Below, piece by piece: positions 1-64,000 of a stretch of 64,000 bases of DNA. Origin of the DNA: Candidatus Borrarchaeum weybense (GTDB lineage: Archaea > Asgardarchaeota > Sifarchaeia > Borrarchaeales > Borrarchaeaceae); NCBI GenBank assembly GCA_019057385.1, contig JAHQJS010000007.1:32001-96000 (forward strand). The letters run 5' to 3'. Under the pieces are notes generated by a model, which did no database searches, was not told where the DNA came from, and saw only the letters and a program-made list of their open reading frames with translations. Position 1 is the first letter of the stretch. Each line of letters begins with the position of its first letter. The position numbers were made by a program, and so were the translations under genes.

Positions 1-3000
1 AATAAACCCAGACTTTAATTTGAATTGGTTCACCATCGTAGTCCTTAATGGTGACTCTAATATCTAGTGTATCTCCAAGTTCGATTCCAGTATCCACATC
101 TACGTCAATTTCAGGCGTGTATTTTACCTTCAAAGTTTCAGTCTTTGTCTTATCGTCTGTTACAATCTTAATCTTTTGACTACCTAGTTCATCTTGAACT
201 CTCAAATTGAGTTCAACTTCGCCATCAATATCTGTTGTATCTTCATCTTGTAATTCCCAGTTTCCATCGATCTCAGCATAGAGTTTTACGTTTATATTGA
301 CTTGTGGTTCGCCATCATTTGATATTTTCACCTTTACTGTGTGATCTTTACCTTTTTCAACGGTTAAATCGTTTAAGATCTCGATTATAGTTCCCTGTGG
401 TTCTTCTGGTTCATCTAAAATAGTAGTGCCGTGTTCCACTATGCTTATTCTGACAACACCTTGTCCGTCGTCTTTAGTGGCAACAATCTTGATAATACCT
501 GCACCAATTTGTGCGTCAGAAGGAATGACGCAGTTTATTGTGACATCACCCGCTTGGATACCAGTTAGTGTAATTCCTTCACCGATCAGCACATCATTAA
601 GGTACACTTGAACTACAGCATTACCAACACCAAAAAGGGGATTGTCTTTGTCTTTAACTTGGATATAAAGATCAACAACCTCGTTTTGACTATAGGAGTC
701 ATCTATGTTTGCAATGATATCCATATCGTCTACATACACAGACAATTGAACCGTATCCGAAACACAGTTATGATAATACAGAAACCCTTCAAAGTCTGCA
801 TAGACCGTTTGCACTTCACTTAATTCGTAGTTAAAGGTAAACTGTAATTCCGCGATCCCCTGAGCATTAGTAATTGTTGATCCTACGATGGTGTCATTAA
901 GATAGAACACAACAGATTGTCCTGAGATTGGATTTCCTGCCTCATCAAGCAAAGTGGTCTTGAATTTTACAGTATCGCCCTGTGTTACCGATGTTATAGG
1001 ATTGTCCTGTGTATCTGTTACTTCTATGGTTAACGAAGGATTAGAATATACCGTGACGGTTTGTGTGTCAGTATTGGGATCATAGAACCCACTTCCAGAA
1101 AATTCTGCTCGTACACTAACATCTCCAAGTAGATCATTAGTGATTGTCCAATCATAGGTTGCAAATCCGGAACTATTGGTCAATGAACTACCTAGTAATT
1201 GGCTATTAATATAGAAGTATATGGTATAACCTTCTAATGGTAAACCTGCATCGGTTAGCTCTGCAACTAATGTTACCACATCACCCCTATCTCCTTTGGT
1301 TGGTGTGCTTAGTGATAGGGAAGGAGTGGTATAGACCTCTAAATTAGTTGTTCCTGATTGACTAGCATAATAGTAACCAGATCCTGCGAATTCGGCATAG
1401 AACACATGAGTTCCTAATTGATCAGCCGTCCAAATGAACTCACCCATACCAGACGCATCGGTTGTAACAGTAGTCAAGATTGAACCGTTCAAGTAAATCA
1501 CAACGTCGTATCCTACCATTGCGCCATTTTCATCGGTCAATGTCACCGTTATGGTAACGGTATCGCCCTTATCTACGGTTGAATCTGATAACTGAATACT
1601 GACAGAAGTATTTGAATAGACCGTTGTAAAGACATCATTTGAAATATAACCAAAGGCAGGACATTCAACATGAAGAGTCTGCACGCCAAGTAAATCATTT
1701 GTTATTGTCCAGTCGTATGTGGCGAATCCTGAACTGTCTGTCATTGAACTTCCTAAGAGTGTTCCGTTTAGATAGAAGAATATTTCCTCTCCTTCGATGC
1801 CAATACCAAATGAGTCGGTTAGGGTCGCACTTAGTGTAAGCAGGTCTCCACGATCAGCTGTTTCAGGTGCGTCTATATAGAATGTTTGAACCTCTATTTG
1901 TTCCACTTGTGTAATAGCAGCATGATAATATCCCGTCTCATTGAATTGAGCATAGACGTTATACAAATTCGCACTGCCTGGAATCCATGTATATTCAGCT
2001 ATTCCAGTACTATTTGTTACAGCAGTCCCTAGTGGTACATCGTCTAGATAAAACTCGATTGTATACCCTTCTAATGGTAAACCACTTTCATCGGTCAAGA
2101 TTGCCTGAATTAGTACATTTTCACCAATCCGAGCATGGGGCTGCAATGTCAAATCTAATGAAGGATTAGAATAAACATCAAGGTCTTCCGTGTTAGAAGT
2201 GCTGGAATGATAATATCCGCTTGCGATGAACTCTGCACGAATTTGTTGTTGTCCTAGCATCGAATTATCGACCAGCCACTGAAATGTGGCCACTCCACTG
2301 GAATTTGTAACCTCAGAGCCAAGCAATGTCGTACCAGCATAGAATAGAACTGTGTAGCCATCCAAACCATTCAATAGATTATCGGTCAATGTAGCGATTA
2401 TCTCTACTGTATCTCCTCTGTCAGCTTCCATTACTTGAAGCTCGATGTGAAGATCTGTATTTGCATAGACTTCAAGTATATTCTGTGATTCGGTAAATCT
2501 AATGTACTGGGATATATTGACCAATCGAACTATTAGGTCGTGAGGTCCCACAGGTGAATCGACAGGAATACCGTAAATAAGTTCTACGTAGCCAGTTCCA
2601 TCAGTAACTCCACTATCAACTACCTGATCAATAGTTGCATCATATAATTCAACCGTATAATCTGACAAACTATTTCCTAATCCATCAGTTAGTGTAATAC
2701 TTACTGTGATTGATTCTTCTCTCGTAACCATCGAAGAACTTAACGTTGCATCAATTGTGACATTCATGTACACTTCCAGAGTGTCTGATTCCTCTGAAAA
2801 ATTGATGTCCCCTTCATAAACAGTAGCATTTATCGTATGCTCACCGTATACCGCATCTAGTGGAACAGTGTAGTCGTAAGAAGCGAGCCCTTGGTCATCT
2901 GTAATTGCTGTGCCTAGTAAGGTGTTATTATCATAGAATTTTACTTCTGTGCCAATTTCAGGTGTTGATGTAATAGAATCTGTGACCGTTGCATTTATTG

Positions 3001-3760
3001 TTACAGTTTCTCCTCTATTGATTTCTGTAGCAGATAGTTCTAAATCTATAGTGTACGGATTAACAAACTCAACAGTTGCATGGTCTACAAGCACTTCACC
3101 ACTTAAAGGAACTATTACAGTTGCATTAATCATATGAACTCCAACAGGACGGCTTTGGGTGATTTGCCAATCGTAAATTGCAATACCATCATTATCAGTA
3201 GATATCGACTGAATCCAATAATTCTCAGTGGGTGTTTCATCATAAAAATCAACAATTACGTCAGGGAAAGGATTACTTTCGTTATCAAGTACCGTAGCTT
3301 TAAGTTCCACTGTTGATCCTTTAAGTTGTCTATCAGGCGTTATTTCTAATGTAATTTCTAATTGATTTCCAAGAACTTGAATTGTTGTGGTGTCATTGTA
3401 TTCTGGAGATCCTGATAATTCAGCTCTAATGACATGACTACCCAAGGTAGCATCTGAAGGAATTGTATAATCATATATAGCGTATCCTTGATCATCTAAG
3501 ATCGCTGTACCAATATAAATATCATCATCATAAAAGTCAACAGGTTCGTTGATATATGGAATAGAGAATTCATCAGTTACTATCGCAGTTAGCTCACAGC
3601 TCTGATCTCTTTGTAATACTGATGGATTTGCCTCTAATGTTACGTTATATGTTTCAGCTCTAGCATTATCACCGTTTATTGCGACAAATATCATTATTAC
3701 TGCCAAAAAAAGGATTATGAATAGCCTCGTCTTTTTACTCCGTAATTTCTCAAATATCAT
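1..3760 (-). CDS. Giant secreted/surface protein with tandem bacterial Ig-like (Big/invasin-type) repeats; 3' end beyond window (>=1253 aa)
   Basis: ATG at 3760 gives MIFEKLRSKKTRLFIILFLAVIMIFVAINGDNARAETYNVTLEANPS (signal peptide). The same frame is open at the window edge (...RVTIKDYDGEPIQIKVWVY). Repeated ~95-100 aa units of the type RGDTVxxxATLTDxxGxPLEGYTxxFY...LGxxxTNSSGxA...VYSN. Absent from the ORF track because it has no stop in the window. Confidence 0.9.
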   Translation of the reverse strand, partial: MIFEKLRSKKTRLFIILFLAVIMIFVAINGDNARAETYNVTLEANPSVLQRDQSCELTAIVTDEFSIPYINEPVDFYDDDIYIGTAILDDQGYAIYDYTIPSDATLGSHVIRAELSGSPEYNDTTTIQVLGNQLEITLEITPDRQLKGSTVELKATVLDNESNPFPDVIVDFYDETPTENYWIQSISTDNDGIAIYDWQITQSRPVGVHMINATVIVPLSGEVLVDHATVEFVNPYTIDLELSATEINRGETVTINATVTDSITSTPEIGTEVKFYDNNTLLGTAITDDQGLASYDYTVPLDAVYGEHTINATVYEGDINFSEESDTLEVYMNVTIDATLSSSMVTREESITVSITLTDGLGNSLSDYTVELYDATIDQVVDSGVTDGTGYVELIYGIPVDSPVGPHDLIVRLVNISQYIRFTESQNILEVYANTDLHIELQVMEADRGDTVEIIATLTDNLLNGLDGYTVLFYAGTTLLGSEVTNSSGVATFQWLVDNSMLGQQQIRAEFIASGYYHSSTSNTEDLDVYSNPSLDLTLQPHARIGENVLIQAILTDESGLPLEGYTIEFYLDDVPLGTAVTNSTGIAEYTWIPGSANLYNVYAQFNETGYYHAAITQVEQIEVQTFYIDAPETADRGDLLTLSATLTDSFGIGIEGEEIFFYLNGTLLGSSMTDSSGFATYDWTITNDLLGVQTLHVECPAFGYISNDVFTTVYSNTSVSIQLSDSTVDKGDTVTITVTLTDENGAMVGYDVVIYLNGSILTTVTTDASGMGEFIWTADQLGTHVFYAEFAGSGYYYASQSGTTNLEVYTTPSLSLSTPTKGDRGDVVTLVAELTDAGLPLEGYTIYFYINSQLLGSSLTNSSGFATYDWTITNDLLGDVSVRAEFSGSGFYDPNTDTQTVTVYSNPSLTIEVTDTQDNPITSVTQGDTVKFKTTLLDEAGNPISGQSVVFYLNDTIVGSTITNAQGIAELQFTFNYELSEVQTVYADFEGFLYYHNCVSDTVQLSVYVDDMDIIANIDDSYSQNEVVDLYIQVKDKDNPLFGVGNAVVQVYLNDVLIGEGITLTGIQAGDVTINCVIPSDAQIGAGIIKIVATKDDGQGVVRISIVEHGTTILDEPEEPQGTIIEILNDLTVEKGKDHTVKVKISNDGEPQVNINVKLYAEIDGNWELQDEDTTDIDGEVELNLRVQDELGSQKIKIVTDDKTKTETLKVKYTPEIDVDVDTGIELGDTLDIRVTIKDYDGEPIQIKVWVY

Positions 3761-3996
3761 TTGTGCTGCACCAATCACCCATTTTATTTTAATTTTTTTT
3801 CAAATAAAGACTCTCAATTAAAATAAACGAAACCTGCTTTATAAAGAAATAAACCTCCTTTTTAAACAAAGTCTAGCCTTAATAACTCAGAGAATTTAGA
3901 TGAATAGTTTTGTAACTTTGATGAACTAATTGAATTAATTTATGCACATTAGGTGTTTGCTCGGCATTTCAATAGAGGGGAACAGAGGTTAAGGTT

Positions 3997-5592
3997 TTGA
4001 AAAACGCACTTCCTGTAAACTACATTTCCCATCCCTTGCTTACAGAAAACTGTATTGAGAGTCGAATCTATCAACAGAAAATACTAGCCAGAGCAATTCA
4101 TAACAACACTATCATTGTACTTCCTGCCGGAATGGGGAAGACCATAATAGCTACTCTGATTATAGCCTACCATTTGAACAAGAACGTTGGGAAGAATGGA
4201 ACAATCAATACTCAGTGCATTTTTTTAACTCCAACGAAACCGTTAGTTCTCAAATACATTGTCATGCTGCAAGAAAAATTGACGATCCCTGAGCATATCA
4301 ATTACATTATTGGAAATATTTCAAATGATAAAAGAGCCAAGTTATTTAAGAAGTCTAAAATTGTAGTAATGACGCCCAATGTGTTATATACTGATATAAT
4401 TAACGATCGCTACGATTTTGGGAACGTTTCGCTTATTGTTTTTGATGAATGTCATCGTGCTGCTGGGAAACATGCTTACGTTAAAGTTGCAGATCAATAT
4501 TTTCTACAAAAGAGTAAAGGAAGAGTATTAGGAATAACAACTTCTTTAGGGAATAAAAGAATAACAGAAGAAGTCTGTCGCAATCTGCGAATCACATCAG
4601 TAGATAGTAGAACAACAAGCGATTACGATATATCCTCATATGTTTCTCAAAAAAGAATTGAATGGCACATGATCCCTCTTCCAAAATTGTTCCAGGACAT
4701 CAGAACAGTACTCGAAAAGCAACTATATAGATTCATAGAGGGTTTAGCAAAAAAGAGTGTTAATGTTCCAGACGATCCTAGAAAGATCACCTTAAAGCAG
4801 TTAGTTGAGTTACAAGGTGAGTATCAGAATAAACTCTCATCAATACCCTTAAGAACTAAATTATCAGCGAATTTGAAGCTTTTAATTGCACAAATAGCAT
4901 CCTGTATTCGCTTATTCCATTTGATTGAAAGAATTGAGACTCAGGGGCTCAGCTCAGCAAAACACTTCATAGAAAAAATAAAGGAAAAAGCACTCCAAGA
5001 CAAAAAGGGATATACAAAAAGGGAGATGTTACGACGATTTTATCGTTTAAAATCTATTAAAACAGTTGAAAAAATGCTTGAAGAGGGATTAAGAGAGGGT
5101 TATGAGCATCCTAAGATCATTGAAACGGTCGAGATAGTTAAAAAACAAATAACCGAAAAGCCCGATTCTAGGATTCTTATATTTGCAAATTATAGAGCGT
5201 CAATTAATATCATTGTTGACGAACTTAATAAGATGAATTTAGAAGCAAAGAAAGTCTGTGCAGCTGGTCTTGTCGGGCATAAGCATAAAGGAACAATTGG
5301 TGGTCTATCATCAAAACAGCAAATGACGTTACTTAAACACTTTAAAGAGGGTATCATTAATGTGCTTGTTGCTACGAGCGTGGCTGAACAAGGGCTAGAT
5401 ATAATAGACTCTGATCTCGTTTTATTTTACGATTGTGTGCCGGATCAAATCAGGGCTCACCAAAGACGGAACAGAACAGTTAAACAAAGGCTTGGTAATG
5501 TGATTATTCTAATTACAAAAGGTACTGCTGATGAAAGATATTATTGGGTTGTTAGAGAGGCTGAAAAGAGACAAAAAAGTGATACAAACTAA
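3997..5592 (+). CDS. Hef/FANCM/Mph1-family SF2 helicase, helicase module only, with degenerate motifs
   Basis: ESRIYQ Q-motif, LPAGMGKT, PTKPLV, DECHRA, HPK, VATSVAEQGLDI. No C-terminal ERCC4 nuclease domain. Confidence 0.88.
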   Translation: MKNALPVNYISHPLLTENCIESRIYQQKILARAIHNNTIIVLPAGMGKTIIATLIIAYHLNKNVGKNGTINTQCIFLTPTKPLVLKYIVMLQEKLTIPEHINYIIGNISNDKRAKLFKKSKIVVMTPNVLYTDIINDRYDFGNVSLIVFDECHRAAGKHAYVKVADQYFLQKSKGRVLGITTSLGNKRITEEVCRNLRITSVDSRTTSDYDISSYVSQKRIEWHMIPLPKLFQDIRTVLEKQLYRFIEGLAKKSVNVPDDPRKITLKQLVELQGEYQNKLSSIPLRTKLSANLKLLIAQIASCIRLFHLIERIETQGLSSAKHFIEKIKEKALQDKKGYTKREMLRRFYRLKSIKTVEKMLEEGLREGYEHPKIIETVEIVKKQITEKPDSRILIFANYRASINIIVDELNKMNLEAKKVCAAGLVGHKHKGTIGGLSSKQQMTLLKHFKEGIINVLVATSVAEQGLDIIDSDLVLFYDCVPDQIRAHQRRNRTVKQRLGNVIILITKGTADERYYWVVREAEKRQKSDTN

Positions 5593-5609
5593 TCTGTCCA
5601 GATTTGTTG

Positions 5610-6803
5610 TTAAGAAGTTTCTTCTCTTATTCTGAGTGTTTTTATCTTCCCAGAGTCATTTGCATCAACATAAGATAATACTTGAACTTTTGTTTCCTTA
5701 GCAAAACTTCGTTTGTACTTCAAAGTAAAGAACAAGAATGATGGAACGAAGATCAAGAGAGCTACCACTAAACTGAATGAAAGAATGTTCGGTATATCTA
5801 CTGTTGAGATTTCACTATTGCCTTCATTGTTAAAATTGCTATTAGAGAATGAAATCTTTGAATTATCACCGATTTTAAGGACAAAGGTATAGGGTGTTTC
5901 TCCTCCATTTCCAGCAACTCGATATGAATTTATGAGTATTTGAAATCGAATTGAGTTTCTTCCAGCGTTAAGAGTAGTTGGTGTTACTTGTATTTTACCT
6001 TCTTCAAATATCTTTTCTTCTTCGTATAATGCTTTATCATTAACATAGACATTGTACGTCACTTCACAATCGCTAGGAACATCTTTGTGAAACATGACGT
6101 CAAGTTGTGTATTAACCGAAGTCAAATTCCTTTGTAAGAAGAATTCTACTTGAGGTTCAAACTTACAGCTATAAAATCCACCGATAGCGCCTGTGCCCAC
6201 TATCTTATCTTCATAATTGTTACTAGGTAACACTACCAAATCGTTTAATGAATAGTCTCCTGTAGATTTTATGACATTTATTCCGGTGATTTCAAAATAG
6301 GATTCCCCAAAGAGCGTGAACGTAGAGATTGCAGTAGAGAGTGATTTAAACGAAATGGTAATAGTTATTGCATTCGTTCCGTCTTTCATATATTCATAGG
6401 GAATTTCAATATGCCGCCACTGTTTGGTGCCACGTTCGATGAATCTAAAAATCGAACTTTTTACGACATGGTCATCGTTAACGGTAACTGCTATGTCAAA
6501 ATCACTAGAAGGACGACTTCCGCCTGCCAGATAATTCAAATGGAGAGAATAGCGGTTGTGAGAATTATCATCTATGTCTACATTGAATTCTATGGTTTCT
6601 TCGCATTCATTTCCATTCTCTGAACTAAAGACTCGTGTATTAATTCCTAAAGAATTAAACGTGAGCATGTCAGAGTCACTTTGCGCTTCAATAGCAATCG
6701 CATTTGATACAAAAAGCGATGTAATAACGGTCAAGAAAAGTAAAATAAACAAAACGATCAGGAATTTTGATCGAATAGACCTTTTGGCTAAGTAAACCCT
6801 CAT
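5610..6803 (-). CDS. Exported beta-rich protein with N-terminal signal/TM and C-terminal membrane anchor
   Basis: Hydrophobic N-terminus, two beta-sandwich-like regions (GTNAITITISF, GRNSIRFQILI), C-terminal TM followed by KYKR. Start overlaps the upstream gene (ATGA). Confidence 0.8.
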   Translation of the reverse strand: MRVYLAKRSIRSKFLIVLFILLFLTVITSLFVSNAIAIEAQSDSDMLTFNSLGINTRVFSSENGNECEETIEFNVDIDDNSHNRYSLHLNYLAGGSRPSSDFDIAVTVNDDHVVKSSIFRFIERGTKQWRHIEIPYEYMKDGTNAITITISFKSLSTAISTFTLFGESYFEITGINVIKSTGDYSLNDLVVLPSNNYEDKIVGTGAIGGFYSCKFEPQVEFFLQRNLTSVNTQLDVMFHKDVPSDCEVTYNVYVNDKALYEEEKIFEEGKIQVTPTTLNAGRNSIRFQILINSYRVAGNGGETPYTFVLKIGDNSKISFSNSNFNNEGNSEISTVDIPNILSFSLVVALLIFVPSFLFFTLKYKRSFAKETKVQVLSYVDANDSGKIKTLRIREETS

Positions 6804-7708
6804 AATACCACCACAACTGGAGTTATATCAAGACTAACTCCTAATCTTTTCAGAGAATCTTCTAGACTCTTGGTTATGCTGTAGATTTCAATAGGTTCCT
6901 TTGATGAAAGTGAAATTTTATCCATGTGTCTCTTTATTGGCAGCCACCTTGGACGTGATTTTAGCGTTTGGCTGTACTTTTTCAGTGAATCATATAACTC
7001 ATCGATTGAGGTGTCAATAGACGGCAGTTCACGCAGCATTTGTGCATATCTTGCCTTTAATGCGAATACTAGTGCCAGTTTCCCCTCTTTATAAAACTCA
7101 GAATCTAGTCCACCACCTTCTAGTAAACTACAAGCTTTATCCCAATGCTTTCTGCTTTTTTCGTACATGAATTTGTAGAACTCAATCAATTCTATCCTAA
7201 TTTCCTTTTGTATTCTCTTCTCAGATAATCTCATAAGTTCGTCTTTCATATTCTCTGGAAGCTTTCTTGTAGCTGGACCTACCAAAGTTTTTACAGCCTT
7301 TCTTGATACGCTTAAAAGTCCGATCCCGCTATCTATTGATCGCCTCAGTTCAGCAGTGAAAAAACGAACTATATGTTCTTTTTTAAGAGAAGAGGCTGGA
7401 AATGCTAAGTATGTAATGTTTGATATTTCCCTAAACACTTCTGGATGTTCGACAAAAGGCTCATTTTCAACCTCTATTGCCACTATGTTCGAAAATGGAT
7501 CTATGAGTAACAAATCAGGTCTTCTTTGTTTTAGGTATCCAGGAAAAGTTATTGTAGTGTCATCTTCAGTTATTTGCAGTTCCAACAGTACTTTATAACC
7601 CCGATTCGTAAAATGTTTCTTTAATACTTCTGCAACTTCTCTTTCATTCAATTTTTTACCCTCTAATTCACACATTTTCTGTAAAACCACATCTTTGCAG
7701 AAATCCAT
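6800..7708 (-). CDS. PD-(D/E)xK nuclease-fold protein fused to a HEPN-like helical domain
   Basis: EREVAEVLKKHFTNRGYKV...RPDLLLID...AIEVEN. C-terminal HWDKACSLL...LALVFALKA resembles HEPN N-terminal helices. Confidence 0.65.
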   Translation of the reverse strand: MDFCKDVVLQKMCELEGKKLNEREVAEVLKKHFTNRGYKVLLELQITEDDTTITFPGYLKQRRPDLLLIDPFSNIVAIEVENEPFVEHPEVFREISNITYLAFPASSLKKEHIVRFFTAELRRSIDSGIGLLSVSRKAVKTLVGPATRKLPENMKDELMRLSEKRIQKEIRIELIEFYKFMYEKSRKHWDKACSLLEGGGLDSEFYKEGKLALVFALKARYAQMLRELPSIDTSIDELYDSLKKYSQTLKSRPRWLPIKRHMDKISLSSKEPIEIYSITKSLEDSLKRLGVSLDITPVVVVL

Positions 7709-10700
7709 CAGATTCCCTTAACAGTCCTCTATTTATCATTGCATTGATTGCCCTTTCAATTCCAAGATTATCATAAGTATGAGCTGACTTAAGTATGAGT
7801 TGGTTTTTTATTACAGATTTAAGACCACCTTCTCGCCCTATTATATCCCAAATATCTTTTAAGAGTCCATTCAATTTCAAATCATCATGAAAACTAATAT
7901 TATTAACTGGTAACGCTTCAACAACGTTTTCTGATGGAAAAATATTGTCTATAAAATTCTCTGCAGAATCAATTTGTTCTCTTTTGATATTCTTAATTTC
8001 TTGTTCTTCAAATGATTCTTCTGAAGAATTATTCAACAGTTGTTTAATTACGCGTATACGGTCTCTAACCTTAAGTTTGAATTTCTCTAATTCAGCTATG
8101 ATAAGTTCAGTATCCCCAATTATTGAGTCGATATCTGCTTGTTCGAGCATAATTCCTTTAACTATTGCCAGTTTATGTTTCTGGATAACGTTTTGCAGGC
8201 CTGAATAGTCAATAGGAAGAACTATTTCACAAGTAATTAAGGCTCGTACAATTTGATCTAATTCTATTTTTGCATCTGTATCAATCTCAAGTAATCGTAG
8301 GAGCGCTATCTTTATTGCATCATAACAAAAGACTATTGAAGACGTTGCTGCTTGAGGATAATTGTTCCTTAATTCATGTGCCTGTCTTAATAGGTTTCTT
8401 GCATCATTTGGGGAAGCCTTTTCTTCTATTGATTTAAGATAGCCTTCAATTCCAGGTTGATCATCGATTAATGGTGTATTTGGAAGCACAGGTTTTTCAA
8501 TCTCAATATTTTTGTCAGAAATATTATTATTGCCTGTAAAGGATTCATTAGCATCAATCGATTGCTGTATCTTTAGAGTTTTCTTCATTTCATACTCTTC
8601 AATGGCTTGAAGCCCTTTTGGACTTATACTGATAGTTGTAAGAGGTTTAAATGAATCTCTCGGAGTATATTCTTTCCGAAAAACATATCGTTGCTTGATC
8701 AAATTTATTGTTGCCTTAGCAAGTTGTTTTTCATCAGTAGTATCATGTAACATTTCTGAAAGTGCAGAATACATTACACCCCGATCGCCCATATCTCTTA
8801 ATGTATGCAAGATATTGTAATACAGATCAATTTCACTATCGAAATCTTTTTCTAGAACTGTTTGCTTTAATTTTCCATTATTCCATATCGGTGACATTGG
8901 AACTGACTTAGTTTTTTGATCATCATCCCTCTCAGTAGAACTAGTATATGTTTGCACGTCCTCTACTTTCAGAGGAACATACTGTGCTGCTTCTCCTTTT
9001 TTCTGCAAGAATAATATGGCGTGATTACTCTTCATTGTTCTCAAATACGTCTCCTGAAGGGGATTCGGAGACCGAGAATCGATACCTCTTTCTTTCAAAC
9101 CTAGTGTGTCACTTACTAATTGTATATCTGTGGCTGTGGTGACGCGTCCTATAATCTTGGTACGAGGAAGGTTAAATAAATAAGGAGTTTCACTTGGCGA
9201 TTCCATAGAGACAATAAGTGAGGTATTTCGCAAACTTTCCAAAGCAAAGAATTTCTCTACTCTCGACCTATAACGATAAGAAACGAGATAAGAGGCCTCA
9301 GGAAAGATCATATCGGAATTTTCTATGATTAATACGGTGTTTTGAGAAGCTGAAGGGTTATATCTTCGGTAAGTGTGTATCGAGTGAATCAGAAGTTGAA
9401 GGAGGAATGATAGGAAATTCCTATCGCTAAAGTCTGATAGATCGATAACGGTTAAACCTTCAGTGTTGAACAGCATGTGAAATGGATGTGAAGTTGTAGA
9501 ACCAATGGCAGCGATTCTTTTTCGATCTGATAAAATTCTTTCCAACACATCTTTTAACTCTTCAAGTGCAGGAGTACCAAATTCGATGAATTCTTCATCC
9601 TCTGAAAACTCTAAATTTTCTAATAACTCAATTAAAGTAGGAGGATCATTCTCACCATTATTCATTTTTGATTCATAGAGTTCTTTTAATTTCTTGGTCA
9701 CAAATTGCCAGCGACTGAGATCTCCCTTGCCATAAATTTTCTGTAATATTGTTAGAAAGCCATCAATGAAGTCCCCTATGTTTCCACCCATTCGATCAAG
9801 TGGATTGAAACAAAAATCAGTTCCTAATTTTAATGAGTGTGCAGGAAGATCAAAATAATTTGGTTCATTTCTTTTTGCTCTTTCTGAATATTGTGGATCG
9901 ATTAAAATCACATTATGTTGTCTTTTACACAACTCGTGGATTATACGTCTTATTGTAGTAATCCGATCTACTCCATAGACACCTATGTTAGTTTTCAAAT
10001 GCTGTATATCAAAACCTACCTCACGAGTTGTAACGGTATCTGATGTCGTATCAACCGCGTATCCCAAGAAGATGGTATTCTCTGTCTTTGCGGGAATTGC
10101 GAATTGCGCTGGTTGATATCTCTTTGCGACACCAGAAACGACCTCGAAGAATCCTTGGCTTTGTCTCTTTGAAAAGTAACAGCTATCTGCTTCTAAGGGT
10201 CTTTTGAAGACTCCTACTTTGATCTCCGAATCTTTTTGTGATTGGTCTAGTTTCACAGTTTCAATTGAATACGAGGAATAGAGTTGGGATAAGAGATATT
10301 CAAAACTTAACGAGATCTTCGTTGGATTTGAGGGAATAAACTTCAGAGTTGGAAATGCATTCTTAATAGAAACTTTCAATTGTTGATTTACTTCATCAAA
10401 TTTAGCTAAGATATCATTAAGTTTCTCTTGTCCATCGTACACAAACGGCTGAGTTACTACGAAATATGGTGTAATTGCGAAATATGGCTCGGGATTGTAA
10501 TGCATTCTTCTGCCGTCCAAAATTTCTTCATCAACTAATTCAACATTTGTGTTAGCTATGCGACCTTTCGCATGAACAAATGACCTTAAATTCGATCTGT
10601 TTATGGAAAGTGTCCTGAATAGTTTTTGCAAGCCATCGGTTTTTGTTATAGGACTTTCTTGAGAATATGAGCTGCTGCTAACCGTTCGGGGTATTCCTTC

Positions 10701-11921
10701 ACCAATTTGATGAATTGCTAGTGCGTGGACTATGTTCCCTCTTTTTTGGATAAAGGCATAATTTCCGCTTATCCAGACGTTTTCAAAAACAGGGACAATT
10801 CTTTTGAGTCTTACAGTAGCACTAGGTTCATTTTTATTGCTTAATTCTTTTACTAGAGTCCAAATCGCAAGTAATATCACTGCTATTACCAGAAACGCTA
10901 AATAATTCTGGAATTGCATAGCCATAGCTGCCAGTAAGAATGGTGTGACATTAAGATCGCCTTCTGTCATGTCATAATAATACAAATCATTAGTTCGTGC
11001 AATAGTTCCGTATCTATTTCTGAGTTGCTTAGGTAAGAAAAACGCCCTAACAGATTGTATTTCGACTTTATTGTATTCTAATTCTGTCTCAATATCTTTC
11101 TTTTTTGCAGTAAGTGCCGTGATTTCAGATTGTGATTCAAAGTCTACAAGAGCTCCGAATAAATGACTTATCAGTGCTTTATCGATAAGCTGCCGTATTT
11201 CGCAACCTGGAAACTCTGTGATGAATGCATCATAAACTAGTAGAAAATCTTCCAACAATTCAGCAATCAAGACATTTGCAGCGGCAGGAAATGTAGAGGT
11301 GATTGGCCTTTCTTTTATTACTCGAATGTAGGCATGATCTAGATCAGTTACATATGAAATTGAGAATGTTTTTCCAACCATATGATCAAGTAAGGCGGTT
11401 ATGTTATCTTGCGTATGACTTTGTATATGTGTGAATCTTTCGATTTTAAATGCCATAATACCGCATATCCATTCTGGAAGAGAATTAGGGTTTTTAGTGA
11501 CGAGCATAACAGTCTCTTCCTTTCCCTTTAAGTCTAGAAAAACTTCAAAGAACTCTAATTCATTGAAAGTGTCGATAATGAAGAGACTCTCATCATTCAT
11601 CAAGTCGGGAATTTGTAGTTGAATATTTCCATTCCCCACTCTATTCTTTTCTTTGTGATTGACTGATTGGAGGATATTTGTGGATTCGATATTATAGGAT
11701 GGAATCTTAGTTGTTCGATTTGCTCGTTCATTTTTTATTTGGTTTCTTGCCCTTTTTCTGATGCCAAGAAATGCGATACAGAATAATTCAATGACAGCAA
11801 CCAGGAGGAAAATACTAAATGAACTTAATAAGAAGAAGAAAAGAACCGGAGCTGCCATCATTATGCCTGTGATGAGTATAACTTCGATTTTTTTTCCCCT
11901 TAAGTCGTTGATCATCTTCAT
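7668..11921 (-). CDS. Membrane-anchored HerA/FtsK/VirB4-like protein with degenerate Walker motifs, plus wHTH and HEPN-like C-terminal domains
   Basis: Two TM pairs. IFLG..., NIGVYGVDRITT at the Walker A position, VILIDP, LGTDFCFNPL, PPTLIELL, TVIDLSD, VLIIENSDMIFP at the Walker B position. wHTH wing ISISPKG. HEPN-like DARNLLRQA...FCYDAIKIALLRLL. Confidence 0.75.
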   Translation of the reverse strand: MKMINDLRGKKIEVILITGIMMAAPVLFFFLLSSFSIFLLVAVIELFCIAFLGIRKRARNQIKNERANRTTKIPSYNIESTNILQSVNHKEKNRVGNGNIQLQIPDLMNDESLFIIDTFNELEFFEVFLDLKGKEETVMLVTKNPNSLPEWICGIMAFKIERFTHIQSHTQDNITALLDHMVGKTFSISYVTDLDHAYIRVIKERPITSTFPAAANVLIAELLEDFLLVYDAFITEFPGCEIRQLIDKALISHLFGALVDFESQSEITALTAKKKDIETELEYNKVEIQSVRAFFLPKQLRNRYGTIARTNDLYYYDMTEGDLNVTPFLLAAMAMQFQNYLAFLVIAVILLAIWTLVKELSNKNEPSATVRLKRIVPVFENVWISGNYAFIQKRGNIVHALAIHQIGEGIPRTVSSSSYSQESPITKTDGLQKLFRTLSINRSNLRSFVHAKGRIANTNVELVDEEILDGRRMHYNPEPYFAITPYFVVTQPFVYDGQEKLNDILAKFDEVNQQLKVSIKNAFPTLKFIPSNPTKISLSFEYLLSQLYSSYSIETVKLDQSQKDSEIKVGVFKRPLEADSCYFSKRQSQGFFEVVSGVAKRYQPAQFAIPAKTENTIFLGYAVDTTSDTVTTREVGFDIQHLKTNIGVYGVDRITTIRRIIHELCKRQHNVILIDPQYSERAKRNEPNYFDLPAHSLKLGTDFCFNPLDRMGGNIGDFIDGFLTILQKIYGKGDLSRWQFVTKKLKELYESKMNNGENDPPTLIELLENLEFSEDEEFIEFGTPALEELKDVLERILSDRKRIAAIGSTTSHPFHMLFNTEGLTVIDLSDFSDRNFLSFLLQLLIHSIHTYRRYNPSASQNTVLIIENSDMIFPEASYLVSYRYRSRVEKFFALESLRNTSLIVSMESPSETPYLFNLPRTKIIGRVTTATDIQLVSDTLGLKERGIDSRSPNPLQETYLRTMKSNHAILFLQKKGEAAQYVPLKVEDVQTYTSSTERDDDQKTKSVPMSPIWNNGKLKQTVLEKDFDSEIDLYYNILHTLRDMGDRGVMYSALSEMLHDTTDEKQLAKATINLIKQRYVFRKEYTPRDSFKPLTTISISPKGLQAIEEYEMKKTLKIQQSIDANESFTGNNNISDKNIEIEKPVLPNTPLIDDQPGIEGYLKSIEEKASPNDARNLLRQAHELRNNYPQAATSSIVFCYDAIKIALLRLLEIDTDAKIELDQIVRALITCEIVLPIDYSGLQNVIQKHKLAIVKGIMLEQADIDSIIGDTELIIAELEKFKLKVRDRIRVIKQLLNNSSEESFEEQEIKNIKREQIDSAENFIDNIFPSENVVEALPVNNISFHDDLKLNGLLKDIWDIIGREGGLKSVIKNQLILKSAHTYDNLGIERAINAMINRGLLRESDGFLQRCGFTENV

Positions 11922-11937
11922 TCACTTTTTCATATTT

Positions 11938-12948
11938 TCATAATATAAAGAACAGGATAATGAATCCAATTCCAATGAAGGAACAGATTAGCAATATTAA
12001 CAGTTTAAGTCCAGTTATAACTAACCTTTTCGCGGTAAAACGGTTTTTAGAAACAATCGGCTGTTCTTCAGCATTTTTAAGTGGAGAATACCATTGACGT
12101 CCATGCTTTAGCTTCCACAGATACACAGTATTAAGCCAAGCATTATCAGCAATTTGCTTACTTTTTCCAGAGACTTTTCTGAAGTTGAAATGTGCAATGA
12201 CTAACACAATGCTCAAGGTTATGAAAGCAATGCTTACAAGGAATCCAAAGGTACCAGGGCTAAAAGGTGTATAGGTGACTATGGCTGATGCAATTGAAGG
12301 ATAATTCCAGAGTTGCGTGCCAAACAGAATAACAAAGACTATTCCGCAAGCGCCAGCAAATCCTAATAGGAGGGAACCTATATGTCGCGTCAACAGGGCG
12401 TTATAGATTGAAATGAGATCTTCATCGTCAGGAAGCAAATGCCACGCTAAGCTACAGTGCACCCAAAAATATACAAGTTTAAATTGAGATAGACCAGTTG
12501 CATCAACTATAGTTGAAAAGAGGACGAAAGTTACTCCCATTAGTAAAATAATGAAAGGAAAGGGCATCAATACTACTGTTGTAGTACGCCTTAAATTAAG
12601 GAACATAGAAGATGCTTGTACGTCTTCTTTTGTTACGTTACTCTTTGATATTGTTTGTTTTTGATATGTTGCCGGAACTAAATAACCCGCAGCATATGAA
12701 TAATTAGGATGTGCACGATACACCATACGGAAATCTTGACTAACTAAATAACCACCTATAATATGGCCGGTGTAATGAGCGACATTTCCAATGAATGTAA
12801 GGATATCAAGGACCCGTTTACCGATACGTCCTAAAATTGGCACGATCCAGTATGCAACTCTGACTAGCCACCCAAAAGCCATAGCTATAATTGTCATTGC
12901 CATTAGAAACGGGATTTGCTCGCTCGGTATTAACATCGAATGTCTCAC
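11938..12948 (-). CDS. Polytopic membrane protein, M50/M50B metalloprotease-like with degenerate HExxH
   Basis: About 6-7 hydrophobic segments. AHYTGHIIGG at the HExxH position and HLLPDDED at the NLLPxxxD position. Confidence 0.6.
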   Translation of the reverse strand: MRHSMLIPSEQIPFLMAMTIIAMAFGWLVRVAYWIVPILGRIGKRVLDILTFIGNVAHYTGHIIGGYLVSQDFRMVYRAHPNYSYAAGYLVPATYQKQTISKSNVTKEDVQASSMFLNLRRTTTVVLMPFPFIILLMGVTFVLFSTIVDATGLSQFKLVYFWVHCSLAWHLLPDDEDLISIYNALLTRHIGSLLLGFAGACGIVFVILFGTQLWNYPSIASAIVTYTPFSPGTFGFLVSIAFITLSIVLVIAHFNFRKVSGKSKQIADNAWLNTVYLWKLKHGRQWYSPLKNAEEQPIVSKNRFTAKRLVITGLKLLILLICSFIGIGFIILFFIL

Positions 12949-12969
12949 AACTTTGTTCTTATAAACTAT

Positions 12970-13398
12970 TTAACGATGTTGAAATCTGTCTTTGTCCTCA
13001 ACATTACCTATCTGTTTTTTAAACGAGAGGATCAGTACTCCAATCAATATAGAGCACATCTCTTTACGACTGATTCTATATTTTTGCTTGAAGTGGGAAA
13101 TAAGTTCTATTAATGAAATTCGTAGTAATTCGAAGGTTTTATGAGTGAGAACATAAGGGTACAGGATGGAGTCCCATTCGATATTTCCGTAAACCAGTTT
13201 GCTACCCGTTGAATCAGACAACTCTTCTAAACTTTTTCTTTTTTCTTTTCCATCAAGATCAATTTTCATTTGGTCTAATATGTGTTGAAGGTCATATGGC
13301 GTCACAAGGCCAACTTTTTGAAGAATTGCTTGCAATGCCGAACGTATAGCCAGGTTAAAATCATCTAAACTCGCAACTTTCAAGTTTCTGGACTCCAT
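12970..13398 (-). CDS. Hypothetical protein, first gene of the minus-strand operon
   Basis: 142-aa ORF with ATG start, 21 bp upstream of the next gene; TATA-like TTTATAAA about 30-40 bp upstream. Confidence 0.65.
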   Translation of the reverse strand: MESRNLKVASLDDFNLAIRSALQAILQKVGLVTPYDLQHILDQMKIDLDGKEKRKSLEELSDSTGSKLVYGNIEWDSILYPYVLTHKTFELLRISLIELISHFKQKYRISRKEMCSILIGVLILSFKKQIGNVEDKDRFQHR

Positions 13399-13600
13399 AG
13401 TTCTCTATGGATATCTGGCACATCCTAATTTATAAAGAAGTCTAAATTAAAATATTTTTAAAAACAAAAAGAAACATAGACTTTCAAGTTGTTAAACAAT
13501 GCAAATAAGTTCTCTTTCCTTAAGAATCAATATAAAAAGAAATATCCTATGCTTAGAACTGAGAAAATAAATGAAAAAGACTAAAAAATAAATAAAGAAA

Positions 13601-14158
13601 TTAGATTTCCTTTAGGTTGATCATCTTTGAGAATTGACTTACTAAGTTGTTAAATTCCTCGTGGGCAAGTTCTAACGAATCGTCAAATTTTGTAGAAATA
13701 TCTGAGAACGATACAGTACCTGCAAGTGCTGGGCTCTCTGCCAATGTTTTATTAGCTGCCTCTGCATTCGCTTTCAATTGCTGCAATTCAAGTTCAGTCC
13801 TTCGGGAATTTAAAATCTGTGCGTATTTTAGTGCTATTCGTAAGAATACATAAGTCTCATCTATTATCGTTGGGACATACTCCCTTGAATCTCTAAGAGA
13901 TGCACCTTCTTTTTTTAGCAAACCTGCATCAAATAACTTTTTAGCATGCAAGGCAATTTGTGCACTATTTTTCTCGCCTAATTCCGTAGCTAGATCCTTC
14001 AAACGAGTGATATCCTCAGCTATTGTCGTTTTCAGAATATCGAGTCTTTTCTCGTTAGCTAGCACACTGAATAGGCTAGTCAAAATTCGAACATCATCAT
14101 CAGAAAAGTTTGATATGCTTATTCCTGTTGGTTGCGATTTCTTACCTTTTTTAGGCAT
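13601..14158 (-). CDS. ArsR-family wHTH transcriptional regulator with coiled-coil C-terminus
   Basis: LFSVLANEKRLDIL...LKDLATELG...IALHAKKLFDAGLL. Confidence 0.8.
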   Translation of the reverse strand: MPKKGKKSQPTGISISNFSDDDVRILTSLFSVLANEKRLDILKTTIAEDITRLKDLATELGEKNSAQIALHAKKLFDAGLLKKEGASLRDSREYVPTIIDETYVFLRIALKYAQILNSRRTELELQQLKANAEAANKTLAESPALAGTVSFSDISTKFDDSLELAHEEFNNLVSQFSKMINLKEI

Positions 14159-14732
14159 TTCTTACATCCTTCTTTACGTCTTTTCATCTTACATATAAAG
14201 ATATAGTAAAGAAACCCGTGAGAGTTTAAAAATTAAATATAGCTTCCGCATAATATAGAACCTGATGATATATTTAAGTTTTTCTAAAAACATAACCTAT
14301 CGCTTGCTCGATGTTCATAATTTCAGATATTATTAAACAACTATTCAAGATGATTTTTTGATACAAAAAAAATCTTTTCACTTCTTTTACTCCTAAAAAT
14401 AGCATACTCGGTTTGAATGGTTTTGTCGAAGTATTTGGTTTGAAAGATCTTTTGTTTTTTAAAAAATTTTAAAACAAAAAACTTTATAAAATAAAAGAAC
14501 TATAAAAAGACAGTTAGTCAGTTTAATCGGAAATCAATATACCCCGAAAATACAATCATCCTTAGGTGATTGGCGAAAGTAAACTGAATAACACAATTCA
14601 AAGAAAAAACAAAGTTATTGCAAAGGAAATAAACATAGAGCATAGATTTAGAGCACTTGAAATAAAGAATGACCTTGACAAAAATCTCGTAACATACCCC
14701 ATACTAAAAGTCGTTCTTTTGTTATCTAAGTC

Positions 14733-16091
14733 TTGCAAAAAGTTGTTGGAGGACATAAAATGGAAATTTTAACAACCACAGTTCCAGAAACATACTACAA
14801 AGAATGCTGTACAGAATGTGGCTCATCCTTAGTTAATTTTAGGAACATGGAACTTGTCTGTGAGCATTGTGGCATAGTTGCTGAAGACAGGCCATTTGAT
14901 TTCAATGAAACGAGAACTAATTACAAATGGAGACAGAAGGACAAAGATAAGAAACTTTCGTTTAATAAAAAGCCTGTATCAATTCAAAGTTACATGAAAT
15001 ACAGAATTTTACATAAGAAAATAAAAAGATCATATCAACGTGATGCACGAGAAAAACTCTTTACCAGCGAAATAGCGCGCATATGTGCACAATTAGAACT
15101 TCCGTCAGTAATTCTTCGAGATGCAGAACAATATAGCAAAAAAATACTACAAGAAATACCCCAGTATACACATCTTGATAGTATTATGGCTGCTGCAACT
15201 GCTCTAGTGTGGGGAGTCAGTTTCATCTATTCACCACGAACTCTTCAAGAAATAATGTCTGTTACTCACCCACTAGTCTCCCGAAGTAAGGTTCTTCAAG
15301 CAGCTAACCGAATTGTTTTTACACAACTTGTGAAGTCATCTCCCCGAATGCTGGAGAACAAACAGTTCATTAATCTTGTAAATTACTATCTCGAACACTT
15401 CGGCGCGGTTCTAGGCATTCCATTCAATGTCATTCTGACGGCAAAAGGGCTTTTCAAGCGTTTAGGGTATAAAAAATACATCATAAAGCCAGACGTACAA
15501 TCAGTTGCACTATTATTGTATGCATGGACCAAGGAGTCTACAACGGAGGAATTTATTTCTTTAAATAAATGCCCTAATTCTCAAAATCAGAACAAAGAAA
15601 AAAATAGGCGAGTTCTTCCCTTAGATGAAATTAAAGAAAATATTAGATCATTTTCTGGCTATGAAAAAGGATATGGTTTGCGTTGCCAGATACTTCAGCT
15701 CTTATATGATCAGGGTCGTCTCAGCGTTAAAACGATTGCCGATCAATTACAGAAATCTTATCACTCAGTTTATTACCATATCCAAAAACTTAAAGAGCTA
15801 GGTCTTCTGTCAGAAGAAAAAAGGAAGAACATGAAAGATCAGAAGAAACCAAGAATCGTCTTCACTATCAAAGCACAAAAACTCATCGAAAATGCGACTC
15901 AAATTGATTCTGAAACTAAACTAAGTGATAGAGAAGATGTTAAAGATACTCTATCAAAGCCAAACCTCTCTCAATTGAACTGGGAACGAATAACCAGAGA
16001 CTGCTATATATCAAAAACAAGTGCTAGAAAAGTAATCAGAGCAATCCAAAAGGATATTAAAAAGGAAATGAGCGCAATATTATTTAACTAA
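14733..16091 (+). CDS. Divergent TFIIB/TFB paralog with inserted winged-helix domain (probable start ATG 14760)
   Basis: Zn ribbon CTECG...VCEHCG; cyclin repeat EIARICAQLELP...PRTLQEI; second repeat; wHTH LRCQILQLL...SVKTIADQL...YHIQKLKELGLL; terminal HTH ERITRDCYISKTSARK. GGAGG precedes ATG 14760. Confidence 0.8.
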   Translation: MQKVVGGHKMEILTTTVPETYYKECCTECGSSLVNFRNMELVCEHCGIVAEDRPFDFNETRTNYKWRQKDKDKKLSFNKKPVSIQSYMKYRILHKKIKRSYQRDAREKLFTSEIARICAQLELPSVILRDAEQYSKKILQEIPQYTHLDSIMAAATALVWGVSFIYSPRTLQEIMSVTHPLVSRSKVLQAANRIVFTQLVKSSPRMLENKQFINLVNYYLEHFGAVLGIPFNVILTAKGLFKRLGYKKYIIKPDVQSVALLLYAWTKESTTEEFISLNKCPNSQNQNKEKNRRVLPLDEIKENIRSFSGYEKGYGLRCQILQLLYDQGRLSVKTIADQLQKSYHSVYYHIQKLKELGLLSEEKRKNMKDQKKPRIVFTIKAQKLIENATQIDSETKLSDREDVKDTLSKPNLSQLNWERITRDCYISKTSARKVIRAIQKDIKKEMSAILFN

Positions 16092-16125
16092 CTTTTGAGT
16101 AATCATCGCTGACCAGTAATGGTCA

Positions 16126-16563
16126 CTATCTCTGAAAAAAATGTAACCGTTTTTTCTTTGTAAAACGTGGTAGCGGATAATCCAATAGCAAGTGGCTAAG
16201 GTATCCAAGAATCATTGATGATAGGAGAACGGAAAGTATTTTTGTTGCTAAATCGGAAGTTATTATTGCACCAAGAAAAATCAAGAGGATCAGCAGACCT
16301 GAAATAGCTAAAATGAATTGACTATGAAAGAATCCTCGGTGATATTTCGAGGTAGCTGGTTCTAGGAAATCCGGGAAAATACTTGCAACCGTTGCAATAG
16401 CTATTTGCATAAAAACCAGTGTACCAAGACCTATAAATGACAAAATCATTAATTTAGAATTGCTGAACACCGCTTCATCGATTTTAATTAGATAAAGTGA
16501 GAGTATAACATTAAAACAACCAAATATGAATCCAAAAGATAAATGCAACTTACGACCTGGCAT
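16126..16563 (-). CDS. YdjM-family membrane-bound metal-dependent hydrolase
   Basis: N-terminal H, then PD, HRGFFHS and GYLSHLLLD signature motifs. Confidence 0.85.
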   Translation of the reverse strand: MPGRKLHLSFGFIFGCFNVILSLYLIKIDEAVFSNSKLMILSFIGLGTLVFMQIAIATVASIFPDFLEPATSKYHRGFFHSQFILAISGLLILLIFLGAIITSDLATKILSVLLSSMILGYLSHLLLDYPLPRFTKKKRLHFFQR

Positions 16564-16684
16564 ACTCTATCAAAGAGAATATTTTAAATTAAGTATAAAA
16601 TCCCACCAATTTTTAAATCAATTTTTAAAATAGAAAATGAAAAATCAAGCTTAAAAAAAGGCTCAAGAGATAAAAATTTCTGTT

Positions 16685-17227
16685 CTAATCAAAGAAGGAT
16701 TCCTTTTCAGCATCTTTCCGTTGTGAAAAATGAAGGTCTTCTATATTATCTTCAGATGGCGTGTCAATATCCTCTGGCTCTTCCTCTTGTATTTGTTTTT
16801 CCTTTGATCGTTTTAGCTTGCGCACAAATTCTCCTAATGATGGGTATTCATAGCACATACTTGCTTCAGATTTTAAATCAATCTTCTGTTTACGAGCAAA
16901 TCCTTCGATAGACTCTGAAAAGCCCATCTTGCCAACTAAAATGAATTTTAAATCGCTTTCAATGCCTTCTTTCTTTACAAGCTGTTGGAGACGTGCTACT
17001 TGGTAACCTTGATTAACCCCGATTATTCTTTTCCAATCTTTAAGAATCACTATCCCATAAGGCTTATCGTTAGAATCTTTTAAAAATAGAGCATTCTTAC
17101 ACATCATCTTCTTAATTGAAAGCTTATTATAATGTTGCCAATGTGAAATATCGAGTGCCACAAGCCCTTTCCTTTTGTAATATCGCTTAGTAAGCCATCT
17201 AAGGTTAAAAATCGTTTCTTGCGTAAT
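16685..17227 (-). CDS. Mrr-like restriction-endonuclease-fold protein with acidic tail; frame extends upstream of GTG 17161 to ATT 17227
   Basis: WLTKRYYKRKG in the extension, VILKDWKRIIGVNQ, FILVGKMGFSESIEGFARKQKIDL. Confidence 0.6.
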   Translation of the reverse strand: MTQETIFNLRWLTKRYYKRKGLVALDISHWQHYNKLSIKKMMCKNALFLKDSNDKPYGIVILKDWKRIIGVNQGYQVARLQQLVKKEGIESDLKFILVGKMGFSESIEGFARKQKIDLKSEASMCYEYPSLGEFVRKLKRSKEKQIQEEEPEDIDTPSEDNIEDLHFSQRKDAEKESFFD

Positions 17228-17669
17228 TTATCTCATGCCCCTGCCTTAAACTTAAAGTTTATGAAATAACACCTCAGATGTAACATCTTATAAACTTACC
17301 TATTTCCTTTTAAATCACTATTCGATTTATACGAGCGCGAAGGCGCGTCTCTTTATAAACTTTAAATAGGTTCTACTACATTAGACTTTATTTAAATACT
17401 TCTTATGTTAATTGCCTATCGTTCATAAGAATGCTATTCTAATGCGAATAGATGGTTTAAAGAGATTATTGCTATTTATCTTGTGTTTAGTATTGGCAGA
17501 AATTTTCGATATATTCTTCGTTTTATTAAACGCAATAGTCGTGGTATTAAACGAAATGTATGTTTGATTGATGATCAATGTTTTTCTTGAATTAAAGCGA
17601 AATTAAAGCTATTTTAGAAAACTTTATATTTTTGTAAAAGAAGAGTTATTTCTACATAGGGAATTAATA

Positions 17670-18062
17670 GTGCTGCCCTTAAATAAAGCTCTGCATAACT
17701 ATAAGAGCTCATCTAAAAACTATCATAACCACTATATATTCTATTTAATGGGAGGAGTATTCTTGGGTGCTTTTTGGGCGATCGAGCGAGAAGTAAGGCA
17801 ATGTCAACGCCTTATTAATCATCTTTTATGGCATACTGACAAAATACACACAAAGGATTCTCTGGCTCGATTTTTCCGATATCATGATGATGTAGAATTG
17901 CGATTAGATCGTCTTGTAGATCTGGATATCTTACAAAGAAGTGGATCCGGAGCATACATGGTATCAAAGAACCAACTGGTTCATGAAGCAATAAAACGTA
18001 TTAATGAAAGAGATAGGACAGCTCGAAATCTCGTTAACTCTGTACTATCTCATTTTTTTTGA
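17670..18062 (+). CDS. Hypothetical small wHTH-like protein (probable start TTG ~17763 after GGAGG)
   Basis: LDRLVDLDILQRSGSGAYMV resembles a wHTH recognition helix and wing. Confidence 0.55.
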   Translation: MLPLNKALHNYKSSSKNYHNHYIFYLMGGVFLGAFWAIEREVRQCQRLINHLLWHTDKIHTKDSLARFFRYHDDVELRLDRLVDLDILQRSGSGAYMVSKNQLVHEAIKRINERDRTARNLVNSVLSHFF

Positions 18063-18178
18063 AGCATGGATTTTCATAATTCAATAACATAATGAATTAT
18101 ATTCACCGCTACTCAAGATTTAGATGAGTATAGGTCTTCACTTCTTTTTAAGCAAATTTTATCTCAATATATTAAGGA

Positions 18179-18892
18179 TTGAGAAGTGGAATGGACCAAA
18201 AACCTATTCTTCCAACGGCAGCGCTACCTATCGATAGATTATTAGAGGGTGGTTTGCATACTGGTGAAGTTACAACGGTTTTCGGAGAAGCGGCAACTGG
18301 AAAATCAACACTGGCGTATCAGAGTCTTATTAATGTAGCGAAGATGGAACACTCTACCATTTATATTGATACAGAACATAAGTTTAATACTCGAAGAATA
18401 GCTCAAATTGATGATAAAACTGATGTTTCAGATTTTATTGCACTATTCCAACCAGAGACTTTCACTCAACAGATACAATATCTAAAAAATCTGAAGGCTC
18501 TATTAAATGAAAGACCGTTTAAACTTCTAATTATAGACACAATTTCTAATTTGTACCGCTTAGAATCATGTTCCATAGAGAAAAGCATAGCTCTAAGAAG
18601 ATTACTGGAACAACATCTGGCCCGAATATACTGTGAGACGCGCCGATATAGTTTATTTACTCTTATTCTCAGTCAAGTAAGAAGTTTTAAAGGCAAGACT
18701 ACCCCCATAGGAGAAGATTGTCTTTATGCATACTCTAGAAAATTAGTAGAATTAAGGAAAGGATTGATTAACAATAAACGATTTGCGATTCTAAGAAAAG
18801 GAAGAAGTAATATGATTGATGAGAGCTTACCATATGTTATAACAGAAAAAGGATTTAGTTCAATAAATGAAATAAGGCTTTTGTCTTTTTAA
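18179..18892 (+). CDS. radB: RadB-like RecA-superfamily ATPase
   Basis: IDRLLEGGL, GEAATGKS Walker A, YIDTE, LLIIDTIS Walker B; no N-terminal HhH; KGR where RadB usually has KHR. Confidence 0.75.
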   Translation: MRSGMDQKPILPTAALPIDRLLEGGLHTGEVTTVFGEAATGKSTLAYQSLINVAKMEHSTIYIDTEHKFNTRRIAQIDDKTDVSDFIALFQPETFTQQIQYLKNLKALLNERPFKLLIIDTISNLYRLESCSIEKSIALRRLLEQHLARIYCETRRYSLFTLILSQVRSFKGKTTPIGEDCLYAYSRKLVELRKGLINNKRFAILRKGRSNMIDESLPYVITEKGFSSINEIRLLSF

Positions 18893-19049
18893 TATTATGA
18901 GTAAGGTGATCAGTGCAATATAGATTGTTTTATTCATCTATTGACAAGTCTCTCAGGATATATTGACTCAATCTTTGAAAAACCTCTAATTTTAAAAGTA
19001 GAAAAAGTAAGATATACTCTAAATCAGTTTCGCTTATAGGAGGATTCTT

Positions 19050-20453
19050 ATTATAAACCGTCAATTAATAAAAACTTCAGTATGGATTGCTCTACTAACG
19101 GGTATAATTCTTTTATCTCCTCTATCAACATTTTCTGCTGATTTTCCAGAGGAACATCCTAATCCTATATCTGGAGTAACATATCGAATAGATTTCTATA
19201 ATCCTGATTATATTCAGTTAGACAAAGATTTAGACATGATGAAAGCGTGTGGTTTTACTATTTTGCGAATTGATGCTCCTTGGGTAGTTGTAGAACCTGA
19301 AAAAGGGGAGTTACATTTTGACGTCGTAGATGAGTTTATTGAGCGTGTGAACAATAAAGGATTTAAGATTTTACTTATTCTGGCGACTGGAGAGCCAGAA
19401 TGGGCAGGACAACTAATTTCTAGCGAGTTCAATGATAATGCTGAAGCATTTATTCGAAAAATTGTTGAACGATATAAAGTCTATGTTGATTATTGGCAAA
19501 TTGAAAACGAGTTAAATATGAGAGTATTTCCTACAAGATGGAACGATATATTTCGCTTCTATGAAAGAATGTGCAACACCGTCAGAGAACTCGATTCAGG
19601 TGCAAAAATCGTTTTAAATCTGAACTGTGACGTACCCTTGTGGTCTCATTTCATTAATTTGATTCGAAGTCTTGATTTTGACATTATTGGATTAGATTCA
19701 TATCCTGGAACTTATTCCGGTGCGCATCCGAGCATATGGGCTACTTATATCCGAGAAGCAGAACTTTCAGGTAAAGAAGTTATGATTACTGAAGCAGGTT
19801 ATTCAACATTTGATTCTCTCCATACTGAAAAAAAGCAAGACCAGTACGTTAAGGCATTATTATCAACAGTATCAGATTTCGACCTTGCTGGAATCTTATG
19901 GTTTGAATTCAACGATGAAACCTCAGTTCCAGTTTGGACATCAACTTCTATACAATTTGGTGCATTCAGTCCGCTTTTTGGAGAAATTGAACTTCATTTT
20001 GGATTGGTTAGGCTAGACCGAACACCAAAACCTGCCTTTACTACTATTAGCGAGTGGATATTGACTTCTAAAGAATATAATTCAAATTTAGCAATGCCAA
20101 CGATATTAATGATACTTTCATTTACATCCATTCTGGGAAGTAATGTACATTTTCCCTTCGGCTTAACTGCCTTTCTGTTTTTTATTATCCGTTCTGGAAT
20201 GGCAGCAGCTATGAAGTGGCGTGGAGCCAAATTAAGACCAACTCGCACATTTCCTTATATAATTATAGCTGCTCTTTTGACTATCCACTTGGGACTTTAT
20301 GCTGGTATTGGAATCTTACCTGCATGGTTTGTAACGCTTCCTTGGTGTGGTTTATTAATTTTAGGATATTTCTTAGGAATTAAAAATATTGACTGGATCT
20401 ACAATTTAGAGTTTAATGATACCTCATCGAGCTTAAAAGAGCCAAGTGAATAA
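19050..20453 (+). CDS. Membrane-anchored GH-A clan glycoside hydrolase (GH5/GH39/GH42-like) with signal peptide and C-terminal TM bundle
   Basis: WQIENELN acid/base, MITEAGY nucleophile, HFGL. The frame is open upstream of ATG 19236 through a signal-peptide-like stretch; GGAGG at 19039-19043. Confidence 0.8.
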   Translation: MINRQLIKTSVWIALLTGIILLSPLSTFSADFPEEHPNPISGVTYRIDFYNPDYIQLDKDLDMMKACGFTILRIDAPWVVVEPEKGELHFDVVDEFIERVNNKGFKILLILATGEPEWAGQLISSEFNDNAEAFIRKIVERYKVYVDYWQIENELNMRVFPTRWNDIFRFYERMCNTVRELDSGAKIVLNLNCDVPLWSHFINLIRSLDFDIIGLDSYPGTYSGAHPSIWATYIREAELSGKEVMITEAGYSTFDSLHTEKKQDQYVKALLSTVSDFDLAGILWFEFNDETSVPVWTSTSIQFGAFSPLFGEIELHFGLVRLDRTPKPAFTTISEWILTSKEYNSNLAMPTILMILSFTSILGSNVHFPFGLTAFLFFIIRSGMAAAMKWRGAKLRPTRTFPYIIIAALLTIHLGLYAGIGILPAWFVTLPWCGLLILGYFLGIKNIDWIYNLEFNDTSSSLKEPSE

Positions 20454-20585
20454 TGTTTATTTTGTACTCATTTTAAGACCATCTTAATCTCTTCTTTTTT
20501 ATAAATATATTTTGAAATATTTTTTATTTTGATAAATACATTAATTTTATATATTTGAAGAAATGTAATAGATAGTGGGATTACT

Positions 20586-21626
20586 ATGCATAAGAACTTC
20601 TACCTTTATACTATCACGAAAACTCAAGTTAGAATTGCATTATTAATAGCAATTATTAATCTAATGCTCGTTATGGGATCTTATACCTTAATTGGAATAC
20701 ATTGGACAGAAATCTTCATTATAACCTCCCCCCCAAGTCCTTCACTTTCCTATGTTGGACCTAATCTTGCTACCCCACTCTATTTTCTAGCAATAGTAGG
20801 AGGTCTGCTTCTTATTCAGAAAATAAGACAATGTGCAGCTACTGCAACCGAAAAAATTCCAGTACGTGAACTTAGAGCAACTGCAACTAATCAGATGAGT
20901 TTTGTTTATAATTCTTTAATTCCGGTCCTTTTTGGGATTATCTTCAGTGCAGGACACATTTTCTATAATTTATCAATAACTGGAGTCACTGTTACTAATT
21001 TCATATTTTATAATGTTTATAGTATCTTTCCTGACTTCATTCTAGGATATCTTGCTTGGTTTTGTGTAAGTAGTGTGTATTCCATTTTTTATCTTGGAAA
21101 TTTGTATATTAGCGAAAAAAAACCACTAGCGTCAGATGAAGCATTTGGATTTAGTCCACTTATACGCTTTGGGCTAACATCAGCTACTGCATGGGGTTTT
21201 GTGGGAATCATTATCTTACCTTTAATGGTCTATCTGCCAAAAGATCCGCTTTCAACTCTGCTTGTTTTTTCAGGAGTTAGTTTGTATGGTATCTCAGTCG
21301 CATTATTCTACTTTCTTCCTCTCCTAGGTGTAAATCGAAAGTTAATAGCATTGAAAAATGAGAAAACAGATATATTAACACAAGCATTATATGAAAGAAT
21401 TGATGCGGTCATGCGAGGACTGGATATGCGAATAAATATCCCAACAGATTATTTTCTTGAAGTTCTTGGACTAAATGTCATAAGCAACAGGGCTGAAGCA
21501 ATAAACGTATGGGGAATAAACTTAAAAAACGCAGGACGACTTGTTAGTATGGCAATTTTACCCATCTTATCTTATGTTTTGAAATATTTGATACAATTTT
21601 ATTTTCCTGGAATTCCGTTGCTTTAA
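20586..21626 (+). CDS. Polytopic membrane protein of unknown function
   Basis: About 7 hydrophobic segments; DEAFGFSPL loop. Confidence 0.75.
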   Translation: MHKNFYLYTITKTQVRIALLIAIINLMLVMGSYTLIGIHWTEIFIITSPPSPSLSYVGPNLATPLYFLAIVGGLLLIQKIRQCAATATEKIPVRELRATATNQMSFVYNSLIPVLFGIIFSAGHIFYNLSITGVTVTNFIFYNVYSIFPDFILGYLAWFCVSSVYSIFYLGNLYISEKKPLASDEAFGFSPLIRFGLTSATAWGFVGIIILPLMVYLPKDPLSTLLVFSGVSLYGISVALFYFLPLLGVNRKLIALKNEKTDILTQALYERIDAVMRGLDMRINIPTDYFLEVLGLNVISNRAEAINVWGINLKNAGRLVSMAILPILSYVLKYLIQFYFPGIPLL

Positions 21627-21993
21627 TTCAGCCAAGTGATATTTTATGCTCTAGTCTATTTTTATTCGAAATTAGGACTATTGCTTATTTTTTCATTGAT
21701 ATATATTTAGAGGTTCTGTCGAAAAAAAATGTCATTATTTGAGGGGAGATTTTTGTCGCCTTATTCTCCAGAGAAATTTCCTGTATTTAACAGTTTTAGC
21801 TAATTTTGACACAATAATATTAATTTAAATTATCATAAAAATAGTAATTTTTATAAATATGAAGTTACCTTGTAATATACTGAGTTCATTTAATTTAACG
21901 AACTCACCTAAGACACATCTCCAAAAGTATTCTTTTGGAAAACACATAGTGGGTGAAACCCCCCGCATGGGGGGGAAATGGGGTAAATACAAA

Positions 21994-23190
21994 ATGACTA
22001 TTCAAGAATTAGAAAGAAAACAAGACAAAGTTTTAGAAAAAACAAAGTCTTCTCTTGAAGGAATCTATGAAATACCAAAGCCAACTGAAGAACAATTGCA
22101 GCAGATGCCTACAGATCTGCATCGTAAGTACGCAGAAGAAGCTACACTCTACTCAGAGCATTTGTTTCCCTTAGCGTATACGACAAATGCTGTACTTATT
22201 GCTTTTAAAGTGGGAATTTTTGACGCCATGTCTAAGCCAATGACAATTGCTGAACTTGCAGAATATCTCGTTGATAGCGACAAGATCGAGTTAGATCCTC
22301 TCAATTTGGAACAGGAAATCGAAGTATGTAAGCAAAAGATAGGAGCATTGTTTGAGTTATTTTCTGCACCACAGCTTAAGATAGTACAGCAAGTTAATGG
22401 TGGACAGTGGGAACTAACTAGATTAGGGAGTTATCTACGAACCGACTCATCTGTAGGTATCGCAGTGGCTATGATGAACCTCACTGAGTATTACTCAAAG
22501 CCGTCGTTTGGTGACTATCCTCGCCATGTTTTTGGAACTAAGGCTTACGATGACATCGGTTCTCCAGAGGAGGGAGCCGTTTATACTGAACGTGTCCCTC
22601 AAAAAGTGAGAGCCGGATTGTTAATGTCGTTACCAAAATTTGGGGTAAACCTTGATGAAGGCGATCCGTTAGTACTCGACCTTGGATGTGGTGTAGGTGA
22701 TTGGCTCATCGAAATCGCCAAGAAACATCCTAATACTAAAGGAATAGGCTTAGATTACAACCTAGGAAGCTGCGAAATGGGAGCTGCGAAAGCCGAAACT
22801 GCTGGACTTGGTAGTCGCCTGGAATACAGACAAGTAGATCTAGCTACCGATAGAATTCCTCTAAGCGATTCTTCTGTCGATTTAGTGACTGCAATAAACT
22901 TTCACCACTTCTTTCCGAGATACGGCGATCAAAACGTTACGGATGAGATTTTTCGTGTATTAAAACCTGGAGGTAAATTCCTCTCAATTGTGCCATTATG
23001 TGATGGTGCAGACGACACGCTCATGCTCTCTACGCAAACAATGTTTCAATTTCTATTCAGCGGATTTACAGGCTGGCGTACAAAAGAACATCTCACCGAT
23101 ATCGCGCAGAAGGCAGGATTTAAAATCACAAAGTTAGTTCCTATGATTTTCCGAAGCCGTCAAGCAGTATTCTTTGCAGTTAAAACCTAA
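21994..23190 (+). CDS. Class I SAM-dependent methyltransferase with N-terminal wHTH/dimerisation domain
   Basis: VLDLGCGVG, GLD, FRVLKPGG. The likely start is MTIQELE at 21994; the longer ORF start lies in the promoter. Confidence 0.85.
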   Translation: MTIQELERKQDKVLEKTKSSLEGIYEIPKPTEEQLQQMPTDLHRKYAEEATLYSEHLFPLAYTTNAVLIAFKVGIFDAMSKPMTIAELAEYLVDSDKIELDPLNLEQEIEVCKQKIGALFELFSAPQLKIVQQVNGGQWELTRLGSYLRTDSSVGIAVAMMNLTEYYSKPSFGDYPRHVFGTKAYDDIGSPEEGAVYTERVPQKVRAGLLMSLPKFGVNLDEGDPLVLDLGCGVGDWLIEIAKKHPNTKGIGLDYNLGSCEMGAAKAETAGLGSRLEYRQVDLATDRIPLSDSSVDLVTAINFHHFFPRYGDQNVTDEIFRVLKPGGKFLSIVPLCDGADDTLMLSTQTMFQFLFSGFTGWRTKEHLTDIAQKAGFKITKLVPMIFRSRQAVFFAVKT

Positions 23191-23237
23191 ACAGGAATCA
23201 CGTTTTTTTTATTTAAAGTCTAGTGTGGTGATAATAA

Positions 23238-24407
23238 ATGGCACAAAAAACTAGAAGACGTAAAATACAAACTAAAAGAGAGGACGAAAACAAAAGCAAT
23301 CATGTTCGTGTAACAGAAGGCTTAGGCAACGGCCTTGCAATCAGTTTTCTGAAAGAGTACATAGAACCTTTCATTGTTACAGCCGAAATTGCTAATGGAT
23401 TAAAATGTGGTTTTTTCGATGCGTTTCAAAATAGTGGAGACCAATACGTTGCAACCAAAGAGGACATCATTGAATATACAACTAATGGTAATGGTATCGT
23501 AACGATAGACGACAAGGATAGTGTTTATGACCTAGAACAGTTCGCAAAGAAATTAGATGCATGGCTGGAATTAATGGAAACCTCGGATTTAATCTATCGT
23601 AATAACGGTTTCTACTGTTTACAGCCTCTTGCAGTTCATTTCAGAAACGACAAGAACGGGGTAATAAGGTCATTACTCAACGAATCATTTTATTGGACGA
23701 AAACACTGGATGAACGCCATCTTTCAAATATATGGAGTAGACATTGCGTAGATTCATTAATCGGGACACAGAAGTACGATTTTATCGAAAATCATCTCGA
23801 AGCATGTAGTAGCGTGCTATGTCGAGATATTCCACTGTATCTCGAAGAGTTCGATATACATCTAAAGAAAAATTCTATTGTATTGGATATTGGTTGTGGA
23901 ACTGGCTATTTTCTTGAAGAGCTTGCTCGCCTTTATAAAATCAGAGGCGTGGGACTTGATTTCAACTGGAAAGTAGTGGAAAATGGCAACAAAAGGCTTA
24001 AGAAGTTAGGTCTAGGTCGTATAATTAACCTGCGCTACATGGATGTAGCTAAGCAGAAATTGCCAGCCAATGACGATCTTGTGGACTTAGTATTGACCAT
24101 AAACTTGCATCAATATTTCAAACCTGAGCATTATGAGCATTTAACAAATGAGATCTATCGGATCCTCAAACCAGGTGGTACATACTTTTCTATAGTCGCT
24201 GTTGAGTTACCTGAGGAACATCCTTCCAAGAGATTATCGATAGGTATGCATTCGCAATTGTCAAAGATATTCACAGACTTTACAGAATTCGTAGATATGG
24301 CTCATATCAGAGAACTTTATGAGAATGCCGGATTCAATTTCAAAACCTTTGAGACTCTTCCGTTGTATGGGGGACATCAGGAGATTATTGTCGTCAAAAA
24401 ACCTTGA
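23238..24407 (+). CDS. Class I SAM-dependent methyltransferase, paralog of the upstream gene
   Basis: VLDIGCGTG, GLDFN, VDLVLTIN, YRILKPGG; same architecture as the upstream gene. Confidence 0.87.
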   Translation: MAQKTRRRKIQTKREDENKSNHVRVTEGLGNGLAISFLKEYIEPFIVTAEIANGLKCGFFDAFQNSGDQYVATKEDIIEYTTNGNGIVTIDDKDSVYDLEQFAKKLDAWLELMETSDLIYRNNGFYCLQPLAVHFRNDKNGVIRSLLNESFYWTKTLDERHLSNIWSRHCVDSLIGTQKYDFIENHLEACSSVLCRDIPLYLEEFDIHLKKNSIVLDIGCGTGYFLEELARLYKIRGVGLDFNWKVVENGNKRLKKLGLGRIINLRYMDVAKQKLPANDDLVDLVLTINLHQYFKPEHYEHLTNEIYRILKPGGTYFSIVAVELPEEHPSKRLSIGMHSQLSKIFTDFTEFVDMAHIRELYENAGFNFKTFETLPLYGGHQEIIVVKKP

Positions 24408-24487
24408 ACTTCACCTTATTTTTTTGTCTAGCACATTTTTTTGTGCATAAAAGCTACCGTCATTCTTTCTTTTCATTGTAATCAGAG

Positions 24488-25270
24488 TCATTTTGCATTT
24501 TTTTCATTTAAAAGCTCAGGGATAAGTTCTTCCAGTTTCTTAATATCTTTAAGTTCTATTAGATAATCTGGGATTAAGATTTTTTCTTTAAAATGCGTTT
24601 TGTCTGGCGTAAGGATGATTGTTTTCATTCCCAATTCCTTAGCTCCTAAAATGTCAACTTGTGGGTTATCTCCGACGTGAACGCAATTCTCAGGGGCTAC
24701 TCCAAGAGCTGCGCATATCTTAATAAACGGCTGTGTGCTTGGCTTCGTGTCTTTGGTATCTTCCCCAGGAATAATAATCGCATCAAAATATTCGACTAAC
24801 CCAGCGTCTTCGATTCTTTTAGCCTTCATACCCTCCAATCCATCAGTATCACTCATTAAACCAAGCTTAATGCCTTTCTGCCAGAGAGATGCCAGCAGAT
24901 CCTCTACTCCCGGAAAAATCTTGGATTCATCACTCACGGTCTGCCAATAGATAGTAGTTAGTTCATTAAGAGTGGATTCCGAAATTGATTCCGAAATATC
25001 TTTACTAAAATATCGTTTTACAGCTTCTTTCCACCAAATATTGCGGTTGTAAATGTGCTTTTCATTCATTTCACGTTCCATCAGTTCAATTAAGTTTAAT
25101 AGTACCTTTTCTTGAATCTCTCCTTGAATATTCAGGTACTTTAATAAAAAATCACAAACCTTTGAATGAGCAATATTTCTACGTGGATGCGACTCAACTA
25201 AAGTGCCGTCAAAATCAAAAATAGCAGCATATCTTTTTTCTGTGTTACTTGTCATCAAGATCTCCCTCAT
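24488..25270 (-). CDS. HAD-superfamily hydrolase
   Basis: FDFDGTL, KP, HVGDNPQVDILGA. Confidence 0.9.
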   Translation of the reverse strand: MREILMTSNTEKRYAAIFDFDGTLVESHPRRNIAHSKVCDFLLKYLNIQGEIQEKVLLNLIELMEREMNEKHIYNRNIWWKEAVKRYFSKDISESISESTLNELTTIYWQTVSDESKIFPGVEDLLASLWQKGIKLGLMSDTDGLEGMKAKRIEDAGLVEYFDAIIIPGEDTKDTKPSTQPFIKICAALGVAPENCVHVGDNPQVDILGAKELGMKTIILTPDKTHFKEKILIPDYLIELKDIKKLEELIPELLNEKNAK

Positions 25271-25401
25271 TTAAGATTAGTTAATTTCCATTTTATAGTT
25301 TCTCTGTAGTAGAGACTAATATTCTATTTTGAAAAACCGTCAACTTTTTATAGGCTTACGACATACTATGTAGACGTCAATATATATAGTAGTCTAAATA
25401 T

Positions 25402-26109
25402 ATGGAGGTCTACCGTTTGGTATGGTTCGGTAAAGGATTTACGAAAACTTCACACGGACGGATTAGTCCAGTCCAATTTATGATTCTCTTAATGGCGGAA
25501 AGAAAAAAAGAGGCTTACGGTTATGAACTTCTACAAGAGCTATCTGGAATCTTTAGCGATGTGTGGAAGCCAAAAAGTGGTACTGTTTACCCTGCATTGA
25601 ATTCACTTGAAGAAAGGGGCTTTCTTAAAAGCGAGAAGGTTGAACAGGAAGACAAGCCTGATAAAAAAATGTATAAGATTACACAAGAAGGCAGAGACAT
25701 CTTAAACGAAGTTTTTGATAGTTTTGAAGAAGAAGTTACATATTCAGAAGAATATGGTGCAAAAATGTTTGAGTATTTAGGGCAACATTTTGGCAGAAAA
25801 TTAGGTTCTTTATTTTCAAAGTTGTTTTTACATGAAGATATGGACGAAATCGATCACTGGAAAGGAAGAAAGCAGAAAATCAAAGAGAGAATGAGACATG
25901 AGATGGATCATAGACATCATCATATTGGTCCTTGGATGTGGATGATGCCTTGGATGAAATATCTTTTTTCGGGGGATGAGCTTCAAGATGATGACCGAAA
26001 GGAGATGTTAGAGCACTATAAAGCACGATTACAGAAAGAACTTGAGAAGATCAACAAAGAATTAGAAAAAATGGAAACTGAAGAAAACAAAGAAGAGGAG
26101 GTGGAATAA
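25402..26109 (+). CDS. PadR-family transcriptional regulator with His/Met-rich C-terminal extension
   Basis: YGYELL, WKPKSGTVYPALNSLEERG, KKMYKITQEG. Confidence 0.9.
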   Translation: MEVYRLVWFGKGFTKTSHGRISPVQFMILLMAERKKEAYGYELLQELSGIFSDVWKPKSGTVYPALNSLEERGFLKSEKVEQEDKPDKKMYKITQEGRDILNEVFDSFEEEVTYSEEYGAKMFEYLGQHFGRKLGSLFSKLFLHEDMDEIDHWKGRKQKIKERMRHEMDHRHHHIGPWMWMMPWMKYLFSGDELQDDDRKEMLEHYKARLQKELEKINKELEKMETEENKEEEVE

Positions 26110-26110
26110 C

Positions 26111-26311
26111 ATGTTTGGGATGGAACATATATTTCCAATATTCTTGAAGCATTTTCACTGTATGCCAGAAATAATGGAAAAGGAAGATTTTCCAGAACTA
26201 AAAAAAGATTTCTTAGAATTATATAAAAAACTCTTAGAGGCTCAGATTAAGCATATTGACAGAAAACTAGAAAAGATAGAAGAAGTAGCAGAAGAAAAGA
26301 ATGAAGCATAA
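26111..26311 (+). CDS. Small coiled-coil protein co-transcribed with PadR, similar to the PadR C-terminal tail
   Basis: GGAGG upstream. KDFLELYKKLLEAQIKHIDRKLEK resembles KEMLEHYKARLQKELEKINKELEK of the PadR protein. Confidence 0.7.
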   Translation: MFGMEHIFPIFLKHFHCMPEIMEKEDFPELKKDFLELYKKLLEAQIKHIDRKLEKIEEVAEEKNEA

Positions 26312-26350
26312 GCCTTTTCTCATCACTATTTTTTAACTGCATTTTTTTAT

Positions 26351-26608
26351 TATTTCTCCACAAGAAGACCCCTTCAACGTGTTGGGGGGATGAATTGCGT
26401 GTGTTACTTGTTTCACTTTCACGATACTCCCTAATCTTTAAATACGGTTTTGCAGAGATTCTAAGTAGAATTGAGCTGAGGTAACACTCGCCAGTTCTCA
26501 CATTCATATCACGTTCAGGGCAGGGACTGCCCGTAGAGCCTGTTTGACATGTCCTGCTGGGGAATGGATGATTCAGGAAGCCAGCCTACTTGTAGGGTGG
26601 TAGTTCAC
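26351..26608 (+). mobile_element. Non-autonomous IS200/IS605 derivative (left end, TATA, omegaRNA scaffold, right end; no ORF)
   Basis: Follows TTTAT. Left end CAAGAAGACCCC...GGGGGGATGAATTGC and the 3' ~90 nt (TCAGGGCAGGGACTGCCCG...GGGTGGTAGTTCAC) nearly match the tnpB element at 49326-50682. Confidence 0.9.
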
Positions 26609-26612
26609 TAAA

Positions 26613-27209
26613 TTAGATAATCTCAAGAAGATAATACAAAGCATTTCGCACATTCAATCCAGTGACTGCACTACAAGGTATAATTTTATCCTCTTCAATG
26701 TCTAAATACTCGCTGATATTTTCTAGGACTTTTGTATTACAATTTGAAAGGTCGATTTTGTTAAGACAGACTACGAAAGGAAGAGATAAAGCATCATGTA
26801 TTAATTCTATGATATCTCGGACTTTTGCTAAGTAACTCTCCGTCATAACTGTAGAATCAATTACCACAAAAACACCCTTAGCGCCTTTCCACCAAATACT
26901 CCATAGCGGCTGATAGTGTGTTTGCCCCCCTAATTCCCATAACATATATGACTGAGAATCGTCTTGCATAAAAACTCTGTAAAAGTCAATTCCAGGTGTA
27001 GGTATGTAGGATTCGCAGATAGTATCAAGATTAGCTGTGTTCTTCTTCTTTTTGACGCCATTAAATGCCGCTTCAATTTTTTTTCCAAAAACTGTTTTAC
27101 CTGCATTGGCAGGTCCCATAAGGAGCAGTTTTGTAACACTCATACGATTAAGTAATTTTGTCGGCTTATTTACCGTTTTGATCTCTGTTGTAAATGACAT
27201 AAAGCTCAC
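26613..27209 (-). CDS. Arf-like small GTPase (eukaryotic signature protein)
   Basis: G1 GPANAGKT, G2 IPTPG, G3 WELGGQ...PLW, G4 NKID, G5 CSAVTG. Confidence 0.88.
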   Translation of the reverse strand: MSFMSFTTEIKTVNKPTKLLNRMSVTKLLLMGPANAGKTVFGKKIEAAFNGVKKKKNTANLDTICESYIPTPGIDFYRVFMQDDSQSYMLWELGGQTHYQPLWSIWWKGAKGVFVVIDSTVMTESYLAKVRDIIELIHDALSLPFVVCLNKIDLSNCNTKVLENISEYLDIEEDKIIPCSAVTGLNVRNALYYLLEII

Positions 27210-27393
27210 ACACCTTTGTCAATTAAATTGATTTAACGTCATTTAAAAAGAGGTCAAGGTTCTGACGACAACGGAGAGAATTAACATTGATTTTTCGTCG
27301 ATGATGCTTTTGAAAAATAAAAGACTTATGTGATCTGTTCTTCGTTAGAAATTTTCAAAACTTTACCTAGAATCTTATATCGCTGAAAAGTCT

Positions 27394-30348
27394 CTATTCT
27401 TTGCCACTATACTCACAGGATGGATTTAAACACCTTATCTTGCTTTTAGATTTAAAGAGAGGGAGACCACATTGACATTTTTCATCGTGCAATATTGCGT
27501 AGTTGGGCAGCACAAAAGCAGTTTTACAGGGATTCTCATCATTATAATAATTACTACAACCGACAGCCAAACCGATTCTCCGAAGAAAGATAAGCGGCTC
27601 ACCGCATTTTGGACATGAATATTTTTCTTTTTCAAATTTCTCCTTCACAATCATGTCAGGATTCTGACACTGCCGATCGATACAGCAGGTAATATCATAC
27701 CCGCCATAAATATGGTGCATTTTGGGAAGTCCACATCTTTCACATCTTTCAGTCAACAATTTAGCGGTCTTTGGAACTCTATATGATATACCGCAAAGTG
27801 AGCAAATAATCTCATCTTTTTTCTTTACTAAATCGTGTCCACAATTCTTGCAGACACCAATTTTCTTTGAAGAAATATCCACTATTTTTTCTTTTTTTGG
27901 TTTTTTCTCTATTTTATTAATTTCTAAGGTTTTTTTGGGACGAGGCTTTATCACCTTGATTTTTTTCTTGTTAATTATCGGTAAGCTCTCAAAATCGATG
28001 AATGAAACAATTGATTCACATAGAATAGTTTGTTGTATTGGAGACGTAATATAAACAGGAAAAATCCAGTCTTCTTCTTTATTTAGAAATAAAGCCTGTT
28101 CTATTAATTTCTTTTTGTTTAACAACAGTGTTGCATTGATACGTACAGGAAAACTCCAATTTTTTAATCTGAAAAGTGCTTCTTGAGATTCATCAATGTT
28201 CATTCTTTCTCTAATATCCCATTCAGCAGTGATAATAGGCATTTCGTTGATTTTTTTTCGGATCTTTTCTGCATTAGCCTTTTTGATACCAAGTTTAATC
28301 ATTTCTTCTACACTGAGTTGTATCAAGTCCTTTAATCCCATAACATTTGCACTCGCTAACAATGTCGCTATTCTTGCGCCTATACCTCTAACTTGTATTA
28401 ATTCCGAAAATTCCTCAGGTAGTGAATATTCTAGTAAAACACTAAGCCTTTTGATCTTTTCACGAATTAGAATGGATTCAGAGAATTCATCACAGAAACG
28501 TTCCAAAGCCGACAATAGTCTATTAGCGTTTTGTTTTATAACGCGTGCGTCTGTCTGAAACTCAATATCAATTTTTACACCGCCTTTAAGAGATGCAAGC
28601 AAGACTGCGAATACCTTTTCTTGATGTTTTTTCAGATCTTTTACATAACCAGATGCCGAATAACTCTCAATGACATCTCGAAAGACCCCCCGTTCATTTT
28701 TTCTAACTACCATATCGTCAAATTCGCTGGCTTTTGACACAAGTGCAAGGATTTCTTCATCATCAATGATTTCATGAGAGTGAACTGCAACTGCATCAAA
28801 AAAAAGTTTTCCAGTATCTAAACGCAAATAGAACTTTGAGGTGAGGCTTCCTAAAGGTGTGGAAACAAGCCCCAGCTCTGTTTTATTTATAAATCCATCT
28901 GTGATAAGCCGTTCGATACATTCATTTGTAGTATCCATTATTTCTTGTATCTTTAGTTCATCCTTTTGAGAACTATACAAGAACGTGCTTTTCAACCAAT
29001 CACTTATTTCAGCTTCTGTTTTAATAAAATTCAAACTAATCTCTGCATTGAGATGCTCTTCTAATGTTTCGGTTAATCTTGATTCTATTTCTTTCCCAGT
29101 TAATAGTCCCCGATAGTATTCAACGTTTCTTTTTTCTGTAATGATGATCCCATATCCTAGCGCATCAAATTGAGGTCTACCTGCTCTTCCAAGCATCTGA
29201 AGTAGATCTAAAGGGCTTATTTCCTTTTTACCTTTCAAGGGGTCATAGACCGTTGTGTCTTGTACTACAACCACACGAGCAGGCAAGTTCACTCCCCATG
29301 CCAGCGTTGAGGTGGACGCAAGCACCTTTAGAAGTCTATTCTTGAAAGCGGATTCAACAATCTCACGATCATTTCTACTCAAACCCGCATGGTGAAAGGC
29401 TATTCCGTCGACAAAACAGGTACGTAAAATATCATTAACGATCTCTTTTGACATCTTCCCCAATAATTCAGCCTCTTTATTTCCTAAAAGCAATTTTTCG
29501 TTTTCTGAAAAGTTTTGTAATAATTTTTGCGCAGTATCTACAGCCCCGCGTCTACTTGAGACAAAAACTAATGCTTGACCACCAGCATCAATGTGTGGGA
29601 CGATTAAATCGTAACTGAGTTGAATTTTCAGATGCTTATTATTCCATCTATTCTTCGTATCTGGTTTATACCCACAAACGGTCGCTTCTAGATTTACAGG
29701 TCTGTAAATGTCATCAAAAACAAAGGTGCCCGATTTCTTTGCACCTAACCATGCTGCTACGTCTTCAATATTCTTCATTGTAGCACTCAAAGCTACTATT
29801 CGTAAAGCTTCATTAAGTTTTTTTAAACGTGATATCAGTACCTCTAAAGCTCCTCCTCTTTCGGGTGAGTCTAAAAGATGTACTTCATCGATTATAATAG
29901 TATCTATACGGTTGATAAACTCGTATGTAGTGCTCATGAATTTTCTACTAGCACTATCAACTTTTTCAGGTGTAGATATTATTATATGTGCTTTAGCGGC
30001 TTTTCTAGGCTCAATCTCAGTTTCTCCAGTTGTAACATACACGTTATAGCCTAAAGGTTCGAATTTATTGGTCCACTCATCAAGTTTTTCGTAACTTAGG
30101 GCTTTGTATGGTGCTATGTAAACGACTTTTTTAGTGGAATCATTTTGATGCTTTATTAAAGCCCTTAAAATAGCAAGTTCACCGATAACTGTTTTGCCGG
30201 AAGCTGTGGGAGCTGCAACAACCACATTCTCTTCCCGGTTAAAAGTGATATCAAAAACAGCCGATTGCATCTTATTAAAACGTTCAAAGGGAAATACACT
30301 TTTTAATGTTTCAGGAATCACTTCTGTTACTTTTAGTTCAACAGCCAC
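27394..30348 (-). CDS. Ski2-like (Hel308/Mer3/Brr2-type) helicase with Sec63/HhH region and C-terminal multi-Zn-ribbon domain
   Basis: FNKMQS, APTASGKT, DEVH, LSAT, FHHAGL, STLAWGVNLPA, QMLGRAGRPQFD, GIGA HhH; many CxxC pairs at the C-terminus. Confidence 0.92.
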   Translation of the reverse strand: MAVELKVTEVIPETLKSVFPFERFNKMQSAVFDITFNREENVVVAAPTASGKTVIGELAILRALIKHQNDSTKKVVYIAPYKALSYEKLDEWTNKFEPLGYNVYVTTGETEIEPRKAAKAHIIISTPEKVDSASRKFMSTTYEFINRIDTIIIDEVHLLDSPERGGALEVLISRLKKLNEALRIVALSATMKNIEDVAAWLGAKKSGTFVFDDIYRPVNLEATVCGYKPDTKNRWNNKHLKIQLSYDLIVPHIDAGGQALVFVSSRRGAVDTAQKLLQNFSENEKLLLGNKEAELLGKMSKEIVNDILRTCFVDGIAFHHAGLSRNDREIVESAFKNRLLKVLASTSTLAWGVNLPARVVVVQDTTVYDPLKGKKEISPLDLLQMLGRAGRPQFDALGYGIIITEKRNVEYYRGLLTGKEIESRLTETLEEHLNAEISLNFIKTEAEISDWLKSTFLYSSQKDELKIQEIMDTTNECIERLITDGFINKTELGLVSTPLGSLTSKFYLRLDTGKLFFDAVAVHSHEIIDDEEILALVSKASEFDDMVVRKNERGVFRDVIESYSASGYVKDLKKHQEKVFAVLLASLKGGVKIDIEFQTDARVIKQNANRLLSALERFCDEFSESILIREKIKRLSVLLEYSLPEEFSELIQVRGIGARIATLLASANVMGLKDLIQLSVEEMIKLGIKKANAEKIRKKINEMPIITAEWDIRERMNIDESQEALFRLKNWSFPVRINATLLLNKKKLIEQALFLNKEEDWIFPVYITSPIQQTILCESIVSFIDFESLPIINKKKIKVIKPRPKKTLEINKIEKKPKKEKIVDISSKKIGVCKNCGHDLVKKKDEIICSLCGISYRVPKTAKLLTERCERCGLPKMHHIYGGYDITCCIDRQCQNPDMIVKEKFEKEKYSCPKCGEPLIFLRRIGLAVGCSNYYNDENPCKTAFVLPNYAILHDEKCQCGLPLFKSKSKIRCLNPSCEYSGKE

Positions 30349-30563
30349 TACAATTCCTCAAAAATATTTGGAGTAACCAGTTCATGAATAACGCACAGGT
30401 CATTTATTGATTGAACATTCAGTAATAAACGTTTTCCATACTTCATTTTTTAATAACAAATTAAAGAAAATATCTAACGTCAGTTCTAATACTATTGCAT
30501 TGTTTTCGAATTTTGCTTCAAATATAATACACCTTAAGAAATTCATCTATTAGCATTTAAATT

Positions 30564-30638
30564 AAAAAATAAGGGGGGGAGATTTTGAGAATACTTAGGA
30601 GGGATCCAGGCGTTTGTTAAATCTCAAAATCTCTCTAC
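30564..30638 (-). ncRNA. Candidate ~70-nt hairpin sRNA with anti-Shine-Dalgarno-like loop
   Basis: Minus-strand TTTTTAAAT at 30666-30658, 12-bp perfect stem GAGATTTTGAGA/TCTCAAAATCTC, loop containing CTGGATCCCTCCT, T-rich end. Confidence 0.55.
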
Positions 30639-30853
30639 TATCATTTGAATGCACCTCATTTAAAAACAAATGAATCCTACATGAATTTTTAAATTTATAG
30701 AATAACGCATTTCCTAAGATTTCAACAACTTCTTTTAGTAGAAATCATATCTTGACTTTTTACAACCCTTTAGCATGATTTCTGCTTTATAAACGAACTC
30801 CAAAGATAGTATATGACTATCCAGTTTACTAGGAGTGTATTGAAATAACAATT

Positions 30854-32812
30854 ATGAGTTCATCGCTACTAACATACTTTCCGTATTCAAATTTGAGACC
30901 TCATCAAGACAAATTAATTCTCCTTTCAAAAAATGTCATTAAAAACGGACTTAATGCCATCATAGAGGCACCAACTGGTATCGGCAAGACTTTAGGTATA
31001 TTAGCAGGAGTTCTTCCTGAATTAATTACGCATGATATGAAATTGCTGTATGTTTGCAGAACTCACACACAAATGACCCGAGTAATTGAAGAACTAAGAG
31101 CAATCGTTGCCAAAAGAGGTCATCACATCAAAGGTATCTCAATTGGTGGTAAGCATGTAATGTGTTTAAAATCGAATGTACGCAATATTCCTGACGCTGA
31201 GATCTTAAACGATACTTGCAATGCAATTAAGAAGAAATGTCACTTTTTTCAAAGAACAAAAGGATTCAATATTGAATCTTTGCTCGATGAACTTAATAAA
31301 TGCCCAATGACTAGCCAAGATGTTTACAAATTTTCAAAAATGCATGGATTATGCCCATTTGAACTACAGAAGAAATTATTGCCAAATATGGATGTTATAA
31401 CATTATCTTATCAATATTTTTTTAACCCAATACTACGATACTACGTTATTGAGAGATTTATTGAGTTGGCAAATTGTTTTATCATCTTAGACGAGGCCCA
31501 TAACCTGCCCAGTATCGTTAAATCCATTATATCACTAAAACTTAAATTATCAAGCATCAAGAACGCTCTTGAAGAAGTACAAACTTACCCTCATATAGTA
31601 CAACTTAAAAACCCTGAAACAATCAGTGACTTCTTATCGAATATCTATGTGAAAACAATTGAATATGCACGTTCGAAAAGGAGAGAGAACAAAGAGGTCA
31701 AAATTACATCTAGAAAGGAAAAAGATACTTTTCGAAGCCATATTTCCTTATGTACGGACCTTGATAAACAAGGAATTAACTTTTTAATCGATCGGATAAT
31801 CGCATGGGGCGAAAGAATTAGAGAATATCGAGCAAAAAGCGAGAATGTTGCGCGGTCATCGCTTTATAGGGTCGGAAAGTTTCTAAAATCAATGGAAAAG
31901 GCAGTTACAGATCCCGTTTTTGAAGTGATTTTAAAAAAACAAAAACTCCCTTCTAAAGAAACATATCTTTTAGAACTTATATCATTCGATCCAAGACCTA
32001 TAACACAGCCACTATTCGACCGCGTATACGGATCTATTGCAATGTCAGGGACAATGCAACCTTTAAATGCGTTTGCAGATGTCGTTGGGCTGAATACCCC
32101 TCTTTACGAAGCGTTTAGTTCACCATACAATACCGATAATTTTCTTGTTCTTGGAGTTTCGAAACTCCATAGCAAAGGAGGAGGTAGGAAAATGCTCCTA
32201 GGAATGCAAAATGCCTATGTTGATAGGCTCACAGAGGTAATAAGAAATACAGATGGAAATATAGGTGTTTTCTGCGCATCTTATGACATTTTAAGTTTGT
32301 TGGAAACCCCATTATCAAAAAAAGTCGATGAACTTGGAAAATTTCTTTTTGTTGAACAAGCTAATATGCCATCCTATCTTAGTGAAAGAATGGTAGGAGA
32401 ATTCAAAAAATTTGGCGATCTTGGGGGAGCTGTATTATTGGGTGTAATGGGAGGTAGGAACTCAGAAGGTCAAGACTTTCCAGGAAGGACCATGTCGTCC
32501 GTATGCATTGTGGGTGTTCCTTTTTCACAGTTTAATATTAGAACTAAGCTAGAAATCCAGTATTATGAGCGTGCTTTCCCAAGAAAAGGAAGACTCTACG
32601 CTTACATCATACCTGCTATGCGACGAGCAGCACAGGCAGCTGGAAGAGTTATTCGATCCTTATCAGATCGGGGTATCATCATCTTTATGGATCAGCGTTA
32701 CCTCTACCGTACCTATAACAGATTTTTGCCGTTATGGTTACGAGAAAATATGAAACAGGTGAATATCAAACCTGGTAATTTAGGCAAAAAAGTAATAAGC
32801 TTTTTTAATTAG
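30854..32812 (+). CDS. XPD/Rad3/DinG-family Fe-S DNA helicase
   Basis: LRPHQ, EAPTGIGKT, RTHTQ, four Fe-S-type Cys (MCL, TCN, KCH, LCPF), DEAHNL, SGT, SEGQDF, QAAGRVIRS. Confidence 0.92.
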   Translation: MSSSLLTYFPYSNLRPHQDKLILLSKNVIKNGLNAIIEAPTGIGKTLGILAGVLPELITHDMKLLYVCRTHTQMTRVIEELRAIVAKRGHHIKGISIGGKHVMCLKSNVRNIPDAEILNDTCNAIKKKCHFFQRTKGFNIESLLDELNKCPMTSQDVYKFSKMHGLCPFELQKKLLPNMDVITLSYQYFFNPILRYYVIERFIELANCFIILDEAHNLPSIVKSIISLKLKLSSIKNALEEVQTYPHIVQLKNPETISDFLSNIYVKTIEYARSKRRENKEVKITSRKEKDTFRSHISLCTDLDKQGINFLIDRIIAWGERIREYRAKSENVARSSLYRVGKFLKSMEKAVTDPVFEVILKKQKLPSKETYLLELISFDPRPITQPLFDRVYGSIAMSGTMQPLNAFADVVGLNTPLYEAFSSPYNTDNFLVLGVSKLHSKGGGRKMLLGMQNAYVDRLTEVIRNTDGNIGVFCASYDILSLLETPLSKKVDELGKFLFVEQANMPSYLSERMVGEFKKFGDLGGAVLLGVMGGRNSEGQDFPGRTMSSVCIVGVPFSQFNIRTKLEIQYYERAFPRKGRLYAYIIPAMRRAAQAAGRVIRSLSDRGIIIFMDQRYLYRTYNRFLPLWLRENMKQVNIKPGNLGKKVISFFN

Positions 32813-32866
32813 CCTTCATGGTTTTTTCAAAATCATCTCTTTATAAACAAACTGAGCTCATTTTTT

Positions 32867-33403
32867 ATGATGATAGAAATGACTATTGAGGAAATTCTGA
32901 AAAGAGAAATTGAATATTACGAGCAAAAACGTTACAAAAAAGCTGCAAAGGAATACAGGAAGCCCGTATATGACGAGCCGATAACTTATATGGCATGGTA
33001 TAATTTAGGATTAGATCACTTTGAATTAGGTGAGTTCAGTAAAGCGATTAATTGTTATCGAAAAGCCTTGGAACATAATCCTGAAGCTGAAGATGTATGG
33101 AACAGCATGGGATTAGCTTTTGGAGCAATGGGTGAACACAAAAAAGAAATTGACTGTTATCAAAAGGCGTTGAAACTTAATTCAAAGAATGCGGATACAT
33201 GGTACAACATGGGAGTCGCCTATTATGAGTCTGGAGAACCCAAGAAGGCGATTGAATATCAGAAAAAAGCAGTAAAAATTGATCCAGAACATGTTTTCGC
33301 ATGGCTCTCTATGGCAGGAGCATATGGACAGCTGGGAGATAGAATCAAAGTCGATGAATGCCAAGAAAAGGCAGCGGAATTTCTTAGATTTAATGCGATT
33401 TAG
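32867..33403 (+). CDS. TPR-repeat protein
   Basis: Repeated AWYNLG...AIxCYxKALxxNP units. Confidence 0.9.
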   Translation: MMIEMTIEEILKREIEYYEQKRYKKAAKEYRKPVYDEPITYMAWYNLGLDHFELGEFSKAINCYRKALEHNPEAEDVWNSMGLAFGAMGEHKKEIDCYQKALKLNSKNADTWYNMGVAYYESGEPKKAIEYQKKAVKIDPEHVFAWLSMAGAYGQLGDRIKVDECQEKAAEFLRFNAI

Positions 33404-33558
33404 TTCATATTCTCTCTTATGCTTTCATTCCTAATTTTCAGGAACTTCTATTATAAGTGAATGCCTGTCGAATCAGATAATGTTATATAATTTTCTGACA
33501 GATTATTTGAAAATCTAAAAAGTTCTTTACTTGATTTTTTGAAAATGGAGATGAACAT

Positions 33559-33984
33559 ATGCCTATTAAGAATGGGGATAAGATAAAAGTCGAATACACT
33601 GGAACGCTTGAAGATGGAACTGTTTTTGACACGTCAGAAGGAAGAGAGCCATTAGAATTCCAAGCAGGTTCCGGACAGGTTATAAAAGGATTTGATAACG
33701 CAGTAATTGGGATGGAAGTTGGAGAAGAAAAAAAGGTCGAAATGCCTCCATCAGAAGCTTATGGTGAGTATGATCCAAATCTTATAAAGAAAATACCATT
33801 GGACAAACTACCACCAGGAGAAGAACCCAAGCCAGGAATGGTGCTCGAATTAAGAACCTCGGACGGAATAGGCTTCCCTGCAAGAATAACAGAAGTAGCT
33901 GAAAAAGAGATAACTATTGATTTAAATCATCCATTGGCTGGAAAGACCTTGATTTTTGAAATAAAAGTCTTAGATATTTCCTAA
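33559..33984 (+). CDS. slyD: FKBP-type peptidyl-prolyl isomerase (SlyD-like)
   Basis: YTGTLEDGTVFDTS, GQVIKGFD, AYG, DLNHPLAGKTL. Confidence 0.92.
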   Translation: MPIKNGDKIKVEYTGTLEDGTVFDTSEGREPLEFQAGSGQVIKGFDNAVIGMEVGEEKKVEMPPSEAYGEYDPNLIKKIPLDKLPPGEEPKPGMVLELRTSDGIGFPARITEVAEKEITIDLNHPLAGKTLIFEIKVLDIS

Positions 33985-34013
33985 TTCTTTATTTTTCATC
34001 ATTCCATATTTAT

Positions 34014-34269
34014 AATATTCTCCACAAGAAGACCCCTCAACTTGTTGGGGGGATGAATTGCATTACTTGTTTCACTTTCACAACAGTCTCTAACCTTTAA
34101 ATAGCTATGTGCACATAACAAGTAGGCAGAATTGAGCTGAGGTCATACTCGCCGGTTCTCAAAATAACATCACGTTCAGGGCAGGGACTGCCCGTAGAGC
34201 CTGTTTGACATGTCCCGTTGGGGAATGGATGATTCAGGAAGCCAGCCTACTTGTAGGGTGGTAGTTCAC
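34014..34269 (+). mobile_element. Second non-autonomous IS200/IS605 omegaRNA cassette
   Basis: Follows TTTAT (34009-34013); same organisation as 26351-26608; ends GTAGTTCAC and supplies the stop codon of the convergent HAD gene. Confidence 0.9.
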
Positions 34270-34871
34270 TCTGATGAAAATATTCCTGAAGAAAGAAGCG
34301 TAGGTAAGCCTTTTAAGTTGGAGATCACAGTAAATCCGCTTCCATGTCTATTTGGGTCATAGAAGTTCTTTCTATCTATAAGAACAGCATTGCATCCGAG
34401 TTCAAGTGCTGAATAGACATCATTTAATTTATCGCCAATGACGAGGACTTCAGTAGCATGTAATTGGACATTCGATAAAATTAACTTGATTTGACCAATT
34501 CTAGTCGCCTCATCGTCCCTTGTAGCAATGGGTATACCTTGTATACCTAGTCTTTCAATAATTATTCGAGTTACATTTGCACCTTGAAATGTCACCACTC
34601 CAAGTCTGTATTTAGATGATAACTCTCTTAACAGTTCAGGTGAGTCATCTAGAAATTCAAGTTGACTAAGGGAAGCGAGTTCATATTCTTCAATGGTTCT
34701 CGATACTACTTCAAATTTTTCAGTATCCCAAATCCTCGTAACAAGTTCCAACAACGACTTAAACTCTACTCCTAACAAGTCTTCAATACGACTAACTACT
34801 TTCCCCCAGTCTATTGAAAGGTGAACTAACGTTCTATCCAAGTCGAAGATTATACCTTGGACTTTAGACAT
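34266..34871 (-). CDS. HAD-superfamily hydrolase
   Basis: IFDLDRTL, VIGDKLNDV. Confidence 0.85.
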   Translation of the reverse strand: MSKVQGIIFDLDRTLVHLSIDWGKVVSRIEDLLGVEFKSLLELVTRIWDTEKFEVVSRTIEEYELASLSQLEFLDDSPELLRELSSKYRLGVVTFQGANVTRIIIERLGIQGIPIATRDDEATRIGQIKLILSNVQLHATEVLVIGDKLNDVYSALELGCNAVLIDRKNFYDPNRHGSGFTVISNLKGLPTLLSSGIFSSE

Positions 34872-34887
34872 GATTTTTCACCACGAT

Positions 34888-35169
34888 TTAAACCTTTAAA
34901 TGAATTTTCATTACATAAAGTACGCTAAAAGATAACCCCGTCCAAATGAGCCAATCAAGAATTAAAAAATGCCAAATAATGACTTTCGGTGCTCCAGGAT
35001 AGACAACTTGTTTTAACCACGGCAGGGGGTATCCCCAATACCCAACTCCAAGGAGACTTGGAGGTATATTTGGCAACAAACCCGAAAAACTTGTTATGAT
35101 TCCTCCTATGATAAGTGAGGGGAGAACTAGTCTTTTTAAAAAGGTCATGTTGATTGTCATAATCATCAC
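34888..35169 (-). CDS. Small two-TM membrane protein
   Basis: Two hydrophobic segments flanking a YWGYPLPWL loop. Confidence 0.65.
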   Translation of the reverse strand: MMIMTINMTFLKRLVLPSLIIGGIITSFSGLLPNIPPSLLGVGYWGYPLPWLKQVVYPGAPKVIIWHFLILDWLIWTGLSFSVLYVMKIHLKV

Positions 35170-35191
35170 TAGAAAAGGAAACTCAAAGGAA

Positions 35192-35214
35192 ATTTCTCAC
35201 AATATTTGAGAAAT
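35192..35214. promoter_or_regulatory. Candidate operator between divergent genes
   Basis: Perfect inverted repeat ATTTCTCA-N7-TGAGAAAT next to a TTTTTAA TATA-like box. Confidence 0.4.
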
Positions 35215-35324
35215 CTTTTTAATTCAAGTATCGTCAGTGGATACCAGACTATTTCAACCTATCTTTGTGTTGATCGCCCCGCTCCGGGGTGCTTTCAACT
35301 TTAATTGACTGCTAATGACTTTAA

Positions 35325-36950
35325 ATGCAAAATTGGATCGTGATTATCCTGAAAAAACGACCAGATGGGCGTAAAATCGTCTTAACTTCTTCAGCTATCG
35401 AACTTTCTGGCTTTAGACGCAACCCCTTTTTCGCATTCGTCGCTTCGTTCCCTAAAGGATTCTTGCCTTTATCTTTCTGTAGGAAATATTACCCGCCAGT
35501 TCTAAAGAAAGACGTTGCTCCTTCAGAAAAAGGGATCACTCATTATGCGCCATACGGATTAAGAAAAGTAGAAGCGAGTTTAATAGACAATGGAGGCTTT
35601 GATGAGTCAGATGTTGTGTGTGTCCATCCATACTATCTTGATAAATTTGTTGGACCAAAAACAAAAGTTGTCGGAATAAGTGCCATGGAGTCTCTTGGGT
35701 TAGCTTACGTGAGTTTAACGTACTCGAACTTGTTGCGCACTTTTGGCGACATGAGTTCGATATCATTAAACGCCATTGAATTTCAGAAACTGTGTCACAA
35801 TAAGGCTTTACGCACATTCAGACCAAAGGTCATCGTAGGAGGGGCAGGGGCGTGGCAATTAAAGGGAACTAAGACGCGGAAGTTTCTTGGCGTCGATTCT
35901 GTAATGATTGGCGAGGGCGATAAAGAAGTACCAAAACTTTTTAGAACAGCTGCTGAGGGTAAGGAAATCCCCCCTGTAGTGTACACATCATCCCCAGAGG
36001 AAGACGACATTCCAGTAATCAAACATGCATCCATCTATGGAAATGTTGAGATTTCAAGAGGTTGTGGAAGACATTGCCAGTTCTGTACGCCAACCATGCA
36101 GAAACGCCGCGATGTCCCAATGTCAAAAATAATCGCAGAAGTTGAGGTTAATGTTAAAGAAGGAGCAGATATGATTACGACCGCCACAGAAGATGCCTTA
36201 CTCTACAAATGCAAAGATAAGAAATTCATGCCGAATGAAGACGCTGTAATAGGGTTATTTAAAAAACTCGCTAGTTATGATCAGATACAAAGCATTCAGC
36301 CTGCCCATATTAGTTTGGCACCTGTTGTTGCAGTACCAAAATTGATAGACGAGTTATCTAACATCTTACTTGAGAAGAGCTACTATAAGCATAACGGAAA
36401 ACCAAAAATAGCAGTAGAAACAGGCATTGAGACTGGGAGTACTCGCCTAATGGAAAAATACATGCGTGGAAAGATGCTTCCATTTAAACCTGAAGAGTGG
36501 CCAGAAATTGTAACTCAAGCATATGGTATTTTAAACGATAATGATTGGGTTCCTTTGTCAACTTTGATTGTAGGATTTCCCGAAGAAACGGAAGAGGATA
36601 CAATCAAAACTCTTGAACTTATTGATGATTTAAAATCATATACATCCTTTTTTGTTCCTCTGTTATTTGTTCCACTTGATAAATGTATTTTACAAAATGA
36701 GAGAGGCGCAGATCTAGATTCTCTATCTGATTTGCAATGGGAGTTTTTATCGAGATGTTGGAGATATAATGTGAAAATTTGGAAAGATACTTGGTTTAGC
36801 TTTGAAAGTTTCTATAGAAAAGTGCTACATAGTTCTCTCGCCAAAGTTATGTTTCCATTTATTGGAGCTGCTGCGTATCTTACATGGTTTAGAGGAAGAT
36901 CAGGCGCCCAGTATTACAAAAAATTTATCTTTGAGGCTTCCCGAATTTAG
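35325..36950 (+). CDS. Radical SAM protein with N-terminal B12-binding-like domain
   Basis: EISRGCGRHCQFC, VIVGGAGAWQ, GIETGS, IVGFPEET. Confidence 0.9.
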   Translation: MQNWIVIILKKRPDGRKIVLTSSAIELSGFRRNPFFAFVASFPKGFLPLSFCRKYYPPVLKKDVAPSEKGITHYAPYGLRKVEASLIDNGGFDESDVVCVHPYYLDKFVGPKTKVVGISAMESLGLAYVSLTYSNLLRTFGDMSSISLNAIEFQKLCHNKALRTFRPKVIVGGAGAWQLKGTKTRKFLGVDSVMIGEGDKEVPKLFRTAAEGKEIPPVVYTSSPEEDDIPVIKHASIYGNVEISRGCGRHCQFCTPTMQKRRDVPMSKIIAEVEVNVKEGADMITTATEDALLYKCKDKKFMPNEDAVIGLFKKLASYDQIQSIQPAHISLAPVVAVPKLIDELSNILLEKSYYKHNGKPKIAVETGIETGSTRLMEKYMRGKMLPFKPEEWPEIVTQAYGILNDNDWVPLSTLIVGFPEETEEDTIKTLELIDDLKSYTSFFVPLLFVPLDKCILQNERGADLDSLSDLQWEFLSRCWRYNVKIWKDTWFSFESFYRKVLHSSLAKVMFPFIGAAAYLTWFRGRSGAQYYKKFIFEASRI

Positions 36951-37023
36951 TTTATTTCAAAAAGTCGATTATTTAGATAATAACTCATTTTAGAGGTTAA
37001 AAACTCCAAAAATGTGAAATTGA

Positions 37024-37770
37024 ATGAAAAATCTCATCCAGCTTCGTCGATATTATGAAAGAGAAGGAGAAATTCAAAATCATCAAGAATTATTGTTTTT
37101 AAAAACGTCTAACGTTTTTTTGATGCATGAACAAAGATATCGACTTTTAGAAACGCTAAAACTCGTCCCACATTCCAAGAATCTTTTAGATATTGGATGT
37201 GGGGAAGGTTTAATGACAAATCTATTCCAAGCAGATTTGAAAGTAGGGATAGATATTTCGGCTAATAAAATTAAAAGGGCTAGAAAAAAGAAGGCCATTC
37301 ACTACATTGTTGCAGACGCACATCATCTGCCTTTTAAAGAAAAATACTTTGACACATCGATTTGTACAGAAACACTGGAACACTTAGCATCTCCAGAAAT
37401 GGTTTTTCAAGAAATGAGTAGCGTAACATCGCAATATATAATCTTAAGTATTCCCTTGATTTCTTTTATTGAAAATACTCTCTTAAGAATGCAAGATACC
37501 AGTATAGGCTTTAATGAGATAGGAAAAGGTCACTTAAGGGTCTATGATAAAAAATCCCTGAAAAAAGAGTTAGAGAGTCTGGAGCATTTTAAAATAAAGA
37601 AAGTCAAGTGTGGGTGCTTTGGCTTTCATAATCTTCTTAGAATAGTGCTTGGAGGCTTGATGAGCGTTAATTTTTCTCTTAAAATATGCACACTTTTTGA
37701 CAAAACACTCTCAAGATTTTTACCCTTTAGATCTAAACATTTAATTCTTTCATTGAAAGCAACTAAATGA
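37024..37770 (+). CDS. Class I SAM-dependent methyltransferase
   Basis: LLDIGCGEG, GIDIS, ADAHHLPF, ETLEH. Confidence 0.88.
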   Translation: MKNLIQLRRYYEREGEIQNHQELLFLKTSNVFLMHEQRYRLLETLKLVPHSKNLLDIGCGEGLMTNLFQADLKVGIDISANKIKRARKKKAIHYIVADAHHLPFKEKYFDTSICTETLEHLASPEMVFQEMSSVTSQYIILSIPLISFIENTLLRMQDTSIGFNEIGKGHLRVYDKKSLKKELESLEHFKIKKVKCGCFGFHNLLRIVLGGLMSVNFSLKICTLFDKTLSRFLPFRSKHLILSLKATK

Positions 37771-38244
37771 TTCTATTTCAGCAATATACTTTAAGAATGA
37801 TAAATAATCAAAAAAAGATACGTTTACGAAGCATGAGATTTAAAAATGTAAAGTTTTAAGTAGTAGTTAAGTTCTTTGTGGAACACTTACAGTGATAGTT
37901 TTTATGGAACTTGATTTAATTAGTTTATTTATACATTCGATTTAAACTAAAAATTATTATTAAAAATTCTAATAGAAGAATCTCTAGCCGTTACTCCTCG
38001 TTTAACATAAGTGTTATTCATCAATTAAAATTTATGTTTTCGTTTTGGTATTTTAAAGAATAATTTGTCACCATACAAAATATTTATGTAACTATTACGC
38101 TCTTATGGTAATGCTTATCAAGCACACATTGGAAAACAACGAATTATTCTTTAAATTTAAGGTCTTGTTATATCATTCAAATATTCTTTTAGAAAAATAT
38201 TTTTGATATAATTTTCTTAAGGCTAATACTATTGCTATAATACT

Positions 38245-39213
38245 ATGGCTATAATTTATCTAAAGGGAGGCAATTATTTGATAACTGTAGTGTCTGGAGG
38301 TCTTAGGACGACCAGGTTTCTAGAAGGGCTTTTACGCGTGATGCCGCAAGACGAGTTAGCAATTATTGCAAACACTTTAAACAATGTAAATGTCGTGGGA
38401 TTAGCTATATATCCAGATCTTGAATATTTAATATTTCTCCTAGCCGGAAAACTCGATATTCGGTACTGGGAGACCGTACAAAATGATACTTACAGTTTTA
38501 TGAACGCCTTCTCTTATTTGCTGAACAATGAAGACTTATGGTTTCGTTTTGGGGATATACTATTTTCCCACGTAATCGTTCGCAAACATCTTATGGCAAC
38601 TGGAAAGTCATTTTCGGAAGCAATTGAAATAATCACGCAGAAACTTGGCATAGCAGCGAAAGTAATTCCTATGACGAGTGATGATGTTGTTTTTAAAGTA
38701 AGCACGGACCAGGGAGATCTACCCTTTTTAGAATACAGGAACAAGGAACTCCAAGGGCTTATAAAGGAAGTAAAAAAGATAGAATATGATGGAATCGATA
38801 AGGCAAAACCTAATTCAAAAATTGAAGAAACACTGTCAAAAAGTGATGCAATAGTAATAGGTCCAAGTAATCCACCTTTAAACATTGAGCCTATGCTAGC
38901 TTTTCAAGATATTAAGAATGCAATAGAAAAAGCACATTGCAGTGTTATTGCAATTAGTCCAGTGCTTGGCGACGAACCCATTGATCAACCTATGAGACGA
39001 CTTATAGAGGAAGCGATAGGAATTGGTACGTCAATAATTAATATAGTTGAACGCTACCCAGGACTTATCGATACTTTAGTTATTGATGAAAATGACGAAA
39101 AATATAAGCAAGAGCTTGAAGATATGGGTATGGAAGTAATTGTTACAAAGGTTAGAATTGGAACTCAAGAAAATAGAACAAAACTTGCTGAAATTGTTAC
39201 GAAACTGATTTGA
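38245..39213 (+). CDS. CofD/YvcK-family (2-phospho-L-lactate transferase-like) protein, divergent; probable start TTG 38278
   Basis: ITVVSGG, PDL, IPMTSD, IVIGPSNP, IAISPVLG. Confidence 0.8.
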   Translation: MAIIYLKGGNYLITVVSGGLRTTRFLEGLLRVMPQDELAIIANTLNNVNVVGLAIYPDLEYLIFLLAGKLDIRYWETVQNDTYSFMNAFSYLLNNEDLWFRFGDILFSHVIVRKHLMATGKSFSEAIEIITQKLGIAAKVIPMTSDDVVFKVSTDQGDLPFLEYRNKELQGLIKEVKKIEYDGIDKAKPNSKIEETLSKSDAIVIGPSNPPLNIEPMLAFQDIKNAIEKAHCSVIAISPVLGDEPIDQPMRRLIEEAIGIGTSIINIVERYPGLIDTLVIDENDEKYKQELEDMGMEVIVTKVRIGTQENRTKLAEIVTKLI

Positions 39214-40493
39214 AGACGTTCTTGCAGCCCTCCTGTAATAATTGGGGTCCTTTTATGAGAAAAATATCCATAACTGTTCCTACTGAAGACACTAAAAAGG
39301 TAATAGAAATCCTTGAAGAAACAGGTTACGAGTTTTCGGTTATTGAAGGAAAGGACACCAGTGCGATCTATTTAGCGGTTCATACGGATGATGTCGGTCC
39401 CCTTATCACCGAACTCCAGAAAGAAGGGATAGGTCGTGTAACCGGAACTGTATATGTATCGCAAGCCGAGTTGGTAATCCCCTATAAACAGCACAAAATG
39501 AATACAACTGGAGCTAAGCGCATTGCAATTGAGGAATTATACAGAGATGTAGAAGAAAGTTCAAAACTAGACAGAAATTATATTATTTTTATTGCCCTTT
39601 CTGCAATTTTAGCGAGCCTTGGACTTCTTGCCAATAATGTCGTCGCAGTTATTGCTAGCATGGTGATTGCTCCCCTTATGGGTCCTATTATAGGTACATC
39701 ACTCGGAACTGTTCTAAGTGATAGGAAATTATTTAAAGAGGGTCTAAAAGCAGAAATATTTGGTTTATTGCTCTCAATCGCTGCAGGTTTTGTTATAGGC
39801 TATTTATATCCTGAAGCAGAAGTCACTTCTGAAATCTTGTTAAGGGCTTCTCCGACACTTTTTGACGTAGGTCTTGCTGTTGTCAGTGGATCAGCAGCTG
39901 CAATATGCTTCACTAGTGGAATAGCTACAGCATTAGTTGGAATTGCTATTGCAGCCGCACTCATGCCACCAGCGGTAAATGTAGGTCTTGGTTTGGCACT
40001 CCAACGATATGATATAGCTCTTGGATCTGCTCTCTTACTATTAACAAACGTTTTTAGCATTAATATCACCGCATTGGCAGTTTTTTGGCTTAAAGATGTG
40101 AAACCAACTCTTTCATTGCGCAGAAAAAAACTCGCAAAAGGATTACTTAAAAAACGAGGTCTCCTCGTTATAATTGCAATTCTTGTTCTTTGCCTCCCAA
40201 TTGGGATTACAACCTATAATGCGATCATACAAAACAGCGTACAGAGAACAACAACACGGATTGTTGAAGAAGAAATTACAAAAATCCCAGGGGCTGAAGT
40301 AGCGGAAATTGATACGCTTCTTAATTTGCAACGGAGAAACTTGTTTGTGGAAATCAAAGTAGATAGTGAAAGACCTGTAGGAGTTGAAGTAGCACAAACT
40401 ATCGCAGAACGCATAACGCAGGAGACTGGTTTCGAGACAACAGTTGAAATCCGAACGTTTCTAGTACAAAGCGTGCGCTATAACCCCTCTTGA
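39210..40493 (+). CDS. DUF389/TIGR00341-type membrane protein with P-II-like N-terminus
   Basis: VIASMVIAPLMGPI, ALVGIAIAAALMPPA. Confidence 0.88.
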   Translation: MKTFLQPSCNNWGPFMRKISITVPTEDTKKVIEILEETGYEFSVIEGKDTSAIYLAVHTDDVGPLITELQKEGIGRVTGTVYVSQAELVIPYKQHKMNTTGAKRIAIEELYRDVEESSKLDRNYIIFIALSAILASLGLLANNVVAVIASMVIAPLMGPIIGTSLGTVLSDRKLFKEGLKAEIFGLLLSIAAGFVIGYLYPEAEVTSEILLRASPTLFDVGLAVVSGSAAAICFTSGIATALVGIAIAAALMPPAVNVGLGLALQRYDIALGSALLLLTNVFSINITALAVFWLKDVKPTLSLRRKKLAKGLLKKRGLLVIIAILVLCLPIGITTYNAIIQNSVQRTTTRIVEEEITKIPGAEVAEIDTLLNLQRRNLFVEIKVDSERPVGVEVAQTIAERITQETGFETTVEIRTFLVQSVRYNPS

Positions 40494-40499
40494 TGAAGT

Positions 40500-41900
40500 T
40501 CATTGCAGCAGTGTTATAACATCGAGATAATGCTCTTTTTTTGCATAATCAAGAGCTGTATCCCCATTCTTATCTTTGATATTTTTATCAGCTTTATATT
40601 CTAATAGAAGTTTTACAATCTCAGGGGCATTCTTCCAAGATGCTAAAATCAGAGGTGTTTCTCCCTTTTCTTTACCTTTTACATTAACTTCTGAGCCAGT
40701 TTCTAACAAAAGCTTTACAACATCTGTAAAACCTTCAGAAGCAGCTTGCATTAATGCATTCCAGTTCATTTCATTTTTTGCTTGAATATCAGCACCTTTT
40801 TCCAATAAAAGTTTAGCCACTTTATAGCTTCCTTCATAGGCTGCAAATAGCAATGGTGTGTTCCCAGAAGAATCTCTAACTTCAAGATCAGCACCATTAT
40901 CAATTAGAAATTCAGCAATTTCTATGTAATCATAGCGTGCAGCTTTCATCAGTGGATTTTCTGCGGCTCCATAGTCACCGCCATTTATATCAGCACCATG
41001 ATCAACCAAGAACTTAATTACCTCAAACTGACCCGTATATGCTGCTTCTCTTAATGCATGATTGGTGTAATCCAAATCTTCATTTAAGTCAAGACCATGT
41101 TCAATGAGATATTCTATCAAGTCTATGTATCCAAATTCGGCAGCATAAGAAAGCACACTCGTGCCAAATCTTTCCTTATGCTTTATATCAGCTCCTTGTT
41201 CTAGTAAGTAAAGAATAAGATCTTTATTATCCTTCTCTCTCAATGCTTCCTCAAGTGCAGAGTTCATTTCATCCTGTTTTGCAAGTAAATCGTCTGCGTG
41301 ATCTTTAAATAATTTAACCAAATCTAACCTTTTACTTGATATTGCCCTCTTTAAAGCTGTTTCATCGAAAGAACCTTCAGTCTCAAGGTTAGTACCATAT
41401 TCTAGTAGGAGTTTTGCTATTTCAATATCAAATCCATCATGCCAAATTGAATCAAGGAGAGGATTTTCCTCTGCCTCATTGAGAGCGTTGGGATCTGCCC
41501 CATTTTCCAATAATAATTTAACTATTTCAAATTTATTTTGAGACTGACCACCAGGAGATGATGCATAATGGAGAGGAGTTCGATCGTATTCTCCCTTTAG
41601 ATTCACATCAGCACCAGCATCTATTAGAAGTTTTACAATTTTAAGATGTCCGTACATGCTTGCATAAGTTAGGGGAGTATCTTTACTATAGTTTCCTCCC
41701 TTGTTAACATCAGCACCATGATCTACAAGATATTTGGCGATTTCAAACGAGCCGTCACGACCACATACCATAAGCAATGCAGTTTTGCCCCACACACCAT
41801 CATAATCCACATTCGCGCCGCCTTCTATAGCTTCCTTGACTTTTTCCAAGTCTTTATCATCCGCTCCAAATATGAGGTGATTATTAAAATCGACTATCAT
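40500..41900 (-). CDS. Ankyrin-repeat protein (~12 repeats)
   Basis: Repeated TPLxxA...GxxxIVKLLLxxGADVN. Confidence 0.93.
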   Translation of the reverse strand: MIVDFNNHLIFGADDKDLEKVKEAIEGGANVDYDGVWGKTALLMVCGRDGSFEIAKYLVDHGADVNKGGNYSKDTPLTYASMYGHLKIVKLLIDAGADVNLKGEYDRTPLHYASSPGGQSQNKFEIVKLLLENGADPNALNEAEENPLLDSIWHDGFDIEIAKLLLEYGTNLETEGSFDETALKRAISSKRLDLVKLFKDHADDLLAKQDEMNSALEEALREKDNKDLILYLLEQGADIKHKERFGTSVLSYAAEFGYIDLIEYLIEHGLDLNEDLDYTNHALREAAYTGQFEVIKFLVDHGADINGGDYGAAENPLMKAARYDYIEIAEFLIDNGADLEVRDSSGNTPLLFAAYEGSYKVAKLLLEKGADIQAKNEMNWNALMQAASEGFTDVVKLLLETGSEVNVKGKEKGETPLILASWKNAPEIVKLLLEYKADKNIKDKNGDTALDYAKKEHYLDVITLLQ

Positions 41901-42006
41901 AATAGTTTGCTTTTTAGCTAATAGGTTATAACTCTAATGGTGCCTAGACAATTCCACTAGCGCCTTTCAGTCCTATCTGTTGGAAGAAGGATTCCTGTCG
42001 AATCAG

Positions 42007-42603
42007 TTAAAACACTCCAAATAGTGTCAATAGGCCAAAAACAATGAAGATTATACCTGAAACAATGTGCAACATTTTCGGAGATATTATCCGTGAAAAA
42101 GATTCGCCTACAAGCACTCCAATTCCACTTACTAAGGCTAAGCCTGAAAGTACACCAAGAAGTACCACAAATGGTAGTTGATAATTTGCGACAAGAAGAA
42201 TTGTAATAATTTGCGTTTTATCTCCGAGTTCAGCTAAAGCAACAAAACTAAATGCAGTCAAAAAAAGAGAAGAATGTTGATCTACCATAAGACTTTCATC
42301 ATTTATCTTTTCATCGCTTGTGTTTTTGGATTTGACAAGGAGTATCACGCCAAATACAATGAAAATGATTCCTGTCGAGAATCGAATAAATAAATAGGGA
42401 ACAAATTGAACAATAATCTGCCCGATAAGTACACCTACTCCATTAATTAGAATAAATCCAGTCATCGCTGCTACAAACACAATGACAGGCTTTCTGGATT
42501 TTGCAGTCAGTATGATTATAGCTAACTGTGTCTTATCTCCTAACTCTGATATTGTTAATAGAAGAAATGTTGCAAGAAAGACATCAATAGACACAGAAAT
42601 CAA
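42007..42603 (-). CDS. GDT1/TMEM165 (UPF0016) Ca2+/Mn2+ transporter
   Basis: Two ELGDKTQ motifs. Confidence 0.93.
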   Translation of the reverse strand: MISVSIDVFLATFLLLTISELGDKTQLAIIILTAKSRKPVIVFVAAMTGFILINGVGVLIGQIIVQFVPYLFIRFSTGIIFIVFGVILLVKSKNTSDEKINDESLMVDQHSSLFLTAFSFVALAELGDKTQIITILLVANYQLPFVVLLGVLSGLALVSGIGVLVGESFSRIISPKMLHIVSGIIFIVFGLLTLFGVF

Positions 42604-42777
42604 TCCGTTAACTTTTAAATTAAACTTGAGACTTTAATTCGCAATTCTTTAAAATTGTATCGAAAAGCATCCAAGAAGATATGTTCTGTACTGAGTTATT
42701 TGATATTAAAAAAGAATGATTTTAAATTTGTTAAATAAAAAGCATTCAAAGAAAAGTATAGGAGGAGAAGAGTAGTT

Positions 42778-44376
42778 CTAGCGCTGCCACTTAGGCACTC
42801 GAAGCATTGTATCACAGAATCCGCATTTAATATATCCTTCTTCGTCTACTTTATCCATATCAAGCATCCCTCCACATTCTGGACATGCTTTATCTACTAC
42901 GTCGATTTCCTGAGTTATTTCTATGTTCTTCTTTACGTCTTGCATGACCTCAAAGATGAAACCAGTAAGAATAGCCTCTTCATTTGAATATACTGCGACT
43001 GTTAACAACCCCTGACCCGCATAACCTGATGCTGTGATTTCTGTTGCAAAATCGAATTCACCGTATTTAGTCCTTCCAATATAGGCGCTGTAGGCAATGT
43101 AATGATCTCCGTGTTCTCCAACAAACCTTTCATCCCGATCGATGGGTATAAGCCCTCTGACTCGTTGTTCTGCCATTGCAAACGCCACGTTTGGATCACC
43201 ATCAAATTTGAAACTTGCTTTATTACTTTTTAGCTTCCCTTTCTTTAGGGACATCAAAATCCATTCTTGGTCGGCATCCTCTCCCGTAAGCATAGGACAT
43301 ACGGATTTTAGTTCTAGGGGTTTCATGTCCTGTGTATATAATTTTCCTGTAGGATCGCGGAACATGATTATCCCGGTCAAAATGTCGTCAACGCAGCGAA
43401 TGGGCTGAAGCTGAAAATTCGCTGACTGAGAACCACCAGGCTTAATTACTCCCAGATCTATTATACCTGTTTTCGGATTGATTTTTTCAAGGGCTTGAGG
43501 AGTTTCTAACTTTACACTGACATCTGTGATGCTCTGGGGTGAATTGTTTTCAACTTTGATACCAACTTTCAAATATTGTCCTGCGGTTTCATATCCCCGT
43601 TTCGAAGATACCAAACCTGGAACAAACGATGCGTCAGAAAATGCTAATGTTGCTTCAGGACTGCCTGCTGGGTTTGTTACAATGGGCGTTAAAGGTATCG
43701 TTTGGAGTTTCTTTCGTTGTCTAAATACCACAACGCCTAATACTGCAATAATGGATAATCCTATGACTATACCAAAAAATGCCTCTATTGGCATATCTGG
43801 AATTGGAGATTTAATGCCAATATCCCTTTCTGCATAAACATCATAGGTCCATGTGTTTGCTTCGAGGTTATTTACAATATATTGTCCGTTATACTTAAAT
43901 GAATAATAGAATGCTAGCCAAATATCTACTCTACCTTCATAATCACTAGGTAACTCATCGAGGTTTAATTTAGTGTCATATCTTTCGCCATTATTTGACA
44001 ACGTGTGGGAGATATCATCTCCGCCACTGAAAGTATGATCCATATCTACTGTACTAACTTCCCACTGATACCCTTCGATCAACAATTCTGAACCTGGTTC
44101 GATCCCACGTATTTGAAGTTCTCCGCGACATGATGCTTGATCTCGCTCACGGATCGGTTCTTGGACTCTTAAGATCACAACAAATTCACAGCGCCACATA
44201 CCATTCTGCTGATCGTAGACTTGGTAATGTCTCTCCTCGTATCTTTCTTGGCTATCTTGTGCAACAGTAGCGTTAGGGAATACTGTCATTGCTAGTAAAA
44301 GGAATGCAAGACAGGCGATAACAACAACTCTGCCTTTTTTCACTGTTTTTTCCCTCTTAAAATTTTTAAGCTCCAT
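42778..44376 (-). CDS. Type I membrane protein: signal peptide, ectodomain, TM, cytoplasmic beta-sandwich plus alpha/beta domain, C-terminal Zn ribbon
   Basis: Signal ending AQD; TM FFGIVIGLSIIAVLGVVVF followed by RQRKK; KVGIKVENNS...LGVIKPGGSQSANFQL; CPECG...CGFC. Confidence 0.8.
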   Translation of the reverse strand: MELKNFKREKTVKKGRVVVIACLAFLLLAMTVFPNATVAQDSQERYEERHYQVYDQQNGMWRCEFVVILRVQEPIRERDQASCRGELQIRGIEPGSELLIEGYQWEVSTVDMDHTFSGGDDISHTLSNNGERYDTKLNLDELPSDYEGRVDIWLAFYYSFKYNGQYIVNNLEANTWTYDVYAERDIGIKSPIPDMPIEAFFGIVIGLSIIAVLGVVVFRQRKKLQTIPLTPIVTNPAGSPEATLAFSDASFVPGLVSSKRGYETAGQYLKVGIKVENNSPQSITDVSVKLETPQALEKINPKTGIIDLGVIKPGGSQSANFQLQPIRCVDDILTGIIMFRDPTGKLYTQDMKPLELKSVCPMLTGEDADQEWILMSLKKGKLKSNKASFKFDGDPNVAFAMAEQRVRGLIPIDRDERFVGEHGDHYIAYSAYIGRTKYGEFDFATEITASGYAGQGLLTVAVYSNEEAILTGFIFEVMQDVKKNIEITQEIDVVDKACPECGGMLDMDKVDEEGYIKCGFCDTMLRVPKWQR

Positions 44377-44717
44377 AATTATCTAAGTTAATTTTTCACC
44401 GATCCTTAATATTTTTTTTGAGAACTTTCTTCGTATATTTAGAACTTTCGCAATTCTTTACCAGTAAAAATCAGATTAATACAAAGAAAACGAGATCCAC
44501 AGAATAATCTCTTTTCAACCAAAAAAGCTCTACGATCTTGTTTTAAAAAAAATAGGATGTTCTTGTGTAATTGTGATAGTACAGTATACTATTTGCTTCT
44601 CGGACTGTCCTTCATTTTTTATCTACTTTTATGCAGTAAAACCCCTTCCTTTAGGTGGTGATCAATTCAAGCATTGGCTTCAATGAGGCTCTAAAAATGT
44701 GTGTAGATTATAGAAAA

Positions 44718-45509
44718 CTATGTTTCCTTCAGAGAATGTTCTTTCCACTCTTCGATAAGTTTTTTGGTTTTTTTCCGAAGACGGGTTTTTTCTGAGAAGT
44801 AGTCATCTGGGAGAAGCACAAGAGGAACAAACTTACAGGTTTCTCGAAGTTCAATATTTCTCTCTCTTTTTCTTAGAAGAAGAAGTGCGTAGCGTTTTGC
44901 CTTTTCAATAAATTCAGCGTCAAATATATATGATTTTATGAGAATTTCAAACTCTTTACAATCTTTGTGTTCTTTTCGAACTGTAACAATAGTCGTGTCC
45001 CCACGTGTGATAACGAATTCTGAGTTACCTAGGACTTCTTTTTCTAATGTGACATTTTCGAGTGATAATATATTTCCTTTCTTTATCGCAAAAAGCGGTT
45101 GTTCTATACCTTTACTTCCAATCGACTTTGTTAATACCTTGACATAGCATTCCTTGGGGGGCTTCAGACAGGGGCCTGCCTCATATCTCATCTTAATTTG
45201 AAGTGCAATTTCTTTTCCCGTCTCTGTGAGAACATATCGCATTACTGGAGAGTTAATTCTCTTACAGTCCTTTCTTACAATAAGTCCTCCTTTTAAAAAG
45301 CGCCGAACCATTTTTAAAAGTATCTTTGATCCAATATTAAGCTTTCCAGCGTACCAGAAAAGCAATTTACCACCTTGAGAAAGCGCTGACGTACCAATAT
45401 CCCATCGTTCATACATGGGAAAAATGCCTTCGTTTTCATGGAGAAGAACAAGAAAATGATCTTCTAGATCCGATAAAGCACTGTTCAGAATTATTACCTC
45501 ACGGAACAA
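44718..45509 (-). CDS. Hypothetical protein with wHTH-like N-terminal region
   Basis: 263-aa ORF with RYVLTETGKEIA wing motif; the annotated TTG start lies inside a mini hairpin element. Confidence 0.6.
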   Translation of the reverse strand: MFREVIILNSALSDLEDHFLVLLHENEGIFPMYERWDIGTSALSQGGKLLFWYAGKLNIGSKILLKMVRRFLKGGLIVRKDCKRINSPVMRYVLTETGKEIALQIKMRYEAGPCLKPPKECYVKVLTKSIGSKGIEQPLFAIKKGNILSLENVTLEKEVLGNSEFVITRGDTTIVTVRKEHKDCKEFEILIKSYIFDAEFIEKAKRYALLLLRKRERNIELRETCKFVPLVLLPDDYFSEKTRLRKKTKKLIEEWKEHSLKET

Positions 45510-45538
45510 GCCCCCTCACTTGTTAGGGGGTGATTGAC
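45495..45538 (+). mobile_element. Miniature single-hairpin IS605-type element (PATE/REP-like)
   Basis: CAAGCCCCCTCACTTGTTAGGGGGTGATTGAC resembles the tnpB left-end hairpin and ends TTGAC; preceded by ATTAT rather than TTTAT. Confidence 0.55.
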
Positions 45539-45551
45539 ATAATCAGCCTAA

Positions 45552-46298
45552 TCATATGGACAGACATTTTATGCCTCTGTTCATACATACCTTCAAAAAT
45601 GGGTTTACACAACTGCACATCGACCCTTCAACGCCTTCCATCGGTACCCGTATGACGTTGCACAACTGTCCCCATTTCTTATTCCAGTTGATCAATGTTG
45701 CAACAAACTTTTCTGAGAGAATATCAAAAGATAGGGGCCCTTCTGTAATCTTAAGGGAAGTAAGTTTTTCTGCTAGATTTACTACTGCTTTTCTTGCGTC
45801 TGCATCATCGCTACACACTATAACGTCACAAGTCAATTCTTCGTCAATTTCAGACAGACATTCTGCTCCAAGAGGTTTGAAGGCTGAAACAACTCTCACA
45901 TGGTTTCCTAATATCTGACTTGCTTGTTGAGCACAGGAACCAGCTTCAGTTTGCATAAAAACTGGCTCACCATCATCTGTTAATTCTATCGGAAGTGTTG
46001 TATCTACTAAAATGGTATTCTCGTTCAGATATTCTTTTATTTCTTCAAGTATAGGAATTTGTTCTTGAAATGGAACAGTTAGAACAACAATATTTGCGTT
46101 TTTTGCGGCGGCGTCCAATTTCATAGCAGTGACACGATCTTCTGGTGCGCCTGTAATATTTCGAATTTCTTCTGCGATTTCAATAGCAAATTTCTCATCC
46201 TTAGATCCAATAATGAGGTTGACATCATTATGTTTCGCCCATCGTAAGGCAAAACCTATCGCGCGTTTATCCTTTGCATCTATTATGGCAACCTTCAT
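45552..46298 (-). CDS. NADPH-dependent F420 reductase (NpdG/Fno)-like protein with degenerate dinucleotide-binding loop
   Basis: MKVAII, LIIGS, VVLTVPF, ILVDTTLP, GSCAQ, VVSAFK, DVIVCSDD. Confidence 0.8.
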   Translation of the reverse strand: MKVAIIDAKDKRAIGFALRWAKHNDVNLIIGSKDEKFAIEIAEEIRNITGAPEDRVTAMKLDAAAKNANIVVLTVPFQEQIPILEEIKEYLNENTILVDTTLPIELTDDGEPVFMQTEAGSCAQQASQILGNHVRVVSAFKPLGAECLSEIDEELTCDVIVCSDDADARKAVVNLAEKLTSLKITEGPLSFDILSEKFVATLINWNKKWGQLCNVIRVPMEGVEGSMCSCVNPFLKVCMNRGIKCLSI

Positions 46299-46357
46299 TG
46301 GACTTTCCCTCGATTCCGTATAAAGTATCTACAGGATATTTATTTTTAACTATTGGA

Positions 46358-48289
46358 CTACTTTAACTTGCTTGATAGTTTTTTGTTCAGTTCAATGAGT
46401 TTTTTCCTGATCTCTGCGCGTCTATTTACAAGCTTCTCGATCTCAGTTTCCTGCTCGGATAATTTATTAACATAATTCTTGCGTAATTTGACTTCTTCTT
46501 CACTAGTTCCAAGTGCTTTGATATTCTCTCTAAGACGTTGTTGTTCAGTATTTGCAGCATCAACCATAGTTTCCAAATGTTCTTCTTCTTGTTCTAGGTC
46601 TTTGATTTCCTTTTTAATTTTTATAATTTCTAATAACTGAGCATACTGATGTTCTTGGATGAGTTTATCGGCCAATAATCGATCTAAATCTTCTTTTGTA
46701 AGGTGCGCTTTATATGTTGAAGTATATCTAACTCGCTCCAATTCAAGTTTCGCTGTAAATGTTTCTTTTGGTTCAAGCGTAAATTGATAACGTAAATAAT
46801 TGTTTGTCTTTTCTATTGGAAGTTCTTTCCCGATAGGCTTAAAATCTGATTTTGGTTCATCGATAATTAAAATTAGTTTTTCCTTTTTCTTGTTTTTCAC
46901 GTCATATGTTATAATCTGTTTTTCAAGTAATCGTTCTGCTATGTATTCCTTGCTGATGTCTACTCCAACACCACGTGATTCATAGCGTGTCTCTCGATTT
47001 ATAAGAACTTCTTGTTCCAATGCATAATTTAGCAGGCTTTCATCACCAACACGAAGATGACTCATCATACATTCTCCGGAATATGCATTGTCAATAAAAA
47101 CTGTCGCAGGACCAGCTTCTATAACGATGTTTGAGGGAGAGTCGTTTACAATTTTTAGACACGACAATGGGTTTTTATCAGTCTTGCCAGGAACATAGTA
47201 AGCTATCTTGCTTGAAGGAACCTTTGCTTGGAACAAAGGAACCAAGGCACTTTGATTTCTGAGAATCTTCACAGGAGAATCTATTTTGAACACGAAGAAA
47301 TCTCCAACTTCCTCTGTAGTAGCGGCTGTTTGAACTGACTTATCGAATTCTTCAGCTAAATCTGCTGCAAAAGCCATACCTGAAGTAGGGGCGGGAGCAG
47401 GTGGTGCGTATTCTTTTTCAGCTTTTGTTTTTTTGGCTCGCATTCCTCTTCTTCTATCAGAAGTCATATCTTCCAATGTACCTTCTGCAATAACGGGTTC
47501 AATTCCATATTGAGATGGACGTTCGATACGTGGTCTCATTATACGCCACGGTGAATAAAGATCGTACACGAATGAAATAGGTAATCCCGTCACCAGGGTC
47601 AACATAACATTATCCCAGTCATTTGTAGTAGTATTGTCTACAATCGCCCATCCTTGAATGGCTGCCTCATCTTCAGAATGAATAAGTCTATAAGCGATCT
47701 TCCAAGAAGGTATGGAACCAATGAAACCAATGAAAACGTCCTTTTGTTCTTCACTCGTAAAATTGATGCTTATCGCTTTTATATTCTCCCGCTTAGTATT
47801 GGAGATGGTTTCTAACGCAATATCCAAGTCCTTCTGCAATTTTTCATTTCTTATAGAGATTCCTTGAATATCTAAAGATCGAATTATATTAATTTTACCA
47901 GAATGATCTTTTATTAAAGCCACAAAAACTTCTCGTTTTTCTGTTTCCTCGCTTTCAGTTCCAACAATTTTTCCTAGAATAGTACTTTCTTTAAGGGCAA
48001 TTTCTACTTCTTCTCCAACCAGTTCGCGAAGTAGTCCTTTGAAGGATTCAGTCGTAGGGACAGTAATACTTAGCGATCTCAAAATTTCATTAATCTCGAC
48101 TTTTGAATCAAACGCAACATTCCTAACTTTATCGCCCTTAACAAGCACGATCAGGGATTTGAGAAGGTCATCTAATGCTTCTTGCTTAAAAAACAGCTTC
48201 AGTTCTTTACTATCATGCATTCCAGTTGCAGCGAAGAATCCCACGCCGCAACGATAGAGTACAACTTCTGAGATTTTAACATCTGACAC
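46358..48289 (-). CDS. DUF4139/DUF4140-family protein with coiled-coil tail
   Basis: VVLYRCGVGFF, DDLLKSL, PSWKIAYRL, QGWAIVDNTTTNDWDNVMLTLVTGLPISF. Confidence 0.85.
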   Translation of the reverse strand: MSDVKISEVVLYRCGVGFFAATGMHDSKELKLFFKQEALDDLLKSLIVLVKGDKVRNVAFDSKVEINEILRSLSITVPTTESFKGLLRELVGEEVEIALKESTILGKIVGTESEETEKREVFVALIKDHSGKINIIRSLDIQGISIRNEKLQKDLDIALETISNTKRENIKAISINFTSEEQKDVFIGFIGSIPSWKIAYRLIHSEDEAAIQGWAIVDNTTTNDWDNVMLTLVTGLPISFVYDLYSPWRIMRPRIERPSQYGIEPVIAEGTLEDMTSDRRRGMRAKKTKAEKEYAPPAPAPTSGMAFAADLAEEFDKSVQTAATTEEVGDFFVFKIDSPVKILRNQSALVPLFQAKVPSSKIAYYVPGKTDKNPLSCLKIVNDSPSNIVIEAGPATVFIDNAYSGECMMSHLRVGDESLLNYALEQEVLINRETRYESRGVGVDISKEYIAERLLEKQIITYDVKNKKKEKLILIIDEPKSDFKPIGKELPIEKTNNYLRYQFTLEPKETFTAKLELERVRYTSTYKAHLTKEDLDRLLADKLIQEHQYAQLLEIIKIKKEIKDLEQEEEHLETMVDAANTEQQRLRENIKALGTSEEEVKLRKNYVNKLSEQETEIEKLVNRRAEIRKKLIELNKKLSSKLK

Positions 48290-48408
48290 TAAAACGCCTC
48301 CAGATCTACTATATGCTATAAAATAATAATGAAGATATCATTATAATAAAAAATGCTCTCGTTACTTATTAAACTTCTTCAAAAGAAACAAAGATAAAAA
48401 AAGACTTG

Positions 48409-49152
48409 CTAGACTCGACTTTTGATGCCAAATTGATAAACTTCAATATTATTTTCCTTACAGGCGACAATTCTACTCTCAGAAATTTCAATGCAGACAA
48501 TTGCCTTACGTATCTTTTCATGCGGTATACCAAATTTCTTGGCATATGGGATGGAGAATCGACTCACTTGCCCTATAGCAGCATCAGTTCCCTTAATCTC
48601 AATTTCAACCAACATGTGATTTTCCTTTGAATCAATAAAAACCATATCGATTACTCCACCCTCAACTTCAACTTCTCGAGATTCGTATTTTAACCCTTTT
48701 TCAATCATAGAAGGGAAGTTTGCTAAAATTCTATCAATATCCTCCTCAGATAAAGCCAGTTGTTCAAATCCTTCTATTTGGTCAGATTCAAGAAGTTTTT
48801 CTAGATAAAAACTTATCTCAAACTTCTGTCCTTTTCCGCCCTTTTCATTAGGAAAGATATGCCACGGTCGTTCTTGATCCATTACAAGAAGTATCGGTAT
48901 CTGATTTACATTCAATTTTTTACTTCTTGAGATTGGTAACATACCCCCTCCACTACTACTTACACGCACTTGTGCTCTTTGGCTCGCTTTTCTTATCTGA
49001 TCTAAGATTGTTTCAATTTCGGTTTCGCTAAGCATATTTGAGGTGATTATTTGATAATCGATTTGATGTTTTTCCTTAACTTTTTCTAATAGATCCTTAA
49101 TATCCCTTAGATTTTCATAGTTTTCTTTGATGTAAAGAACATGTTTTCTCAT
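48409..49152 (-). CDS. Protein with C-terminal NucS-like PD-(D/E)xK domain
   Basis: SEEDIDRILANFPSMIEKGL...REV...GVIDMVFID...LVEIEIK...AIGQV. Confidence 0.75.
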   Translation of the reverse strand: MRKHVLYIKENYENLRDIKDLLEKVKEKHQIDYQIITSNMLSETEIETILDQIRKASQRAQVRVSSSGGGMLPISRSKKLNVNQIPILLVMDQERPWHIFPNEKGGKGQKFEISFYLEKLLESDQIEGFEQLALSEEDIDRILANFPSMIEKGLKYESREVEVEGGVIDMVFIDSKENHMLVEIEIKGTDAAIGQVSRFSIPYAKKFGIPHEKIRKAIVCIEISESRIVACKENNIEVYQFGIKSRV

Positions 49153-49325
49153 ATCTACTCACTTTATTTTACGACTTCGCATTGTGTTTTTGGATGATTA
49201 AATAAAAGGAATCACTAAATAAAAGGAATCACTTTCTCTGAATTAGAAAGTTTGATAATTGAGGGAAATTTTCAAATTCTTGATACTGTAAACATGTATT
49301 ATTATTCTACACCAAAATTGTTTAT

Positions 49326-50682
49326 GGTAACTATTTCGCAAGAAGACCCCTCAACTTGTTAGGGGGGATGAATTGCGTTTTCACTTTCACCATAGTGTCC
49401 CCAATCTTTAAATAGGTTTTTGCGTCTAGTACATCTAATAAAATGAATAACAGAGGGAAAACAGGGATAGGTGTGATGAAACGGACTTACAGATATCGCC
49501 TGTACCCGACCACACAACAGGCGACTACTTTAACTCAATGGCTCACTACCTGTCGACTGTTGTACAACAACGGTCTTGCCGAGCGGAAAAACGCATGGGA
49601 AACTTATAAAAAATCAGTTACCTATGGTGAGCAAGCTAATCAACTGAAAGGCGCTAAAAAGACCAACCAGTTTTTACAAGCAGTTCATTCTCAGGTACTC
49701 CAAGACACACTGAGAAGACTGGATAAGACTTTTAACAACTTTTTTAGACGCATCAAGAAGGGTGAGAAAGCAGGTTACCCGCGATTTAAGGGGAAATACC
49801 GATATGACTCTTTTACCTACCCGCAAAGTGGGTTCACCCTCGATTACCGCAAGAAGAAACTCCGCCTCTCGAAGATTGGAGCTATCACCATTAAACTACA
49901 CCGTCCTATCCCCTCTGAAGGCGTGATCAAGACCTGTACCATCAAACGCGATGTCGACCACTGGTATGCTTGTTTTTCAGTAGAACTTCCCAATCATGAG
50001 TCCCAGAGAAAGCTACAGAAAGCGATAGGGGTAGATGTTGGGCTGAAGAGTTTACTGACGTTAAATAATGGGGAGACCATAGCTAACCCCCGCTGGTTGA
50101 GAACGTCAGAGAAGAAAGTAGCCAAAGAGCAGCGAAGGAAAGACAGGAAGGTTAAGGGCTCAAATAACCGCTACAAGCAGAACAAAAAGGTAGCACAGGT
50201 ACATAGGAAGATACACTATCAACGAAAGGACTTTCATCACAAGCTCAGTCGGAAATTGGTCGATAACTATGACCTAATTGTGTATGAGAACTTAAAGATC
50301 ACCAACATGGTCAAAAACCATCATGTAGCTAAGTCGATTAGTGACGCAGGATGGGGACAACTAATGTGTTTTACGGAGTACAAAGCGGAGGAAGCTGGTA
50401 CTCTCGTAGAATATGTGAGTGCCTATAATACCACACAACTGTGTAGCCAGTGCGGGAAGCTGGTGCCGAAAACACTGGCAACACGAATCCACAGCTGTCC
50501 TTACTGTGGACTGGTGTTAGCTAGAGACCATAATTCTGCCATCACGGTGTTACACCGATCAACCCGCTATTTAGAATCACTGTCATCATCAGGGCAGGGA
50601 CTGCCCGTCGAGCCTGTTTGACATGTCCCGTTGGGGAATGGAGGATACAGGAAGCCACCCTACTTGTAGGGTGGTAGTTCAC
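49326..50682 (+). mobile_element. IS200/IS605-family element carrying tnpB only (IS1341-like), no tnpA
   Basis: TTTAT at 49321-49325, left-end hairpin, tnpB ORF, right-end hairpin CCACCCTACTTGTAGGGTGG followed by TAGTTCAC. Confidence 0.92.
49443..50621 (+). CDS. tnpB: TnpB RNA-guided endonuclease (probable start 49476, MKRTY)
   Basis: YRYRLYPT, GYPRFK, RuvC GVDVG / VYENL / RDHNSA all intact, Zn finger CSQCG...CPYCG. Confidence 0.95.
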   Translation: MNNRGKTGIGVMKRTYRYRLYPTTQQATTLTQWLTTCRLLYNNGLAERKNAWETYKKSVTYGEQANQLKGAKKTNQFLQAVHSQVLQDTLRRLDKTFNNFFRRIKKGEKAGYPRFKGKYRYDSFTYPQSGFTLDYRKKKLRLSKIGAITIKLHRPIPSEGVIKTCTIKRDVDHWYACFSVELPNHESQRKLQKAIGVDVGLKSLLTLNNGETIANPRWLRTSEKKVAKEQRRKDRKVKGSNNRYKQNKKVAQVHRKIHYQRKDFHHKLSRKLVDNYDLIVYENLKITNMVKNHHVAKSISDAGWGQLMCFTEYKAEEAGTLVEYVSAYNTTQLCSQCGKLVPKTLATRIHSCPYCGLVLARDHNSAITVLHRSTRYLESLSSSGQGLPVEPV

Positions 50683-50702
50683 GGTTGCAAAGAAGCTGTG
50701 AT
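50530..50702 (+). ncRNA. Predicted TnpB omegaRNA (scaffold overlapping tnpB 3' end, guide GGTTGCAAAGAAGCTGTGAT); 5' end approximate
   Basis: Established TnpB organisation; hairpins GGGCAG-GGA-CTGCCC and the right-end stem are conserved in three copies, and similarity stops abruptly after TTCAC. Confidence 0.75.
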
Positions 50703-50774
50703 CCCAATACTTGTGACCTGATGGAACAAAACTTCTGATATTACTCTCAATCCATTTATTAAGGTAAGCACATA

Positions 50775-51794
50775 ATGAGTTCCAATAATGATCCTGTGGA
50801 TTTCAGGGGAGAAAAAATTACTCAAGTAGAAGTAGATATTATTACAAGATTAGAAGAGAAATTAGGGTTTATAATACCTATTGTTAATAAAGTAGAACCG
50901 AGTTCAATTGGATTCGTAGTTGAAAATACTAATATTATTGAATTGGGTTTGGGTAAGAAAAAAATCGAAGAATTTCCTGAAGAAATTAATGAATTGAATG
51001 AATTGAAATCATTAGAGCTAATGGATAATAAAATAACTCAAATTCCAGACAGTATACAGAAATTACAAAAATTGGTGAACCTGAATCTTCATGGGAATAA
51101 ATTAAAAACCTTACCTGATACAATTGGTAAGCTGACCAATTTAACATATTTAAGTCTTGGATCAAATTTAATTAATCATCTACCAGAGGGAATAGCTGGT
51201 TTAATACACCTTGAAACATTGATTTTGACAAGTAATAAGCTCAAGAGATTACCTGATTCAATATGTGATCTTCCTTCGCTTCAGTTTCTTTATCTTCATA
51301 ACAATCAAATAATAGAATTACCAGATAATTTTGGAAAATTATCTGCAATGATACAATTGTATTTAAGCAAAAATAAATTGAAAACCATACCTGATAGTAT
51401 TAATTGGATGATTCAATTAAAACGATTATATTTGCAAGAGAATCAGTTATTATCTCTACCTAATATTAGCAACTTGAAGAATTTAGAAGCTCTGTGGCTT
51501 GAAAACAACAATTTAGAAGTTCTACCTGATGGTTTATGTAACCTTAACAAATTAGTCAGACTACGACTTGCATTTAATGAGCTAGAAAACTTACCTGAGT
51601 GTTTTGGAGATTTACAGTCTTTATCTGAACTAATTTTACGTGGAAATAATTTGACAACATTACCAGATTCTATTGTTAATATTAGAACTATTAAAATGTT
51701 GTATTTGGATAACAATCCGCTATTTGAGTTTTCCTCAAGCATTTCAAGATGGTTATCTGGTATTAAAATGCTTGGAGGAGTTGTTTGTCATTAA
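50775..51794 (+). CDS. Leucine-rich repeat protein
   Basis: 23-aa LPxxIxxLxxLxxLxLxxNxL repeats. Confidence 0.93.
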   Translation: MSSNNDPVDFRGEKITQVEVDIITRLEEKLGFIIPIVNKVEPSSIGFVVENTNIIELGLGKKKIEEFPEEINELNELKSLELMDNKITQIPDSIQKLQKLVNLNLHGNKLKTLPDTIGKLTNLTYLSLGSNLINHLPEGIAGLIHLETLILTSNKLKRLPDSICDLPSLQFLYLHNNQIIELPDNFGKLSAMIQLYLSKNKLKTIPDSINWMIQLKRLYLQENQLLSLPNISNLKNLEALWLENNNLEVLPDGLCNLNKLVRLRLAFNELENLPECFGDLQSLSELILRGNNLTTLPDSIVNIRTIKMLYLDNNPLFEFSSSISRWLSGIKMLGGVVCH

Positions 51795-51990
51795 AGTTTT
51801 ATAATTCATTTATATCGAGTCTTTTGCTCTTCCCCATAACCGAGTGACCTTAAAATCAGGGCCAGGGAAAATGGAAGGATGCACTGAGTGTTTTAAATCT
51901 GAATGTGAAAATTATCGAATTATATTTACGCGACAGAAAAAGTAAAGGCTGGATCAAGGGATCGTCATAGCACTTTACTTTAAAAAATTA

Positions 51991-52248
51991 ATGTGGAGAA
52001 AAGCAATGAATAAAGGTACAAAAACAGGATGGGATCTCAGTTTTTGTGGATTAAATTGTGCAGCATGCGAAATTTATCTCGCGTCACATGGTGATGATGA
52101 ACTACATGATAGACTAGTTGAATTCTTTAAAAAAAATTTTGATTCAAGCATTACTTCTGTATCTTGTGAAAGGTGTAGAGGTGTGACAGATAAGTGTTGG
52201 ACTTCTGATTGCCACTTCCGAACCTGTGCTACTGAACAAGGATTTTAG
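51991..52248 (+). pseudogene. 3'-truncated DUF3795-like Cys-rich protein
   Basis: CGLNCAAC...CERCRG...CHFRTCATEQG stops before the usual further Cys cluster, at the junction with a truncated convergent gene. Confidence 0.6.
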
Positions 52249-52426
52249 CTCTTTGGCTTGCCATTCTTATCTGATCCAAGATACCCTCAATATCAGTTTT
52301 ACTAAGCATATCAGAAGTAACTATTTGATAATCAACTTGATGTCTCTCTTTAACTTTTTCTAATAGATCTTCAATAAGTCTTAAATCTTCATAGTTTTCG
52401 GAAATGTAAAGCACGTGTTTTCTCAT
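52229..52426 (-). pseudogene. Truncated paralog of the 5' part of 48409-49152
   Basis: MRKHVLYISENYEDLRLIEDLLEKVKERHQVDYQIVTS versus MRKHVLYIKENYENLRDIKDLLEKVKEKHQIDYQIITS; similarity ends after ASQRA. Confidence 0.85.
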
Positions 52427-52491
52427 ATCTACTCACACAATTTTCAGAGAATTCACATTGAGTTTTAGCTGATTCAGTGAATAATGAGCTG

Positions 52492-53610
52492 CTAAAGGTT
52501 CTTAATCATATCGACAAATATATCCCGCAATTCTTCGAATCTACCAATTGGCAGCCTTTGTAATGCTCTTAATAGTAGATGTGACTGATCTTCAAGAATG
52601 AATGAAGCTGTTTGAACATATTTATTCTCAAGAACAGTCAATCTAAGATCTTCATCAATCATTTCGAATAAAATCTCATCGTAAAACTTTTTGGCTTCTT
52701 TCTTGCCATTTATTTTATCTTTAAGAAGTGTTGCTAGCAAAAAATCAAAACCAAAACGCTGCATATCCTCAGGATCTACTTGCTCAACATTAATTAAGCC
52801 GAACATTAAGTTTGTTGCTTGCTCAAATAATTGCGACGTGGTTTTTAATAATTCGCCCCGTTCTGAGGTGCTCAAAAGTGTAGCTTTTAAGAGATTTTCA
52901 GCCGCCATGTGAATAAGCCTTGCTTTTACGTTTACAGCTACAGCATCAAAATCTTTGAAGTCGGTCATAAGATCCCTTAAACTATCGATCTCCGAAAGTA
53001 ATATTTCAGCCAACTGTTTATATCCTTCAGAGGCTTTTTCAAATTGATTTCTTCTCACGAAATCGGAGAGTTTGCTTTCTATTTCGAGAACTGATTTCTC
53101 CATTTTATGGTGAAGTTCAACTGCCTTCAAAATTAATTGTTCTTCTTTATCGAGTTCTGACAAAGTAGAAGTATAATATGAATATGCAGCCTTAAGAAGG
53201 CATGCCACAGAGACATCGCGATATTCTTCAAGATTTGACATTGCATAGTGTTGAAATGCCTTCTCATAGTAATATGCACTCTGTTCAATATCGTTCATGT
53301 CATACGCCGCATTTGCACAGAACATAAGAACTTCGCCAGAGATTTCTGGTACATTCGCGTCATTTAAATCATTTGCCAGTTCATTTGCTTTCTCTAGGAT
53401 GTAGTAAAGATATTTTGTTCCTTTTTCGAGAAGGACTGACATGGAAATAAACGCTTCTCTTGAAAAATAATACTTTCCGGTTTCAATGAACGCCTTTGCT
53501 GCTTGGAAGTAGTTTTCCGCGGCATTTTCAAAGTCATCGTCTTTCAAATAGGTATTTGCACGTTCCATCAGTTCTTCTGCAGTTAAACTTGAACCCAAAA
53601 CATCACACAC
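52492..53610 (-). CDS. Helical-repeat protein, alpha-SNAP/TPR-like
   Basis: AEELMERANTYLKDDDFENAAENYFQAAKAF, SAYYYEKAFQHY, VACLLKAA. Confidence 0.7.
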   Translation of the reverse strand: MCDVLGSSLTAEELMERANTYLKDDDFENAAENYFQAAKAFIETGKYYFSREAFISMSVLLEKGTKYLYYILEKANELANDLNDANVPEISGEVLMFCANAAYDMNDIEQSAYYYEKAFQHYAMSNLEEYRDVSVACLLKAAYSYYTSTLSELDKEEQLILKAVELHHKMEKSVLEIESKLSDFVRRNQFEKASEGYKQLAEILLSEIDSLRDLMTDFKDFDAVAVNVKARLIHMAAENLLKATLLSTSERGELLKTTSQLFEQATNLMFGLINVEQVDPEDMQRFGFDFLLATLLKDKINGKKEAKKFYDEILFEMIDEDLRLTVLENKYVQTASFILEDQSHLLLRALQRLPIGRFEELRDIFVDMIKNL

Positions 53611-53667
53611 TCAAAGAAATCATTTTCTGATCAAAGGTGAACCCAGTAGTCTTATAGAATAAAAAAA

Positions 53668-54546
53668 CTACATATGATTTAACCATTTTGGTCGAAGTTT
53701 TTTAGTCTGTGGGTCTTTAAGGCGTTGTTCCAATAATTTAAGCATTCCAGGAAGATCTTCTGGCAGTTTACCTTCAAAATTTTCATAGTTGCTAATATGA
53801 TCATTAAACACTTCACTGGTTACGTGCGATTCTATCCTTTTCAGGATGTTGTAGAGCTCAAGAATAGTCTCAAAAGGAGTAAGTCTTTGGAATTTACCAG
53901 ATTTCAATTCATCATATAGAGGAGCACATGGGAACAAATTCAGCGTCCTGAATCGAAATATTGGAGGATTTATCTCATTTAAAACATCAGCAGTCTCCTT
54001 TGCGTGAATCTCGGTATGTTCTTTACCTCCGAGTCCTAAAATCACGTACAACGAAAGCCGAAATCCCGCTTCAATTGCCTTCTTAGCGGCCTTTATCATC
54101 ATTCTTGCTGTAGTTCCTTTATTCATAAGTTTTAAGACTAGGTTACTCCCTGATTCCAAGCCCACGTACAATGTAACTAATCCTGCTTCTCTTAATTTCT
54201 TTAATTCCGCGGGTGTTTTCTTAAGCAGATCGTGGTTCTTGGCATAACAAGAAATGTGTTCGACTGGAAATCTTTGCTTTATTCGATCGATTACTTCAAT
54301 TAGTAAGTCGGTTGGTGCCGACAAGGCGTTTCCACCAGCAAGAAATACTCTTCCATTCCAACCGTAATTTTGTGCCCATAGTTCAATGTCATTGAAAATT
54401 TCCTCTTTGGATCGAACTCGATAGTCTTGCACTCCTTTGTAAACACTGCAGAATCTGCAGTTATTCCAAGTGCAACCCTCCGTTACTCCAATGAGAACCG
54501 AGTGTGCTTCAACTGGAGGACGTATTATAACACCTTTTACTGTCAT
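53668..54546 (-). CDS. Radical SAM protein
   Basis: GCTWNNCRFC, FLAGGNAL, YVGLESG, ILGLGG. Confidence 0.92.
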   Translation of the reverse strand: MTVKGVIIRPPVEAHSVLIGVTEGCTWNNCRFCSVYKGVQDYRVRSKEEIFNDIELWAQNYGWNGRVFLAGGNALSAPTDLLIEVIDRIKQRFPVEHISCYAKNHDLLKKTPAELKKLREAGLVTLYVGLESGSNLVLKLMNKGTTARMMIKAAKKAIEAGFRLSLYVILGLGGKEHTEIHAKETADVLNEINPPIFRFRTLNLFPCAPLYDELKSGKFQRLTPFETILELYNILKRIESHVTSEVFNDHISNYENFEGKLPEDLPGMLKLLEQRLKDPQTKKLRPKWLNHM

Positions 54547-54786
54547 GACGCCTACCTTTTGGACTTTTCAGTTTTTCATATTCTCAGGATCTTAAAAAAG
54601 ATTATCTATCTCGAAGCAAACACATTGACATTTTCTCCTGTTTTTCAAACATAATTTTGTCGGCTAATTTTGGCTAATTATTGTTTTTCTTCGGATAGCT
54701 CTTTTAGCTTTCATTTGTACGATGGTCTCTCTAGAATTATAAACAATAGTACTAATTAAAACGAAAAGCACAAAATAAGAAAGGAA

Positions 54787-55026
54787 GTGATAGTTTTCAC
54801 CGAGCTTATTGCATATGATGAGCGTTGCCTCATTTATCCAATCAAAATAACTAGTATTTTTCACCCTGAAGAAGATCCAGAGATAGTTATAATCGAAGTT
54901 GATTCACTGGAAGAACTAAGGTTGATTGCTGAGGGTTTTCAAAAACCACTTCTATATGATGAAAACCATTTTCTTGTTATTTTTGATAAAGATATTCACT
55001 ATAGAACTAAAAAACCTTCTCTATAG
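54787..55026 (+). CDS. Small hypothetical protein
   Basis: 79-aa ORF after AGGA; globular-like composition. Confidence 0.5.
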   Translation: MIVFTELIAYDERCLIYPIKITSIFHPEEDPEIVIIEVDSLEELRLIAEGFQKPLLYDENHFLVIFDKDIHYRTKKPSL

Positions 55027-55256
55027 CGAGCTGTGATCTTAAATTCAAACAACAGCTGTTTGAATTTCTTATAGAATTGCCCTAAAAGGCACTTTTTGTT
55101 TTTTCTGATTTTTCTACTACTTTTCCTATGAAATAAGCTAAATTTACAGCGGCCAGTCGGAGTTGAATTATTAGGTTCGATGAAAATGCCACTTCAAATA
55201 AACTAATAAGGTGACTACACAACTACTAGCACAAAGTTGGAATCGATGGGATTTCT

Positions 55257-55520
55257 GTGCCTGAAAAAGTCTTCTATTCACCCGAATTGACAAATCGTAA
55301 TTATTGTCACAACTGCAAGATCTGTATAAATGTCTGCCCAGTCAAAGCCCTTAAAAAGACGGTTTTAGACATTGAAGTGGATCGTAAAATTTGTGCAGAA
55401 TACGTTTTATCGATCGATGAGTGTATTAGATGTGCTGCTGCATGTCCACAGGGTATTATTAAATTAGTTCCCTTTGTTATTGCAGATGATGGACAAATAA
55501 AACGGGTTGAATCTGCCTAG
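55257..55520 (+). CDS. 2[4Fe-4S] ferredoxin-like protein
   Basis: CHNCKICINVCP and CxxxxxxxxxCIRCAAACP. Confidence 0.85.
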   Translation: MPEKVFYSPELTNRNYCHNCKICINVCPVKALKKTVLDIEVDRKICAEYVLSIDECIRCAAACPQGIIKLVPFVIADDGQIKRVESA

Positions 55521-55737
55521 TTTGTCTTCTCTCTCTCCAAAAATAGGTTTTTTCTCGGCAGTATCTATAAATAGTGATTTAAACAGATATCATTTTAAAA
55601 TAAGAAATTGGTGTACAAAGTTAGAATTATTCGTTTGCTACTCGCATAAGGCATTCGATGGAAAATATTAATCGACAACATTCTCTACCCTCTATTCGAA
55701 TAATTCTAAATCTTAAATAAAGAGTAAAGGCGATTTA

Positions 55738-56043
55738 ATGCCTAGAACAAAAAAAGACACTAAGAATGAGAAGAATATTAAACCATACGTAACTAAAACG
55801 ATTCCCTTTAGCCGTGTTGATGTACGTATTATTGAACATTTAGTTAATCAAGGTGTATTTACCAGCTTCAGTGACTGTGTCCGAACTGCCGTTAGAGATT
55901 TTTTATATGCGCGGGTGGAAACGAATATCAAGGACGAACTTGTAGGTTTGCAAGGGGACATGATTTTTGACAGAGAGGCTATTAAAATGATGCTATCTGA
56001 CCATCTTACAAGAATGGATAAGCGTAGAACAAGAAAAGAGTAA
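55738..56043 (+). CDS. Ribbon-helix-helix (CopG/Arc/MetJ) protein
   Basis: TKTIPF...IEHLVNQGVFTSFSDCVRTAVRDFL. Confidence 0.8.
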   Translation: MPRTKKDTKNEKNIKPYVTKTIPFSRVDVRIIEHLVNQGVFTSFSDCVRTAVRDFLYARVETNIKDELVGLQGDMIFDREAIKMMLSDHLTRMDKRRTRKE

Positions 56044-56241
56044 TGTGCTTATTTTAAAAACTCTTGGTGTTGTAGGTTATTCTAAATATTTTTTTGAGTG
56101 TTAGATACTGAAGGAGTTAATCTTAAAGAGCGAAAACTGTCTAATAACATAACCTTTAAAAGTATACTCTTTAGACTTTACATGCAAGTCTAAAGTCAGA
56201 GTTTAATTCTCTGAAAAGTAAAAAACAGATGAGTGAAAAAA

Positions 56242-56514
56242 ATGGGTAAAAAGAGAAAGTCAGGCGGAAGATCAAAAGGTAAAAAAGGGGCGTCCACTAG
56301 GGTTCAATGTAGTTTCTGTGGTAAACTTGTTCCTAGAGATAAAGCTAAGAAAGTAACAAAATATGTCACGCTGGTCGATCCGCGTATTTCGAAGGAATTA
56401 AGGCAACAAGGGGCTTTTATACCTCGAAGACGGGTCACAAAAACTGCTTGCGTATCATGTGCTGTGCATAAAGGAATGGTTAAAGTCAGGGCTAAAAATG
56501 AACGAAAAGATTAA
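56242..56514 (+). CDS. rps26e: 30S ribosomal protein eS26
   Basis: MGKKRKSGGRSK, VQCSFCGKLVPRDKAKK, CVSCAVH...VKVR. Confidence 0.95.
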   Translation: MGKKRKSGGRSKGKKGASTRVQCSFCGKLVPRDKAKKVTKYVTLVDPRISKELRQQGAFIPRRRVTKTACVSCAVHKGMVKVRAKNERKD

Positions 56515-56578
56515 AAAAACTAATTAACAGGCAAAAAAGTGCAAAAAATACTCCTCCTATCACAGGTGATGATTTTAT

Positions 56579-56818
56579 ATGCCAAAAGACAAACCTGAGT
56601 TTTTTGTCCGAGTTGAGCCGGAACTTTGCAAAGGCTGTGGCCTCTGTGTTGCATTTTGTGGAAGAGACGCCCTTAAGATGTATGATGATTTAAAAAGTGG
56701 TAAACGCGTACCACAAGTTGTTAATATGGAACGCTGTAATGGATGCAGGCTCTGTGAATGGTATTGTCCTGATTTTGCCATATACATTGTTGAAAAGGTA
56801 GCAGCAAAAGCAATCTAA
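56579..56818 (+). CDS. 2[4Fe-4S] ferredoxin (2-oxoacid oxidoreductase delta-subunit-like)
   Basis: CKGCGLCVAFC and CNGCRLCEWYCPDFAI. Confidence 0.9.
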   Translation: MPKDKPEFFVRVEPELCKGCGLCVAFCGRDALKMYDDLKSGKRVPQVVNMERCNGCRLCEWYCPDFAIYIVEKVAAKAI

Positions 56819-56986
56819 TTTACTCTGCTTAGCTATTTCTACTTGACTTCAAGTTATAATTAAACCTGTATTCTATTCTATTATTTTTGAAAAATTTCAA
56901 AATTTGCAAAACAGAAATACAAAAAAAGATGTATTTTTTAATTAAATTAAGTAAACCATAACAAGACCTGAATTACGGATGATATT

Positions 56987-58171
56987 ATGGACTGCAGATA
57001 TCTTCAGAGGGAAGAAGATAGAATATTTTGTCAGTTAAAGAACTCTCAAATTACAAAAAAATATGTAAGGCGCGTTTGTATACATCATGAAGACTCAGCA
57101 ACTTGCATTAAAGCAGTGGAAGCATTTCAAGAGGCCGATCGTTTAGCAGAAAACAATAATATTTCCTGTTTGACTTTATATCGTGAAGCGTCTGCCCTTT
57201 TTGCAAGTCCTCAGCTTAAGGATTTTTTAAAAGCTATTCTTAGTCGAATAAAATTGATTATGTTTCAAAAAAAGCATGAGTACTATGATCAAGCTCTTCA
57301 GGAAGCCAAAGAAGTAAAAGAGTTATACAACAATGCTTTGAAATCTACGCCTTCCTTAAGAAGTTCAGATATTGGTGAAAAAATCGCATCCTTAGAACAA
57401 TCGCTCCAAGTCTCATATAATCAATCAAAAGAAAGTGGGGGTTTAGTACGACCAAGTGCAGTACTTCAAACAATTTCAGAAATGCAAGTTGAAGCAGCAG
57501 TTGGTCATGCAAAGCATTATTCCATAGAAGAAGCTCTTACGAAAGAAATTGAAACTGTGATTGAACAAGAGGTTACAGGAAAAGTCACTCCCGAACCACC
57601 CTCTGAACCTACAGAGACAAGCCCTGCAACTGAAGTGAGTGTTACTACAACAGAAGTAGGTGAAACAACAGAAGAAGTTCCTACGGTAGAAATGCCTACA
57701 GTAGAAAATGAAATTACAATCGACACACTTACTACAGAAGCGGGTGGTATTATTGAATCAGTTGAGACAATAGAAGAGGCTGATTCCAGTATGGGTTTCT
57801 TGCCTCATTATAGAGAAAAGGCAGAAAATTATGAAAAACTTGCAAAAAAACAAATTTCAGAAGGCAAAATAGCTGCAGCTGCAAAATATACTGCATTATC
57901 TTCAATTTCATGGATACTTGCAGGAAATCCTCAGGAAGGACTCATAACATTAAATAAGCTTCTTAAAGAGAGCAAGGGGAAAAGACAAGCTGTAAAAAAA
58001 GAATCGATCTTTATCATAGCACGTTCCCTTATTCTTGCTAGTTTTAATAAAGATATGGGGAAATTCTATGAAGCAGAATTACTAATAAGACAGTTGAAAA
58101 ACGACTATTCAGATGAGGAAATGGAACTAATTGGCCAAGGTCTAAAAACAGTTCAAGAATTAATTGAATGA
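56987..58171 (+). CDS. Hypothetical protein: Cys-rich N-terminus, helical repeats, Glu/Thr/Pro-rich linker
   Basis: Four N-terminal Cys; PEPPSEPTETSPATEVSVTTTE linker; KAENYEKLAK helices. Confidence 0.75.
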   Translation: MDCRYLQREEDRIFCQLKNSQITKKYVRRVCIHHEDSATCIKAVEAFQEADRLAENNNISCLTLYREASALFASPQLKDFLKAILSRIKLIMFQKKHEYYDQALQEAKEVKELYNNALKSTPSLRSSDIGEKIASLEQSLQVSYNQSKESGGLVRPSAVLQTISEMQVEAAVGHAKHYSIEEALTKEIETVIEQEVTGKVTPEPPSEPTETSPATEVSVTTTEVGETTEEVPTVEMPTVENEITIDTLTTEAGGIIESVETIEEADSSMGFLPHYREKAENYEKLAKKQISEGKIAAAAKYTALSSISWILAGNPQEGLITLNKLLKESKGKRQAVKKESIFIIARSLILASFNKDMGKFYEAELLIRQLKNDYSDEEMELIGQGLKTVQELIE

Positions 58172-58551
58172 AATATAATCAAATTCTGCTTTGCAAATTT
58201 GTTTTTTACTTAATTGAATCAATTAAAGGTGTTTTCTTGATTTGGTATAATGTCTCGTTTAATGAAAATACAGTTTTTTTAGATGTTAATCCGCCTGATG
58301 GCGAAGAATGGAAAGCTCAATTTCAATGGAACGATATAATTCGCGTATGTTTCCAAGTAGGGGATCTTTGGGAGTCGGATGACATCTATATTTTCACTAA
58401 CAAGCGGCCAGAAAGTTATGTTATTCCAACCGAAGCTAACGGAAGTCCTGAATGTTGGGGCGAGATAATTCGCAGGGATTTATTTGACGCGGAGTTGGCA
58501 ATTAAGATTGCCTCTGCCACCGAGGGACTTTATTGCTGGCCAGAAGATTGA
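58168..58551 (+). CDS. Conserved-looking hypothetical protein (true start probably downstream, near IWYNVSF)
   Basis: WNDIIRVCF...SDDIYIFT...RPESYVIPTEA...CWP. Confidence 0.65.
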   Translation: MKYNQILLCKFVFYLIESIKGVFLIWYNVSFNENTVFLDVNPPDGEEWKAQFQWNDIIRVCFQVGDLWESDDIYIFTNKRPESYVIPTEANGSPECWGEIIRRDLFDAELAIKIASATEGLYCWPED

Positions 58552-58584
58552 TAAAAGATTTACATGACCACGAGAATACTTTAT

Positions 58585-58630
58585 CTAACCTCTGCAAGAA
58601 GACTCCATCCGTCAGGGTGGGGTAATTGAC
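58585..58630 (+). mobile_element. 46-bp single-hairpin IS605-type element inserted at a stop codon
   Basis: TTTAT (58580-58584), then CAAGAAGAC as in the left end, hairpin ACTCCATCC/GGGTGGGGT, and AATTGAC. Confidence 0.7.
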
Positions 58631-60777
58631 TTAATATGTCTAACGTCTTTTCCTTTATATACAGCTTGTTTAAATACAATCATTCGCATAGGAGATTGTG
58701 TCTGGACTTCTTCAAAATAATGTGCTGCAAGCCCGACCATTCTACCGAAAATAAAAATAACTTTGGCTAATAGCGGAGATAATTTCATATCAGCAGTAAT
58801 TGCTCCTATTACTCCATCCACATTAATAGGTAAACTCATGCCTTTAACTCTATGAAAGATTTTAGGAAGCATTTTAGATAACTCTACACATTCCTTTGCT
58901 TCCTTAGCGTCTTCTGATAATTTCCAGAGAATGTCTCGACGAGGATCTTTGGTGTGTATTCTATGACCTAATCCTTGAATACGTTTACCAGAACGACTGA
59001 TTTTATCTACCACTTCAAATGCGGATTCTTCTAATGTAAAGTTCTTTTCTTTTGAATTTTTAATTATGTCCAAAAAGAATTCTGCCGCTTTAGCACCTGC
59101 ACCTCCATGAACATCCGTTATTGCCTGAACTCCGCCTGCTAAAGCAACTTCAAATGAGGTTCTAGAAGAAGCTAACAAAAGAGTTGTTTGAGCAGAAGGA
59201 GGCGTAACTCCATGATCAACACATGCAGAAATCATAGCCTCTAGCAATCTAACTTTCCTAGGGTCGGGATTTTCTTCACCAACAAACGCACGATAAATTG
59301 CATTTGAAAATGGTGAATTTTCTGGAAGATTGTCTAGAAATCTATGATTTCCAAATACTAATGCGAAATATTTTGTTACGCGACCTAAAGTATAGATTAG
59401 TTTGTTAATGGGTTGTAATTTTCGAATTTCCTCCATCAGCAGTCTGTCATCTAACAAGAGATACGTTCCAATAGTTTTAGAGATATCTTGAGAGCTTGGT
59501 TCTATGGTTAGATTGATTACGGGAAAGTCATCTCTGATTGCTCGTAAAGCTAACTTTTCAAGTTCTGTAAGCTCAGTTGACTTAGGGAATTCTCCTTGAA
59601 TAACAAGGAATGCAATTTCAAGCAGATTTTTCTTTTCTATTAACTCCTGGAGAGGATACCCCCTTATAAGCAAATTATTTGGAACAACTTTCGTAATAAG
59701 AGTGCCCCATGTTGGTTCAGGTGGTTTAGCGCCCCATATTTGTTGCATTCGTTTATAATAATCCTCGACTCGAAAATAACGTCTATTATTTAGAAGTCGT
59801 TTAACTTCTTGAATTAAATCCCTTTGAGAATTAACTACTACTACTCCTGCTCTTTCTAAACTTGTTTTTTTGGATTCATAGGTGCCATAACTTTGTCCTG
59901 GAGCGACAACAGCACCCGCATGACCCATTGTTTTACCTGCAGGGGCATTAGCACCTGATATTAGAGCTACTAAAGGTTTTATGTAGTTTTCAGGATTTTG
60001 CTGAATATCTTGGGCTAAAGATTCTTCTTGCATTCCTCCAATTTCGCCCGCGATTACTACTAAATCTGTGTTTTTATAATTCATAATTAATTGAACAAGA
60101 TCAATAAAACGAGAACCAATAGCACCATCGCCACCAATTCCCAAGACTGCGTTTTGAGCTATGCCAGCGCTGGATAATGCATCAGATAGATGATAAAGAA
60201 TCGCACCGCTTCTTGAAATTACTGTCACGCCTTTTGGTCCAGCTTGACCAAGTTTAACTTCTTCAGGATGAAAAATATCTGGTAACATGCCCACTTTTAT
60301 TCCTTCAGGAGGAAATATGATACCTGGAGTATTGCCTCCGAACAAAATAGTATTATGTTTTCGAACCGCTACTAGTATGTCCCTTACATCCCGTAATGGA
60401 ATCCCTTCGGTGATTAACACGACAATTGGGATTCCTGCTTCTATGGCTTCAATTGTAGCATCTTTTGCAGTGGAGTAATGACGCCAGATGCTAGCTACTG
60501 CAATGTTCGGATGAGATTTTAACGCTTCCTTAGCCGTTTCATACACAGGAATAGTCTCATGAACTCTTGTGCCGCCTTTCCCAGGAGCGACACCACAAGT
60601 AATTGTTGTACCGTAATCATGCATTAACTTAGCATGGCGAGTTCCCTGTCGTCCAAGTCCCACGATCACAGTTTCTATTGTTTTAGTTTGGGAAATATGT
60701 TCTGCTAAGTCGGGACGGATACCTTTAATCAAATAATATAATAATCCTTGATCAGGGGCTATTCGCTTTAAACTCAT
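58612..60777 (-). CDS. SucD-like CoA-ligase alpha domain fused to citryl-CoA lyase/citrate-synthase-like domain (ATP-citrate lyase alpha-type)
   Basis: GVAPGKGG, ITEGIP, GGNTPG, SRSG, GEIGG, phospho-His MGHAGA; then DHGVTPPS, HGGAG, GLGHRIHTKDPR, PINVDG. Confidence 0.88.
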   Translation of the reverse strand: MSLKRIAPDQGLLYYLIKGIRPDLAEHISQTKTIETVIVGLGRQGTRHAKLMHDYGTTITCGVAPGKGGTRVHETIPVYETAKEALKSHPNIAVASIWRHYSTAKDATIEAIEAGIPIVVLITEGIPLRDVRDILVAVRKHNTILFGGNTPGIIFPPEGIKVGMLPDIFHPEEVKLGQAGPKGVTVISRSGAILYHLSDALSSAGIAQNAVLGIGGDGAIGSRFIDLVQLIMNYKNTDLVVIAGEIGGMQEESLAQDIQQNPENYIKPLVALISGANAPAGKTMGHAGAVVAPGQSYGTYESKKTSLERAGVVVVNSQRDLIQEVKRLLNNRRYFRVEDYYKRMQQIWGAKPPEPTWGTLITKVVPNNLLIRGYPLQELIEKKNLLEIAFLVIQGEFPKSTELTELEKLALRAIRDDFPVINLTIEPSSQDISKTIGTYLLLDDRLLMEEIRKLQPINKLIYTLGRVTKYFALVFGNHRFLDNLPENSPFSNAIYRAFVGEENPDPRKVRLLEAMISACVDHGVTPPSAQTTLLLASSRTSFEVALAGGVQAITDVHGGAGAKAAEFFLDIIKNSKEKNFTLEESAFEVVDKISRSGKRIQGLGHRIHTKDPRRDILWKLSEDAKEAKECVELSKMLPKIFHRVKGMSLPINVDGVIGAITADMKLSPLLAKVIFIFGRMVGLAAHYFEEVQTQSPMRMIVFKQAVYKGKDVRHIKSITPP

Positions 60778-62087
60778 TATGGTTCCTTCTCTTGTTTGAC
60801 CTGAAGTCTAAACCACTCAATACCGTCTTTTATGATATCGGCCATAATTTTTTGATTTCCGACAACAATATGTAGATATTTCAGGGGTTCAGGGGTCTCT
60901 TTTTTTGCTTTTTCTAAATAGACACGTGCATTCGGTAAATCTGTTCCGACCATTCGCCCGTACACAGGAACCATTCGTTGTTCAGCTGCAAATCTGTCAC
61001 GAAGTGCTTTAATCAGACCACGTATGAAAATATCACAACTGCTGATTCCACCGAAACGTGAAGTAATAATTAAGTCAGGAACAGGATGATCCATAAGCAG
61101 ATGAAACATTTTTGCAACTGTAGAAAGTCTTGGACCACCACCTGAATCCATGAAGTTAATAGGTACTACTCTTCCATCAAAGTATTTTTTTCCTACATTT
61201 ACAACTTCATCAATGGAAAAGATCCCATATCCCGCCCCTCCAGGAACTAATCCAACATATAATTTTTCTGGATCTTTTTCAAACTTTTCAGGTTCGGGAA
61301 GAAGATCTAAATAACCAATAATCCCTGCTTTATGTGCACGTGCTTCAAATCTTGTTTGTTCAGCAACATCGTGTCTTTTACTTTCAGGATCAATTCCAAG
61401 CCTAGAAAGCAAGACACTTTGGCGATACAAGGCATTATCATCCAATACAATTTTTGCATCCACAGCAATTAGTTTTGAATCATCTGAAACGATTAAGGGA
61501 TTTATTTCACAAACTTTCGTATCATATTTCTGAAAAGTAGTATATAGGTTTGAAATAACCGATTGTAGTTTCTCCTTAACGTTATTTAATTGCGGAAATT
61601 GAGAAATAAGAAACGCAGTGGCATCAATTACAATATTTTCAGGAAGAAAAACAGGATTATCTGGTAAAGATTTTTTCCATATGGCATCTGGATTACTTTT
61701 GGCAACCTCCTCAATATCTATTCCCCCTAAAGCCGAGGTTATTAGAACAACATCAAAAGAAATAGGATCTGTAGTAACGCCTAAGTAAATCTCTCCTTGA
61801 ATATCAATCGCTTCTTCAAGCAAAACCTTATTAACAGGATATCCATGGATTTTAAGTCTTAGGAGATCATTAACTGCAATTTTTGCTTCATTCAAATCAT
61901 TGATTTTCTTGATGCCTCCAGCTTTGCCCCTCCCTCCTATTAATGCCATAGCTTTGCCCATTATTGGAAAATTAAGCTGACTAATTTTTTCAACTTCTTC
62001 CGGAGATTGAATTGTTCCGAATTGACGTGGGATTGGTATATCTTCATGTTCAAATATTTTTTTGGCTTCATATTCGTACAGGCGCAA
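60777..62087 (-). CDS. SucC-like ATP-grasp CoA-ligase beta subunit (ATP-citrate lyase beta-type)
   Basis: MRLYEYEAK, GGRGKAGG, GGIDIEE, EINPL, VDAK; overlaps the downstream gene. Confidence 0.88.
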   Translation of the reverse strand: MRLYEYEAKKIFEHEDIPIPRQFGTIQSPEEVEKISQLNFPIMGKAMALIGGRGKAGGIKKINDLNEAKIAVNDLLRLKIHGYPVNKVLLEEAIDIQGEIYLGVTTDPISFDVVLITSALGGIDIEEVAKSNPDAIWKKSLPDNPVFLPENIVIDATAFLISQFPQLNNVKEKLQSVISNLYTTFQKYDTKVCEINPLIVSDDSKLIAVDAKIVLDDNALYRQSVLLSRLGIDPESKRHDVAEQTRFEARAHKAGIIGYLDLLPEPEKFEKDPEKLYVGLVPGGAGYGIFSIDEVVNVGKKYFDGRVVPINFMDSGGGPRLSTVAKMFHLLMDHPVPDLIITSRFGGISSCDIFIRGLIKALRDRFAAEQRMVPVYGRMVGTDLPNARVYLEKAKKETPEPLKYLHIVVGNQKIMADIIKDGIEWFRLQVKQEKEP

Positions 62088-62248
62088 AAACGCTCCCCCT
62101 AAAAATCATGTGGAGCCTAACTCAACTAAAATTTAGTATACTCTTCTCTAATTAATAACTGTTTAGTTTTTAATGGATTTCCGAAGTTCTAAGACCGAAT
62201 TACGAAGTTTCAAGTGCGATTTAAACATTAGAATGATATCAATGATCA

Positions 62249-63382
62249 TTATGACTTCTCAATCCTACTACAAATAGCATCTGCCATTCCCGTCGTTGAA
62301 GTGTTTCCTCCCATATCATACGTTCTTGCGTTTCCTTCTTTAATCACTTCTGCGACTGCCTGCTCAACTTGTTGAGCCATTTCCTTTTCATTCAACCAGT
62401 CAAGCATCATTTTTGCAGCTAAAATTGTAGCAATGGGATTTACTTTGTTTTGACCGACATATTTAGGTGCTGAACCATGAGTAGGCTCAAAAACAGCCAT
62501 GTTATCTCCTATATTTCCTGAACGGGCAAATCCTAATCCGCCAACCAATTGCGCTGCTTCGTCAGAAATGATGTCTCCAAACATATTGGAGGTGACCAGC
62601 AAACCATAATCCTGAGGATTTTTTATCAACCACATTGCCATTGCGTCAATATTAGTTTCCCACAATTCAAGAGAAGGATAATTTTTAATTAGTGTACGTG
62701 CTTCCCGAACCATCAATCCGCTGGTTTCACGTATGACATTTGGCTTTTCAACAACTGTAACTGTCTTATAGCCAAATTCATTTGCATATTCCATACTAGC
62801 TTTCAATATCCGTTTAACACCCTTTCGTGTAAAAATTCGTGTTGAGATAGCCAAATCTTCTAATGCAAAATCCCCAAATCTTTTAGCTCTTGGATGATTT
62901 TCTATAAACGCTTTCATAACAGCTTCTGGCACTGGATGCCATTCAACGCCAGAATACAGCCCCTCAGTGTTTTCACGAAAAACTACCAAATCGATATCAT
63001 CACGATAATTTAGAGGATTTCCAAGATAGGCTTTGCACGGACGTAAATTAATATAAAGATCAAACAATTGACGTAATTTAACAATGGGGCTAAAATAGAT
63101 CAAACCTTTGTTTTTAAATCTAGGATCGAGTTCTGCATCCGCTTCTTCCTTGGGTTTTGAAGTAATGGCTCCAAATAGAGCACAATTAGATTCTTTGAGA
63201 AGGTCAATTGTTCTATCAGGTAAAGGATTTCCCTCAGTCTTCCAAAATTCCCAACCAATATCCCCGTATAGATATTCAACTTGATTACTAAACCCTACAG
63301 TATCAAGGACTTTAATTGCAGCATCTACAACATCAACACCAATTCCATCCCCAGGAAGTACACAGATTTTATAATTAGACAT
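62249..63382 (-). CDS. Isocitrate/isopropylmalate dehydrogenase-family enzyme
   Basis: LPGDGIG, RENTEGLY, NMFGDIISD, FEPTHGSAPK, NPIATIL. Confidence 0.93.
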   Translation of the reverse strand: MSNYKICVLPGDGIGVDVVDAAIKVLDTVGFSNQVEYLYGDIGWEFWKTEGNPLPDRTIDLLKESNCALFGAITSKPKEEADAELDPRFKNKGLIYFSPIVKLRQLFDLYINLRPCKAYLGNPLNYRDDIDLVVFRENTEGLYSGVEWHPVPEAVMKAFIENHPRAKRFGDFALEDLAISTRIFTRKGVKRILKASMEYANEFGYKTVTVVEKPNVIRETSGLMVREARTLIKNYPSLELWETNIDAMAMWLIKNPQDYGLLVTSNMFGDIISDEAAQLVGGLGFARSGNIGDNMAVFEPTHGSAPKYVGQNKVNPIATILAAKMMLDWLNEKEMAQQVEQAVAEVIKEGNARTYDMGGNTSTTGMADAICSRIEKS

Positions 63383-63519
63383 AACGTTACACCATTTTCT
63401 GAGTTTTGTGAAGTTTTATTTATTGGAAATAAGATACAACTTGAATAGATTTTTGAATTTATATGAATAGAAGATAATTTATAAGTCTTAAAAAATTGTC
63501 CTTTTATGGGGGCTTTTAT

Positions 63520-64000
63520 TTGATTAATTTGACGAAAAATGAAGAACAACTTGAAAGAACCATACAAAGATGTAGAGAACGCAAGATAATAATCCCGACC
63601 TTCGCTCAGTTGAAGAATCCCGAAACTACTCCTCAAAAAATAAAAGAAGAGTTGAAAGCTCTCGAACTCTGGGAGATTGCTCCTCAGAATCTCTTTCGAA
63701 TCACGTGGAAAAACGAACCAGTTGACACAGGTGGACTCTTTCAATCTCTTCCAAACTACATAGAGTTACCCCCAGAACTTACGGGCGTGGAATCCCGGAT
63801 TATTGCATTGATTGGTAAATGGTTCCCTACTGGAGCACACAAAGTTGGAGCAACATTCGGCTGTCTTGTTCCTCCTCTAGTTACAGGACAATTCGATCCT
63901 ACGAAACATAAAGCTGTCTGGCCCAGTACAGGCAACTACTGTAGGGGTGGTGCTTACGATGCAACGTTGCTGGCATGTGAAAGCATTGCCATTCTGCCAG
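63520..64000 (+). CDS. PLP-dependent fold-type II enzyme (cysteine synthase/threonine dehydratase superfamily), 5' part only
   Basis: My translation from TTG 63520: MINLTKNEEQLERTIQRCRERKIIIPTF...GKWFPTGAHKVGA...WPSTGNYCRGGA; open to the window end and missed by the ORF track. Confidence 0.85.
   Translation, partial: MINLTKNEEQLERTIQRCRERKIIIPTFAQLKNPETTPQKIKEELKALELWEIAPQNLFRITWKNEPVDTGGLFQSLPNYIELPPELTGVESRIIALIGKWFPTGAHKVGATFGCLVPPLVTGQFDPTKHKAVWPSTGNYCRGGAYDATLLACESIAILP

What the first reader, a model, noticed from the sequence alone, without database searches (positions are those of the whole stretch)
26351..50702. ORF-less omegaRNA cassettes give one TnpB several guides in trans
Seen: two cassettes (26351-26608, 34014-34269) share the left end, the internal TATA (CTTTAAATA) and the ~90-nt 3' scaffold with the intact tnpB element (49326-50682). 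In place of tnpB, both carry a hairpin (AGAATTGAGCTGAG-loop-CTCGCCRGTTCT) whose differences fall in the loop or keep pairing, while the linkers have diverged. Flanks after TTCAC give three different guides: TAAATTAGATAATCTCAAGA, TCTGATGAAAATATTCCTGA and GGTTGCAAAGAAGCTGTGAT. Established: the TnpB guide derives from the right flank. Inference: these are transcribed stand-alone guide-RNA genes under structural selection, a dispersed multi-guide system serving a catalytically intact TnpB.
Basis: partly seen in the sequence, partly recalled or inferred. Interest (0 to 1): 0.8.

Follow-up and report, generated by a model that had tools for sequence, protein, structure and literature searches.

The report
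Gene-less guide-RNA mini-transposons in Asgard archaeon
The two cassettes are real, but they are mobile, gene-less miniature copies of an IS200/IS605 transposon that keep a promoter and the TnpB guide-RNA scaffold, which is a kind of element already described in bacteria and not a new multi-guide system built around one nuclease.

Summary
Cassettes 26351-26608 and 34014-34269 share the left end, TATA box and 93-nt right-end scaffold with the tnpB element 49326-50682, and they carry a hairpin in place of tnpB.

The host, an Asgard archaeon, has 15 such minis and 13 full elements, 12 of them with intact TnpB, plus one Y1 tnpA. It is not one TnpB with a few guides.

The minis are mobile. A sister genome has scarless empty sites where TTTAT is directly joined to the 'guide'. 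Each 20-nt guide matches only its own flank, so the guides are by-products of insertion.

The hairpin (0.92 identity) and scaffold (0.90) are far better conserved than the linkers (0.54-0.63). The TATA box lies 22-26 nt upstream of the hairpin. The five-helix fold is supported by covariation. The hairpin occurs only in minis, in three Asgard genera and in 29 metagenome contigs.

Best reading: these are PATE/MITE-type non-autonomous IS200/IS605 elements that express stand-alone omegaRNAs, used in trans by resident TnpBs for their own retention.

This concept is already published (Altae-Tran 2021/2023; Meers 2023). What is new here is the Asgard host and the mini-specific 5' hairpin. The scan had reached the same verdict on other DNA of this genome. 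Transcription and TnpB loading were not tested.

The parts
26346..26350 (+). TAM / target motif TTTAT abutting the left end of mini 1
   Evidence: TTTAT, or a one-base variant, precedes the LE in 14/14 G000 minis and in the full copies. An empty site in the sister genome reads TTTAT followed directly by the guide.
26351..26608 (+). Mini element 1 (258 nt, ORF-less IS200/IS605 PATE/MITE)
   Evidence: An orthologous copy is present in sister genome G004. No copy was found at the corresponding but diverged locus of G003.
26369..26389 (+). LE subterminal imperfect palindrome (CCCCTTCAAC GTG TTGGGGGG), the presumed TnpA recognition hairpin
   Evidence: Alignments. Its sequence changes together with the RE hairpin between lineages.
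26436..26444 (+). TATA-like box CTTTAAATA, also present in the full element's LE upstream of tnpB
   Evidence: A TATA-like motif is seen in the aligned minis (identity 0.77-0.88, against 0.54-0.58 for the neighbouring linkers). It lies 22-26 nt upstream of the hairpin in the minis where the spacing could be scored, in each of the three genera and in the metagenome copies.
26467..26498 (+). Mini-specific hairpin AGAATTGAGCTGAG-GTAACA-CTCGCCAGTTCT
   Evidence: Mean identity is 0.92. 98.1% of cells are paired, and 2 of 11 pairs have compensatory double changes. It is found only in minis and has no homology to the tnpB body.
26516..26608 (+). 93-nt omegaRNA scaffold / right end (stem A, nested stems, RE terminal hairpin 26581-26600, tail TAGTTCAC)
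   Evidence: It is 93% identical to the scaffolds of the full tnpB copies. Covariation: 0/500 shuffles reach the observed score.
26609..26628 (+). Predicted guide of mini 1 (right flank)
   Evidence: Its position immediately 3' of TTCAC. The only 20/20 match in the genome is this flank itself. It lies next to the stop codon of an Arf-like GTPase gene on the minus strand.
34014..34269 (+). Mini element 2 (256 nt): LE hairpin 34033-34052, TATA 34095-34103, hairpin 34128-34159, scaffold 34177-34269
   Evidence: It is 86% identical to mini 1.
34270..34289 (+). Predicted guide of mini 2 (right flank)
   Evidence: The best off-site match (15/15) has no TTTAT upstream.
49326..50682 (+). Full IS1341-type element: LE hairpin 49347-49367, TATA 49406-49414, tnpB 49476-50621, scaffold 50590-50682
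   Evidence: OrfB_IS605, TNB and HTH domains; ISDra2 TnpB, E 2.6e-58. It is one of 13 copies in the genome.
50683..50702 (+). Predicted guide of the full element (right flank)

Best explanation
The two cassettes belong to a family of non-autonomous, ORF-less IS200/IS605 mini-transposons (PATE/MITE type) in an Asgard archaeon.

Each mini keeps four things: (i) the left and right subterminal hairpins and cleavage motifs (TTTAT at the left flank, TTCAC at the right end) that a Y1 TnpA needs to move it as single-stranded DNA; (ii) the archaeal TATA promoter of the left end; (iii) a mini-specific 5' stem-loop; (iv) the complete 93-nt TnpB omegaRNA scaffold.

Inferred mechanism: the LE promoter starts transcription at about the foot of the hairpin and reads through the scaffold into the flank, so the first ~16-20 nt of whatever DNA lies beyond TTCAC becomes the guide. 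Any of the 12 intact, closely related TnpB proteins encoded elsewhere in the genome can load this RNA in trans. When TnpA excises the mini, the donor site becomes TTTAT+guide. That is exactly what the mini's own RNA targets, so TnpB cuts it and recombination with a sister chromosome restores the element. This is the homing/retention model of Meers et al.

On this reading the many different guides are a by-product of many insertions. They are not a guide repertoire aimed at other targets.

Shown here: family structure, mobility, boundaries, conservation pattern, RNA fold covariation, intact TnpB catalytic residues.

Inferred: transcription start, trans-loading, cleavage, mobilisation by the single tnpA, and the role of the hairpin. 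The hairpin is probably a stabilising or biogenesis leader that takes the place of the coding sequence lying 5' of the scaffold in full copies.
For: - Genome census: 14 complete minis plus 1 split across contig ends (244-258 nt) and 13 full copies.
- 12 of the 13 full copies have intact ORFs of 381-391 aa counted from the conserved MKRTY/MTRTY start. All keep D/E/D and 4 Cys, and they are 77-88% identical to each other.
- The closest solved relative is ISDra2 TnpB.
- One Y1 tnpA is present. It sits in an IS605-like element whose RE also ends in GGTAGTTCAC.
- Mobility: two G000 minis have precise empty sites in sister genome G004. One reads ...TAGTTTAT|GAAAAGGCG..., with no target duplication.
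- Three G000 copies are near-identical to one another.
- Guides: each 20-mer matches only its own flank. The best other hit, 16/16, lacks the TAM.
- Conservation by region across 41 minis: hairpin 0.92, scaffold 0.90, RE tail 0.98, TATA 0.77-0.88, against 0.54-0.63 for the linkers.
- Fold: 5 helices, 97.9% paired, 13 pairs with double changes, 0/500 shuffles reach the observed score, and slid controls pair at 31-46%.
- The TATA-to-hairpin spacing is 22-26 nt in three genera even though the linkers are unrelated in sequence.
- The mini scaffolds carry the same genus-specific variant as the resident full tnpB elements: G000 TTTGAC/GATGATT versus G005 TTGGAC/GATGAAT. Within-genome identity is 0.93 (G000) and 0.85 (G005), against 0.81-0.84 between the two genomes.
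- Published precedent: PATEs often encode omegaRNAs that are acted on in trans (PMC10055086), and stand-alone mobilised omegaRNAs function in trans (PMC10691335).
- The 5' region upstream of the functional ISDra2 scaffold is dispensable for cleavage (PMC10097598).
Against: - There are no expression data for this organism. The promoter and start site are inferred only from a TATA-like motif and its spacing.
- Trans-loading by TnpB, and cross-mobilisation by the one tnpA, are untested. The tnpA's own element has a different scaffold and partly different end hairpins.
- The strong conservation of the hairpin is mostly sequence invariance. Only 2 of its 11 pairs covary, so a DNA-level or protein-binding role cannot be separated from an RNA-structural one.
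- No function of the hairpin is known from characterised omegaRNAs.
- Mini 1 is shared with the sister genome at the same site, so some copies are old and may be immobile.
Confidence: 0.8

Rival explanations
1. One reading: the cassettes are dedicated stand-alone guide-RNA genes that the host, or a single TnpB, keeps as a dispersed multi-guide system to target several loci. This would be a CRISPR-like repertoire.
For: The promoter-like TATA box, hairpin and scaffold are conserved. TnpB is catalytically intact. Each cassette has a different flank. [quoted passage not shown]
Against: The cassettes are mobile transposons with empty sites in a sister genome. There are 12 intact TnpBs, not one. Guides match only the adjacent DNA and no other TAM-flanked site. 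Insertion sites differ between congeners. The elements are not arrayed or linked to tnpB.
Confidence: 0.05
2. The minis are simply transposition-competent deletion derivatives. Their internal RNA module is not expressed or used, and the hairpin and scaffold are conserved because the single-stranded DNA transposition machinery needs them, or because all copies descend recently from one master copy.
For: IS200/IS605 transposition does depend on DNA hairpins. The hairpin is conserved mainly as sequence, with few compensatory changes. Transcription was not tested.
Against: TnpA of this family is known to need only the subterminal hairpins and cleavage motifs, yet the whole 93-nt scaffold, the 32-nt hairpin and the TATA box are conserved across three genera while the LE/RE hairpins themselves are swapped. 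Internal scaffold helices covary. The scaffolds track those of the resident tnpB elements. The copies are 80-96% identical, so they are not all recent.
Confidence: 0.12
3. The mini RNAs act as regulators of neighbouring genes, either through antisense read-through into the convergent genes or through RNA-guided TnpB binding at gene 3' ends, as TldR repressors do.
For: Both window minis point into the 3' ends of convergent genes: an Arf-like GTPase and a HAD hydrolase, whose stop codon is supplied by the RE.
Against: All the TnpBs keep their catalytic residues, unlike the nuclease-dead TldRs. Insertion sites are not conserved between species. Intergenic and 3'-end positions are what purifying selection against gene disruption would leave behind anyway.
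Confidence: 0.03

Closest known systems
PATE-like ORF-less IS200/IS605 elements that encode omegaRNAs (Geobacillus stearothermophilus; Meers et al. 2023, PMC10055086)
   Same: No protein gene. LE and RE are shared with tnpB-bearing elements of the same genome. They carry an omegaRNA that must be used in trans by a TnpB encoded elsewhere, are mobilised in trans by one TnpA, and their guide is the right flank. The same selfish retention logic applies.
   Different: The host here is an Asgard archaeon. An archaeal TATA promoter from the LE sits a fixed 22-26 nt before a conserved, mini-specific 5' stem-loop that no full element carries. The mini lineage is old enough to span three genera with swapped end hairpins.
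Stand-alone omegaRNAs of OMEGA systems (Altae-Tran et al. 2021, as summarised in Altae-Tran et al. 2023, PMC10691335)
   Same: [quoted passage not shown]
   Different: Trans activity has not been shown for this family. I read only the 2023 summary, not the 2021 paper.
ISDra2 TnpB-omegaRNA complex (PDB 8BF8/8EXA/8H1J; Nakagawa et al. 2023, PMC10097598)
   Same: The protein is a clear homologue (E 2.6e-58 over residues 4-360) with the same D-E-D and zinc-finger residues. The order of scaffold helices matches: a terminal hairpin next to the guide, and CAGG at -35..-32 pairing with an upstream CCUG, like stem 2. The 5' region upstream of the functional scaffold is dispensable in ISDra2.
   Different: The scaffold is shorter (93 versus 116 nt, with no long stem 3b). 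The TAM is TTTAT rather than TTGAT. The pseudoknot partner is not established here; the stem-A loop GRA is complementary to UUC at -5..-3, which is an inference only.
CRISPR arrays / Cas12 guide systems
   Same: Several different guides can serve one family of RuvC nucleases.
   Different: There is no array, no repeats flanking spacers and no acquisition machinery. Each guide is fixed by a transposon insertion and targets that element's own empty site.

Membership tests
IS200/IS605 non-autonomous mini element (PATE/MITE) | Subterminal imperfect palindromes at both ends, similar to each other and to those of a protein-coding element in the same genome | tested here: met
   LE CCCCTCAAC-TTG-TTGGGGGG and RE CCAGCCTAC-TTG-TAGGGTGG are shared with 13 tnpB copies. 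The LE and RE hairpins change together between lineages.
IS200/IS605 non-autonomous mini element (PATE/MITE) | Insertion 3' of a short conserved motif, with no target-site duplication and no terminal inverted repeats | tested here: met
   TTTAT lies at the left flank. The empty site in G004 joins TTTAT directly to the right flank.
IS200/IS605 non-autonomous mini element (PATE/MITE) | No protein-coding gene inside | tested here: met
   The elements are 244-258 nt long. The only overlapping ORF (26247-26507, minus strand, 86 aa) runs through regions that are variable and contain indels, and it has no counterpart in mini 2.
IS200/IS605 non-autonomous mini element (PATE/MITE) | Multiple dispersed copies with insertion polymorphism between related genomes | tested here: met
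   15 copies in G000, copies in all 4 congeners, and filled versus empty sites.
IS200/IS605 non-autonomous mini element (PATE/MITE) | A Y1 (HUH) TnpA in the genome that can mobilise it in trans | tested here: inconclusive
   One full-length Y1_Tnp is present (131 bits), in an element whose RE ends in the same GGTAGTTCAC. Cross-mobilisation cannot be tested here.
Stand-alone TnpB omegaRNA (OMEGA guide RNA) | Scaffold homologous to the 3' end/RE of a tnpB element, immediately followed by a variable flank | tested here: met
   The 93-nt scaffold is 0.93 identical to the full-copy scaffolds, and identity among the flanks is 0.29.
Stand-alone TnpB omegaRNA (OMEGA guide RNA) | Conserved secondary structure with covariation | tested here: met
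   36 pairs, 97.9% paired, 13 pairs with double changes, 0/500 shuffles reach the observed score, slid controls at most 46% paired. No Rfam family matches.
Stand-alone TnpB omegaRNA (OMEGA guide RNA) | A cognate TnpB with an intact RuvC active site in the same genome | tested here: met
   12 copies with D, E, D and CxxC...CxxC. Pfam domains OrfB_IS605, TNB and HTH.
Stand-alone TnpB omegaRNA (OMEGA guide RNA) | Transcribed, loaded by TnpB in trans, and directs TAM-dependent cleavage | not testable with these tools
   The only support is the TATA-like box with conserved spacing.
CRISPR-like dedicated multi-guide locus | Guides organised as an array, or kept for targets other than the element's own insertion site | tested here: not met
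   The copies are dispersed single elements, and each guide matches only its own flank.

The most novel reading that the evidence does not exclude
The ORF-less elements are not repeated accidental deletions. They form an old, independently evolving lineage of 'guide-RNA transposons'. This lineage acquired its own promoter-proximal 5' stem-loop (GAATTGAGCTGAGGTNACACTCGCCARTTC), which is absent from every tnpB-bearing element. The stem-loop would be required to make or stabilise a primary-transcript omegaRNA without TnpB-dependent processing of a tnpB mRNA. That would be a natural intermediate between a transposon-embedded omegaRNA and a free-standing guide-RNA gene.
Probability: 0.25. Interest if true: 0.45.

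Novelty: new member of a known kind. Interest (0 to 1): 0.3.

Why it matters
For annotation, these loci should be labelled as IS200/IS605 PATE/MITE elements carrying omegaRNAs. They should not be labelled as host sRNA genes or as a new defence or guide system.

For the field, they extend the published 'stand-alone omegaRNA / PATE' phenomenon to Asgard archaea. They also supply a natural minimal cassette of about 170 nt, made of an archaeal promoter, a leader hairpin and a 93-nt scaffold, for a TnpB closely related to ISDra2.

The one unexplained and possibly useful detail is the leader hairpin. It is as conserved as the scaffold, is confined to the gene-less elements, and is kept across three genera. 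If it controls omegaRNA biogenesis or stability, it would say something about how guide RNAs became independent of their nuclease genes.

Tried and rejected
- Rfam: no family matched the cassettes or the tnpB 3' end, at gathering threshold or at E<=10.
- Origin of the hairpin: a local alignment of the mini middle part (linker, hairpin, linker) against all 13 tnpB bodies scored no better than shuffled sequence. A fuzzy motif search found the hairpin nowhere outside the minis in the genome. So the hairpin is not a recognisable tnpB remnant.
- A conserved RNA structure in the full copies upstream of the scaffold, which could be the hairpin's counterpart: RNAalifold found none. That region is coding sequence with a variable (TCA)n serine repeat.
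- An internal TATA-like motif in the tnpB 3' end (CTATTTAGAA): rejected as a promoter because neither its sequence nor its spacing is conserved among copies.
- Trans targets of the guides: none found.
- Viral contigs: the hairpin motif is absent.
- K-turn, C/D-box and bulge-helix-bulge readings of the hairpin were considered by eye and dropped, because the motifs are not present.
- A pseudoknot between the hairpin 5' arm (GAA), or the stem-A loop (GRA), and the RE tail UUC: this cannot be tested because the tail is invariant.
All three were rerun successfully.
Full report
**Observation.** The finding's coordinates are exact.
- Cassette 1 (26351-26608) and cassette 2 (34014-34269) each begin directly after TTTAT and end in TAGTTCAC.
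- They are 86% identical to each other.
- They share three things with the tnpB element 49326-50682: a left-end palindrome, the box CTTTAAATA and a 93-nt right end.
- In place of tnpB, both carry AGAATTGAGCTGAG-loop-CTCGCCRGTTCT. Their differences fall in the loop or turn U-A into U-G, while the flanking linkers have diverged.
- The three right flanks are as quoted in the finding.

**Host and protein.**
- The closest relatives of the TnpB lie in MAGs named Candidatus Borrarchaeum, Sifarchaeum and Promethearchaeota, so the host is an Asgard archaeon.
- The assembly is 4.18 Mb in 8 contigs with about 37% GC.
- The 381-aa protein has the OrfB_IS605, TNB and HTH domains.
- It aligns over residues 4-360 with ISDra2 TnpB (8BF8, E 2.6e-58), with the RuvC D, E, D residues and four zinc-finger cysteines in place.

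**Genome-wide picture.** The window shows only 3 of about 28 members.
- BLAST with end pairing finds 14 complete minis of 244-258 nt. A fifteenth is split between the end of contig 8 and the start of contig 6.
- There are 13 full elements of 1341-1384 nt.
- Twelve full copies have intact tnpB ORFs that all keep the catalytic and zinc residues. They are 77-88% identical at protein level.
- The genome has one Y1 transposase gene, in an IS605-like tnpA+tnpB element whose right end also terminates in GGTAGTTCAC.
- 'One TnpB with several guides' is therefore wrong on the numbers. It is a family of about a dozen nucleases and about 28 guide-bearing elements.

**The minis are transposons.**
- All 14 complete minis have TTTAT, or a one-base variant, at the left flank, and each has an unrelated right flank. 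The full copies also have TTTAT.
- Two G000 minis have precise empty sites in the sister genome G004. At one...GCTAGTTTAT|CAGAAC...GTTCAC|GAAAAGGCG... in G000 corresponds to ...GCTAGTTTAT|GAAAAGGCG... in G004, with no duplication.
- This is the scarless signature of IS200/IS605 and it fixes the boundaries.
- Mini 1 of the window is present at the same site in G004. It was not found at the corresponding, diverged locus of G003.
- Three G000 copies are nearly identical to one another, which points to recent movement.

**Guides.** Each 20-nt right flank of the 27 complete elements matches only itself in the genome. The best other matches are 14-16 nt, and the ones I inspected lack TTTAT. The guides are therefore what the insertions happen to abut. 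This is what the published homing/retention model predicts, and it is not what a repertoire aimed at other loci would look like.

**What is conserved.**
- Mean pairwise identity across 41 minis from six genomes: hairpin 0.92, scaffold 0.90, RE tail 0.98, TATA box 0.77-0.88. The linkers are 0.54-0.63 and the LE outside its palindrome is about 0.64.
- In the minis where the spacing could be scored, the TATA-like box lies 22-26 nt upstream of the hairpin, although the intervening sequence is unrelated between genera. An archaeal transcript would then start at about the foot of the hairpin. This is an inference.
- RNAalifold on 48 distinct modules gives five helices: the hairpin, stem A, a nested pair of stems, and the RE terminal hairpin.
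- Pair counts: 97.9% of cells paired, 13 pairs with changes on both sides, no shuffle out of 500 reaching the observed values, and slid controls at 31-46% paired.
- In the hairpin itself, 2 of 11 pairs show double changes (U-A to C-G; C-G to U-A by way of U-G), 5 vary on one side only, and 98.1% of cells pair. The hairpin is thus supported as a helix, but it is conserved mainly as sequence.

**Where the hairpin occurs.**
- In G000 it is found only in the 15 minis.
- It shows no similarity to the tnpB body.
- In 400 Asgard genomes the motif occurs in 8, which belong to three genera in three families, with zero hits for the reversed control.
- In every case I inspected it sits in an ORF-less element of about 215-260 nt with the same order of parts. 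This includes a lineage whose LE and RE palindromes are of a different type.
- All 29 metagenome contigs carrying the motif show an LE about 120 nt upstream and no tnpB. Three of them lack a recognisable right-end tail and belong to a variant subfamily.
- It was not found in viral contigs.
- The minis are therefore a long-lived lineage of their own and not repeated fresh deletions.

**Link to the resident nucleases.** The 93-nt scaffold of the minis carries the same genus-specific variant as the full tnpB elements of the same genome: TTTGAC...GATGATT in G000 and TTGGAC...GATGAAT in G005. Full-versus-mini identity is 0.93 within G000 and 0.85 within G005, against 0.81-0.84 between the two genomes. 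This fits use of the mini RNAs by local TnpBs, or frequent recombination with them. One mini carries the (TCA)n linker typical of full copies.

**Comparison with ISDra2** (PMC10097598).
- The functional ISDra2 scaffold is 116 nt, and everything 5' of it is dispensable for cleavage.
- Here the shared scaffold begins right after the RuvC-III coding motif, as it does in ISDra2.
- It has CAGG at -35..-32 paired with an upstream CCUG (like stem 2), a short stem 3, and a terminal hairpin next to the guide.
- The 93 nt therefore probably form a complete scaffold, and the mini hairpin is a 5' leader occupying the place that coding sequence takes in full elements.
- Its role is not known. It could be stability, start-site context, processing or a DNA-level function.

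**Known or new.**
- Meers et al. (PMC10055086) describe PATE-like, gene-less IS200/IS605 elements. [quoted passage not shown]
- Altae-Tran et al. [quoted passage not shown]
- New here: the Asgard host, the archaeal promoter arrangement, the mini-specific conserved leader hairpin, and its spread over three genera.
- An earlier follow-up of this scan reached the same verdict on other DNA of this genome. I tested the claim independently here.

**Verdict.** Observation confirmed. Interpretation partly supported. The cassettes are a new member of a known kind, of modest interest.

Noticed in passing
window 34266-34271: The stop codon of the minus-strand HAD-hydrolase ORF (34266-34871) is supplied by the last bases of mini 2's right end (TCA of TTCAC). 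By my reading, without the insertion the frame would run 4 codons further into the TTTAT-side flank.
   Followed up: partly
G000 contig 8 end (204155-204285) and contig 6 start (1-163); L010, L016: The two contig ends overlap by 37 nt inside a fifteenth mini, so the assembly breaks at this repeat and the two contigs probably abut.
   Followed up: partly
L010:20-163 (G000 contig 6): In this mini the linker between hairpin and scaffold is TCATCATCATCATCA, the serine-codon repeat typical of full tnpB copies. This suggests recombination between minis and full elements.
   Followed up: no
G000 C4:228256-228578, C7:724881-725204, C4:891431-891757; C7:236289-236619, C7:366702-367035: Two further ORF-less mini families (3 and 2 copies, 323-334 nt) have the same TTTAT, LE palindrome, TTCACTTTCAC, TTAAATA box and the same RE terminus. 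Their internal scaffolds are different and longer. The promoter-plus-scaffold mini design recurs for other omegaRNA types in this genome.
   Followed up: partly
window 50560-50590 and the other 12 full copies: A variable-length (TCA)n serine-codon repeat ends the TnpB coding region just before the scaffold. Counted from the conserved MKRTY/MTRTY start, ORF length ranges over 381-391 aa. It acts as a variable spacer between the essential coding sequence and the omegaRNA.
   Followed up: no
L031:1300-3170 (G000 C7:194020-195890): This is the only tnpA in the genome. It sits in an IS605-like tnpA+tnpB element whose end palindromes (CCCCATCC...GGGTGGGG) resemble those of the minis in the third genus (G315/G316) more than those of the G000 minis.
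   Followed up: no
window 26524-26526, 34185-34187, 50598-50600: The 3-nt loop of stem A (GGA or GAA across copies) is complementary, allowing G-U, to UUC at -5..-3 before the guide. It could be the counterpart of the ISDra2 pseudoknot. This could not be tested because the tail is invariant.
   Followed up: no
L162, L173, L182 (metagenome contigs): This subfamily has the same hairpin and a related LE (…GAGAAGACCCCCCTACTTGTAGGGGGG…), but no recognisable GGTAGTTCAC tail within 190 nt of the hairpin. It may have a different right end.
   Followed up: no
window 26613-27209 (minus strand): An Arf/Ras-like small GTPase gene, typical of Asgard archaea, ends 5 nt from mini 1's right end. The predicted guide would be antisense to its last codons.
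   Followed up: no

What the first reader, a model, noticed from the sequence alone, without database searches (positions are those of the whole stretch)
30564..30667. Candidate sRNA displaying a 16S anti-Shine-Dalgarno mimic
Seen on the minus strand: TATA-like TTTTTAAAT, then about 20-25 nt later GAGAGATTTTGAGA-TTTAACAAACGCCTGGATCCCTCCTAAGTAT-TCTCAAAATCTCCCCCCC-TTATTTTTT. Established: archaeal 16S rRNA ends ...CUGGAUCACCUCCU. The loop matches 13 of those 14 nt, with one A missing. Many genes in this window use GGAGG. Inference: a stand-alone hairpin RNA that could block Shine-Dalgarno sites in trans or decoy a factor that binds the 16S 3' end. It lies between the divergent Ski2-like and XPD helicase genes.
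Basis: partly seen in the sequence, partly recalled or inferred. Interest (0 to 1): 0.7.

Follow-up and report, generated by a model that had tools for sequence, protein, structure and literature searches.

The report
Conserved Asgard hairpin RNA mimicking 16S tail
A short hairpin-RNA gene kept in one genus of uncultured Asgard archaea (Sifarchaeum/Borrarchaeum) shows, in an open loop, an almost unchanging near-copy of the ribosome's mRNA-docking tail, so it probably acts on translation start or on factors that bind that tail, though nothing shows it is expressed.

Summary
On the minus strand lie a TATA-like box (30658-30666), a perfect 12-bp stem (30622-30633 with 30579-30590), a 31-nt loop, a C-run and a T6 run (30564-69). 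Loop positions 30597-30609 match the genome's own 16S 3' end in 13 of 14 nt, with one A missing.

It is not a MITE: it is single-copy. It is not chance: 8 variants from same-genus genomes and metagenomes (7 distinct in the RNA core) keep it in the same place, between the XPD and Ski2-like helicase genes. Between the two clades the stem arms are 93-100% identical and the loop's 3' half 96%. The loop's 5' half is 35% and the flanks 48-69%. Two U-G wobbles would be C-A mismatches on the plus strand, which favours a minus-strand RNA.

No Rfam family matches. I found it in no genome outside the genus. There is no second copy or sister class in this genome, and no extended antisense target. No RNA data could be obtained, so expression and function remain untested.

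Best reading: a new, genus-restricted small RNA of the known anti-Shine-Dalgarno-seed kind. The conserved CUGGAUC part is not needed for SD pairing, so a Nob1/Dim2 decoy reading stays open. This scan has noted analogous anti-SD-loop sRNA candidates on other, unrelated DNA, but not this element.

The parts
30658..30666 (-). TATA-like box TTTTTAAAT (TTTATAAAT in the Sifarchaeum clade, TTTTTAAGT in one metagenome variant). Its centre lies about 26 nt upstream of the stem base.
   Evidence: Sequence. Conserved in all 8 variants. The spacing rule is established knowledge of archaeal promoters.
30634..30637 (-). Predicted transcription start (T-A-G-A, pyrimidine-purine), inferred only from TATA spacing.
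   Evidence: Inference. No RNA data were available.
30622..30633 (-). 5' stem arm GAGAUUUUGAGA.
   Evidence: Fold. 100% identical in all variants.
30611..30621 (-). Variable 5' half of the loop. In the Sifarchaeum clade this half pairs with a 2-nt insertion on the 3' side and narrows the loop onto the conserved motif.
   Evidence: 35% identity between clades. Alternative fold of G003, M26 and M30.
30591..30610 (-). Invariant 3' half of the loop, CCUGGAUCCCUCCUAAGUAU. It is a near-copy of the 16S 3' tail (CUGGAUCACCUCCU), contains CCUCC (anti-SD) and the self-complementary GGAUCC. Five of the eight variants (G004/M27, G002, M28, M29) lack one more C.
   Evidence: (96% identity between clades).
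30579..30590 (-). 3' stem arm UCUCAAAAUCUC. An A/G polymorphism here gives U-A or U-G on the minus-strand RNA.
   Evidence: 12 of 12 pairs are standard in all sequences, with U-G in 4 and U-A in 3 of 7 distinct sequences.
30573..30578 (-). Unpaired C-rich tail. It forms C7 together with the last stem base. Variants read CCCCCG, GCCCUC, CCCCC, and CUCC in M28, where stem end plus tail read CUCCUCCUUA.
30564..30569 (-). T6 run, the putative archaeal oligo-T terminator. Invariant in all variants.
   Evidence: Its role is inferred from established knowledge of archaeal termination.
27394..30348 (-). Downstream neighbour: a 984-aa Ski2/Hel308/Brr2-like helicase with a GTG start preceded by GAGG. 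This is context, not shown to be part of the unit.
30854..32812 (+). Divergent neighbour: XPD helicase, with its own conserved TATA (CTTTATAAA) at 30785-30793 on the plus strand. Context only.

Best explanation
This is a genus-restricted small non-coding RNA gene of Sifarchaeum/Borrarchaeum-type Asgard archaea.

Inferred steps: transcription starts about 26 nt downstream of the centre of the conserved TATA-like box, near 30636, on the minus strand. It stops at the T6 run (30564-30569), which gives an RNA of about 73 nt.

Shown by sequence and fold: the RNA is one 12-bp hairpin holding open a 30-34-nt loop, followed by a C-rich single-stranded tail. The loop's 3' 19-20 nt, CCUGGAU(C)CCUCCUAAGUAU, are invariant and nearly copy the single-stranded 3' tail of 16S rRNA.

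Most likely mechanism (inferred, not shown): the exposed CCUCC(U) in the loop, and perhaps the C-rich tail, pair with GGAGG-type Shine-Dalgarno sites of mRNAs in trans. This occludes them from the 30S subunit. SD sites of the form UAGGAGGG would be preferred, because the loop reads CCCUCCUA.
For: 1. Anatomy: TATA-like box, 12-bp stem, open loop, C-tail and T6 are all present.

2. Single copy in the 4.18-Mb genome.

3. The same element sits at the same place between XPD and the helicase gene. It is present in three of the four same-genus genomes searched and in five metagenome contigs, one identical to a genome copy, giving 8 variants in all, 7 distinct in the RNA core.

4. It is an island of conservation. 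Between clades the identities are stem arms 1.00 and 0.93, loop 3' half 0.96, loop 5' half 0.35, and flanks 0.48-0.69.

5. All 12 pairs stay standard pairs in every variant.

6. Strand: the only stem change is U-A to U-G on the minus strand, which would be C-A on the plus strand. A second U-G appears in the extra helix of the Sifarchaeum clade. TATA and T6 are correctly placed only for the minus strand.

7. In the Sifarchaeum clade the variable loop half and a 2-nt insertion form extra pairs. These narrow the loop onto exactly the conserved motif.

8. The motif matches the genome's own 16S tail in 13 of 14 nt. Only 1 of 200,000 loop shuffles does as well.

9. The organism uses SD sites: GGAG peaks at -15 to -10. 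Several of the best-pairing start regions carry UAGGAGGG-type SDs.

10. Precedent: the archaeal sRNA41 of Methanosarcina mazei represses targets by masking ribosome-binding sites (PMC5867862).
Against: No expression data exist: no RNA run was listed. Promoter, start and terminator are inferred from motifs only.

There is no compensatory double change in the stem, so the structure is supported by conservation and one wobble, not by covariation.

The predicted plus-strand fold is more stable, at -17 to -25 against -15 to -22 kcal/mol, because the G-run adds G-U pairs.

Pairing of the loop with start regions is only modestly better than with internal coding windows (486 against 355 at -12 kcal/mol or lower). 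It lies within the range of shuffled loops, 275-632.

No target with extended complementarity exists in the genome.

SD pairing does not explain why CCUGGAUC and UAAGUAU are also invariant.

All variants come from one genus, so their conservation is not deep.
Confidence: 0.4

Rival explanations
1. Protein decoy or substrate mimic. The hairpin displays a copy of the pre-16S 3' end, that is the tail plus the first trailer bases. It would bind or be cut by factors that recognise that sequence, such as the endonuclease Nob1 or the KH protein Dim2/Pno1. This would titrate them or report on their availability.
For: The invariant part covers CUGGAUC as well as CCUCCU, which SD pairing does not require.

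The alignment to the genome's own rRNA runs past the mature end: CCUCCUAAGUA against CCUCCUACGUA, 19 of 22 overall.

Pyrococcus Nob1 cleaves artificial hairpins that carry 16-18 nt of the D-site (AUCACCUCCUAUCGCC) in their loop (PMC3326319). That is the design seen here.

aDim2p binds the 3' end fragment of 16S rRNA (Jia et al. 2010, cited in PMC12127562).

The genome encodes a Nob1-type PIN_6 protein at G000:C4:14222-14482.
Against: The A of GAUCACC is missing, and five of the eight variants lack AC. Whether either protein tolerates this is unknown.

The trailer similarity, 5 of 7 in AT-rich sequence, is weak.

The same-genus MAGs lack assembled 16S genes, so co-variation with their trailers could not be tested.

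No natural decoy of this kind is known to me.
Confidence: 0.13
2. Cis-acting element of the helicase transcription unit. The hairpin plus T6 would be a leader, attenuator or insulating terminator in a long 5' region of the Ski2-like helicase gene, or a stop for upstream antisense transcription from the XPD promoter. It would not be a free sRNA.
For: It lies 216 nt (T-run) to 231 nt (stem) upstream of the helicase start, on the same strand.

In this genome alone, a 66-67-bp segment carrying the helicase's proximal TATA (TTTATAAAA in the relatives) is missing. Upstream promoters may therefore matter here.
Against: All seven relatives have a separate TATA close to the helicase gene, and all eight variants have a conserved BRE/TATA-like block at 30443-30422.

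The 120 nt between the T-run and that block are poorly conserved, 48% between clades.

Archaeal termination needs no hairpin, and this reading does not explain an invariant loop sequence.
Confidence: 0.15
3. The RNA is made from the plus strand. It would then display the complement, UACUUAGGAGGGAUCCAGG, a 'super-SD' able to pair with the 16S 3' tail itself. That would make it a ribosome-binding decoy or a relic leader.
For: The hairpin is palindromic, and the plus-strand fold is predicted to be more stable.

A conserved T-rich block, GAATTTTTAAAT, lies about 50 nt downstream on the plus strand.
Against: No suitably placed TATA exists on the plus strand: TTTAAAT at 30552-30560 would start transcription inside the stem.

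Both wobble positions become C-A mismatches on the plus strand.

The short ORFs that follow the SD-like motif are not conserved in frame or length (read by eye).
Confidence: 0.08
4. A functional hairpin RNA or DNA element whose likeness to the 16S tail is coincidental. The conserved loop would serve another partner, such as an unknown RNA-binding protein, or a kissing dimer through GGAUCC. It could also be a DNA-level operator or replication-origin element.
For: The hypothesis was formed after seeing the sequence. Three sites per genome lie within 1 edit of the 14-mer.

GGAUCC is a perfect palindrome kept in all variants, and the 'missing A' is what creates it.

The stem sequence is conserved more strictly than structure alone would require.
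Against: Only 1 of 200,000 loop shuffles matches as well. The best hit on the rRNA locus is exactly the functional tail.

Against DNA-level readings: arm spacing varies from 30 to 34 bp, and the palindrome is broken at the DNA level in 5 of 8 variants.

The nearest orc1/cdc6 gene is about 160 kb away.
Confidence: 0.15

Closest known systems
Methanosarcina mazei sRNA41 (also sRNA154), archaeal intergenic sRNAs that mask ribosome-binding sites (PMC5867862; Buddeweg et al. 2018, cited there)
   Same: An archaeal, intergenic, stand-alone small RNA. Its proposed action is pairing of an exposed anti-SD-like stretch with the RBS of mRNAs to repress translation.
   Different: I detected no sequence or structure homology. 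sRNA41 has validated expression and targets, and this element has neither. This element copies much more of the 16S tail (CUGGAUC plus CCUCCU) than a seed needs. It is confined to one Asgard genus.
C-rich or anti-SD-seed sRNAs of bacteria: RoxS/RsaE (Firmicutes), CcsR/Cuckoo/alpha-r14 (Alphaproteobacteria), LhrC (Listeria). Named from general knowledge and from earlier notes of this scan.
   Same: Short hairpin RNAs that expose C/U-rich motifs in loops or tails and pair with SD sequences. The C-run after the stem recalls their C-rich regions.
   Different: A different domain of life. No Rfam family reached threshold on this region. There is a single hairpin with a single motif rather than repeated C-rich loops, and no Hfq context.
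Pre-16S rRNA D-site, the substrate of archaeal Nob1, and the 16S 3' end fragment bound by aDim2p (PMC3326319; Jia et al. 2010, PDB 3AEV, cited in PMC12127562)
   Same: The loop carries GAUC(A)CCUCCU followed by A/U-rich bases, in single-stranded form, closed by a stable stem. This resembles the artificial hairpin substrates that PhNob1 cleaves.
   Different: One or two bases (A or AC) are missing. The element is not part of an rRNA operon. Binding or cleavage is untested. The stem has no counterpart in helix 45.
OLE RNA P6 substructure, an ASD/SD mimic bound by ribosomal protein bS21
   Same: A non-ribosomal RNA that imitates the anti-SD region and may be read by a ribosome-associated protein.
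   Different: OLE is a bacterial, large, multi-domain RNA. No homology was found. The comparison is a lead only and was not tested here.

Membership tests
Trans-acting anti-SD-seed sRNA (functional class, e.g. sRNA41, RoxS/RsaE, CcsR) | Independent transcript with its own promoter and terminator | tested here: inconclusive
   A conserved TATA-like box at the right spacing and an invariant T6 are present. No RNA run could be listed.
Trans-acting anti-SD-seed sRNA (functional class, e.g. sRNA41, RoxS/RsaE, CcsR) | C/U-rich anti-SD motif exposed in an unpaired region | tested here: met
   CCUCC lies in a 30-34-nt loop closed by a 12-bp stem in all variants. Mean unpaired probability of the motif is 0.51-0.60, with only a weak 3-bp inner helix predicted.
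Trans-acting anti-SD-seed sRNA (functional class, e.g. sRNA41, RoxS/RsaE, CcsR) | Pairs with ribosome-binding sites of defined target mRNAs | tested here: inconclusive
   No site within 4 mismatches of the 20-nt complement exists in the genome. Duplex energies with start regions are only modestly better than controls. Some top hits have UAGGAGGG SDs.
Any described Rfam RNA family | Covariance-model match at or near the gathering score | tested here: not met
   The best hit on the hairpin is the plant MIR2118 model at 20.7 bits against a gathering score of 85, E = 0.28. Nothing else overlaps it.
   Only the self-hit appears in the 4.18-Mb genome, and the next hits have E above 0.2. The arm 12-mer occurs nowhere else in the window. 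The element is fixed at one syntenic site in all 8 variants.
Terminator of an upstream gene | A gene on the same strand ends shortly upstream | tested here: not met
   The upstream neighbour (XPD) is divergent. No conserved ORF lies between 30853 and 30640 on the minus strand. The bacterial-type terminator scan found none.
Nob1 D-site / 16S 3'-tail protein-binding site | Single-stranded GAUCACCUCCU followed by trailer sequence | tested here: inconclusive
   13 of 14 nt of the tail match, and 19 of 22 with the first trailer bases. However, the A is missing, or AC in five of the eight variants.
Nob1 D-site / 16S 3'-tail protein-binding site | Bound or cleaved by Nob1 or Dim2 | not testable with these tools
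   A PIN_6 (Nob1-type) gene exists at G000:C4:14222-14482. This needs biochemistry.
Archaeal replication origin (ORB inverted repeats) | ORB repeats flanking an AT-rich unwinding element next to orc1/cdc6 | tested here: not met
   The four Cdc6_C genes lie elsewhere, the nearest about 160 kb away on the same contig. The spacer between the arms is the most GC-rich part, its length varies, and the G-run is on one arm only.
C/D-box or H/ACA guide sRNA | Conserved C/D boxes (RUGAUGA, CUGA) or an ACA box with a pseudouridylation pocket | tested here: not met
   AUGAUAG upstream of the stem is not conserved (AUAAUAC in G004). There is no CUGA or ACA at the 3' side. There are no Rfam snoRNA hits on the hairpin.

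The most novel reading that the evidence does not exclude
The hairpin is a natural mimic of the pre-16S rRNA 3' end (D-site), displayed the same way as the artificial hairpin substrates that archaeal Nob1 cleaves. It would bind or be cut by Nob1, Dim2 or another factor that reads the 16S tail. This would couple the availability of late small-subunit maturation or initiation factors to some output. That would be an RNA decoy of a ribosome-biogenesis enzyme in the archaeal lineage closest to eukaryotes.
Probability: 0.12. Interest if true: 0.8.

Novelty: new member of a known kind. Interest (0 to 1): 0.45.

Why it matters
Almost nothing is known about regulatory RNAs in Asgard archaea, and Sifarchaeia/Borrarchaeia have no cultured member. 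This is a cleanly delimited candidate of about 73 nt with a specific hypothesis that can be tested in vitro. Its invariant 20-nt loop either masks Shine-Dalgarno sites or imitates the 16S 3' tail for a tail-binding protein.

If the first holds, anti-SD-seed riboregulation extends to Asgard archaea. If the second holds, it would be a new kind of link between ribosome maturation factors and a free RNA. If neither holds, it is still a conserved genus-specific RNA element that annotation pipelines miss.

Tried and rejected
- **RNA evidence.** The look-up of sequencing runs (kind rna) on window 28500-32500 listed no RNA holder, so read laying could not be used.
- **Rfam.** An E-value search of 30000-31200 gave nothing meaningful.
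- **MITE or repeat.** Rejected because the element is single-copy.
- **Wider homologues.** BLAST-type search of 40 relatives and covariance model R1 over the class (6 genomes) and 151 genomes of the phylum found it only in the same genus. The weak hits G017, G007, G031 and G022 and L021-L025 lack the stem or the loop motif, and L024 sits inside a 308-aa ORF. I treated them all as chance.
- **Genus members without it.** G001 has no assembled orthologous locus: its best helicase hit is a 44% paralogue, and the genome is 76% complete. G005, from the sister family, has no such hairpin upstream of its helicase homologue.
- **Pattern scan of all species genomes.** It recovered only the three known relatives, chance hits in bacteria, and one genuine 16S end (L046).
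- **Coding readings.** The 48-aa ORF 30546-30400 has its ATG lost in three variants (G004/M27, G002, M29) and non-triplet indels in the G003 clade. The tiny ORFs through the hairpin on either strand shift frame between variants. All were rejected.
- **tRNA relation or att-site remnant.** No meaningful alignment to any detected tRNA.
- **A class of similar CCUCC-loop hairpins with T-runs in this genome.** Fifteen were found for CCTCC against 9-15 for permuted motifs, so there is no enrichment, and this one has the longest stem.
- **Replication origin.** Rejected.
- **Co-variation with the relatives' own 16S trailers.** Not possible, because the same-genus MAGs lack 16S.
- **Pfam Zn_ribbon_NOB1 search.** Uninformative, because the model barely detects archaeal controls.
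- **tRNA upstream regions as a promoter reference.** Useless, because the tRNAs are clustered head to tail.

Full report
**What is there**

Read on the minus strand, the 505-bp gap between two divergent helicase genes contains the following parts:
- TTTTTAAAT at 30666-30658.
- 22 nt of spacer.
- A perfect 12-bp stem, GAGAUUUUGAGA at 30633-30622 with UCUCAAAAUCUC at 30590-30579.
- A 31-nt loop at 30621-30591.
- Six further C at 30578-30573.
- UUA, then a T6 run at 30569-30564.

The flanking genes were confirmed by Pfam. The minus-strand gene (27394-30348) is a Ski2/Hel308/Brr2-like helicase with DEAD, Helicase_C, Sec63 and HHH_5 domains. The plus-strand gene (30854-32812) is XPD with DEAD_2, HBB and Helicase_C_2 domains.

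The hairpin folds at -15.9 kcal/mol, z = -3.3, and none of 200 shuffles fold as well. Otherwise the description is exact.

**The 16S likeness**

The genome's single detected 16S gene ends GCGGCUGGAUCACCUCCU and is followed by ACGUAAUU. The loop reads CGCCUGGAUC-CCUCCUAAGUA.

A local alignment of the whole candidate RNA against the 5.7-kb rRNA locus puts its best hit exactly on the 16S 3' end. Nineteen of 22 positions match, with one gap.

How much this means depends on the null model:
- Nine of 300 shuffles of the RNA score as well somewhere on the locus.
- Three non-rRNA sites in the genome lie within one edit of the 14-mer. The other two appear to sit in coding sequence, judged from 135-nt context only.
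- Only 1 of 200,000 composition-preserving shuffles of the loop comes within one edit of the tail.

The match is therefore real, and composition does not explain it. Taken alone, however, it is a post-hoc observation.

**Conservation settles that the element is functional**

The element is single-copy in its 4.18-Mb genome, which removes the MITE reading.

Homologues were found in three of the four same-genus genomes searched and in five metagenome contigs. A pattern scan of species genomes gave the genome copies their names:
- Candidatus Borrarchaeum yapensis.
- A 'Promethearchaeota' MAG, isolate DZ3M.366.
- Candidatus Sifarchaeum marinoarchaea.

The window therefore belongs to this Sifarchaeia/Borrarchaeia genus of Asgard archaea.

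All 8 variants (7 distinct in the RNA core) lie between the same two genes. Identity between the two clades is as follows:

| Region | Identity between clades |
|---|---|
| 5' stem arm | 1.00 |
| 3' stem arm | 0.93 |
| 3' half of the loop | 0.96 |
| 5' half of the loop | 0.35 |
| C-tail plus T-run | 0.72 |
| Flanking intergenic DNA | 0.48-0.69 |

The invariant string is CCUGGAU(C)CCUCCUAAGUAU. Five of the eight variants lack one more C.

All 12 stem pairs are standard pairs in every variant. There is no double compensatory change. The structure is therefore supported by conservation, not by covariation.

**Strand**

The hairpin is palindromic, so I tested both strands.

In favour of the minus strand:
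- The TATA-like box and the T6 run are correctly placed only on this strand.
- The single variable stem position is U-A in three and U-G in four of the seven distinct sequences. It would be a C-A mismatch on the plus strand.
- In the Sifarchaeum clade the variable loop half and a 2-nt insertion create an extra 8-bp helix, UGAGAUAA with UUGUCUCA. This helix again contains a U-G that would be C-A on the plus strand. It narrows the loop to about 22 nt centred on the conserved motif. I read this as selection for displaying that motif.

In favour of the plus strand:
- Its predicted fold is more stable, because the G-run adds G-U pairs.

I put the minus strand at roughly three to one.

**Distribution**

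A covariance model (R1) found the element only in the genus. It was not found in the single genome of the sister family, nor in the other 146 genomes of the 151 sampled from the phylum.

All weaker hits lacked the stem or motif, or lay inside ORFs. One genus member lacks the locus, probably because its 76%-complete assembly has not captured the orthologous region.

**What it is not**
- No Rfam family matches.
- No conserved C/D or H/ACA boxes are present.
- It has no relation to any tRNA.
- No conserved ORF crosses it or follows it.
- It is not next to any of the four orc1/cdc6 genes.
- It is not one of a class: hairpin-plus-T-run units with CCUCC in the loop are no more frequent in this genome than those with permuted motifs.

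**Mechanism**

The organism does use Shine-Dalgarno sites. GGAG peaks at -15 to -10 before ATG, and is present in 16% of upstream regions against 3.8% in the control region, even with crude gene calls.

The exposed CCCUCCUA could pair with UAGGAGGG-type SDs. Several of the best-pairing start regions carry such sites. Three results weaken the case for a specific target set:
- The overall gain over internal coding windows is modest (486 against 355 at -12 kcal/mol or lower).
- That gain lies within the range of shuffled loops.
- No extended target exists in the genome.

The closest functional precedent is M. mazei sRNA41, which masks ribosome-binding sites (PMC5867862).

SD pairing leaves one thing unexplained: the invariance of CCUGGAUC and UAAGUAU. 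Two other facts bear on this.

First, Pyrococcus Nob1 cleaves artificial hairpins whose loops carry 16-18 nt of the 16S D-site (PMC3326319). aDim2p binds the 16S 3' end fragment (Jia et al. 2010, cited in PMC12127562). The natural hairpin here has the same design, and the genome has a Nob1-type PIN_6 gene.

Second, the 'missing A' creates the palindrome GGAUCC, which is kept in all variants. This could support loop-loop dimers.

I therefore rank the readings as follows:
- Anti-SD sRNA: about 0.4.
- Cis leader, attenuator or insulator: 0.15.
- Functional element with a coincidental 16S likeness: 0.15.
- Tail-binding-factor decoy: 0.13.
- Plus-strand SD-mimic RNA: 0.08.

**Limits**

No RNA data could be obtained. 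All variants come from one genus. The same-genus MAGs lack 16S genes, so co-variation with their own tails could not be tested.

**Relation to earlier notes of this scan**

The scan's notes list several anti-SD-loop sRNA candidates in unrelated genomes, including one in Woesearchaeota-type archaea.

These notes agree that the kind is recurrent. I did not test them, and they add no evidence for this case. A note on the neighbouring helicase as Mer3/HFM1/Brr2-like fits the Pfam result.

**Verdict**

This is a real, conserved and previously uncatalogued hairpin element, most likely a small RNA gene. It is a new member of the known kind of anti-SD-displaying sRNAs, with an unusually complete copy of the 16S tail. 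That copy keeps a more novel decoy reading open.

Noticed in passing
window 30370/30371 junction (minus strand, just upstream of the helicase start at 30348): This genome lacks a 66-67-bp segment that all seven relatives have. In them it carries a canonical TATA (TTTATAAAA) about 60 nt before the helicase GTG. Here the helicase gene may depend on an upstream promoter or on read-through.
   Followed up: partly
window 30422-30443 (minus strand): A 22-nt block, AAGTATGGAAAACGTTTATTAC, is nearly invariant in all 8 variants amid poorly conserved DNA. It looks like a BRE plus TATA (GAAAACG/TTTATTA) that would start transcription near 30399. It may be a distal helicase promoter or a second small transcript.
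   Followed up: partly
window 30785-30793 (plus strand) and 30752-30765: The XPD promoter block (CTTTATAAA with flanking GGAGTTCG/GCAGAAAT) and a further block, TATCTTGACTTTTT, are conserved across both clades. In the Sifarchaeum clade the XPD start codon context differs from the ATG at 30854.
   Followed up: no
G000:C5:332567-335232 (locus L009): The only 16S rRNA gene found spans 2666 bp for a 1478-position model. It therefore carries about 1.2 kb of inserted sequence, probably intron(s).
   Followed up: no
L046:2231 (Euryarchaeota MAG, contig CAVVIU010000001.1): A genuine archaeal 16S 3' end and trailer reads CTGGATCACCTCCTAAGTATT. This is the loop motif of this element plus the missing A. 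It shows that such a D-site junction occurs in nature, but one hit in the scan is about what chance would give.
   Followed up: partly
L028:1014-1092 (metagenome contig JABAOF010003881.1): In this variant the stem end plus the 3' tail reads CUCCUCCUUA instead of a plain C-run. This adds a second anti-SD-like motif outside the loop.
   Followed up: no
G000 contig C1 (tRNA positions from ARAGORN): Many tRNA genes lie head to tail, with each one's upstream 55 nt being the 3' end of another tRNA. This forms a dense tRNA array. ARAGORN also calls a tRNA with a CUA anticodon ('Pyl') elsewhere in the genome.
   Followed up: no
window 26361-26630, 34022-34290 and 17336-18682 (from earlier notes): Earlier notes of this scan report IS605/TnpB omegaRNA-type elements in this window. 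The hairpin studied here shares no sequence with any other place in the genome, so it is unrelated to them.
   Followed up: partly
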